The notes beneath the pieces were generated by a model. The model did not search any database, was not told where the DNA came from, and worked only from the letters and a program-made list of their open reading frames with translations. From assembly GCA_963704755.1 (NCBI GenBank), contig OY969938.1:2850001-2882000 (forward strand): a DNA stretch of 32,000 nt. The letters are read 5' to 3'. Position numbers and translations under genes: made by a program. The first letter of the stretch is position 1; every line of letters begins with the position of its first letter. Source of the stretch: an uncultured Chloroflexia bacterium (GTDB lineage Bacteria > Chloroflexota > Anaerolineae > Anaerolineales > Anaerolineaceae). Below are positions 1-32,000 of this stretch, piece by piece.

Positions 1-48
1 GGCGCAGCCCGGTCGGCCAGCCGGAGCGGGGCTGAAAGGGGTGTTTGG

Positions 49-705
49 GTGGCGGCTCGTATTCAACGTTTTGAAACAATCCCTTACGCCTCTCAATTTG
101 CCAGCCCGGAATTGATCGAAGCCCTGGCCGAAAAGAAACTCGATCCGCGCCTGGACCCACGCTGGGCGGAAAGCGGCGCGGACACCGCCGAGGAGTACGC
201 CTACTGGTGTACCCGTGCCTGCGGGGTAGCCTGCGTCAAGATGATTGTTGAGGCGCTGGGTGGGCCGGAGCAATCGCTGGTGGCCTGGGCGCAGGCCGGC
301 GCCGCGGCCGGCGGCTATCTGAGCGAACTGCGCCCGGACGGCTCCAGCGCCGAACGCGGCTGGCTGCACAGCGCCCTGGCGGACCTGATCCGCGCGCAGG
401 GCTTTTGGGCCGAGCCGCGGGCCGCGACCCTGGCCGATTTTCCCGATTACCTGCGCCAGGGCGTTCTGCTGATCGCCTCCGCCTCTTACGAAATCGGCTC
501 ATCCCGGCCGGTCACCCGCAAGGGCGGCCACCTGGTGGTAGTTTACGGCATCGAGCTCGAACAGGATGCGGTCAGCATGGTGATCCTGAACAACCCCTCC
601 GGACGGACGGAAGCCCTGCGCGGCGGCGCGCGCATCCCGGCCGGGCGCTTCGCAGAGGCTTTCAGCGGCCGGGTCATCCTGGCCGGCAAAGCTCCACGAG
701 ACTAA
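49..705 (+). CDS. Peptidase C39-like (papain-fold) domain protein
   Basis: 218-aa ORF. Has IPYASQ...CTRACGVACVKM (candidate catalytic Cys) and a later GGHLVVVYG (candidate His), as in C39_2-type domains. GTG start about 10 nt after AAAGGGG. Confidence 0.55.
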   Translation: MAARIQRFETIPYASQFASPELIEALAEKKLDPRLDPRWAESGADTAEEYAYWCTRACGVACVKMIVEALGGPEQSLVAWAQAGAAAGGYLSELRPDGSSAERGWLHSALADLIRAQGFWAEPRAATLADFPDYLRQGVLLIASASYEIGSSRPVTRKGGHLVVVYGIELEQDAVSMVILNNPSGRTEALRGGARIPAGRFAEAFSGRVILAGKAPRD

Positions 706-870
706 ATTCGAATTTGATATATTTGCGGGCTGCACCTCGCAAATACCCCAATTTGGATTCGTATTCATTGGCTCGGGCAGCGGCCTGGGTTTGAAAAGCT
801 GCTGTTCTACGCCCCAAGCAATCACCCGCCGGGGCTGAAAAAGCGGGCTATTTGTGGTGTAAAATCTTAA

Positions 871-1839
871 TTGCCTGAACATTTCGATGCTGTTCAATGG
901 TTCCCGCTGATGCTCATCATTTTAATGATTGTCCTGGTTCTCCTGATTATCCTGGCAGCGGCCGGCTATTACCTCATGCGCCAGGCGCTCTACCCGCAGA
1001 CCGTACCCTACATCAAGTCCTACGCGCTGGAGGTGGAGAACGGCCGCCTGGACGAGGCCGCTTACCTGGCCTGGGAAAAAGAGGACGTGGCGATCCAATC
1101 CCCGGCCGGTTACCGCCTGCGTGGTACCTACTTTCCCCTGCCGGGGGCTCAACGCACGATTATCCTCGTCCACGGTATTTCCTATACCCGACTGGGCATG
1201 ATGAAGTACATGCCCATGTTCCGCCGGCGCGGCTATAACGTGCTGATGTACGACCAGCGTTATCATGGAATGAGCGGCGGGCGCAATACATCCTTCGGCT
1301 TCCACGAGAAGTTCGACCTCAAAGCGGCCGTGGATTGGGCCCTGCAACGGCTGGGACCGGGTGGGCTGGTCGCTACCATGGGTGAATCATTGGGTGCGGC
1401 GACCTGTTTGCAGCATGCCGCCATAGACCCGCGCCTGGCCTTTGTGATCGCCGATGCCGCCTACGCCGACCTGTACGATGAACTGGCTTTGCGCCTGCGG
1501 GTGGACTATCACCTGCCGGGTTTTCCCCTGTTACCGGCGGCCGGCCTGTTCTTCCGTCTGGATGCCGGGTTTTATATTTCCCAGGTGAACCCCGCGCGCG
1601 ATGTGGCCCAAATGGAGCTGCCGGTTTTCTTCGTCCATGGCCAGCAGGATGCCTATATCCCGATGGAGCACAGCCAGCGCCTGTACCAGGCCAAGGCGCA
1701 CGGGCTGCGCCGGTTATACCTGGCGCCCAATGCCGACCACGTCGAATCTTACTGGACTGATCCGGAAGAATACGACCGCCAGGTCGGCGAATTTCTGGAT
1801 CAGGTCTTCGAACCTGCGGCGGTTAGCACTGCCGGTTGA
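871..1839 (+). CDS. Membrane-anchored alpha/beta-fold serine hydrolase
   Basis: N-terminal hydrophobic helix (LMLIILMIVLVLLIILAAAGYYL), LVHGIS oxyanion region, GESLG nucleophile elbow, C-terminal NADH(V) His. Start uncertain: TTG 871 or in-frame ATG 907. Confidence 0.75.
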   Translation: MPEHFDAVQWFPLMLIILMIVLVLLIILAAAGYYLMRQALYPQTVPYIKSYALEVENGRLDEAAYLAWEKEDVAIQSPAGYRLRGTYFPLPGAQRTIILVHGISYTRLGMMKYMPMFRRRGYNVLMYDQRYHGMSGGRNTSFGFHEKFDLKAAVDWALQRLGPGGLVATMGESLGAATCLQHAAIDPRLAFVIADAAYADLYDELALRLRVDYHLPGFPLLPAAGLFFRLDAGFYISQVNPARDVAQMELPVFFVHGQQDAYIPMEHSQRLYQAKAHGLRRLYLAPNADHVESYWTDPEEYDRQVGEFLDQVFEPAAVSTAG

Positions 1840-1979
1840 GGCAGATAGCCATTGGTATTTTCACCTCTTGGCTCATGAAAAAAGTTTTGGGTTTTAGCAG
1901 TTCCACTGTCGCACAAAAATTAGATTATTGGGGATAATCAACCTTTCGTTGACTTGAACCGGAAAGCACAGGAAATCCC

Positions 1980-2717
1980 ATGAATAAATTTAGAGCACTG
2001 GTTGGCCTTCTGGTACTGTTAACGGCTGGTGCGTGCTCCGCCCTGAGTACTCCCACCGCCACTGCTACGATAGAGCCCAGTTCAACCCCGGTAAAAACCG
2101 CCACCACCCTGCCCACTCCCATCAGCACGGCGACTCCCTCGGGGCCGCCTACCGAGACACCCTTTGCGCCTTTCGAGGCGACCCTGAGTGTGGACGGGAT
2201 CAACCTGCGCACCAATCCGGGCTATCTGTTCGCCATCAAAGAGACTCTATCGGTCAACTCGTCCATCAAAGTGCTGGGCCAGGCAAAAGGGGGTGAGTGG
2301 TTGGAAGTCCAGGCCGCGGATGGGACGCAGGGCTGGGTGTTTACCCAACTGGTCAGCTCAGATGTGGATCTCACCGGGATCCCGCTGATCGAGCCGACCG
2401 ATGTGCAACTCCTGACCGGCAAGGTGCAGGACGCATCCGGCAAACCGGTCAGCGGATTGCAGTTTGCCATTACCCAGACAACCGGCAGCACCGAAGAGCA
2501 GAACAACGCTGTCACCGATGCGACCGGCCAGTTTTACGCCTATATGCCCACCCGCTCCAGCGGGATGTGGGCGGTGATCTACACGGCGATTTCGTGCAGC
2601 AGCAACCGCATGGACCAGAACTGCAACTGCGCGGGCGGCGTCTGCGGTACGGTGGACCCTTCGGCGATCAACGTCATCCTGCCTCAAACCGAGGACGTGC
2701 TCTTCACCTGGAAGTAA
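1980..2717 (+). CDS. Secreted lipoprotein with an SH3b-like domain and a carboxypeptidase-regulatory-like domain
   Basis: Signal peptide with lipobox LLTAGAC. Thr/Pro linker. SH3b-like INLRTNPG...GGEWLEVQAADGTQGWVF. LTGKVQDASGKPVSGLQFAI beta-sandwich motif. Confidence 0.65.
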   Translation: MNKFRALVGLLVLLTAGACSALSTPTATATIEPSSTPVKTATTLPTPISTATPSGPPTETPFAPFEATLSVDGINLRTNPGYLFAIKETLSVNSSIKVLGQAKGGEWLEVQAADGTQGWVFTQLVSSDVDLTGIPLIEPTDVQLLTGKVQDASGKPVSGLQFAITQTTGSTEEQNNAVTDATGQFYAYMPTRSSGMWAVIYTAISCSSNRMDQNCNCAGGVCGTVDPSAINVILPQTEDVLFTWK

Positions 2718-2728
2718 TCTTGCTTAAT

Positions 2729-2777
2729 GCACTTAAGGCACCGGCGGGCGCAACGCGCCCGCCGGTGCCTTAAGTGC
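2729..2777 (+). terminator. Perfect 22-bp GC-rich hairpin downstream of the lipoprotein gene
   Basis: gcacttaaggcaccggcgggcg / caacg / cgcccgccggtgccttaagtgc, 12 nt after the stop codon. Followed only by a weak T-run (aagtcttt). Confidence 0.55.
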
Positions 2778-2809
2778 AAGTCTTTGGGTAACTCTTCAGG
2801 AATTAAAAG

Positions 2810-2994
2810 CCTGTAGCGTGTAGGTCGGGTTGCGGGTTCATCCGGTATGCTGTCGAATTACCGGTTTGTGTACCATACCGGGCTCTGCCCATAGCTCAAC
2901 ATCGGCAATTGCCGTCCAAGGGCCCTGGCCGGCGCCGCGAAGGCCTGGCGCCTCGCCCTCACCCAACCCCTCTCCCAGAAGCGGGAGAGGGGCT
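2810..2994 (-). repeat. R-family intergenic repeat, copy R1 (inverted orientation)
   Basis: The reverse complement begins agcccctctcccgcttctgggagaggggttgggtgagggcga and ends ...caacccgacctacacgctacagg. Same head and tail as the copies at 14579, 17257 and 17621. Confidence 0.7.
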
Positions 2995-3288
2995 AAGAGA
3001 CGCGACCAAGGTGTAGCGATTATCACGAGGGTCTGGCCTGCGCGTAACCAGTCCCTCAGCTTCCATCTGTTTTACGATGCGGGTTATCACCGGGCCTTCC
3101 ACGCCCAAGTGCTGTTGGAGGCTTGCCTGGCTTAACTCTTCCGAGAAGAGTGCGCGGATAATCTCCACGCGTGTCTGGCTCATACCGGTTGCTTCCACGA
3201 TCGATTGCATCATATCCCGGTAGAGGCGAATCAATGATGCTGTAAACAGTCTTTCTTCGTTTTCTATGATAGTTCGTCCTCTTGGCAA
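2959..3288 (-). CDS. MarR-family winged-helix regulator, 3-prime end replaced by repeat R1 (probably truncated)
   Basis: wHTH region SQASLQQHLGVEGPVITRIVKQMEAEGLVTRRPDPRDNRYTLV. The last ~14 codons (SLSPSPASGRGVG) are encoded by the R1 head hairpin. The C-terminal dimerisation helices expected in MarR are absent. Confidence 0.55.
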   Translation of the reverse strand: MPRGRTIIENEERLFTASLIRLYRDMMQSIVEATGMSQTRVEIIRALFSEELSQASLQQHLGVEGPVITRIVKQMEAEGLVTRRPDPRDNRYTLVASLSPSPASGRGVG

Positions 3289-3353
3289 AATTCGTGGCTG
3301 CTCAGGCTTCCGCGGGGGAGGCCTATCACGGCAGGCTGACCGGTTTATGAAAA

Positions 3354-3695
3354 TTAAGGAATGAGCAAGGCTCTTCCTACGACTTGCTGAGCTTCAACGG
3401 CCTGATGTGCTTTTGCAGCCTCCGCTAATGAATAAGTATAGTCTGTTTTGACCGAAAGCTTTCCTTGTTCAACCCATGAAGTAAAGGCCTGAAAATATTC
3501 CGGCATCTTACTATTGAATTGAGACTTCAATAGTAACTGCTCAGCCCAGCGGGGATGAAACCCGAATTTGATGTGCGTGCGGGGGCGAAGCCCCCGCACG
3601 CACATCAAATTCGGGAACTTCTTAACAGGAGCCTGAGTAGTTACCTTCAATATAGTCTTTGTCCTAACACCAAACTGGCATGCTAAGGTGAACAC
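3354..3695 (-). pseudogene. 3-prime remnant of an MDR-type quinone oxidoreductase/alcohol dehydrogenase, interrupted by element E1
   Basis: The C-terminal ...FQAFTSWVEQGKLSVKTDYTYSLAEAAKAHQAVEAQQVVGRALLIP matches the typical MDR C-terminus. No N-terminal catalytic or Rossmann part is present. 40 codons in the middle are element E1 plus one target repeat. Confidence 0.45.
3533..3644. mobile_element. E-family nested-palindrome MITE-like element E1 (112 bp)
   Basis: Termini GTAACTGCTCAG / CTGAGTAGTTAC. Flanked by a perfect 8-bp direct repeat CTTCAATA (3525-3532 and 3645-3652). Apical 25-bp perfect stem 3561-3585/3591-3615 with loop CGAAG. Confidence 0.7.
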
Positions 3696-3698
3696 TTT

Positions 3699-4130
3699 TT
3701 ATTGCGTCGGTTGATCCAGGTACCCGTAGCCGATATACTTCAAAATCAACCGCGCCTTGTCGCCCAGCAGGTCTTGCTCGTGGGCCAGGATATCCGTGAT
3801 TAATTCGATCAGCGGGGCTTCACCGTCCCAGTTGCCGGTCAAAATCTCGTCCCCCAGGGCCTGGCGAATCTGATTGGCGGTAAAGGCGCACAGCCAGATG
3901 TCATCCACATAGCCGTAGGGCCCTTCCAGACTTTCCGGAATAACGTCGGCCGGCAGGATGAAGTACGATATGGTCACCAACACCAGCGGGCGCAGGTGGA
4001 TGGGCAGGCGGGGATCGTCCAGCAGGTGGGTCAACAGGCGGTACAACGCCGGCGCCTGGTAGATCAGGTCGTCGTGGCGGCCTTCGTAATCAGCGATGTC
4101 TTCCCGGAGAAGGATGTCGAAGTCTTTCAT
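3699..4130 (-). CDS. DUF1232 (YkvA-like) protein
   Basis: Starts at MKDFDILL with an AGGAGA RBS about 7 nt upstream. Motif YFILPADVIPESLEGPYGYVDDIW is typical of DUF1232. Lies 20 nt downstream of the helicase stop, so probably the same operon. The longer 202-aa ORF extension overlaps the helicase gene. Confidence 0.7.
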   Translation of the reverse strand: MKDFDILLREDIADYEGRHDDLIYQAPALYRLLTHLLDDPRLPIHLRPLVLVTISYFILPADVIPESLEGPYGYVDDIWLCAFTANQIRQALGDEILTGNWDGEAPLIELITDILAHEQDLLGDKARLILKYIGYGYLDQPTQ

Positions 4131-4150
4131 GCGTTCTCTCCTGAATAGGG

Positions 4151-7100
4151 TCAGGGCGATGGAGTGCCTTCGGAATAAGGGCAGACCTGGTTGAATTCCT
4201 GGCATTGGGCGCAGTAGGAGCGGTTGGGCGGGAAATCTTCGCCTGCGATACGCGCGAACAGGTCTTCCAATTGGGCGGCAGCCCCGGACTTTTGCTGCGG
4301 GTCCCAATCCCAGCTCTCGGCCCGGTCGTCTCCCAGGAAATGGACGGTGGTCCGCGCGACCGGCCGCTCCAGGTCGTTCTCCACCCCGATGGCGTAGATG
4401 GAAAGCTGCAATTTGGCCTGGTCGATCTCTTTGGGCGTCGAGCGCGACGTTTTGAAATCGACGATCTCCAGCCTTTCTTCCCCGTCCCGGCGGACCAGGT
4501 CGATCTTGCCCTGCAAGACCTGTTCTCCAAAGGCAGCCGAGAAGGGCGTCTCCGCCTGAACGGTCTCGGCCAGGCGCGGGCCGTACTCCTGCAAGTAACA
4601 GCTGAGATGCTGGATGGCATATTTTTTGAACTTTTGCTCCAATTTCGCGGTTGCCTGAGCGGGCAAAAGCCAGTTGGCATCCACCAGGGCCGGCAGGTCT
4701 TCGACCGTGGTGGAATCGCCCTGCAGGGCGCGCCGGTGAATGGCCTCCAGGCAGCGGTGGACGTTGGCGCCATAGTTGACCGGGTCCAGCCAGGGGACGG
4801 CCAGTCCGTACACGACCGAATATTTATAGCGCAGCGGGCATTGCAGATAATAGGCCAGTTGCGAATAGCTGTAGCGCGGGCGCGGCCCCTGCTCGCGGCC
4901 GGCGGCCCTGCTTTCGATCTCCTTGACCTTTTCCTCTGAAAACTCGGCCGCGCCTTGCAGATCGTCGCCGAACATCTCGTGTACAAACGGGCTGGGTCCG
5001 CCGCCGCGTTTGTTGACCACGTCGGCCGTGCTGACGATAAGCAGGTCCTGGGCGCGGGTGGCCGCCACGTAGAACAGCTTGCGCTCGTCCACCAGGTGGG
5101 GGTCGTCCACCTCCGGCTTGCCGCTGGCGCGTAAATCATAGGGGATCTCGTAGGGGTCTTTGCGCCGGGTGGAGGGCAGGCGCCCGCTCATGGCTGCACC
5201 CAGCACGACTACCGGGAACTGCAAGCCCTTGGCCTGGTGGATGGTCATGATGCGCACACAGTCGTCGATCTCGGGCACGGCCGCATCTACGCCGCCCTGG
5301 CGCATCAGGTCCAGGTATTCGCGGAAGGGATAGAAGTTGCGGGTCGAGCCGAACTCATCCCAGGCGGCTACCAACTGGCTGAAGATGCCCAGGTTGGACA
5401 GAGCCGTACGCTTTTCGACCATTTCGAAGCGCCCCAGGCAGCCGGTGATGGACAGCAGCTCGTAGAACACGCCCAGGGCCGAGCCGTGCTCCTGGGCCTG
5501 CACCTTGCGCTTGAGCGCCAGCAGCCGCTGCAGGCGGCGCAGGTCGGCCGGCTCGCGGATGCCGATCTCCCGCCAGCCGGCCTCATCGCTGATTTCGAGC
5601 AGGTTGCCCTTGTGGGCCTTCAAAGCGTCGCAGGCGGTTTCGCTCAATCCCACCAGCGGGTCGCGGACATATTTATCGCCCCATTCTTTGGAGGAGCCCA
5701 GGAAATTGAACAGGTCGTAAAGCTGGGCGATCTCGTCTTTATCGAACAAGGTGGCATCGCCGAGCACCTGATTGGGGATGCCCTCATCATTGAGCGCCGT
5801 TTGGTAGGCCTCAGCATAATTCTTGACGCTGCGCAGCAGGACGACTACCTCGCCGTATTGGTGGATACGCCCGGAGGCGCGCAGCCGGCCGAGCATACGG
5901 GCCACCGCGGCGGCTTCTTCGGGAGCGGAGTGTTCATACACCAGGAAGATGTCGTTACCCGGGCCGCGGTAGGACACCAGGTCCTTCTCGAAGCGGGCCG
6001 GGTTGTTGTGGGCGATGACTTCCAGCGAATGGCGCACCACCGGAGTGTAACTGCGGAAATTATCCACCAGGGTGACCTGGTGAACATTGGCGTAATGGTC
6101 CCCGAAGTCGTAAAGATTTTTTACCGTGGCCCCGCGGAAGCGGTAAATGCCCTGGTCGTCGTCGCCGACCACGGTCAGGGCACACCCATCCCCGGCCAGC
6201 AGGCGGATGATGCGTTCCTGGGCGGCGTTGGTGTCCTGGTATTCGTCCACCAGGATGAGCGGGTACTGCCGTCGTAGATCCGCCACGATAGCGGGGTTCT
6301 TTTCCAACAGGTCGAGCGCGTGGCGCTGCAGGAAGGCGAAATCGACCAGCGAATGGTCCAGGAGGTGCCGGCAGTACAGCCGGTAGGCCTCGGCGACGAC
6401 TTCTTTTTCCTTCCACAGGTCGATTTCTTTGGCATCGCAGTTGGATTGGCTTTTCTGGCACCACTCTTCCAGCCTGTCCGGCTCGACCAGCTCCTCGGTA
6501 GCCAGGTTGAAGGTGCGCAGTACCGCGTTGAAGAAGTCCTGCGGACGGCCTTTGACGATCGTATCCAGCCCGAAAGCTTTGCGGTTGGAATAGACCTGCA
6601 GAAACTGGCCGTTCTGGTCCAGGATGCGGTAGCCGTGCGGCAATGCCGATTGGGCGGCGTAGCGGCGCAGCAGGTTGGCGCAAAAGGCATGCACGGTGGA
6701 GACCTGCATGGCCTCGACGTTGACCTCGGGCAGCTTTTTCTGGATGCGGTCTTTTAATTCCAGGGCGGCCTTTTCGGTAAAGGTGACCGCCAGAACCTGG
6801 CCCGGCTGGGCCTGGCCGGACCGCACCAGGTAAGCCACTCGCCGGGCGATCACTTCGGTCTTGCCCGAGCCGGGCCCGGCGATGATCATCAGCGGCCCAC
6901 CCTGGTGCAGAACCGCTTCGCGCTGCGGGGGTTTGAGACCCGTGAGAATCTCTTCCAGCAGGCCGGGCAGCAGGCTGTCCAATCCCTTGTGGGCGGCCGG
7001 GTTGTCCGGGTCGAGCGCCAGGACCTTGCGTATGCAAACTACCCGCTCCGGGTCCGTATCGACGGCGCCCGAAAGCCACAGCCAGGCCTGGATGTTGTGC

Positions 7101-7195
7101 GGATCTTGCTGGACGGCCTGGTTGAGCAAGCTGCGTGCCATGGTTTTGTCCCCAGCTTTAAGCGCCTGAATACCTTTATTGGTTAACTCATCCAT
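4151..7195 (-). CDS. TPR / UvrD-PcrA-type SF1 helicase / Cas4-AddB-like PD-(D/E)XK nuclease fusion protein
   Basis: 1014 aa. N-terminal TPR-like ~75 aa. Walker A AGPGSGKT. Motif II LILVDEYQDTN. C-terminal nuclease: LQCPLRY (Cys1), GKIDLV, EIVDFKT, QLSIYA, and terminal CAQCQEFNQVCPY (a 4-Cys cluster pattern). Confidence 0.85.
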   Translation of the reverse strand: MDELTNKGIQALKAGDKTMARSLLNQAVQQDPHNIQAWLWLSGAVDTDPERVVCIRKVLALDPDNPAAHKGLDSLLPGLLEEILTGLKPPQREAVLHQGGPLMIIAGPGSGKTEVIARRVAYLVRSGQAQPGQVLAVTFTEKAALELKDRIQKKLPEVNVEAMQVSTVHAFCANLLRRYAAQSALPHGYRILDQNGQFLQVYSNRKAFGLDTIVKGRPQDFFNAVLRTFNLATEELVEPDRLEEWCQKSQSNCDAKEIDLWKEKEVVAEAYRLYCRHLLDHSLVDFAFLQRHALDLLEKNPAIVADLRRQYPLILVDEYQDTNAAQERIIRLLAGDGCALTVVGDDDQGIYRFRGATVKNLYDFGDHYANVHQVTLVDNFRSYTPVVRHSLEVIAHNNPARFEKDLVSYRGPGNDIFLVYEHSAPEEAAAVARMLGRLRASGRIHQYGEVVVLLRSVKNYAEAYQTALNDEGIPNQVLGDATLFDKDEIAQLYDLFNFLGSSKEWGDKYVRDPLVGLSETACDALKAHKGNLLEISDEAGWREIGIREPADLRRLQRLLALKRKVQAQEHGSALGVFYELLSITGCLGRFEMVEKRTALSNLGIFSQLVAAWDEFGSTRNFYPFREYLDLMRQGGVDAAVPEIDDCVRIMTIHQAKGLQFPVVVLGAAMSGRLPSTRRKDPYEIPYDLRASGKPEVDDPHLVDERKLFYVAATRAQDLLIVSTADVVNKRGGGPSPFVHEMFGDDLQGAAEFSEEKVKEIESRAAGREQGPRPRYSYSQLAYYLQCPLRYKYSVVYGLAVPWLDPVNYGANVHRCLEAIHRRALQGDSTTVEDLPALVDANWLLPAQATAKLEQKFKKYAIQHLSCYLQEYGPRLAETVQAETPFSAAFGEQVLQGKIDLVRRDGEERLEIVDFKTSRSTPKEIDQAKLQLSIYAIGVENDLERPVARTTVHFLGDDRAESWDWDPQQKSGAAAQLEDLFARIAGEDFPPNRSYCAQCQEFNQVCPYSEGTPSP

Positions 7196-7280
7196 AATGC
7201 AACCCCTGAACTCTTTCCGCGGCGCGCCTGGAATGGGGTTTGTCGCGCGAAGCCATTTTATCCCCCGGTTTCTTTATGTC

Positions 7281-7309
7281 ACTATAGCAGAATTGTGAGG
7301 AAAAGGCAA
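7281..7309 (-). promoter_or_regulatory. Candidate sigma-70-type promoter for the helicase operon
   Basis: On the minus strand TTGCCT (7304-7309), a 17-nt spacer, then TATAGT (7281-7286), about 85 nt upstream of the ATG at 7195. Confidence 0.3.
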
Positions 7310-7512
7310 CGAGGGGTAGAGTTGAACGAGGAGATGAGGGCATGAGGGAAGAGGAGAAGAAAGGGGAGCGCTTGTGGCTTTCTTATGTTCCTTTGACAAA
7401 AATCAGGAAGATTGTCATCCAGCCGTGGTCGAACTTTGCCTGAAGGGCATGCTGCGTACCAGGGCGTGGCGACTTCGGCCGCGTTGTCGTTGATATTGCG
7501 AACCCTTTCGAA

Positions 7513-7540
7513 TTGACAGGTTGAAATTTTGAAGTATAAT
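7513..7540 (+). promoter_or_regulatory. Near-consensus sigma-70 promoter
   Basis: TTGACA (7513-7518), a 16-nt spacer, then TATAAT (7535-7540), 53 nt upstream of the ATG at 7593. Confidence 0.55.
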
Positions 7541-7543
7541 TTT

Positions 7544-7576
7544 TTATTAATAAACCGTCTGACGGTTTATTAATAA
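7544..7576. promoter_or_regulatory. 33-bp perfect palindrome between the -10 box and the RBS (candidate operator or 5-prime-UTR hairpin)
   Basis: TTATTAATAAACCGTC t GACGGTTTATTAATAA: 16-bp arms with a 1-nt centre. Confidence 0.5.
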
Positions 7577-7592
7577 AAAAGAAAGGTGCATA

Positions 7593-8039
7593 ATGTCTCA
7601 AACTTTTGCAGAAATACTTATTCTTATCCCGACCACCCTGTCGGCCGGCTTTTTATTGGCCGTTTCGGGCGTGATCCAGAAGGTGATGAATGATCTGGAT
7701 GAAGCTACATTCAAGCGTTTCTTGACCCTGCTGGAACGGCACGCGATGCACTCCCCCTTTGCACTTTCGGTGTCGCTGTTGACCTCGATCGCTGCGGTAC
7801 CTTATTGGATCATTTACCGGTTCCATAACGTCTGGTTTACGGCCGGGCTGGTGGTTTGGTTTGTAGGCGCCACGGTCAGCAAGATTCTTAACATGCCCAT
7901 ATACAAAAAAGTAAATGAACTTGGCGATGGTCAGGTGGAGGAACTAAAAGAAGAACGCCGGAAGTTGCAGACCGCCAACGATGTGCGCGCTTGGCTTAAC
8001 TTTATTTCGGTGATCCTCATGGTAATTGGGTTGGCCTGA
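7593..8039 (+). CDS. Small integral membrane protein (DUF1772-like)
   Basis: 148 aa with four hydrophobic segments and KILNMPIYKKVN resembling the DUF1772 N-x-P-x-N region. RBS GAAAGG upstream. Visibly AT-richer than the surrounding genes. Confidence 0.5.
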   Translation: MSQTFAEILILIPTTLSAGFLLAVSGVIQKVMNDLDEATFKRFLTLLERHAMHSPFALSVSLLTSIAAVPYWIIYRFHNVWFTAGLVVWFVGATVSKILNMPIYKKVNELGDGQVEELKEERRKLQTANDVRAWLNFISVILMVIGLA

Positions 8040-8109
8040 AAGTTGGCGTTTGGTGAGAACCGGCACCTGATCTGTAAGTAGATTAAAATGGGTAAACCGG
8101 TTTTAGATT

Positions 8110-8221
8110 GTATTTGCTCAGTCTAATGGATAAGAGATACGAAATTGGAGTGTTCGCGGGAGCCTCGCCCCCGTCAACACTCCAATTTCAAGACCTTCTT
8201 GATATTTGTCTGAGTTGTTAC
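8110..8221. mobile_element. E-family element E2 (112 bp)
   Basis: Termini GTATTTGCTCAG / CTGAGTTGTTAC. 14-bp perfect stem gaaattggagtgtt (8141-8154) / aacactccaatttc (8176-8189). The 21-nt apex resembles a decayed E1 apex (gcggg.gc...gcccccg). Confidence 0.6.
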
Positions 8222-8249
8222 AATTGATTTACACATTTTTGGAGAAGCA

Positions 8250-8969
8250 ATGGCGCGCACTATCAAGGAAGAGGAATATCAGGCCAGGCGGAACGAAATC
8301 CTGGACTTCGCCCTACGCTTGATTTACACCAAGGGTTACGAAAAAATGACCATTCAGGACATCCTGAATGGTCTGCAAATTTCCAGGGGAGCCCTGTACC
8401 ATTATTTCAATTCAAAAAAGGCGCTGCTCGAGGCCCTGGTGGACCGCATGGGACAGACTGCGCAGCAGAGCGTCCTTCCTATCATACAGGACCCGGACCT
8501 GTCTGCCCTGCAAAAATTCCAACGCTATTTTGAAATCTCGGCCAACTGGAAAAGCTTGCAAAAGGAGTTTATTTTGACCCTTTTGCCAATGTGGTTCAGC
8601 GACGAAAATGCCTTTATCCGCCAGAAAATGACCAGTGAAACGCTGGCCCACACCTCGCCATTGCTCGAGGCTATGATCCGCCAGGGCGTTGAGGAAAAGG
8701 TTTTCACCACCCGTTACCCGCAGCAGTCGGCGGTGATTATCGCCGGGATCTTTCTCACCTTTGCGGAGGTAATCGTTGGACGGCTGCTCGCCCCACAACC
8801 GGATGGGGCCGGCTCGGGCGACCTCCAAAATACCCTGAACGCCTATTCCGACGCCATCGAGAGGATACTCGGAGCCCCCGCGGGCTCACTCAAATTCTTT
8901 GAGGTTGCCGATTTCCAGGGTTGGCTGGTCGCCTCTGCGCCGGAACCCGGGCAGGCAAGTGGCTTCTAG
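8250..8969 (+). CDS. TetR/AcrR-family transcriptional regulator
   Basis: N-terminal HTH: YEKMTIQDILNGLQISRGALYHYFNSKKALLEALV. 239 aa. Confidence 0.85.
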   Translation: MARTIKEEEYQARRNEILDFALRLIYTKGYEKMTIQDILNGLQISRGALYHYFNSKKALLEALVDRMGQTAQQSVLPIIQDPDLSALQKFQRYFEISANWKSLQKEFILTLLPMWFSDENAFIRQKMTSETLAHTSPLLEAMIRQGVEEKVFTTRYPQQSAVIIAGIFLTFAEVIVGRLLAPQPDGAGSGDLQNTLNAYSDAIERILGAPAGSLKFFEVADFQGWLVASAPEPGQASGF

Positions 8970-8987
8970 CGATTAGCTGTTAGCTTT
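8967..8987 (+). repeat. TAGCNNN heptamer array (3 units) starting at the TetR stop codon
   Basis: TAGCGAT TAGCTGT TAGCTTT. TAG at 8967, 8974 and 8981, one in each frame. Confidence 0.6.
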
Positions 8988-9042
8988 CAGGATACGGTCG
9001 GGGCATGGCTTGATTGGTCCGGCGGTATCCAAAAGGCGAAAG

Positions 9043-9099
9043 GTACTACTCATATCCCTGAAAAAAATCAGTTTTTCCTTCGTTAGGCTGAGCAGTTAC
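9043..9099. mobile_element. E-family short form E3 (57 bp, no long apical hairpin)
   Basis: Termini GTACTACTCAT / CTGAGCAGTTAC. The right inner spacer ccttcgttagg resembles cttcttaacagg of E1. Only a 4-bp ctga/tcag mini-hairpin lies inside. Confidence 0.45.
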
Positions 9100-9127
9100 C
9101 AACGAAAAGTGGTTTTTGGACAGACCA

Positions 9128-11476
9128 CTAGCGAGTTATGATGGGGATATAAATATCATAGCTTGGGGGTGGGGTTGGCGGCGGGGTGGGGATGGAGCTG
9201 GGCGACCAATCGAATTCGACGTAATCGAAATCGGCCTGGAGTGGGTTGTTCTGCCACTCATTAATCAGGTGAACGCCGGTGTACACGGTGCTGGCCGCAT
9301 TAAAGCGGATGCTTCCTGCTAGAAGCCAATCATTATTATCGCGGCTGTACCAGGCACTAAAGTTTTGATTGCTGCGCACGATTTTCAGGTACACGTCCTG
9401 GGCGTTCAAGGGAAGGTTCCCCAGGTCGGTATAGTTGCCATTCACGCTGTAGATGAACCGTAAATCGCCGCCGGTCTTTAGCTCCAGGCGGATATAGTTA
9501 TCGTCGTCCTGCCAGACCAGCAAGCCGGCGCCCTGATACTCTTGCGCCACCGGTAAAAGGTGAACATGGGTCGATACCAGAAATGTCTTCCCGACCGGCT
9601 GCAGGAGGCGAGGAGCATTTTTGTTGGAATACAAATCGTGACCGCCGGTGTAGGTCATCAGGCGTAATGAGCCGGGGTCGGCGGTCAAACTGTAGTTCGA
9701 GTCGGCCTGGGGGTCGGTCCATGACCAGCGCAGGTCGAGCATTTCGGCATCGAAGGTATCATTGAAACCGGACGGATACCAGGCAGCGCTCCATAAGGTC
9801 AGGTAAACCAGGTCGTCGTTTTCGAAAGTCTCGGCCCAACTATTATATTGGCGATCCAGGTATTCATAGGTCACTCTTAATCCCAACTGGCTCAAATATT
9901 TGGGGACCATGCCGGTCTGGGCATTCTGAGGGATGGCCAGTTGAACCAGGTAGCCGGTGCCATAGCTGCGGGCATAACGGCCAATGTCGTCTGTTACAAG
10001 CAGCCGCTCGAAGGGATAATTGGAATCATCATCCCACATCGGGTATCCTTTTGCGGCAATCATAGCTTCGCTGCTATCCCAGATACGCGCCTTGCCTACG
10101 ATAGATGGATCGTTGGGGTTGGAATAACTTGGGTCGATTGCCACCTCATAATTATCGCTACCGTGAAACCATCCATCCGCGTTGGCATCGATCTTGAAGT
10201 GTATGCTTGCATATCGATCGACGATAAACATCAGGTAGAAGAAATTGCTATCCCAATTGGCGTAGATTGTGGCGTTGAGCGGTGCGCTGGACGTATTCGT
10301 TTCGTCGGTGAGCACGTCCCAGTCATCCGGGTTGCCGTCGAGTGCGTGGGTTTTTTCGGGTATCTGAGTGTTGACGGCGTACAAAGGTTCGGCATCATTG
10401 CTGTCTAAGGCAAAATCCCCATCTAAATCAACCTCATTCAAGCCGGTATTCTTGAAAAAGCCAGACATAATTTCGTTCAGGTCCGAAAACCCATCTCCTT
10501 CCGAATCGTTGGAAGCCGTTGAACTGCCGAGAGCCTCTTCTGTAATCGGCAACATACCCTCGTCGGGTACGCCATCTCCATCTGCGTCCGGGGCTTCCTG
10601 AATATTCCCCCAGGGAGCGCGAAGCACCAGCCAGTCGTTCAGCGGCCAAATTCTCATTTCGTATACCCAGTAGCTCCAATCCTCTCCAAACCTGCCGGGA
10701 TAATCCCAAGGACGGTCCGCGTGGAAATAATCCGGGTAGCCGCTGCTATCCAGCATGAAATCAATGGTATGCTGCATTTCATGAGGAAAAGCCGTCGAAA
10801 ATTGTGGGGTGCCTGAGGCCTGGAAAATCGGGTTCTCGGTGATCCCCGTCGTTCCCAGTTGCCAGGCAATAAGCCCGCCGAGCCCGCCATAAGCGGCGGG
10901 CAATGTGTAATTGTTATGAGCCCACAGATAGTTAATGCTATCGTACTGGTCTCTCAGCACCCCACGGTTCAAAAGATCCATTTCGACCGAGATTCCATCG
11001 TTGTCGTTGTCGACTGGATTGAGCCAGTAGCCTCCATTTTCCAGCTGGTTGAACTCACTGATATCTTTGTAGTCGTCGATAACCAGGATCGTCAGGTCGA
11101 TATAGAACTTGAGGCTAGACTGGCGCCATACGAAAGTGGCTGTATCGTGAATGTGCTGTTCGATAAGGCTGACATCGGTGGAATTTAGGGTGCCGGCAGC
11201 CGTGTCCGGGTAAATCACCACCAGCGTTTCTAGCCTGGTATAGGCCGTGTTTCCACTGCTCACCAGGTAAGCAGACTGAGGCGCCTGCAGAGGTGGAAAC
11301 AAAGCGGTGTTCTGGATTTGGGTAAATCCCTGGGGCTGCTCCAGGGGGGAGTCATAGACTGCGTAGATGTAGGGTGGTTCAACGTTCGAGGCGACTACGT
11401 TTTTGGCCGGCGCAAATTGAAAACCGGCTAACAGGCTGAGTGCAAGAACAAAGTGAAGGCATTTGGGCAGTGACAT
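9128..11476 (-). CDS. Secreted multidomain protein: HExxH metallopeptidase-like region, TSP3-type Ca-binding repeats, CBM9/DOMON-like region, ConA/LamG-like C-terminal domain
   Basis: Signal peptide MSLPKCLHFVLALSLLAGFQFAPA. FPHEMQHTIDF. DADGDGVPDE, DSEGDGFSDLNE and DLDGDFALDSNDAEP. C-terminal LamG-like block (GAGLLVWQDDDNYIRLEL...). ATG 11476 is preferred (AAGGAG 7 nt upstream) over TTG 11500. Confidence 0.7.
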   Translation of the reverse strand: MSLPKCLHFVLALSLLAGFQFAPAKNVVASNVEPPYIYAVYDSPLEQPQGFTQIQNTALFPPLQAPQSAYLVSSGNTAYTRLETLVVIYPDTAAGTLNSTDVSLIEQHIHDTATFVWRQSSLKFYIDLTILVIDDYKDISEFNQLENGGYWLNPVDNDNDGISVEMDLLNRGVLRDQYDSINYLWAHNNYTLPAAYGGLGGLIAWQLGTTGITENPIFQASGTPQFSTAFPHEMQHTIDFMLDSSGYPDYFHADRPWDYPGRFGEDWSYWVYEMRIWPLNDWLVLRAPWGNIQEAPDADGDGVPDEGMLPITEEALGSSTASNDSEGDGFSDLNEIMSGFFKNTGLNEVDLDGDFALDSNDAEPLYAVNTQIPEKTHALDGNPDDWDVLTDETNTSSAPLNATIYANWDSNFFYLMFIVDRYASIHFKIDANADGWFHGSDNYEVAIDPSYSNPNDPSIVGKARIWDSSEAMIAAKGYPMWDDDSNYPFERLLVTDDIGRYARSYGTGYLVQLAIPQNAQTGMVPKYLSQLGLRVTYEYLDRQYNSWAETFENDDLVYLTLWSAAWYPSGFNDTFDAEMLDLRWSWTDPQADSNYSLTADPGSLRLMTYTGGHDLYSNKNAPRLLQPVGKTFLVSTHVHLLPVAQEYQGAGLLVWQDDDNYIRLELKTGGDLRFIYSVNGNYTDLGNLPLNAQDVYLKIVRSNQNFSAWYSRDNNDWLLAGSIRFNAASTVYTGVHLINEWQNNPLQADFDYVEFDWSPSSIPTPPPTPPPSYDIYIPIITR

Positions 11477-11691
11477 CCTGGTGCTCCTTAGCCGAGACAA
11501 AACACCAATTCATTGGCTGGTTGTGAAACGATTGATTTGTATGAATCGATTCACTGAAATCTTGTGCGACGAAGGATATATAAATGCAAGATCACAACGC
11601 CGCGTTTAATTCAGGCTTCGGTATTGCAAAACCCCGCTAAGAAAATCCAACCTGTAATTTAAAAAGGAGATCTTTCCCCGCTGAATAATTT

Positions 11692-11816
11692 TAATTATAA
11701 CGTGAATTTGGGATAAAAGAAAAGAGAGGTAATTTGAGTGTGTTTTTATTCGCGGCGCAGCCGCCACGAATAAAAACACACTCAAAAACTCTTATTCCGA
11801 ATCGACATTAATTATA
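11692..11816. repeat. E-like nested palindrome E4 (different outer arms)
   Basis: Perfect 20-bp stem tttgagtgtgtttttattcg (11733-11752) / cgaataaaaacacactcaaa (11767-11786) with an inner gcggc-gca-gccgc tip. Imperfect outer inverted repeat taattataacgtgaatttggg / ccgaatcgacattaattata. Confidence 0.5.
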
Positions 11817-11905
11817 GCTAAATTAAGGTTAAAAATCAATGTGCAAAGGTATTGAAAAACGTCCTGCGTTAAAACCAAATTCTTCACCTCAAAAGCCGGA
11901 AAGAT

Positions 11906-12112
11906 TCAACCGTTTGAAGAATAGGTATCGGCAAGAAAAAACGTTTTGCAGGAAGGAAATTCACTGCAAACCAGGTAATCTTCGCCAATGTGTTCTCCGC
12001 GAACAGCTCTACGCCGTTCGAGCGGCGCACCACATTTAGGACAGCGCATGTTTTCGGCCGGAATAGAAGGCTTATCTGGTTCTTTTTGTTCGCTCACATC
12101 TTCGTTATTCAA
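11906..12112 (-). CDS. Topoisomerase-type C4 zinc-finger ORF, in frame with the upstream NERD ORF
   Basis: CPKCGAPLERRRAVRGEHIGEDYLVCSEFPSCK is the zf-C4_Topoisom pattern. The frame is open all the way up to the TGA at 12203-12205 that ends the NERD ORF. Confidence 0.5.
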   Translation of the reverse strand: MNNEDVSEQKEPDKPSIPAENMRCPKCGAPLERRRAVRGEHIGEDYLVCSEFPSCKTFFLADTYSSNG

Positions 12113-12202
12113 CCGGGCGATGATCCGCCTCTGGTTTTCCCATATTTTGAGGTTGTTGTAGCTGCGCTGAACCGGCTTATGCAGAAAATTCAGCAGGAAC
12201 CT

Positions 12203-12823
12203 TCAATTCATTACCCGTACCCCCTTGATCGGCGGCCCATATTCTACAAAAGCGTTCGTAAACACAACGACAGGCGTGATCCAGGGGCTTAGACCCGTAA
12301 CAGCCTTGACTTGTTCTTTTACCCAATAAGAATTGCTCAAGGCTTGTTTTATAAAATCTTTTTCGGTCACCTGGCCGTTTAGCAGGATTTTGTTATCTTG
12401 TAAAGTTACTTTTCCCCAATGGGATTTGGTTTCGAGCAGGTAAATACCATTCTGTTGGCTGATAACCAGGTGATCGATATTTCCATGTGGGCTTTCGATA
12501 TCGTTGAGGACCACATAAGAATCGTCGAGGCCGTCCAACAGATTGTCCACCTGCTCTTCGGCTTTGGCGCCTCGCTCGGCGCGATAGACCGTTTTCATCT
12601 GCCGGCGAGAATGGTCATCGGCGAGTTTCAAAATATAAACTGCCAGAATAAACAAGCCGAAATACCACCCGACGGGAATAGCAAGCTTTGCTTGATTCAA
12701 TAGCAAAAACAAGATAATTAGTGCTATTCCGACGCCAAAGATTTCGATCCCGCAGCCCGACCAACGCCGTTTTTCGGCCATTTTGTAGGTTGAGTATCCG
12801 GCTGATCCATATTTCTTGGCCAT
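12203..12823 (-). CDS. NERD (nuclease-related domain) protein with two N-terminal TM helices
   Basis: RGAKAEEQVDNLL...VLNDIESPHGNIDHLVISQQNGIYLLETKSHWG is the canonical NERD core. AT-rich relative to its neighbours. Confidence 0.75.
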   Translation of the reverse strand: MAKKYGSAGYSTYKMAEKRRWSGCGIEIFGVGIALIILFLLLNQAKLAIPVGWYFGLFILAVYILKLADDHSRRQMKTVYRAERGAKAEEQVDNLLDGLDDSYVVLNDIESPHGNIDHLVISQQNGIYLLETKSHWGKVTLQDNKILLNGQVTEKDFIKQALSNSYWVKEQVKAVTGLSPWITPVVVFTNAFVEYGPPIKGVRVMN

Positions 12824-12894
12824 ACCTTACATCATATTCATTTTGAATTTGGGCTTCTATAAAAATTGTTTGCACCTGCATTACAATGCTTTGA

Positions 12895-13002
12895 GTTACC
12901 CCTCAGACTAGTTCGGAAATTAGGGGTGTTTTATTGTTTTTCGCGTGCTTCGCACGCGAAAAACAATAAAACACCCCTCTTTGGGGTTAGCAGAGTAGTT
13001 AC
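12895..13002. mobile_element. E-family element E5 (108 bp, opposite orientation)
   Basis: Termini GTTACCCCTCAG / CAGAGTAGTTAC. Perfect 26-bp stem 12922-12947/12953-12978. Loop CTTCG, the reverse complement of the CGAAG loop of E1 and E8. Confidence 0.6.
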
Positions 13003-13085
13003 GCTTAGGAAACAAAAAGTGCGGTTTAATCGTCCTATAGTTGTATTCCGAAAATTTTAAAATGATGTATTAATGGAGACAAACA

Positions 13086-14222
13086 TTGACTGTAAACCAT
13101 AAATTCCTGTCTTTATTCGTGACAATGAGCTTATTGTTGGTCTTGATGGCCGCCTGTGCGGCCCAGCCCCAGGCAACTGGGACAACTTTACCGGCCACCC
13201 AACCGCCTGCGGATACTACCCAGCCCACAACCTTGCCGGCTCCGGCCGCCACGGCTACCAGCATTCCCGGACTCAGCGAGGATGTCTTGAAAAATGCGAC
13301 CTACGCTTCTCTGGATGCCGAATCACCGGAATACCAGGGCGGCGGCACGATGCAACTGGTGGATGGCGGCTATACCATCAAGGACCCCAGCGGCACTCTG
13401 CCCGATTACCAGGTGACCTACCTGCAAAGCGCCTCCGGTGACCTGAACGGCGACGGCGTGCCGGATGCAGTGGTGGTCCTGGCGGCCAACCCGGGCGGCT
13501 CGGGCACTTTTGTATACCTGCTGCCGGCTATCAACCAGGACGGCAAAGTGGAAAATACCAGCAGCACCTTCCTGGGCGACCGGGTCCAGATCCAAAGCCT
13601 GACCATCGCGGATGGCGCCGTCCACCTGGACATGCTGGTCGCCGGCCCGGATGACCCCCTGTGCTGCCCGTCTCAGCCCGCCAGCCAGACCTACGTCCTC
13701 AAGGACGGCCGATTGCTGACCCAGGCGGAGGCCGCGGTAGCGCCTTTGGCCGATCAGGCGGTGACTGCCTTGAAGAATCAGGATATGGCTGCCCTGGCCC
13801 AGTTGGTTCAGCCGGACGCCGGCCTGCGCTTTTCGCCCTACGCCAACGTAAACCAGAGCGACCTGGCCTTCACCCCCGCTCAACTCCAGGGTCTGTTGAG
13901 CGATCCGACCGTATACGCCTGGGGCGCCTATGACGGCTCGGGGGAACCGATCGCGCTGGCCTTCAGTGATTACTTTACTAAATTTGTGTACAGTGGCGAT
14001 TTTGCCTCGGCCGCCCAGGTCAGTTTTGACCACCCGCTCGGCAGCGGCAACACCATCGACAACAGCCAGGAGTTTTACCCGGGCGCCGTGATCGTCGAGT
14101 ATTACCTGCCCGGCACCGCCGCCAACGGCTACATGGATTGGCAGAGCCTGCGCCTGGTTTTCAGCCAGCAAGGCGAGAACTGGTATCTGGCCGGCATCAT
14201 CCACGCCCAATGGACGGTTTAG
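13086..14222 (+). CDS. Lipoprotein of unknown function
   Basis: TTG start 7 nt after GGAG. Signal peptide with lipobox LVLMAAC. Thr/Pro-rich linker. GDLNGDGVPDAVVV (FG-GAP/VCBS-like motif). Confidence 0.65.
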   Translation: MTVNHKFLSLFVTMSLLLVLMAACAAQPQATGTTLPATQPPADTTQPTTLPAPAATATSIPGLSEDVLKNATYASLDAESPEYQGGGTMQLVDGGYTIKDPSGTLPDYQVTYLQSASGDLNGDGVPDAVVVLAANPGGSGTFVYLLPAINQDGKVENTSSTFLGDRVQIQSLTIADGAVHLDMLVAGPDDPLCCPSQPASQTYVLKDGRLLTQAEAAVAPLADQAVTALKNQDMAALAQLVQPDAGLRFSPYANVNQSDLAFTPAQLQGLLSDPTVYAWGAYDGSGEPIALAFSDYFTKFVYSGDFASAAQVSFDHPLGSGNTIDNSQEFYPGAVIVEYYLPGTAANGYMDWQSLRLVFSQQGENWYLAGIIHAQWTV

Positions 14223-14232
14223 AAGTGATATA

Positions 14233-14275
14233 GCCCCGGCGGAACAATTACGTTACGTAATTGTTCCGCCGGGGC
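14233..14275 (+). terminator. Perfect ~20-bp hairpin downstream of the lipoprotein gene
   Basis: gccccggcggaacaattacg tta cgtaattgttccgccggggc, 10 nt after the stop codon. No clear T-tract. Confidence 0.55.
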
Positions 14276-14282
14276 CATTCTT

Positions 14283-14325
14283 AGCCCCTCTCCCGTTTCT
14301 GGGAGAGGGGTTGGGGTGAGGGCGA
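14283..14325 (+). repeat. R-family repeat, head-only copy R2
   Basis: agcccctctcccgtttctgggagaggggttggggtgagggcga. 10-bp stem cccctctccc/gggagagggg. Confidence 0.65.
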
Positions 14326-14353
14326 GCACCCGGGCCGTACAAGCGGCTGACAA

Positions 14354-14396
14354 AAAGATGTAGCCCGGCTTTCAAAGCTGGGGGGTAGCTGAGGCT
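14354..14396 (+). repeat. S-family repeat copy S1
   Basis: aaagatgtagcccggctttcaaagctggggggtagctgaggct, near-identical to 17501-17543. 8-bp hairpin cccggctt/aagctggg with one G-T pair. Confidence 0.6.
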
Positions 14397-14578
14397 GCGG
14401 GGTGGAAAGAATCTGGCTCTTCCCTCCAAATCGGTTTTTGATTTGGGGGGAAGCGGGGAAGGGGGGCAAAGAGCCGGACGAACACGCCCGTGGGCTGGCT
14501 GATCAGCGCTCTTTGCCTCCTCCTAACCTCCCCCAAAATCCAAAGTGCGGATTTTAGGGGAGGAATAAGGCCGTCTTG

Positions 14579-14724
14579 GCCCCTCTCCCGTTTCTGGGAG
14601 AGGGGTTGGGGAGAGGGCGACCCCCCCGGCCGCACAAGCCCTGTTGGGTTACGGGCAAAGCCCGGTAAAACGGAAGCCTTTCCATACGCTGGCGTAATCA
14701 AAGAGCCCGCAACCCAACCTACGA
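14579..14724 (+). repeat. R-family repeat copy R3
   Basis: Head ggcccctctcccgtttctgggagaggggttggggagagggcga. Internal gggttacgggcaa. Tail gcccgcaacccaacctacgag. Confidence 0.65.
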
Positions 14725-14770
14725 GCTAATCGCTAAAAGCTAACAGCTACCCGCTACCCGCTACCCGCTA
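14719..14770 (-). repeat. TAGCNNN heptamer array (8 TAGs at 7-nt period, minus-strand sense) starting at the oxidoreductase stop codon
   Basis: Minus-strand reading: TAGCGGG x3, TAGCTGT, TAGCTTT, TAGCGAT, TAGCTCG, TAGG. The first TAG (14768-14770) is the stop codon of the gene. Confidence 0.7.
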
Positions 14771-16147
14771 CCCGCCCTCCCCAAGCTGATCGAACAGCGC
14801 GAAAAACCCTTCGCTCAAGGTGGGGTGGATGAAGATGCTCTTGTAGAAAGTGGTCCAGGGGGCCTTGGCCAGCATCAGGGCCATCAGGCTGTGGACCAGC
14901 TCGCCGCCGTCCACGCCTAAAATAGCGGCACCGATGATCTGGTTCGTCTCGGTGTCGATGATGATCTTCATCAGCCCGGCGGTCTGGCCGCGCTCGATGG
15001 CGCGGGCCACATAGCTCATCGGGATCTTGCCGACGCGGTACTTAATGCCCGCCGCGGCTGCCTGCCGCTCGGTCAGCCCCACCCGGCCTAACTCCGGGTC
15101 GGTGTACAGGCAATAAGGTACCTGGCGGTCGTGGGTAGAGCGCTTTTGCGGGTTGAACAGGTTGTTGTACACGATCAGAAAATCGTCGTAGGAGATGTGG
15201 GTAAAAGCCGGCCCGCCGTTGACGTCGCCCAGCGCGTAGATACCCGGCACGTTGGTCTCCAGGTACTCGTTGACCGGGATCCAGCCGCGTTTGGTTTCAA
15301 TGCCGGCCTGCTCGGGATTAAGCGCGGCTGTGTTGGGCACCCGGCCGGTGGCCAGCAGCAGGTGGCTGCCGGTAATCTGCAGCTCGCTGCCCCCGTTCAG
15401 GTCCTTGATCGTCACCCGGATTTTCCCCGATTTGAGCTGGTCCACGCGGGTGGTCTCCACCTCGAGCAGGAACTCCATGCCCTCGTTTTCAAGGGCCTCG
15501 CGCAGAGAGGCGGCCACATCCTCATCCTCGCGCGGAACAATCTGGCTGTTCTTTTCGATGACGGTCACCTGGCTGCCGAAGCGCTGGAACATCTGGCCGA
15601 ACTCCAGGCCCACATAGCTGGCGCCCAAAATCAGCAGGTGCTCGGGCAGGACGGTCAGGTCCAGGATGCTGCGGTTGGTCAGGTAAGGCACTTCCTGGAT
15701 GCCCGTGATGGGCAGCACCGCGGCGCTGGCGCCGGTATTGATGAAGATCTTTTCGGCATGCAGCTCTTCGTCGTTGACCTTGACGGTATACGGCCCACTG
15801 AACGTCGCTTCGCCGTAGATCAGGCGAATGTTGGGCTCGGCTTTGACGCGCTCCTCCTGGCCATGGCGCCAGGACTGGACAATCTTATTCTTGCGCTCCA
15901 CGATCGCCGGCAGGTCCACCTGGAACGGATCGACATGGATGCCGAACTCGCCGGCCCGGCGGACGTACTGGGCCACGCTGGCGGATGCGACCATGGTTTT
16001 GGTGGGCGTACAGCCGTAATTGATACAGGTTCCGCCCAGGTACTCACGCTCAATCAGCGCGACCTGCCAGCCCTTTTGGGCCAGTTTTTGCGCTAGCGGC
16101 GATCCGGCCTGGCCGCCGCCGATAATCAATGCATCATAATTTTGCAT
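14768..16147 (-). CDS. Class-I pyridine nucleotide-disulfide oxidoreductase (dihydrolipoyl dehydrogenase / mercuric reductase-like family)
   Basis: FAD-binding fold YDALIIGGGQAGSPLA. Redox-active GGTCINYGCTPTK. C-terminal dimerisation domain with HPTLSE. ATG 16147 (AAGAGGGA upstream) is preferred over TTG 16168. Confidence 0.85.
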   Translation of the reverse strand: MQNYDALIIGGGQAGSPLAQKLAQKGWQVALIEREYLGGTCINYGCTPTKTMVASASVAQYVRRAGEFGIHVDPFQVDLPAIVERKNKIVQSWRHGQEERVKAEPNIRLIYGEATFSGPYTVKVNDEELHAEKIFINTGASAAVLPITGIQEVPYLTNRSILDLTVLPEHLLILGASYVGLEFGQMFQRFGSQVTVIEKNSQIVPREDEDVAASLREALENEGMEFLLEVETTRVDQLKSGKIRVTIKDLNGGSELQITGSHLLLATGRVPNTAALNPEQAGIETKRGWIPVNEYLETNVPGIYALGDVNGGPAFTHISYDDFLIVYNNLFNPQKRSTHDRQVPYCLYTDPELGRVGLTERQAAAAGIKYRVGKIPMSYVARAIERGQTAGLMKIIIDTETNQIIGAAILGVDGGELVHSLMALMLAKAPWTTFYKSIFIHPTLSEGFFALFDQLGEGG

Positions 16148-16200
16148 AATCCCTCTTTTCCGGGCCAACCCGGCCCGGGCAGGTGGTATCCATTTACAGG

Positions 16201-16305
16201 CTCCCTGAAGAAAATGTAAGGGAGAACTGCCCTATGTGTGGAGAGCAGAGAAGCTGCTCTCCACACATAGGGCGGCCTTCTTTGGGTTTCGGAGTATTTC
16301 AGGAG
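16201..16305. repeat. E-like nested palindrome E6
   Basis: Perfect 20-bp stem gccctatgtgtggagagcag (16229-16248) / ctgctctccacacatagggc (16254-16273). Loop AGAAG. Outer imperfect arms ctccctgaagaaaat / gtatttcaggag. Confidence 0.5.
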
Positions 16306-16336
16306 ACCCAATGATTATTATATTTTATACCTTATT

Positions 16337-16450
16337 GATAACCAAATGACCTGACGGGAAAGCCATTCCCGGACTTGAGGTGATTGCAGAGGCGAAGTAC
16401 CTGCAATCACCTCAAGTCCGGGAGCTCGCCACCATAAGCCTGAGTAGTAC
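16337..16450. mobile_element. E-family element E7 (left terminus decayed)
   Basis: Right terminus CTGAGTAGTAC (16440-16450). Perfect 22-bp stem 16368-16389/16401-16422. Loop aggcgaagtac contains GCGAAG. The stem is homologous to that of E8. Confidence 0.5.
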
Positions 16451-16501
16451 CAAAAGTCTTTTTCTCACCGGCCGGAGCAGTTACAATAAATCTCGTAGCC
16501 T

Positions 16502-17203
16502 ATGGAAGAAAATTACCGTATCTTACTGATCGAAGACAATTCCGCCGTGGCGCGCAGCCTGTTGGACGGCCTGGAGCGCGAAGGTTTCGAGACCGTCTGG
16601 AAGCCCACCGGCCACGAGGGCCTGGAGGCCGCAGCGACCGGGCGGGTCCACCTGGTGTTGTTAGACGTGCGCTTGCCGGACGGCTCCGGATTCGACGTGT
16701 GCCGCGAGCTGCGCCTGCGCGGAATGCACCAGCCGGTTATTATTTTGACCGTGCAGCAGGACGAGATCGACAAGGTGCTTGGGTTGGAGATCGGCGCGGA
16801 CGATTACGTGACCAAGCCCTTCGGTTTGCGTGAGCTGCTCTCGCGCATCCGTGCCCAGTTGCGCCGGGCCTACGGCGAGTTTGCCGGGGCCGGCAGCCAG
16901 GTCACCCTGGTCGGCGACCTGGTGGTGGACTATACCCGCAGCCAGGTACTGCGCGACGACCGCCCGATCAACCTCAGCCCGACCGAGTTCCGCCTGTTCA
17001 CCTTCCTGGTCCGCGAGCGCGGGCGGGCAGTGACCCGCAGCCAGATCATCGAAGCCGTGTGGGGCTATGCCGCTGATCTGGAGAGCGAGCGGGCCGTCAA
17101 CGTGCACATCCGCCGCCTGCGCGAGAAAGTCGAGCCAGACCCGGCCTCCCCGACCCTGATTTTGACGGTGCCGGGAGTCGGCTATCGCCTGGCCGGCCGC
17201 TAG
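16502..17203 (+). CDS. OmpR/PhoB-family response regulator
   Basis: Receiver domain (LLIEDN...LVLLDVRLPDGSG...KP). Winged-helix output domain (LSPTEFRLFTFL...VPGVGYRL). Confidence 0.9.
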   Translation: MEENYRILLIEDNSAVARSLLDGLEREGFETVWKPTGHEGLEAAATGRVHLVLLDVRLPDGSGFDVCRELRLRGMHQPVIILTVQQDEIDKVLGLEIGADDYVTKPFGLRELLSRIRAQLRRAYGEFAGAGSQVTLVGDLVVDYTRSQVLRDDRPINLSPTEFRLFTFLVRERGRAVTRSQIIEAVWGYAADLESERAVNVHIRRLREKVEPDPASPTLILTVPGVGYRLAGR

Positions 17204-17219
17204 GGGGAAAGGCTGCGCT

Positions 17220-17247
17220 TAGCGGTTAGCTTTTAGCGGTTAGCCTA
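17220..17247 (+). repeat. TAGCNNN heptamer array (4 units), 17 nt after the response-regulator stop
   Basis: TAGCGGT TAGCTTT TAGCGGT TAGCCTA. TAG at 17220, 17227, 17234 and 17241. Confidence 0.65.
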
Positions 17248-17256
17248 CGGGTCGTG

Positions 17257-17448
17257 AGCCACTCTCTCGTTTCTGGGAGAGGGGTTGGGGTGAGGGCGAA
17301 GCTCTGGGCTTTCACGGCGCCGGCCGGGAAAGAGCCCTAATCTACCGTTTGGTGATATTTGCGAACGGTGGGTTACGGGCAGGGCCGGGACCTCGCGCCG
17401 GCTTGTGATACACCGGCGTGATCAATGGGCCCTCCACCCACCTTACAG
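17257..17448 (+). repeat. R-family repeat copy R4 (~190 bp)
   Basis: Head agccactctctcgtttctgggagaggggttggggtgagggcga (left stem arm decayed) ... ggtgggttacgggca ... tail cccaccttacag. Collinear with R5 over its whole length. Confidence 0.7.
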
Positions 17449-17500
17449 TTGGCCGGGGATTAAGGGGGTGACAAACCTTGTGGCAGGTGCTTTCTGACTT

Positions 17501-17543
17501 AAAGATGTAGCCCGGCTTTCTAAGCCGGGGGGTAGCTGAGGCT
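17501..17543 (+). repeat. S-family repeat copy S2
   Basis: aaagatgtagcccggctttctaagccggggggtagctgaggct. Hairpin cccggctt/aagccggg. Confidence 0.6.
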
Positions 17544-17620
17544 ATAGGGGAGGAATCGGCTCAGACCCAGTCCATAAAGGGTCGAAAGTAGGTGAAATCA
17601 CATCCCGGATCGCCTTTCTA

Positions 17621-17812
17621 AGCCCCTCTCCCGCTTCTGGGAGAGGGGTTGGGGTGAGGGCGAAGCCCTGGGCTATCACGGCGCCGGCCGGGAAAGAGCC
17701 CTAATCCACCGTTTGGTGGTATTGGGAATGGTGGGTTACGGGCAAGGTTGGGGATGTCAAGCCGGCCGGTGATCCGCCGGCGCTATCGACGAGCCCTGCA
17801 CCCACCCTACAG
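17621..17812 (+). repeat. R-family repeat copy R5 (~190 bp)
   Basis: Head agcccctctcccgcttctgggagaggggttggggtgagggcga. Tail gcacccaccctacag, running directly into the heptamer array. Confidence 0.7.
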
Positions 17813-17844
17813 GCTAACAGCTAACAGCTAACAGCTACCCGCTA
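17807..17844 (-). repeat. TAGCNNN heptamer array (6 TAGs, minus-strand sense) starting at the comEC stop codon
   Basis: Minus-strand reading: TAGCGGG, TAGCTGT x3, TAGCCTG, TAGG. The first TAG (17842-17844) is the comEC stop. Confidence 0.7.
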
Positions 17845-20124
17845 CCGCTGGCCGGCAATGATCCACATTTGTCCCCCATCGCTGACTACCTCGATACGCC
17901 CGAGCGCGGCGGTCGATAGCCAGTTCTGCGGCAGCGCCTGGGCGGGCTGCCCGCTGACCAGCACGGCCAGGGGGCGCATGCGCTGCCAATCCACGAGGGC
18001 CCTCTCCCGGAGCTGATCGGCATCCAGGACCAGTATGCAGCCGTCCGCTTTGACTGCGCCAGGCGGCAGGTCGCCTGGCCAGACCAGGCACAGGTTGCCA
18101 TAATCCAGGCGATAGGCGGCCAGCGATTTGCCGGAGCCGATCACCCGCACCTTCACCCCCTCGTCCACCTGCAAGGCGTCGCCGGGGGCCAGCGCCAGCG
18201 GAAGCGCACCCAGCCGGCCGGCAGCTTCCTGTAACCGCTCGGCCGCGGCTTTGTCCGGTGGGGGTAAGGCCCAAAAAACCTGGTCGGCCGGGGTGCGTTC
18301 GATCAGCCCGGCCAGGCTTTGCAGGTCATCGGCGGAAGTACTGGTGATCAGCAAACCATCCAGGCGGCGATCGACCAGGCTCATCTCGCGGCCCAGGGCG
18401 GAAGAAAGGGCATTGGCTCCGCCGGCCCCACCCAGCAGGAGTTGGTTGCCGCCCGGGGTGGTCAACAGCGCGGCCGGCGAGCCGGCCAGATCGAACAGGG
18501 CCAGGTGCAGGCGTCCATCCGGGCGGTGCAAAGCCACGTTCCAGGCCAATAAAGTGACCAACCCCAGGCCGGTCAGCACCGCAGCCGGTTTGATGCGGCT
18601 GCTCACGGCCGCCAGCCAGGATTTGGCCGTCATCAGGCCGCCCAAAACCAGGTAATAGCCGGCGGCGAACCAGCCACTGACCGTGCCGATACTCACTGCC
18701 CCACCGGGAATACGGGCGCACCATTCCACCGCGCGGATGGTATAGGCGGTCAATGGCCAGGACAGCGCCTGGCCCAGTGTGGTCGAAAAAGACCCTACCA
18801 GCAGGGCGGCCCCGCCCAATTCCATCACCAGCGGCTGGACGGGCAGCACCAACGGGTTGGCGAGCAGCATGCTGAAGGAAAGCCGGCCAAAATGGACCAG
18901 CGTGACCGGCAGGGTGGTCACCTGGGCGGCCAGGGTAAACAGGACGTTTTCACCCACCGGCCCGGCCAGCCGGTGGGCTGCCTTGGGTGAGAGCCAGTGG
19001 GCCGCCAGGCGCTCGAAGCCGGATTGCAGCGGATCGGCAAACCAGACCAGGCCCAGGGTGGCGGTGAACGAAAGCTGGAAGCTGACGTCCCACAGCAGCC
19101 AGGGATTGAAGATGCACATCAGCATGGCGCTGCCGGCCAGGGGCGTCGTCCCGGCCGAGGATCTCCCGATCAGGCGCCCAAAGACGGCCAGCCCGCTCAT
19201 AATAGCGGCTCGCACCACGGCCGGGTTGGCCCCCACCAGCACTGTGTAGGTAGCAATGGCCAAAACGGCCAGCAAGGCCGTCCAGCCGCGCGGGAAAAAA
19301 CGGCCGAAGAAGCCTACAAAAAGCGCGCACAACACGCTCATGTTGAATCCGGAAATGGCGATGATGTGGGCCGTACCGGTATCCTGGAAGGCTTTCTCCA
19401 GGCTCTCCGGCAAATCATTTTCCAGCCCAAGCAGGATGCCGGAGAGCAAACCGGCCTCAGGTTGGGGCAGCATGGTCGTGATGCGCCGGTACGCGGCCTG
19501 GCGCAGCCCATAAATGGCGGCCATGACCCGGCTGCCGGACGTGCCTTCCAGCCGGTGGGTGGAGGGATATAACAGGTAGGTGTAAACCCCATGCTGGGCC
19601 AGGTAATCCTGGTAGGAAAAATCTTCGCCGGAAGGTGGGGTCACCGGTTTGCCCCACAGGCGGATGCGCTGGCCGTACTGCCAGTTACCGCCGGGGGAAA
19701 GGCGCACCAGCGCCACCCCTTCGACCGGGATCACCCGCCCGGTGCTTTCCAGGGTGATCGATTCGACCCGGACTCGCAGTTGCACAGCGTTTTCGCGCCG
19801 GTCCGGGTCGGCGGCGATCCAGCCGATCAGCTCGGCCTGTCCGGAATCGTTGTAATAGGCCAGGTCGGATGGGCCCCAATTTGGCTGGGCATGCTGCCAG
19901 CACAGTGCCCCTGCGAACAGTGCCGCCAGCAATACCCCCACCGCCAGCGGAATTTTAGCCCTCAGGATCCGGTAGCGGGCAAAACGGCCGGCCCAGAATC
20001 GTTCGCCCAACGCCAGGGCCAGGCTCAACCCGGCCAGCAGCAGCCAGGCGGACAGCGGCAGGCGCGTGAATGCCCCCAGCCCGATCCCTGCCAGGAAGGC
20101 CAGCGAAAACCACAGCAGCGGCAC
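17842..20124 (-). CDS. comEC: DNA internalisation competence protein ComEC/Rec2
   Basis: 760 aa. N-terminal DUF4131-like TM/OB region, polytopic competence domain (HIIAISGFNMSVL...), C-terminal metallo-beta-lactamase-like region. Confidence 0.85.
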   Translation of the reverse strand: MPLLWFSLAFLAGIGLGAFTRLPLSAWLLLAGLSLALALGERFWAGRFARYRILRAKIPLAVGVLLAALFAGALCWQHAQPNWGPSDLAYYNDSGQAELIGWIAADPDRRENAVQLRVRVESITLESTGRVIPVEGVALVRLSPGGNWQYGQRIRLWGKPVTPPSGEDFSYQDYLAQHGVYTYLLYPSTHRLEGTSGSRVMAAIYGLRQAAYRRITTMLPQPEAGLLSGILLGLENDLPESLEKAFQDTGTAHIIAISGFNMSVLCALFVGFFGRFFPRGWTALLAVLAIATYTVLVGANPAVVRAAIMSGLAVFGRLIGRSSAGTTPLAGSAMLMCIFNPWLLWDVSFQLSFTATLGLVWFADPLQSGFERLAAHWLSPKAAHRLAGPVGENVLFTLAAQVTTLPVTLVHFGRLSFSMLLANPLVLPVQPLVMELGGAALLVGSFSTTLGQALSWPLTAYTIRAVEWCARIPGGAVSIGTVSGWFAAGYYLVLGGLMTAKSWLAAVSSRIKPAAVLTGLGLVTLLAWNVALHRPDGRLHLALFDLAGSPAALLTTPGGNQLLLGGAGGANALSSALGREMSLVDRRLDGLLITSTSADDLQSLAGLIERTPADQVFWALPPPDKAAAERLQEAAGRLGALPLALAPGDALQVDEGVKVRVIGSGKSLAAYRLDYGNLCLVWPGDLPPGAVKADGCILVLDADQLRERALVDWQRMRPLAVLVSGQPAQALPQNWLSTAALGRIEVVSDGGQMWIIAGQR

Positions 20125-20127
20125 GGG

Positions 20128-20733
20128 TTATCCCGGGTGGCGCAGACGGGGCAGGAACGCCGGGGTGCGGCGGCGGTAATCAGCGTAAGCCCGGCCGAAC
20201 TCGTCCATTAACTTTTCCTCCTCGAAGTGAGATCCGATGATGAAATAGGCCATAACCCCCAGGTTGAAGGCCAGCCCGTTCCAGGTCAGGGTTGGGCCGA
20301 GCCACAGAAAGAACAGCGTGCCGGTATAAAGCGGATGGCGCATCCAGCGGTACAGGCCGTTGGTCACCAACACCGGCTTGCGCTGCCCGGACTGGGGATC
20401 CAGCAGCGCGTCCAGGCCAAGGAAGCGCATCGCCCCGGTCTGCAAGACGCCGTAGATGACGATCACCACCCCGGCCAGTTGTAAGCCATATGCCAGATAC
20501 TGCCAGGGAGCAGGTATGCGATAGATGGCCCGGTCTGGCAGCAAAACCAGCAGAGCCAGGGAGGGGAGAAAGGTCAATCCGCCCTGGATGGAGAAAAACA
20601 GGCGGTAGTAGCGGCTGCCCTGGGGCCCCAACCGGCTCGCCACAGCCTGTTTGACCAGCCGTGAGGCCAACAGCGAATGGAGGGCTCCATACAGGACCAG
20701 GGATAACAGAATCCACCAGAAACCAGGCGTCAA
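20128..20733 (-). CDS. Isoprenylcysteine carboxyl methyltransferase (ICMT)/NnrU-like membrane methyltransferase
   Basis: GLYRWMRHPLYTGTLFFLWLGP...EEEKLMDEFGRAYADYRRRTP. TTG start with AGGAGG 6 nt upstream. Ends 3 nt before the comEC start. Confidence 0.75.
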   Translation of the reverse strand: MTPGFWWILLSLVLYGALHSLLASRLVKQAVASRLGPQGSRYYRLFFSIQGGLTFLPSLALLVLLPDRAIYRIPAPWQYLAYGLQLAGVVIVIYGVLQTGAMRFLGLDALLDPQSGQRKPVLVTNGLYRWMRHPLYTGTLFFLWLGPTLTWNGLAFNLGVMAYFIIGSHFEEEKLMDEFGRAYADYRRRTPAFLPRLRHPG

Positions 20734-20893
20734 TTGATTCCTCCTGGTAGTAATTTTACACGGTCTGGTGAAAAAGAAGCCCGTAGAATAGGGGGAAGAT
20801 AGCGTATATTTTTTTAAACGAGCCGGTTGGGCTCAAGGTTCGTTGGGAGCCTGGTGTGGATGCCGGTGGTGGATAAACTGCGTGTTTTCGGTT

Positions 20894-22693
20894 ATGATAA
20901 ACAACGTGCGAAAAGCTGAATTTCCCTTCCTGGCCGATTGGGTCGCCATTTCGCTGCGATGGCTGGGACTGGTTACTGTCCTGCTCATCGAGTTTAAGCA
21001 GCCTGAGCCAGATATCGGTGTGTTGGTCGTCACCGTATTGCTGGTCATATGGAATCTGGCGCTCAGCTTCCTGGCGCTTTCCAACCAGCGCTTGGGCGGG
21101 CATCGTTGGATCAATGTGGTCGTGGACGCTTCGGCTTCGCTGCTGTTTTTTATCTTTAGCGGCGGCCTGGCCGGGCCGATGGCCGGCGTGGGTGTGCTGG
21201 CGCTGGCTTCAGCAGCCATGTATTACGAATGGCGCGGAGCTATCATCGTCACCGCGCTGGTGACCCTGGTCGAGACCGGCGTCATGGCCTGGTTCAATTC
21301 GTCTGGCACTTTCCAGGCCTTGATTTGGCCGCTGCTGACCCTGGTGGTGCTCAACGTCGGCCTGGGTGCGTTGCTGGGATATTTGGGCCTGCGCACGATG
21401 CGCGAATTGCGGAAACGTTACCAGGCACAACTCTCCTCACGCCGGCAGGGAGAGCAACGGGCCCAATTGGAAGAGCGCAACCGCCTGCAAACCCTGTATG
21501 CCATGGTCGAAACCCTCAGCGCTACCGTCGATTACCGCCGGGTGCTGGAAAGCACCCTGGATATTTGCGTCAACGCGGTCGGCGAGAAGGCCGAGTCGAG
21601 TGAGATGGTCGCAGCCGTGCTGTTGTTTGCCGAGGAGGGGGCTTTACAGGTCGGTTCAGCGCGCGGTTTTACGGCCACCGACTTGCGGCGCTCTTTTCCT
21701 GCCGAGAACGGCCTCCTGGCCGAAACGCTCCAGACCGGGGAACCCCGCCAGACCAGCGATCCCAGCACGGATGCGGAACTGGCGCAGACCTATGCCATCC
21801 AAAACTCGCAGTCCGTCCTGTGTATTCCCTTGATCCGCGGGTTGAACGCTTTTGGGGTGATGCTGTTTGCTTACCCCGAAGCCGGGTTTTTCACCAGTGC
21901 CCGCCAGGACGTGTTGGAAATGATCGCCCACCAGGCCGTCATCGCCATTCAAAACGCGCGCCTTTTCCAGGAAGTGGAACTGGAGAAAAATCGCATTGTC
22001 GAATCGCAGGAGGAGACCCGCAAGAAATTGGCCCGTGACCTGCACGACGGGCCGACTCAGTCGGTCACCTCGATCGCCCTGCAGGTGCACATCGCTCGCA
22101 AGATGCTCGAAGCGAACCCCAAGGCAGCCTCCAACGAGTTGAGCCGGATCGAAGAAATGGCCCAGCGCACCATCCAGGAAATCCGTCACATGCTGTTTAC
22201 CCTGCGGCCTCTGGCGCTCGAATCGGATGGATTAATCCCTGCACTGCAACAAATGTCTGATAAAATGAGGGATACCTTCGACCAAAATGTGATCCTGGAT
22301 ATCCATTCCGAAGTCGTCAACCGGATGGACTTGAGTAAGCAGACCGTGGCCTTTTACATTGTGGAAGAGGCGGTTAACAATGCGCGCAAACACGCCCAGG
22401 CCAGCGAGATTTTGGCCCGGCTGCGCTATGTTGGCTCGGACCACGACCTGGCCCTGCTCGAGGTCATCGATGACGGTAAAGGGTTCGACTTGGCCGATGT
22501 GACGTCTTCTTATGATAAACGCGGCAGCCTGGGGATGATCAACCTGCGCGAACGCGCCGAACTGATCAATTCTGTGCTGCATATCGATACGGCCCCCGGT
22601 AAAGGGACACAGGTGCAGGTGGTCATCCCGCTCACCGAGGATGCCATCGACCGCTTGCAGCGTGGCCTGGTCGCCGTCGATCCCAACGAATAA
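20894..22693 (+). CDS. Membrane sensor histidine kinase, GAF + HisKA_3 + HATPase_c (NarL/DegS-type)
   Basis: Multiple N-terminal TM helices, a GAF-like middle domain, H-box LARDLHDGPTQSV, N-box EEAVNNARKHA, and G-boxes DDGKGFD / GSLGMINLRERA. Start uncertain: the ORF opens at TTG 20843 and ATG 20894 is chosen here. Confidence 0.85.
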   Translation: MINNVRKAEFPFLADWVAISLRWLGLVTVLLIEFKQPEPDIGVLVVTVLLVIWNLALSFLALSNQRLGGHRWINVVVDASASLLFFIFSGGLAGPMAGVGVLALASAAMYYEWRGAIIVTALVTLVETGVMAWFNSSGTFQALIWPLLTLVVLNVGLGALLGYLGLRTMRELRKRYQAQLSSRRQGEQRAQLEERNRLQTLYAMVETLSATVDYRRVLESTLDICVNAVGEKAESSEMVAAVLLFAEEGALQVGSARGFTATDLRRSFPAENGLLAETLQTGEPRQTSDPSTDAELAQTYAIQNSQSVLCIPLIRGLNAFGVMLFAYPEAGFFTSARQDVLEMIAHQAVIAIQNARLFQEVELEKNRIVESQEETRKKLARDLHDGPTQSVTSIALQVHIARKMLEANPKAASNELSRIEEMAQRTIQEIRHMLFTLRPLALESDGLIPALQQMSDKMRDTFDQNVILDIHSEVVNRMDLSKQTVAFYIVEEAVNNARKHAQASEILARLRYVGSDHDLALLEVIDDGKGFDLADVTSSYDKRGSLGMINLRERAELINSVLHIDTAPGKGTQVQVVIPLTEDAIDRLQRGLVAVDPNE

Positions 22694-22707
22694 ACAATTT
22701 ACCCAAA

Positions 22708-23535
22708 ATGCCAAAAGCAGCCGGAATTTATTACTCCCTTTTTTCCAAAGGCAGTCACGAGCAAAAGCCCGTGGTTTTGATCCATGGGGCGGGCAGTTCA
22801 CGCCTGAGCTGGCCGGCTGAGCTGCGCCGGATTTCCGGCCATACGGTATATGCGCTCGACCTGCCTGGCCATGGGGCTTCGGCCGGGGTAGGCTACCAAT
22901 CGGTGGCCGGCTACTGTGAGGCTTTGATCGCGTTTATGGCCGAGTTGGGCATGTACCAGGCCATTTTTACCGGGCATTCGCTGGGCGGAGCCATTGCCCT
23001 GAACCTGGCCATCGATTTTCCCCAGCATGTTGCCGGCCTGGCCCTGATCTCCAGCGGAGCCTTTTTTAATCTGCCTCCCAACCTGCTGGACTATCTCAGC
23101 AATCCGGCCAGCGCTTCGGCAGCCCTTCAGACGATCCACGCGTTATCCCTCTCGCCGCAGACCAGCCCGGCGCTGGCAGCGCGCTCGCTGGAGGCGCTTA
23201 AATCTACCCGGCCGAGTATCCTGTACAACGACTGGACTGCCTGTGCCCAGTTCGACTTGCGCAACCGGATGACCGAAATCAGTGTGCCGGTCTATATCGC
23301 CTGCGGTCGCGAGGACCGCTTTGTGCCGCCATCCCAATCCCGCTACCTGGCCGAGAACATCCCGGAAGCGCATCTGGATACCCTCTCCGGAGCCGGCCAC
23401 CTGGTGATGCTGGAGCAGCCGGCCGCGATCGCCAGCGGGTTCAGCGCTTACCTGGAAAAAATCGAGCACTGGAGCAGCGACTACTCGCTCCCGCTTGCGG
23501 CCAAAAAGGAACACCAGGCCAAAAACTCCGGCTAA
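22708..23535 (+). CDS. Alpha/beta-fold hydrolase
   Basis: VLIHGAGSS, nucleophile elbow GHSLGG, C-terminal GAGHLVMLEQP. Confidence 0.8.
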   Translation: MPKAAGIYYSLFSKGSHEQKPVVLIHGAGSSRLSWPAELRRISGHTVYALDLPGHGASAGVGYQSVAGYCEALIAFMAELGMYQAIFTGHSLGGAIALNLAIDFPQHVAGLALISSGAFFNLPPNLLDYLSNPASASAALQTIHALSLSPQTSPALAARSLEALKSTRPSILYNDWTACAQFDLRNRMTEISVPVYIACGREDRFVPPSQSRYLAENIPEAHLDTLSGAGHLVMLEQPAAIASGFSAYLEKIEHWSSDYSLPLAAKKEHQAKNSG

Positions 23536-23554
23536 AAATACGGCTCTTTCCCAG

Positions 23555-23605
23555 AATACAACCAGAGGTTGCCCCAAATCATTTTGGGCAACCTCTGGTT
23601 GTATT
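23555..23605. terminator. Long hairpin between convergent genes (candidate bidirectional terminator)
   Basis: aatacaaccagaggttgcccc-aaa / tttgggcaacctctggttgtatt with a one-base bulge. Followed by a second hairpin gccgggaagg / ccttccggc at 23611-23637. No E-type termini. Confidence 0.5.
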
Positions 23606-23651
23606 TAGAAGCCGGGAAGGGGATAACCTTCCGGCTTATCCGGTCGACGGG

Positions 23652-23936
23652 CTATTTTTCCGGGGTAATTTCGTTGTTGATCACCCCGACGGGCTGTTCT
23701 TCGGTTACACCAACAGGCTCGTCTGGGTTGATTTCGTTATTCACCCGGCCAATTTCCGGCTCGAGGTTTTCTTTCAGTGAGTGTTCTTCGGGATCAATCT
23801 CATTGTTGAGTAATCCTCGCTCGTGCTGGATGGGCTTTGTATCCCCAACAAGGCGCGGGTGCAGTTCGTTATTGATCCGTCCAATCGGTTTTTGACTCTT
23901 TTCCTTGTACTCTTCCATTAAGGTTTTGTCGATCAT
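23652..23936 (-). CDS. Small (94-aa) acidic protein with four G-x-[ILV]-N-N-E-[IL]-x-P repeats, unknown family
   Basis: ATG 23936 with AAGGAG 7 nt upstream. Repeats PIGRINNELHP, RGLLNNEIDP, EIGRVNNEINP and PVGVINNEITP. Confidence 0.55.
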   Translation of the reverse strand: MIDKTLMEEYKEKSQKPIGRINNELHPRLVGDTKPIQHERGLLNNEIDPEEHSLKENLEPEIGRVNNEINPDEPVGVTEEQPVGVINNEITPEK

Positions 23937-24186
23937 TATCGAACTCCTTTCTGCTGCGCTACCAATTGGCCGGACAACCTGGATAATCAGGTAAACGCAA
24001 AATCGCCCAGTTTCTATGGGCTTGAGCGGTAGCACGGCAAAATCGGCCGGGTGTTCTAGTTTTGGTTTAGCACCGACTGGCAGGTGCTGCTGTCCAATCC
24101 AATTCGTAGCCTAAGTGCACCTGGCTTTCGTTTGCCCTTCAGGCTTTTGGGAAAGCCGTGCACAACTTTTCTTTGGTTATGATTTC

Positions 24187-24195
24187 AGTATACCA
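24187..24195 (-). promoter_or_regulatory. Candidate extended -10 promoter (TGgTATACT) upstream of the repeat-protein gene
   Basis: The minus strand reads catGGTATACT, with TG one base upstream of TATACT. It would give a ~240-nt leader. The palindrome tgttaat-tattt-attaaca (24202-24220) overlaps the -35 position. Confidence 0.3.
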
Positions 24196-24409
24196 TGGGT
24201 TTGTTAATTATTTATTAACATACTCTAAGATATCGCATTTAGCCGGCATACACGCTTACCAGCCATTCTGGGAGAGACAAGGCGTTGACTGCTGGTTGTC
24301 GCTGATTTGAAATGAGGTATAGAATGCCACCTGGTGCTCTTCTTCCGGCGGAGAGGCGGCCGGTGGGCAGGTTTTGAAACGAAGCGTAATCCTGGCTTGA
24401 AAAGCTATA

Positions 24410-25594
24410 CTACAGGTATTCTTTCAACTGCCGGGACCGGCGCGGGTGACGCAGGCGGCGCAAGGCTTTGCTTTCGATCTGGCGGATGCGCTCACGGGTC
24501 AGGCCGAACTTTTGGCCGACCTCTTCGAGGGTATACGTGTGGCCGTTATCCAGACCGAAACGCAGGCGCAGGATGCGTGCTTCGCGCGGGGGCAGCGTTT
24601 CCAGAACGGCCTCGACCTTCTCCCGCAGCATTTTGTTATAGGCGCTCTGGATGGGCGAAGGGGTAAGCTGGTCCTCGACGAACATGCCCAACTCGGAGTC
24701 TTCTTCGTCGTCGTTGATCGGGCTTTCCAGCGAGAGCGGCAGCCATGAGACGCGCATCATCCAGTCTATCTTGTTTGCCGTGGTCCCCATGGCATTGGCC
24801 AGCTCTTCGTTGTTGGGGACCCGCCCCAATTTTTGCTCCAGTTCGTGGCTGGAGCGGTACAACTGGCGGATGCGATCGACCATATGCACCGGCACGCGGA
24901 TGGTGCGGCCCTGGTCGGCGATGGAGCGGGTGATCGTCTGGCGGATCCACCAGGTGGCGTAGGTGGAAAAACGGAAGCCGCGGCGATATTCATATTTCTC
25001 CACGGCTTTCATCAGTCCCAGGTTCCCTTCCTGGATAAGGTCCAGAAAAGGGACACCCCGGCCCATATAACGCTTGGCCACGCTGACGACCAGGCGGGTG
25101 TTGGCCTTGATCAGGTGTTCGCGGGCCAGGTCGCCATCTTCCACCAGGCGCTCCAGCTCCAGACGCTGCTGCGTGGAAGAGCGCACGGTCAGCTTTTCCA
25201 GAGAACGCCGGGCAGCCCGGCCATCCTCGATCCGCTGGGCCAGGCCGGTTTCTTCTTCGCTGTTGAGCAGCGGCACGCGCGACATTTCTTTCAGGTAAAG
25301 CCCGATCGTATCGTCGCTGGAGATCGATTCAATCCCCATGAACGGTTCCAGGTCCTCGACGCCTTCGATCAGGTTGTCGTCATATTTTTCGGTTGTATCC
25401 GATTCGGGGTCCAAGAATTCGACGCCGCGCCGGCGGAGCGCGCTGACAATCGTGTGGAAGCGGTCCACGTCCTGACCGACATCCGGGTAAACTTCGATTA
25501 AATCTTCGGTAGTCAGATAACCTTGTACGTCTGCCTTTTCCAGCAGCATACTCAGTTTTTCAGTGCTTTGCTTGCGTCTGCCTGGATTAGCCAC
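24410..25594 (-). CDS. rpoD: Primary RNA polymerase sigma factor (sigma-70 family, group 1)
   Basis: Regions 1.2-4.2: RLVVSVAKRYMGRGVPFLDLIQEGNLGLMKAVEKYEYRRGFRFSTYATWWIRQTITRSIADQGRTIRVPVHMV...LEEVGQKFGLTRERIRQIESKALRRLRHP. GTG start with AGGAGG 6 nt upstream. Confidence 0.95.
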   Translation of the reverse strand: MANPGRRKQSTEKLSMLLEKADVQGYLTTEDLIEVYPDVGQDVDRFHTIVSALRRRGVEFLDPESDTTEKYDDNLIEGVEDLEPFMGIESISSDDTIGLYLKEMSRVPLLNSEEETGLAQRIEDGRAARRSLEKLTVRSSTQQRLELERLVEDGDLAREHLIKANTRLVVSVAKRYMGRGVPFLDLIQEGNLGLMKAVEKYEYRRGFRFSTYATWWIRQTITRSIADQGRTIRVPVHMVDRIRQLYRSSHELEQKLGRVPNNEELANAMGTTANKIDWMMRVSWLPLSLESPINDDEEDSELGMFVEDQLTPSPIQSAYNKMLREKVEAVLETLPPREARILRLRFGLDNGHTYTLEEVGQKFGLTRERIRQIESKALRRLRHPRRSRQLKEYL

Positions 25595-25809
25595 GAACTA
25601 CCTCCTATTATTCGTACTCCCCGCTAGGATCTGGCCGAACCTTCCCAACTGCACATTATTCTCTGGTGAGCCAAGGCGATAAATAGATAGCCGTCACCGC
25701 GCGGAAATTTGGCCCGGTCTTCCAGTAATACGGGCATAATTACCGCTTTGAGAAATCGCAAATATGACAAAAGAATCCCCTTTATTTGATCTGGCCGGCC
25801 GGCAAAGGT

Positions 25810-26289
25810 TTATCCGGAAATTGCCTGAGGATAGTGCTCGCAGACCGTTTCGTTGAGATTAGCCCCACAATACGGGCAAAGGCCCTTGCAATCGGCGCGG
25901 CAAATAGGTTTAATGGGCAATTCCAACAGAAAATAATCACGCGTAAGCGGTGCAATATCGATATAACCGCTTTGAGGTATATAAAATTCGGTTTCTGCAT
26001 TCCGGCGGAAGCGAAAACCGAACAACTCGGCGTAATTAACCTGAAGAGACTGATCGAAGGTTTCCAGGCAACGAACACATTCCTGTTCAACTTTCCCGGA
26101 AAAGTTTGCTTCGACCAGTAAACCCTGGGGTGTCCGGCTAATACGAGCCACACCACTGAAGTCAGTTAGTTCAAAATCCGCAGATAATTGGACAACCGAG
26201 AATTCAAAGGGGAAGTCGTGATTGGTCCCGATCGTTTGATTAATCAGGAATCCAACATTAATTCGCAGAGGGAAGCGAGAAGATGTCAC
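25810..26289 (-). CDS. yceD: DUF177 (YceD-like) protein
   Basis: 159 aa with C-terminal CRADCKGLCPYCGANLNETVCEH, typical of YceD/DUF177. Confidence 0.8.
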   Translation of the reverse strand: MTSSRFPLRINVGFLINQTIGTNHDFPFEFSVVQLSADFELTDFSGVARISRTPQGLLVEANFSGKVEQECVRCLETFDQSLQVNYAELFGFRFRRNAETEFYIPQSGYIDIAPLTRDYFLLELPIKPICRADCKGLCPYCGANLNETVCEHYPQAISG

Positions 26290-26395
26290 AGGAAGTTATT
26301 CGTAGTTATAATACCGAGTAGCGCTATTATAGCATAGCGATATGGTCTCGTCAAGAAATTAAGATTAATATTATAAAAATATAGGTTATTAACAA

Positions 26396-27004
26396 ATGCA
26401 ACTTCTTATCGCCAGCTCGAATACAGGAAAACTTCGTGAAATTCAAGCCATCCTGGCCTGTTTGCCTTTTGAACTGCTCTTGCCCACCGATCTGCACCTG
26501 GATCTGGATGTGGCCGAGACCGGCAGCACTTTTGCTGAAAACGCTGCGCTCAAGGCCCGCGCTTATTGCCAGGCCAGCGGACTGGTCTGCCTGGGCGACG
26601 ATTCCGGCCTGGAAGTGGATGCATTGGACGGCGCGCCGGGCCTGTACTCGGCCCGCTACTCGCCCGACCCGCATGCCACCGATGCCGACCGGCGGGCTTT
26701 GCTGTTGCAAAATTTGCACAGTTATCCCCTCGCCGACGGAATGCCTGGCTGGGCGGCTCACTTTACCTGCTCGGTTGCGATCGCCAGCCCGAATGGACCG
26801 CTTGAACTTGCCCATGGCCGTTGTGACGGTTTCATCATCCCCGAGGAACGCGGCCAGAACGGGTTTGGCTATGATCCCATTTTCTTTATGGCCGAGTTCG
26901 ACCGCACAATGGCCGAATTACCGGAGGAACTGAAGAACCAGGTCAGCCACCGCGGGCGGGCCATTCGGGCCGCATTGCCGATCTTGCAGGGCCTGATCGA
27001 TTAA
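26396..27004 (+). CDS. rdgB: Non-canonical purine NTP (dITP/XTP) pyrophosphatase, RdgB/HAM1 family
   Basis: LLIASSNTGKLREI, GDDSGLEVDALDGAPGLYSARY, GFGYDPIF, SHRGRA. Confidence 0.9.
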   Translation: MQLLIASSNTGKLREIQAILACLPFELLLPTDLHLDLDVAETGSTFAENAALKARAYCQASGLVCLGDDSGLEVDALDGAPGLYSARYSPDPHATDADRRALLLQNLHSYPLADGMPGWAAHFTCSVAIASPNGPLELAHGRCDGFIIPEERGQNGFGYDPIFFMAEFDRTMAELPEELKNQVSHRGRAIRAALPILQGLID

Positions 27005-27039
27005 TTTCCTGGGTTTTGTTTGCGCCAACCTGGCCGGGG

Positions 27040-27786
27040 CTAACAAGACCTCAGCCCAAAAAGTTTATCGTCGATTTCCAGGTAGATGCGCTTGTTGATC
27101 TTGCCTTTGCTCTTATAATCCACCACGCGCACTTTGCCGACCTCGCTTGTGTTGGCCACGTGGGTGCCGCCGTCGGCTTGCAGGTCCAGGCCCACCAGCT
27201 CGACAGTGCGGATCTCGCTGATCTCGGGTGGGAGCAGGTTAATCTTGGTGCGGATCAGGTCGGGGATGGCGAACGCCTCGGCACGGGGCAGAATGCGCAC
27301 CTGCACCGGGTGGGCATTCTGGACTTCCTGGTTGACCACCGTTTCGATGACCGCGACCAGCTCTTTCGAGAGGTTCTCGAATTCGAAGTCCATACGTCCT
27401 TTGAGCGGTTCCATGTCCCCGCCGGTGACCAGGGCGCCATAATCGCGAAAAACGGTCCCGCACAAGATGTGCATGGCCGTATGGGTGCGCATCAGCTTGT
27501 AGCGGCGTTCCCAATCGATCACGCCGTGCAGGTGGGTCCCGATGGAGGGCAGAGGGGCTTCTTCCGCCAGGCTGTGCCAGATCCCATCCGGTGCTTTGCG
27601 AGCGCGCAGCAGGGTCCAGTCCTCGCCGTCGTAGGAGACCAGGCCCAGGTCGTATGGCTGGCCGCCTCCGCCCGGGTAAAAGGCGGTGCGGTCCAGGAGA
27701 ATAGCGTGGTTGGCTGCATCCACCGCTGTCACGCTGGCATCGAATTCTTTTAAATAACTGTCGGTTTGATAGAGAAGCTCGGTCAT
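27040..27786 (-). CDS. alaX: Alanyl-tRNA editing protein, AlaX-M type
   Basis: HTAMHIL and GGTHV zinc/editing motifs. 248 aa. N-terminal beta-barrel plus editing domain architecture. Confidence 0.85.
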   Translation of the reverse strand: MTELLYQTDSYLKEFDASVTAVDAANHAILLDRTAFYPGGGGQPYDLGLVSYDGEDWTLLRARKAPDGIWHSLAEEAPLPSIGTHLHGVIDWERRYKLMRTHTAMHILCGTVFRDYGALVTGGDMEPLKGRMDFEFENLSKELVAVIETVVNQEVQNAHPVQVRILPRAEAFAIPDLIRTKINLLPPEISEIRTVELVGLDLQADGGTHVANTSEVGKVRVVDYKSKGKINKRIYLEIDDKLFGLRSC

Positions 27787-27886
27787 ATCAGGCGCTTTCC
27801 AGGGGAATTTTCAATAATTATATTGCCATTCGGGCCTGATATTGACCACAGATGGACACAGATGCACACAGATAAAAACTTTTTTT

Positions 27887-27998
27887 GTAACTACTCAGTC
27901 AGACAAGAAAGAGCCCTGAAGTTGAGGTATTTGTGCAAACGAAGCTTGCACAAATACCTCAACTTCAGGGACTTTTTATCTAGAGTCTGAGTAGCTAC
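27887..27998. mobile_element. E-family element E8 (112 bp)
   Basis: Termini GTAACTACTCAG / CTGAGTAGCTAC. Perfect 25-bp stem 27914-27938/27946-27970. Loop aCGAAGc. Confidence 0.7.
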
Positions 27999-28038
27999 CT
28001 TTGATTTTTTTTGTACCTAACGAAAAAAACAGAAGAAA

Positions 28039-28091
28039 GATCGCTATATATTTAGGAAGCGGCATTGCCGCTTCCTAAATATATAGCGATC
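28039..28091. repeat. Perfect 26-bp-arm palindrome E9
   Basis: gatcgctatatatttaggaagcggca t tgccgcttcctaaatatatagcgatc. The left spacer acagaagaaa resembles the E-family left spacer. Termini are not recognisable. Confidence 0.55.
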
Positions 28092-28137
28092 TTTTTGCGA
28101 TTTATCTGTGTGCATCTGTGTCCATCCGTGGCCTATC

Positions 28138-28725
28138 TCAAAGCGAGACTTCGTAGCGCATGATGGTGTGGGCGTGGGACGGTCGGGCGACCTCGACGAA
28201 GCCGGCCTGGCAAAAGGTTTCGGCCAGGCCCATGTAACTGCTGACCGGCGGGATGCGCTTTTCACCCGCCTCGACCGGGTAGGCCTCGATGATGCGAGCG
28301 CCCCGGCCGGCCGCGTAGCCGACCGCGCCTTTCAGAAGCGGTAGGAGCAGGCCCTGGTTGCGGTAAGGCTTGCCGACGAAGAAGCACACGATCGACCAGA
28401 CCGGCTGTTCGTCCAGCCGTTTGAGCATGTTTGAACGCTCCAGTGAGGCATACTGCTCGCGCGGGGCCAGTGAACACCAACCGGCCGGCTCGCCATCCCA
28501 ATAAGCCAGTACGCCGGGGATCTCGCCCGCATCGACCAGGGCTTTGAAAGCCTGGCGGTTGCCCTCGCCGGCGTTACGGCTGAACTCGGAGCGTGTGACG
28601 CGCCAGTACATGCACCAGCATCCGCTGTAGGCGCCGTTCTTGCCGAACAGTTTTTCCAGGTCGGGCCAGCGCTCCCGCGTGAGCGGCTGGATATCAAGGG
28701 TGAGGTCTTGGTTTTCTTTTGCCAC
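28138..28725 (-). CDS. GNAT-family N-acetyltransferase
   Basis: LTRERWPDLEKLFGKNGAYSGCWCMYWR...QGLLLPLLKGAVGYAAGRGARIIEAYP. GTG 28725 is preferred (AAAGGA 7 nt upstream). The 295-aa ORF extension crosses hairpin E10 and overlaps the CPBP gene. Confidence 0.75.
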   Translation of the reverse strand: MAKENQDLTLDIQPLTRERWPDLEKLFGKNGAYSGCWCMYWRVTRSEFSRNAGEGNRQAFKALVDAGEIPGVLAYWDGEPAGWCSLAPREQYASLERSNMLKRLDEQPVWSIVCFFVGKPYRNQGLLLPLLKGAVGYAAGRGARIIEAYPVEAGEKRIPPVSSYMGLAETFCQAGFVEVARPSHAHTIMRYEVSL

Positions 28726-28749
28726 TGGCACATCCTTTAATTTATTCGA

Positions 28750-28810
28750 AAGATATTTGGTGTTTGTTGTTGGGCGGCTTAGCCGCCCAACAACAAACAC
28801 CAAATATCTT
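28750..28810. repeat. Perfect 29-bp-stem hairpin E10 overlapping the CPBP stop codon
   Basis: aagatatttggtgtttgttgttgggcggc tta gccgcccaacaacaaacaccaaatatctt. The arm resembles those of E4 and E5. Confidence 0.55.
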
Positions 28811-29756
28811 AAATAACCAGGTACCAGCCGATCAGGAACAGGATCAAATTGACCACCGCATGGGCAATGATCGCCGTGCGGACCTGGCCGGTGCGCTCGG
28901 CCAGGTAGGAAAACCCCAGGCTGGCCAGAAAAGCCGGCGCCCACAGCAGCGGGCGGAATTGCAAGGTAGCATACAGCACCGCCACAGCCAGAAAGGCCCA
29001 GACCCTGGACAGGCGCGGCTGCCAACGCGAAAGAATCTCGCCGCGAAAGAAGCGCTCTTCGGCCCAGGGGGCCACGACCAGGGCAATCGCCAGGGTAATC
29101 AGGCGCACTACCAGGGGCATATCCAGCGAGCTGGCCAACGTCTGGCCGGTGGGGGAATTTTCCAGGATGCCGGCCCCCAGGCTGAAGGAAAAAGCCGCGA
29201 TCAAGCCGATGAATATCCCGCTCAACAGGCTGGCCGGCAGGTAAGGGGTCTTGAGGAGTGGCACACGGCCTTCTGCAGAGCGTTCGGGCAGCCGGCTGAA
29301 AAAGGCCAGGATAATGGCCTGCCAGATGAACAGCCAGGGTTGGCCTGAATACAGGTCGGAAAAAAGAGCAAAATTTTGTAAAGCCCCCGGGATTGGGCCG
29401 GGTAAGCTGGCCAGGATGCCCGACAGCACCAGGAAAACCGCCAGCGGCAGGCCGTAGGCCATCAGCAGCGCCACCAGGATGGGGTTGGCATTGGAACGCT
29501 GCAGGCTGATCCGGATCACATAACCTAATCCGCCGACACTGAACCCCAGGACGAAGAAAAGCAGTACGAAGACCAGGCTCAGCTTGGCCTCACCGGAGAG
29601 CGAGGGGTCCGAATAGACCTGGTTAAGCACCAGGAAAGAAATTCCCAGGATGGCCACGCCTCCGGCCAGAAAATAGAGCGCCAATCTCCAGCCGGGAGAG
29701 GACATGCCGGGCTGCGAACTTGATTTTTCTTGAAGAGTCTGCCTGCGCCTGTTCAT
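28809..29756 (-). CDS. CPBP-family intramembrane glutamic endopeptidase (CAAX protease/Abi-like)
   Basis: Polytopic membrane protein with APWAEERFFRGE (EExxxR motif) and IIAHAVVNL (HxxxN motif). ATG 29756 is preferred over TTG 29759. Confidence 0.8.
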   Translation of the reverse strand: MNRRRQTLQEKSSSQPGMSSPGWRLALYFLAGGVAILGISFLVLNQVYSDPSLSGEAKLSLVFVLLFFVLGFSVGGLGYVIRISLQRSNANPILVALLMAYGLPLAVFLVLSGILASLPGPIPGALQNFALFSDLYSGQPWLFIWQAIILAFFSRLPERSAEGRVPLLKTPYLPASLLSGIFIGLIAAFSFSLGAGILENSPTGQTLASSLDMPLVVRLITLAIALVVAPWAEERFFRGEILSRWQPRLSRVWAFLAVAVLYATLQFRPLLWAPAFLASLGFSYLAERTGQVRTAIIAHAVVNLILFLIGWYLVI

Positions 29757-29859
29757 CAATAAATACGCTCCGCTATTTATGGATGCTGAATTCGGGTGAT
29801 GGCCAACAGGCGGTTAATCCTTCGCCTGGATTTTCTTGGGAGGAAAATATGGATTAAAG

Positions 29860-29886
29860 CTGCCCCAAAGAACTTCTCTGGGGCAG
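29860..29886 (-). terminator. Candidate terminator hairpin after the PA14 protein gene
   Basis: ctgcccca (29860-29867) / tggggcag (29879-29886). On the minus strand it is followed by ctttaatccatattttcc. Confidence 0.35.
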
Positions 29887-29947
29887 CCATTCCAACATAA
29901 TACGTAACGGGCTTTCAGATTAAGGCACCGGCGTGCAGCCACCCTGG

Positions 29948-32000
29948 TCAGCAGAGTATGGGCAGGTGGGCTTGGGTGTGCGGGTAGCGGTGGGCGGCGA
30001 TATCGTTGGTGTCTTGGTGGGTGTCACCGGGGTTGGCGTCTTGGAAGGCGTCACCGGTGTCGGCGACTTGGTATTGGTGGGTGTCACGGGTGTAGGAGTT
30101 CTTGGAAGGCGTCACCGGGGTAGGCGTCTTGGAAGGCGTGACCGGTGTATGGGTTTTGGTCGGTGTCACCGGCGTGGGCGTCTTGGATGGGGTTACCGGC
30201 GTCTTGGTAGGCGTCTTGGAGGGCGTGAATGTATGCGATGGGATCGGTGTTTTGGATGGTGTAAAGGACGGCGTCACCGGGGTCGGTGTCTTGGAGGGAG
30301 TCACCGGAGTCTTGGTAGGGGTGTTGGAGGGTGTGAGTGTGATCGTAGGCGTCGAGGTCGCTTCAGGTGTCAATGGAACGAGATAGCGCCCGTCGATCAC
30401 GACCGGTTCGCTATCGATACTGCCGGTGATCGTGTCTCCGGCCCAGCCGACCGCCAGGTTATCGTCGCCGGTATTTTCCTTCATCAGGGCTTCCATGTAA
30501 TACAACTGGCCGGCTTGCAAATGAATGACCGCGGATTTTTGAGAACTGTATTTGTCCCATTCCTCTGAACCGGTATAGCCGCCGACCGAGCCGATCAACA
30601 CCTTTTGGCTTGCACTCTGCCCGGCAGTATTCATATAGAGCGCCCCGTTGTCGTCGGAGGACACATAGAAGACGTAGTCTCCATCGTAGGGCGCGCACAG
30701 GTAAGCGCGCATCCGGGTACCGTAATTGTCGTAATTTACATTTCTTCTGCCGCTGCGATAGGTCCAATTGATTGGGGCTTCGAAGGTGGTGGGGTAATTA
30801 TTCCCATCCGGGTCGTTTGGATAACGCGGATTGGACGTCAAATCACTGACGGCGCCGCCGGAGATATTCAGCCACCACTGGCGTAACACTGACCCGGCTC
30901 CGGTACAATAAGTGGCCGGCGGCGTTGCGGTGGGGGTTGGCTCGGGGGAAAGCGGTACCAGGTAGCGACCATCGATCACCACCGGGGTACTGTCCAGGCT
31001 GTCGGTAATGCCGGGGCCGGCCCAACCGATCGCCAGGTTATCGCCTCCGCCGCCCTCTTTGCTAAATGCTTCGATATAGTACAGGTGGCCGCGCTGTAGA
31101 TGCACCACCCCAGACTCCTGGGAAGCTTCCTTGCCCCACTGCTCCGAGTCAGTCCAATCGGGGACATAGGCGATCTGGCTGGCCCCACTGACGTTCTGGT
31201 CTGCGCTCATCAACAAAGAACCGTTGTCGTCCGAGGCGATATAGAAATGATAATCTCCGTCGTAAGGCGCACACAGGTATGCCTGCATCCGGGTACCATA
31301 CATATCGGCCCAATTGGTTGGGCCTTCGAAGCTGGGCAGGTAATCGGTGATATCCGGGTTATAGGGATAATTCGGGTCGCTGGTCAAATCGCTGATCGAT
31401 GTGCCGCCGATGTTTTCCCATACCTGATGCAAAACCGTTCCGGCGCCGTCACAGTAATAGGGTTCGGGTGTATTAGAAGGCAGAGGTGTATCCGAGGGTG
31501 GAGGCGGAGAAAGCGTCCAGAATGCCGCCTGGCCGATGGCGCCCGTCAGGCCGGTAACGCGTGAGGTACGGAATTTTTCGACCAGGCCTTCGCGCTGGGC
31601 GGTGATGCGCAGGGTTTGCCATTGGGCGCTCAGGAAGGGGGTAATCAAGGGGTGGCGATAGGTCAGCACAACCCGCACCCGGTCGCCTGGACCGCCGGCG
31701 TCATCCACGTAATGTTCGATGCCGGTCTGGGTAAACACGTTACCATCCACCGAGCCGATGGCCTGTTCGCAGTAATCGGGGAACTGGTAATCGTTCAGCT
31801 TGTCGGGGTCGTTGGGCGTGTAATAGAGCGGGTTGGGATCGAACTGGAAAACCTTATATTGATTCGAAGATCCCTCGACCGGCTCGACCCGGTTAGAGCA
31901 AACGGTCACATTGAAATAGCCGGGCAGGGCAGGGTCGCCGCGGTCCGTCTGGCTCAGGTCGCTGGTGGCGTAAGCGTTGGCCAGGTAAGCCTGGTAATCG
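29948..32000 (-). CDS. Large secreted protein with two PA14 domains and a Thr/Pro-rich tail (5-prime partial; 3-prime end probably frameshifted)
   Basis: The frame is open to the window edge (no stop upstream of the GTG at 31909). Two PA14-like modules (YGTRM.AYLCAPYDGDY.FY..SDDNG...GDNLA.GWAG). (TPSKTPTPVTPS)n tail. Confidence 0.8.
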   Translation of the reverse strand, partial: DYQAYLANAYATSDLSQTDRGDPALPGYFNVTVCSNRVEPVEGSSNQYKVFQFDPNPLYYTPNDPDKLNDYQFPDYCEQAIGSVDGNVFTQTGIEHYVDDAGGPGDRVRVVLTYRHPLITPFLSAQWQTLRITAQREGLVEKFRTSRVTGLTGAIGQAAFWTLSPPPPSDTPLPSNTPEPYYCDGAGTVLHQVWENIGGTSISDLTSDPNYPYNPDITDYLPSFEGPTNWADMYGTRMQAYLCAPYDGDYHFYIASDDNGSLLMSADQNVSGASQIAYVPDWTDSEQWGKEASQESGVVHLQRGHLYYIEAFSKEGGGGDNLAIGWAGPGITDSLDSTPVVIDGRYLVPLSPEPTPTATPPATYCTGAGSVLRQWWLNISGGAVSDLTSNPRYPNDPDGNNYPTTFEAPINWTYRSGRRNVNYDNYGTRMRAYLCAPYDGDYVFYVSSDDNGALYMNTAGQSASQKVLIGSVGGYTGSEEWDKYSSQKSAVIHLQAGQLYYMEALMKENTGDDNLAVGWAGDTITGSIDSEPVVIDGRYLVPLTPEATSTPTITLTPSNTPTKTPVTPSKTPTPVTPSFTPSKTPIPSHTFTPSKTPTKTPVTPSKTPTPVTPTKTHTPVTPSKTPTPVTPSKNSYTRDTHQYQVADTGDAFQDANPGDTHQDTNDIAAHRYPHTQAHLPILC
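29960..30375 (-). repeat. Imperfect tandem DNA repeats encoding the Thr/Pro-rich linker
   Basis: Reiterated gtcaccgg.gt.gg.gtcttgga.gg units. They generate long Gly/Val-rich shadow ORFs on the plus strand. Confidence 0.6.

Follow-up and report, generated by a model that had tools for sequence, protein, structure and literature searches.

The 32,000-nucleotide stretch of an Anaerolineaceae genome that we analysed, hereafter the window, carries a family of short repeats comprising five copies of about 110 bp (E1, E2, E5, E7 and E8), one 57-bp short form (E3) and one orphan terminus. All six copies are intergenic. The elements range from 57 to 115 bp, have no coding capacity and occur at a density of six per 32 kb, and a profile built from the window copies and run back on the window returned the six elements and the orphan terminus, with no other convincing match. 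The features are as follows.

3525-3532: left copy of the E1 target-site duplication (CTTCAATA), from direct reading of the sequence
3533-3644, plus strand: E1, full 112-bp MITE-like copy, profile score 80.9 bits
3533-3544 and 3633-3644: E1 terminal repeats (GTAACTGCTCAG and CTGAGTAGTTAC)
3561-3586 and 3590-3615: arms of the E1 palindrome, perfect over 26 bp, loop GAA
3645-3652: right copy of the E1 target-site duplication (CTTCAATA)
8110-8221, minus strand: E2, 112-bp MITE-like copy with partly decayed termini (GTATTTGCTCAG / CTGAGTTGTTAC)
9043-9099, plus strand: E3, 57-bp short form lacking the palindrome; the profile matches its termini only, E 0.004-0.01
12895-13002, minus strand: E5, 108-bp MITE-like copy, inverted, termini with 1-2 mismatches
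12922-12948 and 12952-12978: arms of the E5 palindrome, perfect over 27 bp
16337-16451, plus strand: E7, left terminus destroyed, profile score 55.3 bits
16367-16389 and 16401-16423: arms of the E7 palindrome, perfect over 23 bp
16473-16484, plus strand: orphan right-type terminus CGGAGCAGTTAC, 21 nt past E7, weak profile match
27887-27998, plus strand: E8, full 112-bp MITE-like copy, profile score 69.6 bits
27887-27898 and 27987-27998: E8 terminal repeats
27914-27938 and 27946-27970: arms of the E8 palindrome, perfect over 25 bp

A sequence-only reading of this stretch had described the same six copies, and all of them are real, with the end of E7 at 16451; its quoted termini are correct, as are the length of exactly 112 bp for E1, E2 and E8, the inverted 108-bp E5, the 57-bp form of E3 and the decay of the left end of E7, which is unrecognisable. 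The coordinates and length given for E2 also hold, but its orientation had to be corrected, as the minus strand fits the family better in the profile (65.1 bits, compared with 56 on the plus strand). E2 precedes the start of a TetR gene by 29 bp. E3, whose right terminus is good (CTGAGCAGTTAC) and whose left one is degenerate (GTACTACTCAT), is probably an internal-deletion derivative. The right terminus of E7 (CTGAGTAGTACC) is one base short, and the orphan terminus beyond it may be the leftover of a second element.

The terminal inverted repeats are 12-14 bp long and follow the pattern GTAACT(A/G)CTCAG(S)(C); 12-nt inverted termini are present in E1, E2, E5 and E8, and the terminal helix is conserved in the alignment. 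With up to two mismatches allowed, GTAACTNCTCAG matches the window 16 times, against 3.56 +/- 1.88 in shuffled sequence, where none of 100 shuffles reached 16. Among the window copies an exact 8-bp target duplication is found at E1 only; the 8-mers flanking E8 (CTTTTTTT / CTTTGATT) agree at six of eight positions, those of E2 at five of eight, and those of E5 are decayed. We infer that most of the window copies are old, with termini or duplications that have decayed, and that only E1 seems to have been inserted recently.

Many additional copies were found in other genomes. The same-end pattern occurs at 119 or more loci, spread over 69 genomes and at least nine phyla, where about seven would be expected by chance, and the lineages with such MITEs include Chloroflexota, Zetaproteobacteria, Gammaproteobacteria, Desulfobacterota, Elusimicrobiota and Nitrospirota, among others. 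The sample from other genomes consists of 117 exact-terminus copies in 119 loci, none of these fetched loci being orthologous to the window, and they accordingly yielded no empty site for any of the window copies. Exact 8-bp duplications flank 54 of the 114 such copies for which they were scored, and 68 of the 114 with at most one mismatch, compared with none in a shifted control on the same copies; duplication lengths other than 8 bp gave no signal among them. The duplication is thus strictly 8 bp, and it lies within A+T-rich intergenic DNA: only 16 of the 117 copy midpoints fall within ORFs of at least 150 aa, though such ORFs span 84% of the bases. The cores between these ends are unrelated across genomes.

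The element ends begin with GTAA and carry the group-specific repeat GTAACTNCTCAG(S)C, unlike the canonical GTAAGCG... type, and they are identical to the ends of full-length IS66-family elements that belong to the ISBst12 group. ISDge4, an IS66-family member of this group with one 449-aa transposase and for which transposition has been observed, has inverted repeats GTGACTACTCAGCA / GTAACTGCTCAGCA and an 8-bp direct repeat (PMC12898284). Plasmid pHTA426 carries a 1635-bp element (L120 14107-15741), read directly, with one 485-aa gene, ends GTATCTATTCAGCCC / GTAACTATTCAGCCC and the duplication GACGAGTT; its protein scores 334 bits against NCBIfam NF033517 (IS66 family transposase), also matches the Pfam families DDE_Tnp_IS66, zf-IS66 and DUF6444, and shares 58% identity with a protein named ISBst12. 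Of 80 metagenomic loci that encode relatives of the pHTA426 transposase, 71 have an inverted pair of GTAACTNCTCAG-like ends, with up to two mismatches allowed per end; the paired ends are mostly 1.50-1.61 kb apart, and 8-bp duplications are seen at 12 loci. Three more full-length elements (L202, L213 and L214) have matching ends, one of them from a record named Anaerolineales. The sequence likeness between the MITEs and the sampled full-length elements ends after about 14-16 nt, and at none of the fetched loci did a MITE and a full-length element lie side by side.

Taken together, the window repeats are very probably non-coding MITEs with the ends of single-ORF IS66-family elements of the ISBst12 group. 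With no room for any gene, the E elements lack a DDE_Tnp_IS66 transposase, and so they count as derivatives or dependants of the ISBst12 group and not as members. The non-autonomous, MITE-like character proposed in the sequence-only reading is supported by the shared ends, the 8-bp duplication, the lack of coding capacity and the presence of several copies, and its tentative link to IS66, made from GTAA ends and direct repeats of 8-9 bp, holds but can be narrowed to the ISBst12 group and to a duplication of exactly 8 bp. Canonical three-gene IS66 elements, ISEc8 among them, have other ends, which restricts the link to the ISBst12 group.

As that reading had also observed, no transposase is encoded by the window ORFs, and no transposase gene was found in the 32 kb analysed of the 4.87-Mb genome, so mobilisation probably occurs in trans. 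In the mechanism we propose, a transposase from another part of the genome, or one since lost from it, would bind both ends of the element, the MITE ends being the sites recognised by the DDE transposase of ISBst12-group elements, and would insert the element with cuts staggered by 8 bp, so that repair of the gaps would generate the duplication. The core appears unnecessary for recognition, because unrelated cores sit between the same ends in other genomes. We found no demonstrated mobilisation of a MITE by an ISBst12-group transposase in the literature.

In the Chloroflexota subfamilies, that of the window included, a long and perfect DNA palindrome forms the core, with a 3-nt loop of the GAA/TTC type at its tip. 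The GCGAAGC-type apex loop reported earlier is indeed present in E1, E5 and E8, and lies inside the loop of E7, while the E2 palindrome is perfect in its basal 14 bp only, with a decayed apex. Folded as DNA, E1 reaches -46.1 kcal/mol with a z-score of -11.7, E5 and E8 have z-scores of -11.9 and -10.1, and E3 shows no structure. A consensus scan of positions 1-17000 for intrinsic terminators, which need a G+C-rich stem with a T run directly behind it, lists no E hairpin; E8, with ACTTTTTAT following its stem, falls beyond the scanned range and was assessed by eye alone. Both partners have changed in 19 of the 23 pairs of the inner helix, where pairing holds in 94.9% of cells and G-U pairs are almost absent. 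The loop itself occurs in both senses, as GAA six times and TTC six times among near-identical copies from other genomes with the same outer orientation, and one contig holds two copies with AAA and TTT loops. The paired changes with almost no G-U, the inverted loops and the perfect stems that E5 and E7 retain next to decayed termini and duplications argue for upkeep of the palindrome at the level of DNA, and from this pattern it would be kept perfect by intrastrand template switching or hairpin-templated correction, not by selection on RNA.

An alternative for the cores is that they, or the elements as a whole, are kept as RNA hairpins, serving as intrinsic terminators in both directions or as stem-loops that stabilise transcripts, and either riding on a mobile element or captured by one. 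The spacers, rich in purines upstream of the stem and in T/C downstream of it, do resemble a bidirectional terminator, stand-alone long perfect hairpins lie directly 3' of stop codons elsewhere in the window (2728-2778, 14230-14278 and 23555-23605), and the stems of E5 and E7 are still perfect despite decayed termini and duplications. However, the terminator scan of positions 1-17000 lists none of the E hairpins, and E5 and E7 lie between divergently transcribed genes, where a terminator would be useless. Strict Watson-Crick pairing with hardly any G-U is not what is expected of a selected RNA, the flip-flop of the loop is a DNA rearrangement, and the Chloroflexota-type hairpin is missing from MITE families of other phyla that have these ends, and we therefore regard upkeep as RNA as unlikely.

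Two further readings have much less to recommend them. The strong covariation of the inner helix, the ability of the two ends to pair with each other and the very negative folding z-scores might suggest structured non-coding RNA genes or cis-regulatory RNAs, with the conserved ends as a closing helix; the sequence-only reading had itself named a match to a known structured-RNA family as an outcome that would speak against its MITE-like reading. The window copies gave no Rfam match at gathering thresholds, and permissive searches returned microRNA hairpin models only, at 33 bits where 70-97 are needed. Moreover, 8-bp duplications and ends identical to those of insertion sequences are foreign to RNA genes, different genomes have unrelated cores between these ends, and the elements point either way and stand in no constant relation to the genes around them, which makes this reading very improbable. 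Slightly more improbable still is that the repeats are REP/REPIN-type elements spread by a RAYT (REP-associated tyrosine transposase) and not by a DDE transposase, even though REPINs, at about 100 nt, likewise lie between genes, form hairpins and preserve their pairing by compensatory change, and a GTAG lies within the right terminus here. As a rule, REP sequences are specific to one genome and its RAYT, whereas these termini recur in at least nine phyla and equal the ends of the ISBst12 group. To our knowledge REP/REPIN elements make no target-site duplication, in contrast to the strict 8 bp seen here, and a domain scan of 20 window ORFs revealed no transposase domain of the Y1/HUH type.

The identification of the repeats as probable MITEs with ISBst12-group ends gives them a concrete identity, and annotation pipelines could use it to mask a class found over many uncultured lineages. 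It also suggests that a terminal repeat of about 12-14 bp is sufficient for ISBst12-group transposases, and such a minimal end may be useful both for the poorly understood transposition mechanism of IS66 and for minimal transposon tools, for example in thermophiles. Relatives of ISBst12 do occur in thermophiles (Geobacillus, Deinococcus geothermalis). The flip-flop palindromes, in turn, are a natural data set on the persistence of long perfect palindromes in bacterial chromosomes. The strict Watson-Crick pairing, the flip-flop of the loop and the outlasting of the termini by the stem point to the further, rather doubtful, possibility that the cores are not passive, and that the DNA of the MITEs goes through a single-stranded hairpin or cruciform state, or is remodelled by one time and again. 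If this were so, the remodelling could be a template-switching step tied to copy-and-paste transposition in the IS66 family, and selection for very stable hairpins with GCGAAGC-type loops would be part of the propagation of the element.

Among known systems, the ISBst12-group insertion sequences (ISBst12, ISDge4 and the 'ISGka4-family' element on pHTA426) share with the repeats the GTAACTNCTCAG(S)C ends, the 8-bp duplication and insertion into A+T-rich DNA, but they are 1.5-1.64 kb long, and the one transposase that they encode, about 450-520 aa in size, has DDE_Tnp_IS66 and zf-IS66 domains. The canonical IS66 element ISEc8 on pO157 likewise starts with GTAA, has the frame GTAA.....CAGC and made an 8-bp duplication (ATACCGAT, in the copy read directly), but it differs in the middle of the repeat (GTAAGCGTACAGC, compared with GTAACTACTCAGC here) and carries tnpA-tnpB-tnpC in about 2.4 kb. 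REPINs and their RAYTs are alike in forming intergenic hairpins of about 100 nt with maintained pairing, and unlike in that the present elements have a target duplication and DDE-type insertion sequence ends that cross phyla. The kind of element is an ordinary one, a MITE, and against this is set the spread of its ends. RUP (with IS630), MITEAba12 and the Correia elements are other bacterial MITEs tied to IS families. MITECca01 is a further one, tied to IS982 (PMC9769881). A full-text literature search turned up no previous description of MITEs that have IS66-family ends. The present repeats resemble other bacterial MITEs in being short and non-coding, with ends derived from an insertion sequence, a fixed duplication, many intergenic copies and a hairpin fold; they differ in that the parent family is IS66/ISBst12, that the same ends enclose several unrelated cores across phyla, and that the cores in Chloroflexota are perfect palindromes with flip-flop loops.

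The window is ordinary chromosome. Its scanned ORFs match a UvrD/PD-(D/E)XK helicase, TetR, a NERD-domain protein, a pyridine nucleotide-disulphide oxidoreductase, a response regulator, ComEC, a histidine kinase, RpoD, YceD, Ham1, an AlaX-like protein and a PA14-domain protein, and G+C content is about 60-68% in coding DNA versus 41-50% in spacers. The nearest non-identical relatives of its RpoD are from Bellilinea and Anaerolineaceae genomes (78-84% identity), which places the host in Anaerolineae. All of the elements named in the sequence-only reading are present, with their ends correctly quoted, as read from the sequence, and the six copies are all intergenic (neighbouring genes from an ORF map read by eye):

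3533-3644, E1, co-directional genes; flanked by the exact 8-bp repeat CTTCAATA
8110-8221, E2, co-directional genes; ends with mismatches, decayed duplication (flanking 8-mers agree at 5 of 8 positions)
9043-9099, E3, convergent genes; short form of 57 bp, without the core
12895-13002, E5, divergent genes; ends with mismatches, decayed duplication
16337-16451, E7, divergent genes; without the left end
27887-27998, E8, co-directional genes; flanking 8-mers agree at 6 of 8 positions

At up to two mismatches, the terminus GTAACTNCTCAG matches the window 16 times versus 3.6 expected, a number reached by no shuffle. A family profile run over the window recovers E1, E8, E2, E7 and E5, with E3 found through its ends alone; it also picks up an orphan terminus at 16473-16484, and gave no other convincing match there. 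The inner stems of E1, E5, E7 and E8 are perfect across 23-27 bp, and DNA folding z-scores are as low as -10 to -12. The majority of the window copies look old, and E1 looks recent.

For related copies, one genome per bacterial or archaeal species was scanned for GTAACTNCTCAG, 70-100 nt and then CTGAGNAGNTAC. This pattern demanded near-perfect ends and so left out decayed copies and families of other lengths, and all of its counts are lower bounds. It matched at least 119 loci, compared with about 7 expected by chance according to our own calculation, in at least 69 genomes and at least nine phyla as assigned by record titles (at least 35 genomes in Chloroflexota, at least 16 in Gammaproteobacteria, at least 5 in Desulfobacterota, at least 4 in Zetaproteobacteria, at least 3 in Elusimicrobiota, at least 2 in Nitrospirota, at least 1 each in Acidobacteriota, Fibrobacterota and Armatimonadota, and at least 1 unclassified). 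The 117 elements among the matches listed range in length from 95 to 124 bp, peaking at 121 and 112 bp, and form several families whose interiors are unrelated to one another; among these matches, the closest to the window copies are Anaerolineaceae copies in the fetched loci L117, L080, L100 and L009. The pattern had no match in viral contigs, so phage carriage is unsupported.

The E-type elements are transposed DNA. An exact 8-bp direct repeat lies directly outside the ends of 54 of the 114 copies with enough flank, rising to 68 of 114 when one mismatch is allowed; the shifted control gave 0, and repeat lengths of 4-7 and 9-12 gave no signal. Positions 2-7 of the duplicated target sites are A+T-rich, and the terminal base is G or C. 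ORFs of 150 aa or more span 84% of bases but contain only 14% of the elements. In every testable respect, the E elements are miniature non-coding transposons (MITEs).

Their parent is the single-ORF ISBst12 group of the IS66 family. A link to IS66 had been put forward as a hypothesis in the sequence-only reading, and it is borne out by the ends, which are those of the ISBst12 group, and by the 8-bp duplication. A literal full-text search for the E terminus found ISDge4 of Deinococcus geothermalis, an ISBst12-group element of the IS66 family with a single 449-aa transposase, inverted repeats GTGACTACTCAGCA / GTAACTGCTCAGCA and an 8-bp direct repeat, for which transposition has been observed (PMC12898284). 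One ISBst12-group element is listed for plasmid pHTA426 (PMC8024623). On reading the plasmid sequence, we found it to be 1635 bp long around a gene annotated "IS66-like element ISGka4 family transposase", with ends GTATCTATTCAGCCC / GTAACTATTCAGCCC and duplication GACGAGTT. Its transposase scores 334 bits against NF033517, also matches DDE_Tnp_IS66, zf-IS66 and DUF6444, and shares 58% identity with a protein named ISBst12. Among 80 metagenomic loci gathered by aligning relatives of this transposase, 71 have the transposase gene between two GTAACTNCTCAG-like ends in inverted orientation, typically 1.50-1.61 kb apart, and 8-bp duplications are present at 12. Short contigs of 1.5-3 kb make up many of the remaining loci, and we suspect that their flanks were assembled from different repeat copies. 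Full-length elements with these ends and clean duplications are also present in loci L202, L213 and L214. One element, 1601 bp long and with such ends, encodes a protein attributed by NCBI to an Anaerolineales genome, and thus the host's own class carries autonomous elements of this type.

The ends of the E elements are identical to the IS ends, and no gene is carried. An ISBst12-group DDE transposase encoded elsewhere would bind both 12-14 bp ends and insert the element through cuts with an 8-bp stagger. Since the similarity between MITEs and sampled full-length elements stops after about 14-16 nt, and unrelated cores lie between the same ends, the terminal ends appear from these comparisons to be sufficient for transposase recognition. 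A simple origin by internal deletion from a sampled IS is unsupported, with similarity of at most about 16 nt. No IS66 transposase motif was found in the window or the 119 MITE-bearing loci, no large ORF family lies beside solitary termini in those loci, and none of the transposase loci fetched has a MITE beside a full-length IS. The search of the 119 loci for a full-length partner turned up a single pair of termini that were 0.3-8 kb apart and had a matching duplication, at 5827-6834 of L071, which was rejected as a full-length element because it is a nested pile of MITEs without a transposase. This cluster, in a gammaproteobacterial genome, extends over 5695-6834 with adjacent and nested MITEs sharing the termini, and its element at 6668-6834 is broken up by extra sequence.

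The palindromic core was analysed for covariation on an alignment of 12 copies of the window subfamily. Both-sided changes occur at 21 of 36 pairs overall and at 19 of 23 in the inner helix, where 94.9% of cells are paired; the observed values were matched by no shuffle, and sliding the partners reduced pairing to 33-47%. With hardly any G-U pairs, the complementarity is strictly Watson-Crick. In a related Chloroflexota/Anaerolineae subfamily the loop reads GAA in six copies and TTC in six (L004, L029, L031, L054, L058, L060, L070, L078, L084, L096, L104 and L113), the copies being otherwise nearly identical and in the same outer orientation. Their 25-bp arms pair with each other perfectly, and any variant in one arm always has its counterpart in the other. 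The GAA/TTC switch is a loop inversion inside a perfect palindrome. Further cases are L083:44-144 and L083:998-1099, and L011 against L086; the cases include two copies on one Brevefilum contig with AAA and TTT loops.

Hairpins of this kind could have a terminator-like role, but several facts weigh against this as the main reason for them: a terminator consensus scan called none of the E hairpins that it covered, E5 and E7 lie between divergent genes, and the hairpin is absent from the MITE families of other phyla. An Rfam search gave no family at curated thresholds, and permissive matches were microRNA-hairpin noise only. Integron attC sites and CRISPR repeats were dismissed on sight, given the wrong spacing, the lack of an R'/R'' consensus and the presence of target duplications. 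Perfect stems are retained in E5 (27 bp) and E7 (23 bp) despite decayed ends, and this, together with the Watson-Crick pairing and the loop inversion, favours upkeep of the palindrome at the DNA level rather than by selection on RNA. Such upkeep might proceed via intrastrand template switching or hairpin-templated correction.

The window also contains other repeats, including eight long hairpins without E termini, perfect or near-perfect, with arms of 19-29 bp and loops of 3-5 nt:

2728-2778, hairpin just past a stop codon
7540-7580, hairpin
11733-11786, hairpin with spacers similar to those of the E family
14230-14278, hairpin just past a stop codon
16227-16275, hairpin
23555-23605, hairpin just past a stop codon
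28034-28096, hairpin
28750-28810, hairpin
2924-3005 (reverse strand), 14279-14396, 14574-14639, 17253-17448 and 17617-17812, second repeat family
8969-8990, 14725-14789, 17215-17250 and 17813-17856, heptamer tandem repeats
29995-30334, 27-nt periodic repeat

The three hairpins just past stop codons may be terminators. Ten nt past the first of them, at 2788-2799, is a solitary GTAACTCTTCAG (one mismatch) with no partner terminus, which may be meaningless, as about 0.5 such matches are expected by chance by our own estimate. E8 and the hairpin at 28034-28096 are enclosed by a 304-bp unit (27837-28140) edged by a 40-nt inverted repeat (27837-27876 / 28101-28140) that is 90% complementary and rich in CACAGAT heptamers; this unit may be a further small element, with E8 inserted into it. 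The second repeat family has the core CCCCTCTCCC(N6)GGGAGAGGGGTTGGGGTGAGGGCGA in units of up to 192 nt with 80% identity, and a similar motif lies between E-type termini in some genomes of other lineages (L010, L049, L095 and L116). Adjoining this family, at the ends of intergenic regions, are the tandem repeats of GCTAACA / GCTACCC and their complement. Finally, the 27-nt repeat, with 11 copies of 70-93% identity within a PA14/GLEYA-domain ORF (29948-31909, minus strand), is probably a coding repeat.

In a full-text search of the literature, MITEs were tied to IS982 and tentatively to IS5, and none was found tied to IS66 or ISBst12. The more interesting aspects of the E MITEs are their spread across phyla and their flip-flop palindromes. 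A comparator from the same family is ISEc8, a canonical three-gene IS66 located via tblastn with an IS66 peptide, the matches being dominated by enterobacterial canonical IS66. Its ends are GTAAGCGTACAGC and its duplication is 8 bp, and the E termini have this family frame in common with it, but are themselves specific to the ISBst12 group.

Follow-up and report, generated by a model that had tools for sequence, protein, structure and literature searches.

In this study we find that a 32-kb window of DNA from an Anaerolineae bacterium (the whole stretch that was analysed) carries MITEs with ISBst12-type ends, whose hairpin arms probably evolve in concert by DNA-level exchange from arm to arm, with replication template switching as the most likely molecular route. 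An earlier note had proposed that one arm templates the other at the DNA level, and this idea is backed by four observations that point to arm homogenisation: a deficit of mismatches between arms, private variants mirrored in the partner arm, inversion of the loop in about half of the copies, and palindromes that run through the centre.

A MITE family with ISBst12-type ends

E1, E2, E5, E7 and E8 are non-coding MITEs of ~108-112 nt (Table 1), flanked by an 8-bp target-site duplication and consisting of a 12-bp terminal inverted repeat (GTAACTRCTCAG), a spacer of ~16 nt, a 23-28-bp stem, a loop usually of 3 nt, and the mirror half. The window contains 10 occurrences of the end motif versus 0.9 expected. 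A scan for paired ends recovered at least 119 genome stretches from many phyla, in which identical ends bound unrelated interiors, and most elements among the listed matches have perfect 8-bp target duplications. The previous designation as a bacterial MITE family is thus borne out by the terminal inverted repeats and the target-site duplications, as well as by an orthologous empty site (locus L009 lacks an element that is present in L100). The ends can be assigned to a known group, since the ends of ISDge4 from Deinococcus geothermalis (IS66 family, ISBst12 group) are GTGACTACTCAGCA and GTAACTGCTCAGCA, with an 8-bp direct repeat (PMC12898284). Its terminal inverted repeat, GTAACTGCTCAG(CA), is exactly the 12-nt left end of E1 (13/14 bases match once the next two are included), and the length of the target-site duplication is the same. 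However, unlike ISBst12-group insertion sequences, the window elements are only 108-112 nt long, have no coding capacity, and have as their interior a long palindrome that bears no relation to a transposase gene. Neither the window nor the comparison loci retrieved yielded an autonomous partner. Because both ends and duplication length are of the ISBst12 type, a transposase of this group (IS66 family) presumably mobilises these elements.

Table 1. Features of the window, with hairpin pairing given as Watson-Crick pairs over stem length
Feature	Coordinates	Strand	Ends	Hairpin	Target duplication	nhmmer E
Decayed relic of family hairpin	704..761	.	none	GAATTTGATATATTTGCGGG ... CCTCGCAAATACCCCAATTTGG; arms ~14/21 (by eye)		4.5e-5
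E1, intact 112-nt MITE	3533..3644	.	GTAACTGCTCAG (3533-3544), CTGAGTAGTTAC (3633-3644)	3561-3615, 26/26, loop GAA	CTTCAATA, perfect 8 bp (3525-3532, 3645-3652)	3e-23
E2, older 112-nt copy	8110..8221	.	2+1 mismatches	8141-8189, 20/23 (A-C, G-T, C-C)	5/8 matching	2e-12
Hairpin-less MITE copy	9043..9099	.	left-end-like GGTACTACTCAT, 33 nt, right end CTGAGCAGTTAC (9088-9099)	central hairpin lost		
E4 hairpin	11733..11786	.	none recognisable	24/25 full (one C-A mismatch), 20/20 trimmed		
E5, 108-nt copy	12895..13002	.	degenerate, GTTACCCCTCAG / CAGAGTAGTTAC	12922-12978, 27/27, loop TTC	3/8 matching	0.16
E6 hairpin	16229..16273	.	none recognisable	20/20, loop AGAAG, then T-rich run		
E7, family member	16345..16451	.	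left no longer recognisable; right CTGAGTAGTACC (16440-16451)	16367-16423, 23/23, 11-nt loop including GCGAAG		8e-14
Solo end-like 12-mer, 18 nt upstream of response-regulator start codon	16473..16484	+	CGGAGCAGTTAC			
Different inverted-repeat element, split by E8	27854..28123	.	23-bp perfect, GGACACAGATGCACACAGATAAA (27854-27876), complement (28101-28123)			
E8, 112-nt MITE	27887..27998	.	GTAACTACTCAG, CTGAGTAGCTAC	27914-27970, 25/25, loop ACGAAGC	CTTTTTTT/CTTTGATT, 6/8 matching	4e-19
E9 hairpin, inside 27854..28123 element	28036-28094	.	none recognisable	29/29, single central base		
E10 palindrome	28750..28810	.	none recognisable	30/30, single central base		

The long perfect hairpins are real. 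Twelve stems in the window are perfect over 20 bp or more, while 20 shuffles contained none of even 14 bp, and E1 and E5-E10 are all perfect. The claim that the stems contain no mismatches and no G-T pairs nevertheless fails even within the window, as the 14/14 and 20/20 scores previously given to E2 and E4 are products of arm trimming; the C-A mismatch in untrimmed E4 is a G-T on the other strand. The earlier list was also skewed toward perfect hairpins and omitted both the decayed relic and the hairpin-less copy. Arm homology was confirmed for the first of the two groups proposed, with E1, E7 and E8 each similar to the family consensus (P <= 0.0005; pairwise P = 0.005-0.03) and with nhmmer E-values between 1e-12 and 3e-23. 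The second group (E2, E4, E5 and E10) is not upheld, since its similarities (P = 0.04-0.45) are indistinguishable from a common G+T-rich composition; E2 actually groups with E1, E7 and E8 (P = 0.001). The arms of E5 cannot be aligned to the consensus, and its membership is based on ends and geometry only. E4, E6, E9 and E10 gave no nhmmer match to the family: E4 shows a marginal likeness to the consensus (P = 0.016), E10 has no significant similarity, and E6, the sole terminator-like call among the hairpins first listed, is unrelated in sequence. E8 is inserted in the interior of the different inverted-repeat element.

Mirrored variants, loop inversion and through-centre palindromes

Changes in the two arms are strongly coupled. 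Ten of 12 variable stem pairs are changed on both sides, there are 22 both-side-changed cells versus 3.8 in shuffles (0/500 shuffles as high), and 12 private variants are found in both arms of one copy. That differences between E7 and E8 are mirrored in the partner arm, as was pointed out before, is true but is a necessary consequence of the perfection of both stems. The loop, whose orientation can be read relative to the asymmetric spacers, is found both ways round at ~50:50, with ratios of 6:6 and 5:4 in two genomes, and 9:4 in 13 near-identical copies (each with just 4 point differences across 109 non-loop positions). Judging from these 13 copies, the per-element frequency of flips appears to exceed the per-site frequency of substitutions ~100-fold. 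In two pairs of loci, an inverted loop is the sole difference across 412 nt. Because palindromic "fold-back" contig ends at four loci (L136, L172, L236 and L238) indicate that assemblers struggle with these elements, both flips may be polymorphic or mis-assigned and not events fixed in situ. Short-read metagenome assemblies supplied the majority of the comparative copies, and such assemblies can place a loop variant, or the base most common in the family, in the wrong paralogue. Finally, 14 of 71 distinct stem-loops (20%), together with four long hairpins in the window, have a "loop" of 0-1 nt and are palindromic through the centre.

Strong covariation is also what selection on a functional hairpin—a bidirectional terminator, an RNA element or a transposition structure—would leave behind via two-step compensatory mutation, and REPIN hairpins have been read in this way (PMC3116915). 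Some subfamilies do have a GC-rich stem preceded by A6 and followed by T6, resembling bidirectional intrinsic terminators, and post-stem spacers are T/C-rich on both strands. However, we consider this explanation unlikely for several reasons. First, A-C and G-T mismatches are the commonest defects in our census of copies and are equally frequent, G-U thus showing no excess over other mismatches and no RNA-type wobble preference. Second, a terminator needs less than 25-30 bp of perfection, and the genes on either side of E5 and of E7 are divergently transcribed, which leaves no need for a terminator there. Third, complementarity often crosses the centre, where hairpin pairing is impossible, and the loop is freely inverted. 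In addition, Rfam yields only spurious microRNA-like matches, and subfamilies with imperfect arms have spread, so mobility does not require perfection.

Arm decay measured against target duplications

The target duplications provide a comparator within the same insertions. Among 64 related metagenome copies, picked by their left end and left stem base only and thus blind to the second arm, arms differ at 12/1360 pairs (0.9%) and target duplications at 43/512 (8.4%; Fisher P = 2e-15), and 57 stems are perfect. Arm-to-arm differences are thus ~10 times rarer than target-duplication differences in this set, and 5-10 times rarer when the unique-arm copies and the window (below) are considered too. 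Even where the target duplication has 2-3 mismatches in 8 bp, stems are nonetheless perfect in 10 of 12 copies. The contrast holds (1.9% versus 8.6%, P = 5e-4) for the 19 copies whose arm sequence is unique in the data and which the assembler therefore cannot collapse. A similar picture emerges when the free right arm facing the ascertained 11-nt anchor (0.5% mismatch per site) is set against the free right terminal repeat (6.4%), which has decayed ~12 times as much. In the window, which is from a finished genome, 3/101 stem pairs differ versus 10/32 duplication pairs (P = 3e-5). The deficit is weaker in a MAG set limited to copies with two perfect ends (0.75% versus 2.3%, P = 0.053). The window has no closely related genome; for a conserved enzyme, identity to the best non-self homologue is 64%.

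These figures bear on whether copies are perfect merely through youth, with ordinary decay and no maintenance of duplicated palindromes. The earlier note held that such decay would be indicated by a census with many mismatched or G-T-containing stems, in proportion to divergence. Our census does contain A-C and G-T mismatches, and decayed and deleted copies exist, which is part of that outcome, but the number of mismatches falls far below that expected from divergence. Several subfamilies arose in recent bursts, their copies being nearly identical and their target duplications perfect, the window harbours decayed and hairpin-deleted copies, and E2 has three mismatches, all of which ordinary decay would account for. 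The far greater decay of target duplications than of stems argues against it, as do the perfect stems of E5 and E7 despite degenerate ends and the mirroring of unique arm variants by the partner arm, which makes this explanation quite improbable. Arm correction is nevertheless leaky, since imperfect arms have been passed to several copies (L128/L213 and L209/L229) and decayed relics exist (704-761, E2 and L208).

A probable route to matching arms

A third explanation, very improbable in our view, is that perfection is fixed at birth by regeneration at transposition, through snap-back, hairpin-primed synthesis or template switching during copy-out replication. Very young copies do show both loop orientations, and zero-loop palindromes look like products of hairpin opening. 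However, spacers and terminal repeats are imperfectly complementary within copies, and heteromorphic arms have been inherited unaltered by several copies, so that the earlier suggestion of snap-back synthesis during transposition is not supported. Moreover, some insertions have kept perfect stems while their target duplications decayed, which calls for a process at work after insertion. Ectopic gene conversion between paralogous copies, which could keep stems uniform and flip loops because a palindromic stem pairs with a donor in either register, fits the many near-identical copies per genome and the near lack of arm differences in stems common to several loci (1/907 pairs), but it is scarcely credible because it cannot make private variants in both arms of one copy and leaves unexplained diverged, effectively single-copy relics of the E5 type with perfect stems.

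We therefore favour concerted evolution of the central palindrome after insertion. A mutation in one arm would be either erased or copied to the partner arm by DNA-level exchange, most likely through template switching during replication, also called quasi-palindrome correction, in which the nascent strand would switch briefly to the opposite arm or the opposite strand as template before returning. The same event would invert the loop and could render the centre fully palindromic. Arms would thereby drift between copies yet stay Watson-Crick perfect within each copy. Correction would be fast but neither instantaneous nor universal, and copies gaining several mismatches or an indel would escape and then decay or lose the hairpin.

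The novelty implied by the earlier note does not stand, as both template-switch homogenisation in bacterial inverted repeats (PMC5941160) and compensatory changes in REPINs (PMC3116915) have been published. Work on Proteobacteria supports the conversion of imperfect inverted repeats into perfect ones (Lavi et al. 2018, PMC5941160). Template switching makes and maintains perfect stems, with loop inversion among its signatures, and arm homogenisation by this route was also inferred from reconstructed histories of RNA genes (Monttinen and Loytynoja 2022, PMC8794818), while its occurrence together with spacer inversion has been described (PMC8604942). Our MITEs share with quasi-palindrome correction under the Ripley model (PMC5941160, PMC8794818, PMC8604942) arm homogenisation, inversion of the spacer or loop, multi-base mirrored changes, and perfect repeats conserved above neutral expectation. 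The differences are that it operates here on 23-30-bp arms within a mobile element family, in which dozens of paralogous copies are natural replicates and target duplications an internal neutral clock. The MITE hairpins are thus a clean and unusually clear new example of a known process rather than a new principle. REPINs, which a RAYT transposase mobilises as REP doublets, probably via a single-stranded intermediate, display compensatory changes in their hairpins (Bertels and Rainey 2011, PMC3116915). Like the window elements, REPINs and REP sequences are short, non-autonomous, intergenic and palindromic. However, REPINs are not known to have classical terminal repeats or fixed target duplications, unlike the window elements, whose 12-bp terminal repeats and 8-bp duplications are typical of a DDE transposase. 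Recurrent flips that distinguish close relatives in nothing else also occur in plastid non-coding DNA, at small hairpin loops with short perfect inverted repeats on either side, although in an organelle setting and without mobile elements. Finally, Mariprofundales MITEs with the same ends retain conserved imperfect palindromes, which shows that the effect is not intrinsic to the ends.

Perfect hairpins and the MITEs that carry them

The long hairpins of this stretch of Anaerolineaceae DNA form a pattern that is real and non-random but less absolute than the earlier note had it. Twelve perfect inverted repeats with a stem of at least 20 bp and a loop of at most 14 nt occur in the window, while 20 shuffles of the same sequence produced no stem of even 14 bp. 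For seven of the hairpins first described (E1 and E5 to E10), the arm lengths originally counted by hand were right or slightly low (see the table of features). The perfection ascribed to the other two, E2 and E4, was an artefact of shortened arms. The proposed homology between the arms of E1, E7, and E8 is significant, and E2 groups with them rather than with E4, E5, and E10, the proposed second group, whose arm similarity is no higher than expected from a common G+T-rich composition. Screening the window with a profile built from relatives added two family members that could not have been seen in a search by eye because they are no longer good hairpins: a decayed relic and a copy that has kept both ends and lost its hairpin.

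Five of the hairpins sit in the center of short mobile elements. About 16 nt beyond the stems of E1, E2, E5, E7, and E8 there is a conserved 12-mer, which reads GTAACTRCTCAG to the left and, as the complement, CTGAGYAGTTAC to the right; E1, E2, E5, and E8 are bounded by both, as terminal inverted repeats. This end motif has 10 matches in the window, against 0.9 expected. E1 is flanked on both sides by a perfect 8-bp direct repeat, CTTCAATA, and is exactly 112 nt long, as is E8; elements in the window measure 108–112 nt and are non-coding. Several copies occur in the window, and genomes of relatives carry many each. Scanning one genome per species for paired 12-mers gave at least 119 genome stretches. 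Among the matches listed are Chloroflexota (mostly Anaerolineae), Zetaproteobacteria, Gammaproteobacteria, Desulfobacterota, Elusimicrobiota, Acidobacteriota, Armatimonadota, and other groups, and most of the elements have perfect 8-bp target-site duplications. Perfect duplications also flank 39 of 74 metagenome copies. Comparing all genome loci with one another by BLAST returned a single orthologous region, in which the site is empty in one locus (L009) and filled in the other (L100), i.e., a presence/absence polymorphism. With terminal repeats, duplications of fixed length, small size, no coding capacity, multiple copies, and an empty/filled site, these elements are therefore true MITEs.

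The ends also indicate to which group these MITEs belong. A full-text search with the 12-mer led to ISDge4 of Deinococcus geothermalis, a member of the ISBst12 group of the IS66 family, which has the ends GTGACTACTCAGCA / GTAACTGCTCAGCA and makes an 8-bp direct repeat, CCTCGATG (PMC12898284). The MITEs in the window are like ISDge4 in both end sequence and length of duplication; they are ISBst12-type MITEs of an Anaerolineae genome. There is no transposase among the 20 large ORFs of the window (Pfam scan), and no 0.9–4-kb element pairing these ends with a transposase ORF in 1.4 Mb of fetched loci; an ISBst12-type transposase is the presumed mobilizing enzyme. For two candidate autonomous elements, in loci L030 and L054, the ORFs listed, inspected by eye, include none that is transposase-like. 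Between lineages the interiors are unrelated and the ends alone are common (L001–L119). For example, a 121-nt family occurs in Mariprofundales and sulfur-oxidizing Gammaproteobacteria, and a 106-nt family in Desulfosarcinaceae, both with the same ends and 8-bp duplication. Our literature search found no paper naming both ISBst12 and MITE, and a 12-bp end common to unrelated interiors in many phyla amounts to an undescribed superfamily of ISBst12-type MITEs.

Other classes of repeat fit poorly. The GTAAC/GTTAC ends, and a GTAG within the motif, led us to consider integron attC sites and REP/REPIN-RAYT elements, both of which we rejected on anatomy and because target duplications are present. 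The ends do not fit the attC core RYYYAAC ... GTTRRRY, there are about 16 nt of unpaired spacer on each side, and the elements lie dispersed among housekeeping genes, in either orientation. REP/REPIN elements are at odds with 12-bp terminal repeats and 8-bp duplications, and the Pfam scan of the 20 large window ORFs detected no Y1-transposase domain. Comparison with Rfam 15 gave only sub-threshold matches to microRNA precursors, as any long perfect hairpin does, so that the hairpins fit none of the RNA families in it.

Features in the window and, where a locus is named, in loci fetched from other genomes or metagenomes
Feature	Position	Stem pairing	Description
E1 hairpin		26/26	in MITE
E2 hairpin		20/23	in MITE; A-C, G-T, and C-C mismatches
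E4 hairpin		24/25	C-A mismatch, a G-T pair on the complementary strand
E5 hairpin		27/27	in MITE
E6 hairpin		20/20	
E7 hairpin		23/23	in MITE
E8 hairpin		25/25	in MITE
E9 hairpin		29/29	
E10 hairpin		30/30	
Decayed relic	704-761		
Hairpin-less copy	9043-9099		both ends and spacers kept
Hairpin-less copy, L141	~12263-12317		both ends and spacers kept
E2 right end	8210-8223		GTTGTTACAAT; makes TACAAT box ending 26 nt upstream of TetR gene start codon
Solo end	16473-16486		CAGTTACAAT; makes TACAAT box ending 15 nt upstream of response-regulator start codon
S-element (four copies)	2967-2992, 14285-14310, 14580-14605, 17623-17648		CCCCTCTCCC-N6-GGGAGAGGGG
Other inverted-repeat element	27854-28123		perfect 23-bp ends GGACACAGATGCACACAGATAAA; contains E8 and its own 29-bp perfect palindrome, E9
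Promoter and palindrome	7513-7597	20 bp, perfect	TTGACA, 16 nt, TATAAT (12/12), directly followed by TTTTTTATTAATAAACCGTC, central T, GACGGTTTATTAATAAAAAA, then ribosome-binding site of next ORF
ORF	7593-8039		
TetR-family gene	8250-8969		just downstream of palindrome and ORF
Candidate autonomous element, L030	1400-3728		
Candidate autonomous element, L054	5827-6834		1008 bp; same ends; perfect 8-bp duplication GTATTTTT; adjoins 121-nt MITE

Stem arms compared with neutral sequence of the same insertions

The stems might be perfect merely because the copies are young. We therefore compared the two arms with a neutral comparator from the same insertion, either the target duplication or the terminal repeat. 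Metagenome copies were picked by the left end plus 11 nt of the left stem base, i.e., without using the second arm, which yielded 113 unique elements, and arms were aligned with gaps because 1-nt indels give false mismatches in ungapped alignments. In the 64 copies with a recognizable target duplication, 12 of 1360 stem pairs (0.9%, or at most 5.3% if every extra loop base is counted as a hidden mismatch) were mismatched vs 43 of 512 duplication pairs (8.4%; P = 2e-15). Stems were perfect in 57 of these 64 copies, including 10 of the 12 whose duplications have two or three mismatches. Since short-read assemblers can swap a private repeat base for the family majority, the comparison was also restricted to 19 copies whose arm sequences are unique in the data, with 1.9% for stems vs 8.6% for duplications (P = 5e-4). 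The free right arm opposite the ascertained anchor differed at 0.5% per site and the free right terminal repeat at 6.4% (P = 7e-11). The window alone, which comes from a finished 4.87-Mb genome, gives 3 of 101 stem pairs vs 10 of 32 duplication pairs (E1, E2, E5, and E8; P = 3e-5). The genome (MAG) set, in which both ends were required to be perfect and which is thus younger by construction, shows a weaker difference in the same direction (0.75% vs 2.3%; P = 0.053). Most of the comparative data are short-read assemblies, and there is no close relative for the window because the best non-self homologue of a conserved oxidoreductase in it, from Anaerolineae like the other nearest database relatives, is only 64% identical. 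Four copies at contig ends (L136, L172, L236, and L238) were excluded from the target-duplication test as assembly fold-backs: the palindrome continues past the spacers and ends to include flanking sequence, and one "target duplication" is the reverse complement of the other. They are probably assembler fold-backs at the hairpin, the alternative being real inverted duplications.

Stems are far less changed than neutral sequence of the same insertions, so neutral decay of copies that are simply young does not account for the pattern. The earlier note had named a census rich in mismatched or G-T-containing stems as evidence for such decay, an outcome that is borne out only in part; stems of this kind do exist, but far below the proportion that divergence would give.

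The arms also change together. In 15 distinct 49-nt stem-loops aligned without gaps, 98.3% of the cells are paired, 10 of the 12 variable pairs show changes on both sides, and cells changed on both sides number 22 vs 3.8 in shuffles, none of 500 shuffles reaching as high. Among 50 perfect copies there are 12 variants private to one copy and nonetheless present in both of its arms; the spacers align poorly, which makes the corresponding comparison uninformative on their side. There is no wobble preference as a transcribed, selected RNA helix would show: the 15-stem-loop alignment has 4 G-U cells and 6 other mismatches, and the larger census counted 4 A-C and 2 G-T mismatches, which are comparable figures. 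Strong hairpin covariation alone is no proof of selection on an RNA fold. As single strands the elements fold into extremely stable structures, with −46, −36, and −38 kcal/mol for E1, E5, and E8 (z about −10 to −12) and −21 kcal/mol for the decayed E2.

Probable strand switching between the arms

The evolution of RNA and DNA structures has long posed the question of how stems are kept perfect, and template switching has been proposed as an answer. In the present elements three signatures speak for DNA over RNA. The first is loop inversion. The orientation of the loop relative to the asymmetric spacers is 6:6 and 5:4 in two Anaerolineae genomes and 9:4 in 13 near-identical copies (each with only 4 point differences in 109 positions outside the loop). 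Loop flips would thus occur, per element, at roughly the combined frequency of all point substitutions, or some 100 times the per-site rate. In two pairs of loci, L141/L216 (from sibling samples) and L007/L177, the inverted loop (TCC vs GGA) is the only difference over 412 nt with the flanks included; these are short-read assemblies and, because most data are of this kind and four contig ends look like fold-backs, a loop orientation is better established as such than the locus to which it is assigned. Second, palindromes that run through the center, with a "loop" of 0–1 nt, account for 14 of 71 distinct stem-loops and for four long hairpins in the window. Complementarity at the tip cannot be selected via folding because tip bases cannot pair in a hairpin. 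Third, in two orthologous loci with 94% identical flanks (L163 and L208), a symmetric deletion at the tip has left a shorter, again perfect palindrome. Inverted loops, through-center palindromes, and symmetric tip deletions are all what a switch of strand from arm to arm is expected to produce.

We conclude that a DNA-level process homogenizes the central palindromes. Template switching, in which the growing strand would switch from one arm to the other, is its most likely form. The DNA-level process originally proposed for these hairpins was accordingly of the right class, as borne out by the deficit of arm differences, the mirrored private variants, the inverted loops, and the through-center palindromes. 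The mechanism itself is known. Correction of imperfect to perfect inverted repeats via template switching has comparative support in Proteobacteria (PMC5941160), in yeast it is reported to yield arm homogenization together with spacer inversion (PMC8604942), a further proposal is that it creates and maintains perfect stems, with loop inversion among its outcomes (PMC8794818), and compensatory hairpin changes were noted in 2011 in another bacterial non-autonomous element, REPIN (PMC3116915). The novelty lies in the MITE family and in how clear the evidence is. This family is an unusually clean natural test, with dozens of paralogous copies per genome, a target-site duplication that serves as a built-in neutral clock next to each palindrome, and a loop whose inversion makes each switching event visible. 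Long reads from the source strain would allow a direct measurement of how fast arms convert compared with how fast point mutations arise.

Arm correction is leaky. Imperfect arms are inherited—in L128/L213 and L209/L229 (TAGG vs TTTTG) they have been copied to several loci—and decayed or deleted copies exist. Mariprofundales MITEs with the same ends keep conserved imperfect palindromes. Both "homozygous" derivatives of the L209/L229 form are also found (L185, L131, and L218), and the subfamily with heteromorphic arms, GTAGGCGC vs GTTTTGCGC, has several copies (L209, L229, L135, L128, and L213). The coexistence of heteromorphic and both perfect forms looks like the result of arm conversion that can go either way, or of recombination between two parents that were both perfect. 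Hairpin-less derivatives with both ends and spacers suggest that the palindrome is also a deletion hotspot.

A rather improbable variant is that the palindrome is handled by a dedicated hairpin-processing route, and not by generic replication slippage alone, the extruded tip being nicked or cleaved and filled in, or the ISBst12-type transposase being involved. Tip cleavage and fill-in would create zero-loop palindromes much as P-nucleotides arise. Were this so, the tip would be a hypervariable yet always perfect module, remodeled at about 100 times the point-mutation rate, and the host might use the palindrome as a self-repairing bidirectional terminator.

Neighboring genes and other palindromes

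A terminator effect of the MITEs on their neighbors is plausible. Related subfamilies have an A6 run, a GC-rich stem, and a T6 run, like bidirectional terminators. Among the hairpins first described in the window, a terminator scan flags E6 only, and the location of E5 and E7 between divergent genes argues against selection for termination at every copy. Judging from their sequence, MITE ends may also supply −10 promoter elements. A TACAAT-like −10 box overlaps the 12-mer at two sites only, so a role as promoter or operator is no general explanation for the motif.

Several other palindromes lie nearby. E8 is nested in the element that carries E9, which means that no fewer than two MITE-like families with palindromes are present side by side. 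The palindrome that follows a consensus promoter upstream of the TetR-family gene looks, from its arrangement, like an operator and not a MITE. The second repeated hairpin, called the S-element in the earlier note, has similar modules, CCCTCTCCC/GGGAGAGGG, inside ISBst12-type MITEs of other Chloroflexota and Armatimonadota (L008, L077, L038, L095, and L102). Finally, the 5′ arm is G+T-rich (60–85%) and the 3′ arm A+C-rich in E1, E2, E4, E5, E7, E8, and E10 and in subfamilies in L006, L009, L066, and L108, a skew that is the same on both strands because the stems are palindromic. The tip of these G+T-skewed hairpins is often GCGAAGC on one strand, a DNA mini-hairpin of exceptional stability. 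The arm skew is absent from subfamily A (L004 and others).

Follow-up and report, generated by a model that had tools for sequence, protein, structure and literature searches.

Background

Heptamers with the unit GGGAATC in Xanthomonas and GGGGA(C/T)T in Nostoc are intergenic, typically comprise about four units and have no known function (Rehm et al. 2015, PMC4692102). They lie 0-50 bp from an ORF on their 5' side, whatever the orientation of that ORF, and occupy the coding strand downstream of genes, stop overlap included, and the non-coding strand upstream. Inverted pairs exist, fewer than expected between divergent genes. The arrays described here, with the unit TTAGCNN, share the 7-nt unit, the intergenic position, the polarity and the inverted pairs. 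In contrast, the Rehm heptamers are G-rich, nearly invariant, G-quadruplex-forming, stop-free and described from two genera (PMC4692102), whereas TTAGCNN arrays have two to three free positions, are T-rich, carry stops on both strands and occur across phyla and on phage-like contigs.

TAACTGA repeats of Beggiatoaceae, cyanobacteria and Bacteroidetes form sets of two to six units, at times mixed with related heptamers (MacGregor 2015, PMC4679880). The author noted the three-frame stops of forward TAACTGA as a constraint on placement, and 13-14 sets overlap the stop of the upstream ORF. Intergenic position, three-frame stops, stop overlap and occurrence in several phyla are common to both heptamers, and the placement of the GCTAA strand of TTAGCNN near start codons also resembles that of TAACTGA. 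Unlike TTAGCNN, TAACTGA has a fixed unit and lies mainly directly before start codons, reading in the same direction as the gene that follows; none of the four window arrays precedes a start codon. With one inverted repeat in 170 sets, convergent pairs are no feature of TAACTGA (PMC4679880).

STRR (short tandemly repeated repetitive) heptamers and long simple sequence repeats (SSRs; Mrazek et al. 2007) resemble TTAGCNN arrays in being over-represented tandem intergenic heptanucleotides for which slippage is the proposed origin. The STRR units CCCCAGT, TTGGTCA and CAACAGT are found in heterocystous cyanobacteria. STRR are cyanobacterial and true SSRs consist of identical units, whereas the window arrays belong to a Chloroflexota relative and have degenerate units. 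REP/BIME/REPIN palindromes are likewise small intergenic inverted pairs, often at gene 3' ends, and are listed as IS insertion targets (Tobes and Pareja 2006, as listed in PMC3116915). REPs are imperfect hairpins of ~35 nt mobilised by RAYT transposases, whereas heptad arms have no selected hairpin. For the arms, we know of no link to a transposase.

We regard the arrays as a degenerate-unit, cross-phylum variant of known, unexplained bacterial intergenic heptanucleotide repeats. We take the variant itself to be new. The view of an earlier note on this DNA, that orientation-matched three-frame stop pads had not been described, was too strong, given MacGregor 2015 (PMC4679880) and Rehm 2015 (PMC4692102).

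Four heptad arrays at convergent gene ends

Four period-7 TAGCNNN arrays were found in the window, the whole 32,000-nt stretch of DNA analysed, with the coordinates and strands first reported for them. These are the source-organism sample (n = 4, all within the window). The arrays, their flanking genes and nearby features are:

2807-2827, plus strand: heptad-like units AAGCCTG TAGCGTG TAGGTCG in the tail of an inverted R1 copy
8250-8969, plus strand: TetR-family gene (ORF listing and Pfam), stop 8967-8969, ending in array 1
8967-8987, plus strand: array 1, TAGCGAT TAGCTGT TAGCTTT, read as a solo arm; first TAG is the TetR stop
8990-9031, plus strand: stable stem-loop, GGAUAC.GGUCGG ... CCGGCG.GUAUCC, beginning 3 nt past array 1
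14719-14770, minus strand: array 2, TAGCGGG x3, TAGCTGT, TAGCTTT, TAGCGAT, TAGCTCG, TAG(G); first TAG is the oxidoreductase stop
14768-16168, minus strand: pyridine-nucleotide disulphide oxidoreductase gene (ORF listing and Pfam), stop 14768-14770, ending in array 2
16502-17203, plus strand: OmpR-type response-regulator gene (ORF listing and Pfam), own TAG 17201-17203, upstream of array 3
17220-17247, plus strand: array 3, TAGCGGT TAGCTTT TAGCGGT TAGCCTA, 16 nt past the response-regulator stop
17807-17844, minus strand: array 4, TAGCGGG, TAGCTGT x3, TAGCCTG, TAG(G); first TAG is the ComEC stop
17842-20124, minus strand: ComEC gene (ORF listing and Pfam), stop 17842-17844, ending in array 4

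The arrays are not random. The pattern TAGCNNNTAGC has 15 matches in the window against 0.43 expected from dinucleotide shuffles, and a three-unit pattern with at most one mismatch has 14 against 0.09 expected. In a looser scan of the window no extra array appeared besides the three units at 2807-2827, a stretch in the R1 tail for which the earlier note had already pointed to extra units; it lies ~90 nt downstream of the plus-strand gene 1980-2717, past the hairpin of that gene. An independent Logan assembly, ERR11571143, shows this oxidoreductase end too, with TAGCGGG x3 and then TAGC behind it, which excludes an assembly artefact.

Each array follows a Pfam-supported gene in the sense of that gene, and in all four cases the intergenic region that holds the array is flanked by convergent genes. 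As had been claimed, TAG closes all three sense frames in every array, and the first TAG is the gene's own stop for TetR, the oxidoreductase and ComEC; the gap before array 3 had been given as 17 nt and is 16 nt (17203 to 17220). On the opposite strand, TAA closes three of three frames in arrays 2-4 and two of three in array 1. Arrays follow four of the eight TAG-ending ORFs in the window versus none of the 19 ending in TAA or TGA.

At the oxidoreductase locus, TAGC arrays were absent from two family-level relatives; the arrays are thus not conserved at that distance. The C-terminus of the oxidoreductase has 2-3 residues extra compared with most of the nine homologues inspected.

A TTAGCNN unit shared across phyla

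Loci outside the window were collected from metagenomes (at least 120 loci, 126 seeds) and IMG/VR (at least 119 loci). The metagenome seed was one array flavour, TAGCGGK TAGCTKT TAGC, and gene contexts in both sets come from a crude ORF caller made for this analysis. In the unselected neighbouring unit of the metagenome loci the frequencies were T.60, A.75, G.84, C.77, two variable positions and T.83. The conserved unit is therefore better given as TTAGCNN than as TAGCNNN; one of its strands reads TAG and the complementary strand TAA. Chloroflexota and Acidobacteriota both have the TTAGC core, as do phage-like contigs and a contig that encodes a SusC-like receptor. Housekeeping genes of chromosomal type are present on array-bearing contigs, and one of these contigs was assigned to Pyrinomonadaceae (Acidobacteriota) by DnaX similarity. 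Long homogeneous arrays of 18 and 22 units occur. Among IMG/VR arrays of at least seven units, 69 stretches have the TAGC core versus 100, 16 and 65 with other cores, so that long TAGC-core arrays are no commoner there than those of other cores.

Arrays mostly point away from genes at both ends

Overall, about five in six arrays are directed away from the gene next to them. Among the loci listed, the ratio of away to towards the nearest gene was 43:8 in metagenomes (p = 7e-7) and 43:18 in IMG/VR at 3' ends, and 36:6 (p = 3e-6) and 32:7, respectively, at 5' starts. In metagenome loci the GCTAA strand is found 0-25 nt ahead of start codons, often without a Shine-Dalgarno sequence. Arrays also come in pairs, which among the loci listed are convergent rather than divergent in 45:2 cases in metagenomes (p = 1.6e-11) and 23:4 in IMG/VR (18:2 excluding overlapping palindromic arrays). 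The genes around the listed pairs are co-directional in 30 cases, convergent in 7 and divergent in 2. A TGAC-core control in the same pipeline showed no polarity rule (3' ends 20:19, 5' starts 8:26) and no convergent pairing (0:2).

No selected hairpin was found between the heptad arms. The mirrored free positions of paired arms are not complementary, and arm-to-arm base pairing is thus not what is conserved.

One explanation, raised in the earlier note, is that the arrays are selected as fail-safe pads that offer, over three consecutive units, a UAG in every frame and catch ribosomes that have read through or frameshifted before they enter a repeat-rich spacer. The closed frames and sense orientation of all four window arrays fit this, and the claim that arrays at 3' ends run in the same direction as the gene leading into them was upheld by the 43:8 ratio and by convergent regions of the listed metagenome loci (sense to antisense 18:2). 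Among the loci listed, 58 sense arrays lie no more than 40 nt from a stop, and 23 of them (40%) supply it, from unit 1 in 14, unit 2 in 8 and unit 3 in 1. Where a separate stop precedes the array, TAG is somewhat commoner than elsewhere (16 of 35 genes versus 113 of 395, p = 0.05; loci listed). However, the complementary strand, with GCTAA, has a TAA in every frame, which makes array orientation unnecessary for stops, yet the orientation is strongly fixed; in one locus (L366) an array in GCTAA orientation gives the upstream gene its TAA stop. At 5' starts, which have no gene running into them, the polarity is the same, and pairs lie chiefly between co-directional genes. Within the unit, the T before and the C after TAG are kept as strongly as the stop. 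Among the tetranucleotide stop contexts of E. coli, UAG-C is a weak termination signal. The next in-frame stop comes seven codons past the first, and only 4 of ~24 window genes carry an array. Finally, the GGGAATC family follows the same polarity rule, and its repeats, judged by eye, are free of stop codons in all frames (polarity, PMC4692102). Selection for stop pads is therefore disfavoured, and we consider it improbable.

Array length varies in 7-nt steps and the core evolves slowly

Unit number was found to vary: copies of one dispersed element have four to six heptads, and one pair of related contigs differs. Array differences between copies and relatives are 7-nt steps. In the dnaX leader, the arrays of three Pyrinomonadaceae orthologues have four heptads each, with changes at 5 of 40 core versus 7 of 16 free positions (p = 0.026). 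In one relative this core now consists of GCCGA and GCTGA units, so the constraint on the core is not absolute. Diverged pairs of orthologous contigs had no array substitutions, against ~7.7 expected in a rough hand estimate from flank divergence.

These data bear on whether the arrays are simply a neutral, functionless, slippage-prone microsatellite that persists where it is harmless, polarity and core reflecting selection filters or mutational bias. Heptamers are the unit that slippage favours. As reported via PMC4679880, heptanucleotide repeats are the most abundant class of long SSRs in most bacterial genomes, and are attributed to polymerase slippage (Mrazek et al. 2007). The homogeneous arrays of 18 and 22 units, the variable unit number, the core that drifted and was then homogenised to a new unit, the array-free relatives and the equal abundance of other long arrays all agree with neutrality. 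It is harder to reconcile with a polarity at both gene ends that has no known filter, both strands carrying stops, and with the recurrence of TTAGC from Chloroflexota and Acidobacteriota to the SusC-like-receptor and phage-like contigs. Furthermore, changes accumulate faster at the free positions than in the core, orthologous arrays retain their unit number, and in diverged pairs the arrays are better conserved than their flanks. Growth until blocked also predicts a polarity of recent unit duplications; we tested for this and saw none. Neutrality thus appears possible, if rather unlikely.

Alternatively, the arrays could be sites for a sequence-specific protein that binds the heptads in DNA or UAG at 7-nt spacing in RNA. 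The omega repressor of pSM19035, a ribbon-helix-helix protein, binds contiguous 7-bp DNA heptads, and HutP, a ring-shaped RNA-binding protein, recognises UAG triplets at 7-nt spacing. We presume a resemblance to both kinds of site, as a lead only. Five fixed and two free positions per unit, a core conserved relative to the free positions, contiguous heptads that are direct or converging while diverging pairs are avoided, and non-complementary mirrored positions would suit such a protein. Against this, no candidate protein was found, a factor whose single specificity spans phages and distant phyla would have to be very widespread, the two relatives have no arrays at the oxidoreductase locus, and a position flush against stops and starts is atypical for operators. 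We give this explanation little credence.

Repeat blocks adjoin arrays 2, 3 and 4

Two blocks of R and D8 repeats lie next to the arrays:

14279-14718, plus strand: repeat block by array 2, with truncated R 14279-14344, D8 14347-14396 and R 14574-14720
17245-17251, plus strand: putative 7-bp target duplication, left copy CTACGGG; right copy CTACAGG at 17807-17813
17252-17806, plus strand: repeat block between arrays 3 and 4, with R 17257-17448, D8 17494-17543 and R 17621-17812

As had been noted, arrays 2 and 4 pass without a break into R tails, array 2 at its distal end. The two arrays share TAGCGGGTAGCTGTTAGC, NN-GCTA heptads follow three of the four R tails that are complete (CCTAC), and an R head adjoins array 3. 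This could mean that the arrays belong to the R element, as a slippage-expanded tail or cargo, and that their gene context reflects R landing sites. However, array 1 has no R element nearby, and the R tail at 17448 has no heptads. The R-head motif was absent from all array-bearing metagenome and viral loci listed, and the exact R-head 29-mer occurs in three genomes with no arrays near it. The junctions of arrays 3 and 4, moreover, resemble insertion into an already existing pair. An origin of the arrays from R is therefore very improbable.

The converse, that R elements insert into arrays, which the earlier note had also suggested, gains support. The R-D8-R block is bordered by CTACGGG and CTACAGG, a putative target duplication with one junction pair as its basis. 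Without the block, arrays 3 and 4 form the palindromic centre TTAGCCT-AC-AGGCTAA. Mobile DNA would enter these pairs as IS elements enter REPs; in another lineage a different small insert of 24-26 nt lies in the centre of heptad pairs. We infer that the R-D8-R block was inserted into the centre of the array 3/4 pair. Next to array 2 the block at 14279-14718 occupies the remainder of the convergent intergenic region, from which a left-hand heptad arm is absent.

A gene-bordering satellite as the probable explanation

Taken as a whole, the evidence makes it probable that the window arrays belong, as local copies, to a polar TTAGCNN heptad satellite that is widespread and has stops as a permissive by-product. 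Such a satellite would have five constrained and two free positions and sit at intergenic edges, its TAG-bearing strand leading away from the gene at the 3' end or 5' start alike. Its typical arrangement would be two facing arrays, (TTAGCNN)n ... (NNGCTAA)n. Arrays 3 and 4 would then be the left and right arms of a single pair, set where the response-regulator and ComEC genes converge and driven apart by the 555-nt R-D8-R insert; array 2 would be a right arm with a similar repeat block adjoining, and array 1 a solo arm that a degenerate unit, TGGCTTC (8960-8966), directly precedes. Arrays would be resized by slipped-strand mispairing. Because all frames are closed, an array could reach the end of an ORF or a few codons inside it and donate a stop harmlessly, and such growth would make the three-frame stops a permissive by-product rather than a selected function.

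The polarity is symmetric for both gene ends and both strands, and most likely reflects a DNA or transcription constraint at gene borders, not one on translation termination. Under the satellite reading, machinery leaving a gene would read UUAGC repeats and machinery entering one GCUAA repeats. That the arrays mark gene borders with a signal that works at the level of DNA or transcription is a guess, offered tentatively.

The greater part of our confidence in the overall reading attaches to the assignment of the arrays to this family and to the view of their stops as a by-product.

Across solo 3' arrays as a whole, hairpins behind the array showed no enrichment. The segment 8960-9045, which comprises array 1 and its stem-loop, has a minimum free energy of -32 kcal/mol (z = -3.0).

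Heptamer arrays at the ends of four convergent genes

The window contains only four arrays of TAGCNNN heptamers (n = 4), and their positions in the earlier note proved exact when re-read from the sequence. All four lie in intergenic regions between convergent genes.

Genes and arrays in the window (genes from ORF and Pfam analysis)
8250-8969, + strand: TetR gene; array 1 at 8967-8987, +
14768-16168, - strand: pyridine-nucleotide disulphide oxidoreductase gene; array 2 at 14719-14770, -
16502-17203, + strand: OmpR-type response regulator gene; array 3 at 17220-17247, +
17842-20124, - strand: comEC; array 4 at 17807-17844, -

The motif TAGCNNNTAGC was observed 15 times in the window, compared to 0.43 occurrences expected from dinucleotide-preserving shuffles, and the three-unit pattern with at most one mismatch was found 14 times (0.09 expected). 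With at least three head-to-tail 7-nt units, the arrays are heptanucleotide tandem repeats far beyond chance; they are non-coding and overlap ORF ends at most. A looser scan of the window gave a single further match, three heptad-like units at 2807-2827, which bears out the additional TAG units described before in the tail of R1, the inverted copy of the dispersed repeat R. In three of the four genes the own stop codon is the first TAG of the array, as had been noted; the TAG of the fourth gene precedes array 3 by 16 nt, not by 17 nt. A frame check agreed with the claim that each of the four arrays closes all three sense frames, which any 7-nt unit containing TAG does arithmetically. The opposite strand carries TAA in 3/3 frames for arrays 2-4 and in 2/3 frames for array 1, because most units are TTAGCNN, the complement of which contains TAA. 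Folding placed a stable stem-loop within a few bases after every array: a separate hairpin for array 1, the long terminal stem of R for arrays 2 and 4, and the R-head hairpin for array 3. A promoter and terminator scan of the window revealed no array-specific signal, and Rfam covariance models at gathering scores matched nothing in it.

An independent Logan assembly contains the same oxidoreductase end, followed by three TAGCGGG units and TAGC. This 1.9-kb short-read contig stops inside array 2, so arrays of this kind may break assemblies. The C-terminus of the oxidoreductase is 2-3 residues longer than in most of nine homologues inspected, which fits an array that would have reached the end of the frame and now supply it. 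The nearest protein relatives belong to Anaerolineae and Ardenticatenaceae (identity at most 64%), and exact-protein look-ups with the response regulator and TetR matched no record. No TAGC arrays were found around the orthologous oxidoreductase in two family-level relatives. In one of the two (strain loci L241-L244, ~11360-11420) the gene finishes with a tandem repeat of 14-nt units, GTGCAGTAGACATC x3, in which its TAG stop appears three times. TAG thus stands in all three frames, and the strains differ by point changes.

The same arrays in metagenomes and viral contigs

A metagenome scan with the seed TAGCGGK TAGCTKT TAGC, which represents one flavour of the arrays, returned at least 120 loci (at least 615 kb), on which at least 202 arrays comprise three units or more. 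At least 119 loci were obtained from IMG/VR with four TAGCNNN units. Outside the window, gene contexts come from a simple procedure that calls the longest ORFs and filters them by GC3. Among the metagenome matches listed, called ORFs enclose just 3 of the 202 arrays, and the G+C content of the loci spans 0.33-0.74. Proteins encoded on the array-bearing metagenome contigs are of ordinary chromosomal types (AcrB, MacB/FtsX, DnaX, GatB, ABC transporters and a SusC-like TonB receptor), and few of ten other proteins tested resemble phage families. One contig was assigned to Pyrinomonadaceae (Acidobacteriota) from DnaX similarity.

The neighbouring unit of 126 seeds, which the search pattern does not select, had the frequencies T.60, A.75, G.84, C.77, two variable positions and T.83. 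This gives TTAGCNN as the unit, with five constrained and two free positions. The units of an array are not identical, as those of a simple-sequence repeat would be: TAGC (TTAGC) is common to them and 2-3 positions differ. All units are distinct in 31% of TAGC arrays of 4-6 units, compared to 11% in a TGAC-core control. Long arrays in IMG/VR are mostly homogeneous SSRs. An unusual abundance of the TAGC core was considered and rejected, since stretches of at least seven units in IMG/VR number 69 for TAGC, 100 for TGAC, 16 for TACG and 65 for ATGC. The lack of any excess of long arrays with the TAGC core over those with other cores speaks for a purely neutral satellite, shaped by filters yet unnamed; such an origin is possible, if doubtful.

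In some phage-like IMG/VR contigs, for example L101 (3951-10513), heptad arms surround G+C-rich hairpins (ggcgcgcc...). Arms occur in nearly every intergenic region of these contigs, with at least 8 arrays in 12 kb. A synthetic array had no BLAST match among annotated phages, probably owing to low-complexity filtering.

Polarity and convergent pairs

The window arrays belong to a widespread family of TTAGCNN heptads, which is marked by a fixed polarity at gene borders and by an architecture of convergent pairs. Opposite-strand arrays within 200 nt of each other face inwards, (TTAGCNN)n ... (NNGCTAA)n, in 45 cases and outwards in 2 among the metagenome matches listed (p = 1.6e-11). Among the viral matches listed the ratio of convergent to divergent pairs is 23:4. 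In seven pairs the two arms join precisely at the palindrome TTAGCTAA. In the matches listed, pairs lie between co-directional genes (30), convergent genes (7) and divergent genes (2). The window itself holds one split pair, one arm beside a repeat block and one solo arm. We also considered the convergent pair as a selected hairpin and rejected this, as mirrored free positions pair at chance level (16/42, 16.8 expected).

At 3' ends and 5' starts alike, the strand that carries TAG is directed away from the nearest gene. Among the metagenome matches listed, arrays pointing away and towards number 43:8 at 3' ends (p = 7e-7) and 36:6 at 5' starts (p = 3e-6); the viral matches listed gave 43:18 and 32:7, respectively. 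Proximity to an ORF on the 5' side of the repeat, regardless of ORF orientation, which is the measure used by Rehm 2015, was observed as well (4/4 in the window). The rule of the earlier note, that arrays read in the sense of the incoming gene, holds in convergent intergenic regions taken alone (18:2, metagenome matches listed). The TGAC-core control run with the same code gave 20:19 at 3' ends, 8:26 at 5' starts and 0:2 for pairs, thus neither the rule nor convergent pairs, so that the result is not a product of the pipeline.

Twenty-three of the 58 sense arrays located at most 40 nt from a stop codon supply that stop (matches listed), and the donating unit is the first in 14 cases, the second in 8 and the third in 1 (p = 0.004). 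At the opposite side of intergenic regions the GCTAA strand reaches to 0-25 nt before the ATG of large ORFs, often without a Shine-Dalgarno sequence. Because the arrays donate stops and directly precede start codons, the calling of gene ends is affected. A 3' module of stop, array and hairpin is not supported as a general rule: in the metagenome loci, hairpins behind solo 3' arrays were no stronger than those behind other gene ends (p = 0.18).

Conservation of the arrays

The region upstream of dnaX in Pyrinomonadaceae was compared between the loci L337, L366, L371, L367 and L370. In three species the 31 nt that separate a glyoxalase gene from dnaX are taken up by four conserved GCTAANN heptads; these end 8 nt before the ATG, and no Shine-Dalgarno sequence is present. 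In L366 (9965-9982) the first GCTAANN unit supplies the TAA stop of the upstream glyoxalase gene, so that here an array provides a stop in the orientation opposite to the sense rule. The units have drifted to GCCGA/GCTGA in a fourth species, and the array is absent from a fifth. Between the three kept copies, 5/40 core positions and 7/16 free positions changed (p = 0.026). Diverged orthologous contig pairs showed 0 substitutions in arrays versus ~7.7 expected, a rough figure derived by hand from flank divergence. Unit number differs in one of six orthologous contig pairs (L097 and L110). Polar growth, with recent identical units nearer one end, was rejected (14:13, no bias).

Repeat blocks and insertions at the arrays

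Arrays 3 (+) and 4 (-) face each other over a single intergenic region, which contains two copies of R with the shorter repeat D8 between them. Array 2 is adjoined by a similar block of truncated R, D8 and R.

Copies of the dispersed repeats in the window
2806-3005: R, inverted (R1)
14279-14344: R, truncated
14347-14396: D8
14574-14720: R
17257-17448: R, between arrays 3 and 4
17494-17543: D8, between arrays 3 and 4
17621-17812: R, between arrays 3 and 4

R, ~190 nt long, combines the head hairpin CCCCTCTCCCG..TGGGAGAGGGG with a long terminal stem; the order R-D8-R is seen twice. A scan of genome contigs matched the exact 29-nt R-head motif in Hydrococcus rivularis and in two MAGs, one of Gammaproteobacteria and one of Anaerolineae; none of these three matches has arrays beside it.

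The block between arrays 3 and 4 is bordered by CTACGGG (17245-17251) and CTACAGG (17807-17813). Removal of the block together with one edge copy would leave ...TAGCGGT TAGCCT-AC-AGGCTA ACAGCTA..., a near-perfect palindromic two-arm junction, from which we infer that the block may have split a pair. In a low-G+C lineage, copies of a dispersed element carry 4-6 units per arm and a conserved insert of 24-26 nt with TTAGCT on either side. The insert, TAAAAAATCAAACAGATAACACAT, was seen at several unrelated loci and in both orientations (L290 ~5340-5430; L315 ~7137-7228; L340 ~1312-1400 and 3326-3410; L250 ~668-770), as would fit a tiny mobile element with the centre of heptad pairs as its target. 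Arrays thus seem to be favoured landing sites of small mobile elements. That the arrays belong to the R repeat as its tails, as the blocks at arrays 2-4 might suggest, is highly improbable: arrays are not confined to R copies, array 1 being free-standing, and the R-head motif is absent from every array-bearing metagenome and viral locus among the matches listed. Outside the source genome, the arrays are therefore independent of R.

Relation to known heptamers and possible function

Heptanucleotide repeats have been recognised since 1990-2007 as over-represented between bacterial genes, an excess that is still puzzling. According to Mrazek 2007, as cited in PMC4679880, heptanucleotides are the commonest long SSR class in bacteria. 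In polarity, stop overlap and inverted pairs the TTAGCNN family is like the heptamers GGGAATC of Xanthomonas and GGGGAYT of Nostoc, for which polar proximity to the ORF on the 5' side, overlap with stops and inverted pairs were described (PMC4692102). In Beggiatoaceae, cyanobacteria and Bacteroidetes, TAACTGA heptamers are found in most cases immediately 5' of start codons, and their three-frame stops were noted explicitly (PMC4679880). The earlier note knew of no description of orientation-matched three-frame stop pads, which is too strong a statement. The sequences themselves were found in no paper (a literature string search with the array sequences returned primers only). Unlike the known heptamers, the TTAGCNN family has a degenerate unit, stops on both strands, a strong architecture rule (45:2 convergent pairs and ~85% of arrays pointing away from the nearest gene at both ends, matches listed) and a broad host range. 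It differs from the cyanobacterial STRR1-3 repeats in unit (TTAGCNN) and host (relatives in Anaerolineae and Ardenticatenaceae). The degenerate unit, the architecture rule and the recurrence in unrelated phyla and phage-like contigs make the heptad question experimentally tractable.

The arrays had been proposed to act as three-frame stop pads, a fail-safe behind genes. Translational stops of this type are an unlikely explanation. A near in-frame second stop and selection by reading direction, as expected of tandem stops, were not observed; the next in-frame TAG after the primary stop is 7 codons further. The opposite strand is equally closed, 5' starts are polar too, and the stop-free GGGAATC follows the same rule, so that stops cannot set the orientation. 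The most fitting view of the stop codons is a permissive one: with all its frames closed, an array could expand, presumably by slippage in 7-nt steps, up to the coding sequence and even replace the stop harmlessly.

As the rule is symmetric for both gene ends and strands, the more parsimonious explanation is a constraint that acts on DNA or on transcription, not on translation. Our best guess, a tentative one, is that the polarity is set by a polar gene-border element. It is rather doubtful that TTAGCNN would be a conserved cross-phylum, polar, cis-acting border signal read by widespread machinery. Such a signal might be read by RNA polymerase together with a general factor, or by some nucleic-acid-binding protein of wide occurrence. 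With arms facing inwards from either end of an intergenic region, it would insulate genes by acting on any polymerase that leaves a gene on either strand; the stop codons, and the role of the arrays as insertion sites for small mobile elements, would be secondary. Putative heptad arrays for protein binding are improbable. They would resemble the operators of the ribbon-helix-helix protein omega (pSM19035) in having contiguous 7-bp sites, direct or converging; those operators are promoter-proximal, whereas the window arrays lie at 3' ends. HutP-type sites carry UAG triplets at 7-nt spacing (UAG-N4) in a leader upstream of a terminator. The spacing agrees with that of the arrays, but the context at 3' ends does not.

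Other repeats in the window

A family of hairpin elements is present in four copies.

Hairpin elements in the window
3561-3641, + strand
8138-8218, + strand
16368-16448, + strand
27915-27995, + strand

Each element has a near-perfect hairpin of ~55 nt and a tail ending in CTGAGTAG(T/C). Compensatory changes were found at 12 of 25 stem pairs among the four copies, and Rfam gave no match. Two copies lie 30-55 nt upstream of the start codons of the TetR and response regulator genes. Furthermore, 40-nt inverted repeats of 10-nt tandem units (CACAGATGNA) at 27837-27876 and 28101-28140 flank a near-perfect 77-nt palindrome (28027-28103), which might represent either a mobile element of small size or a palindrome with a regulatory role. 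Periods of 27 nt and 108 nt at 29995-30370, within the long ORF 29948-31909 (-), probably reflect a repetitive protein domain.
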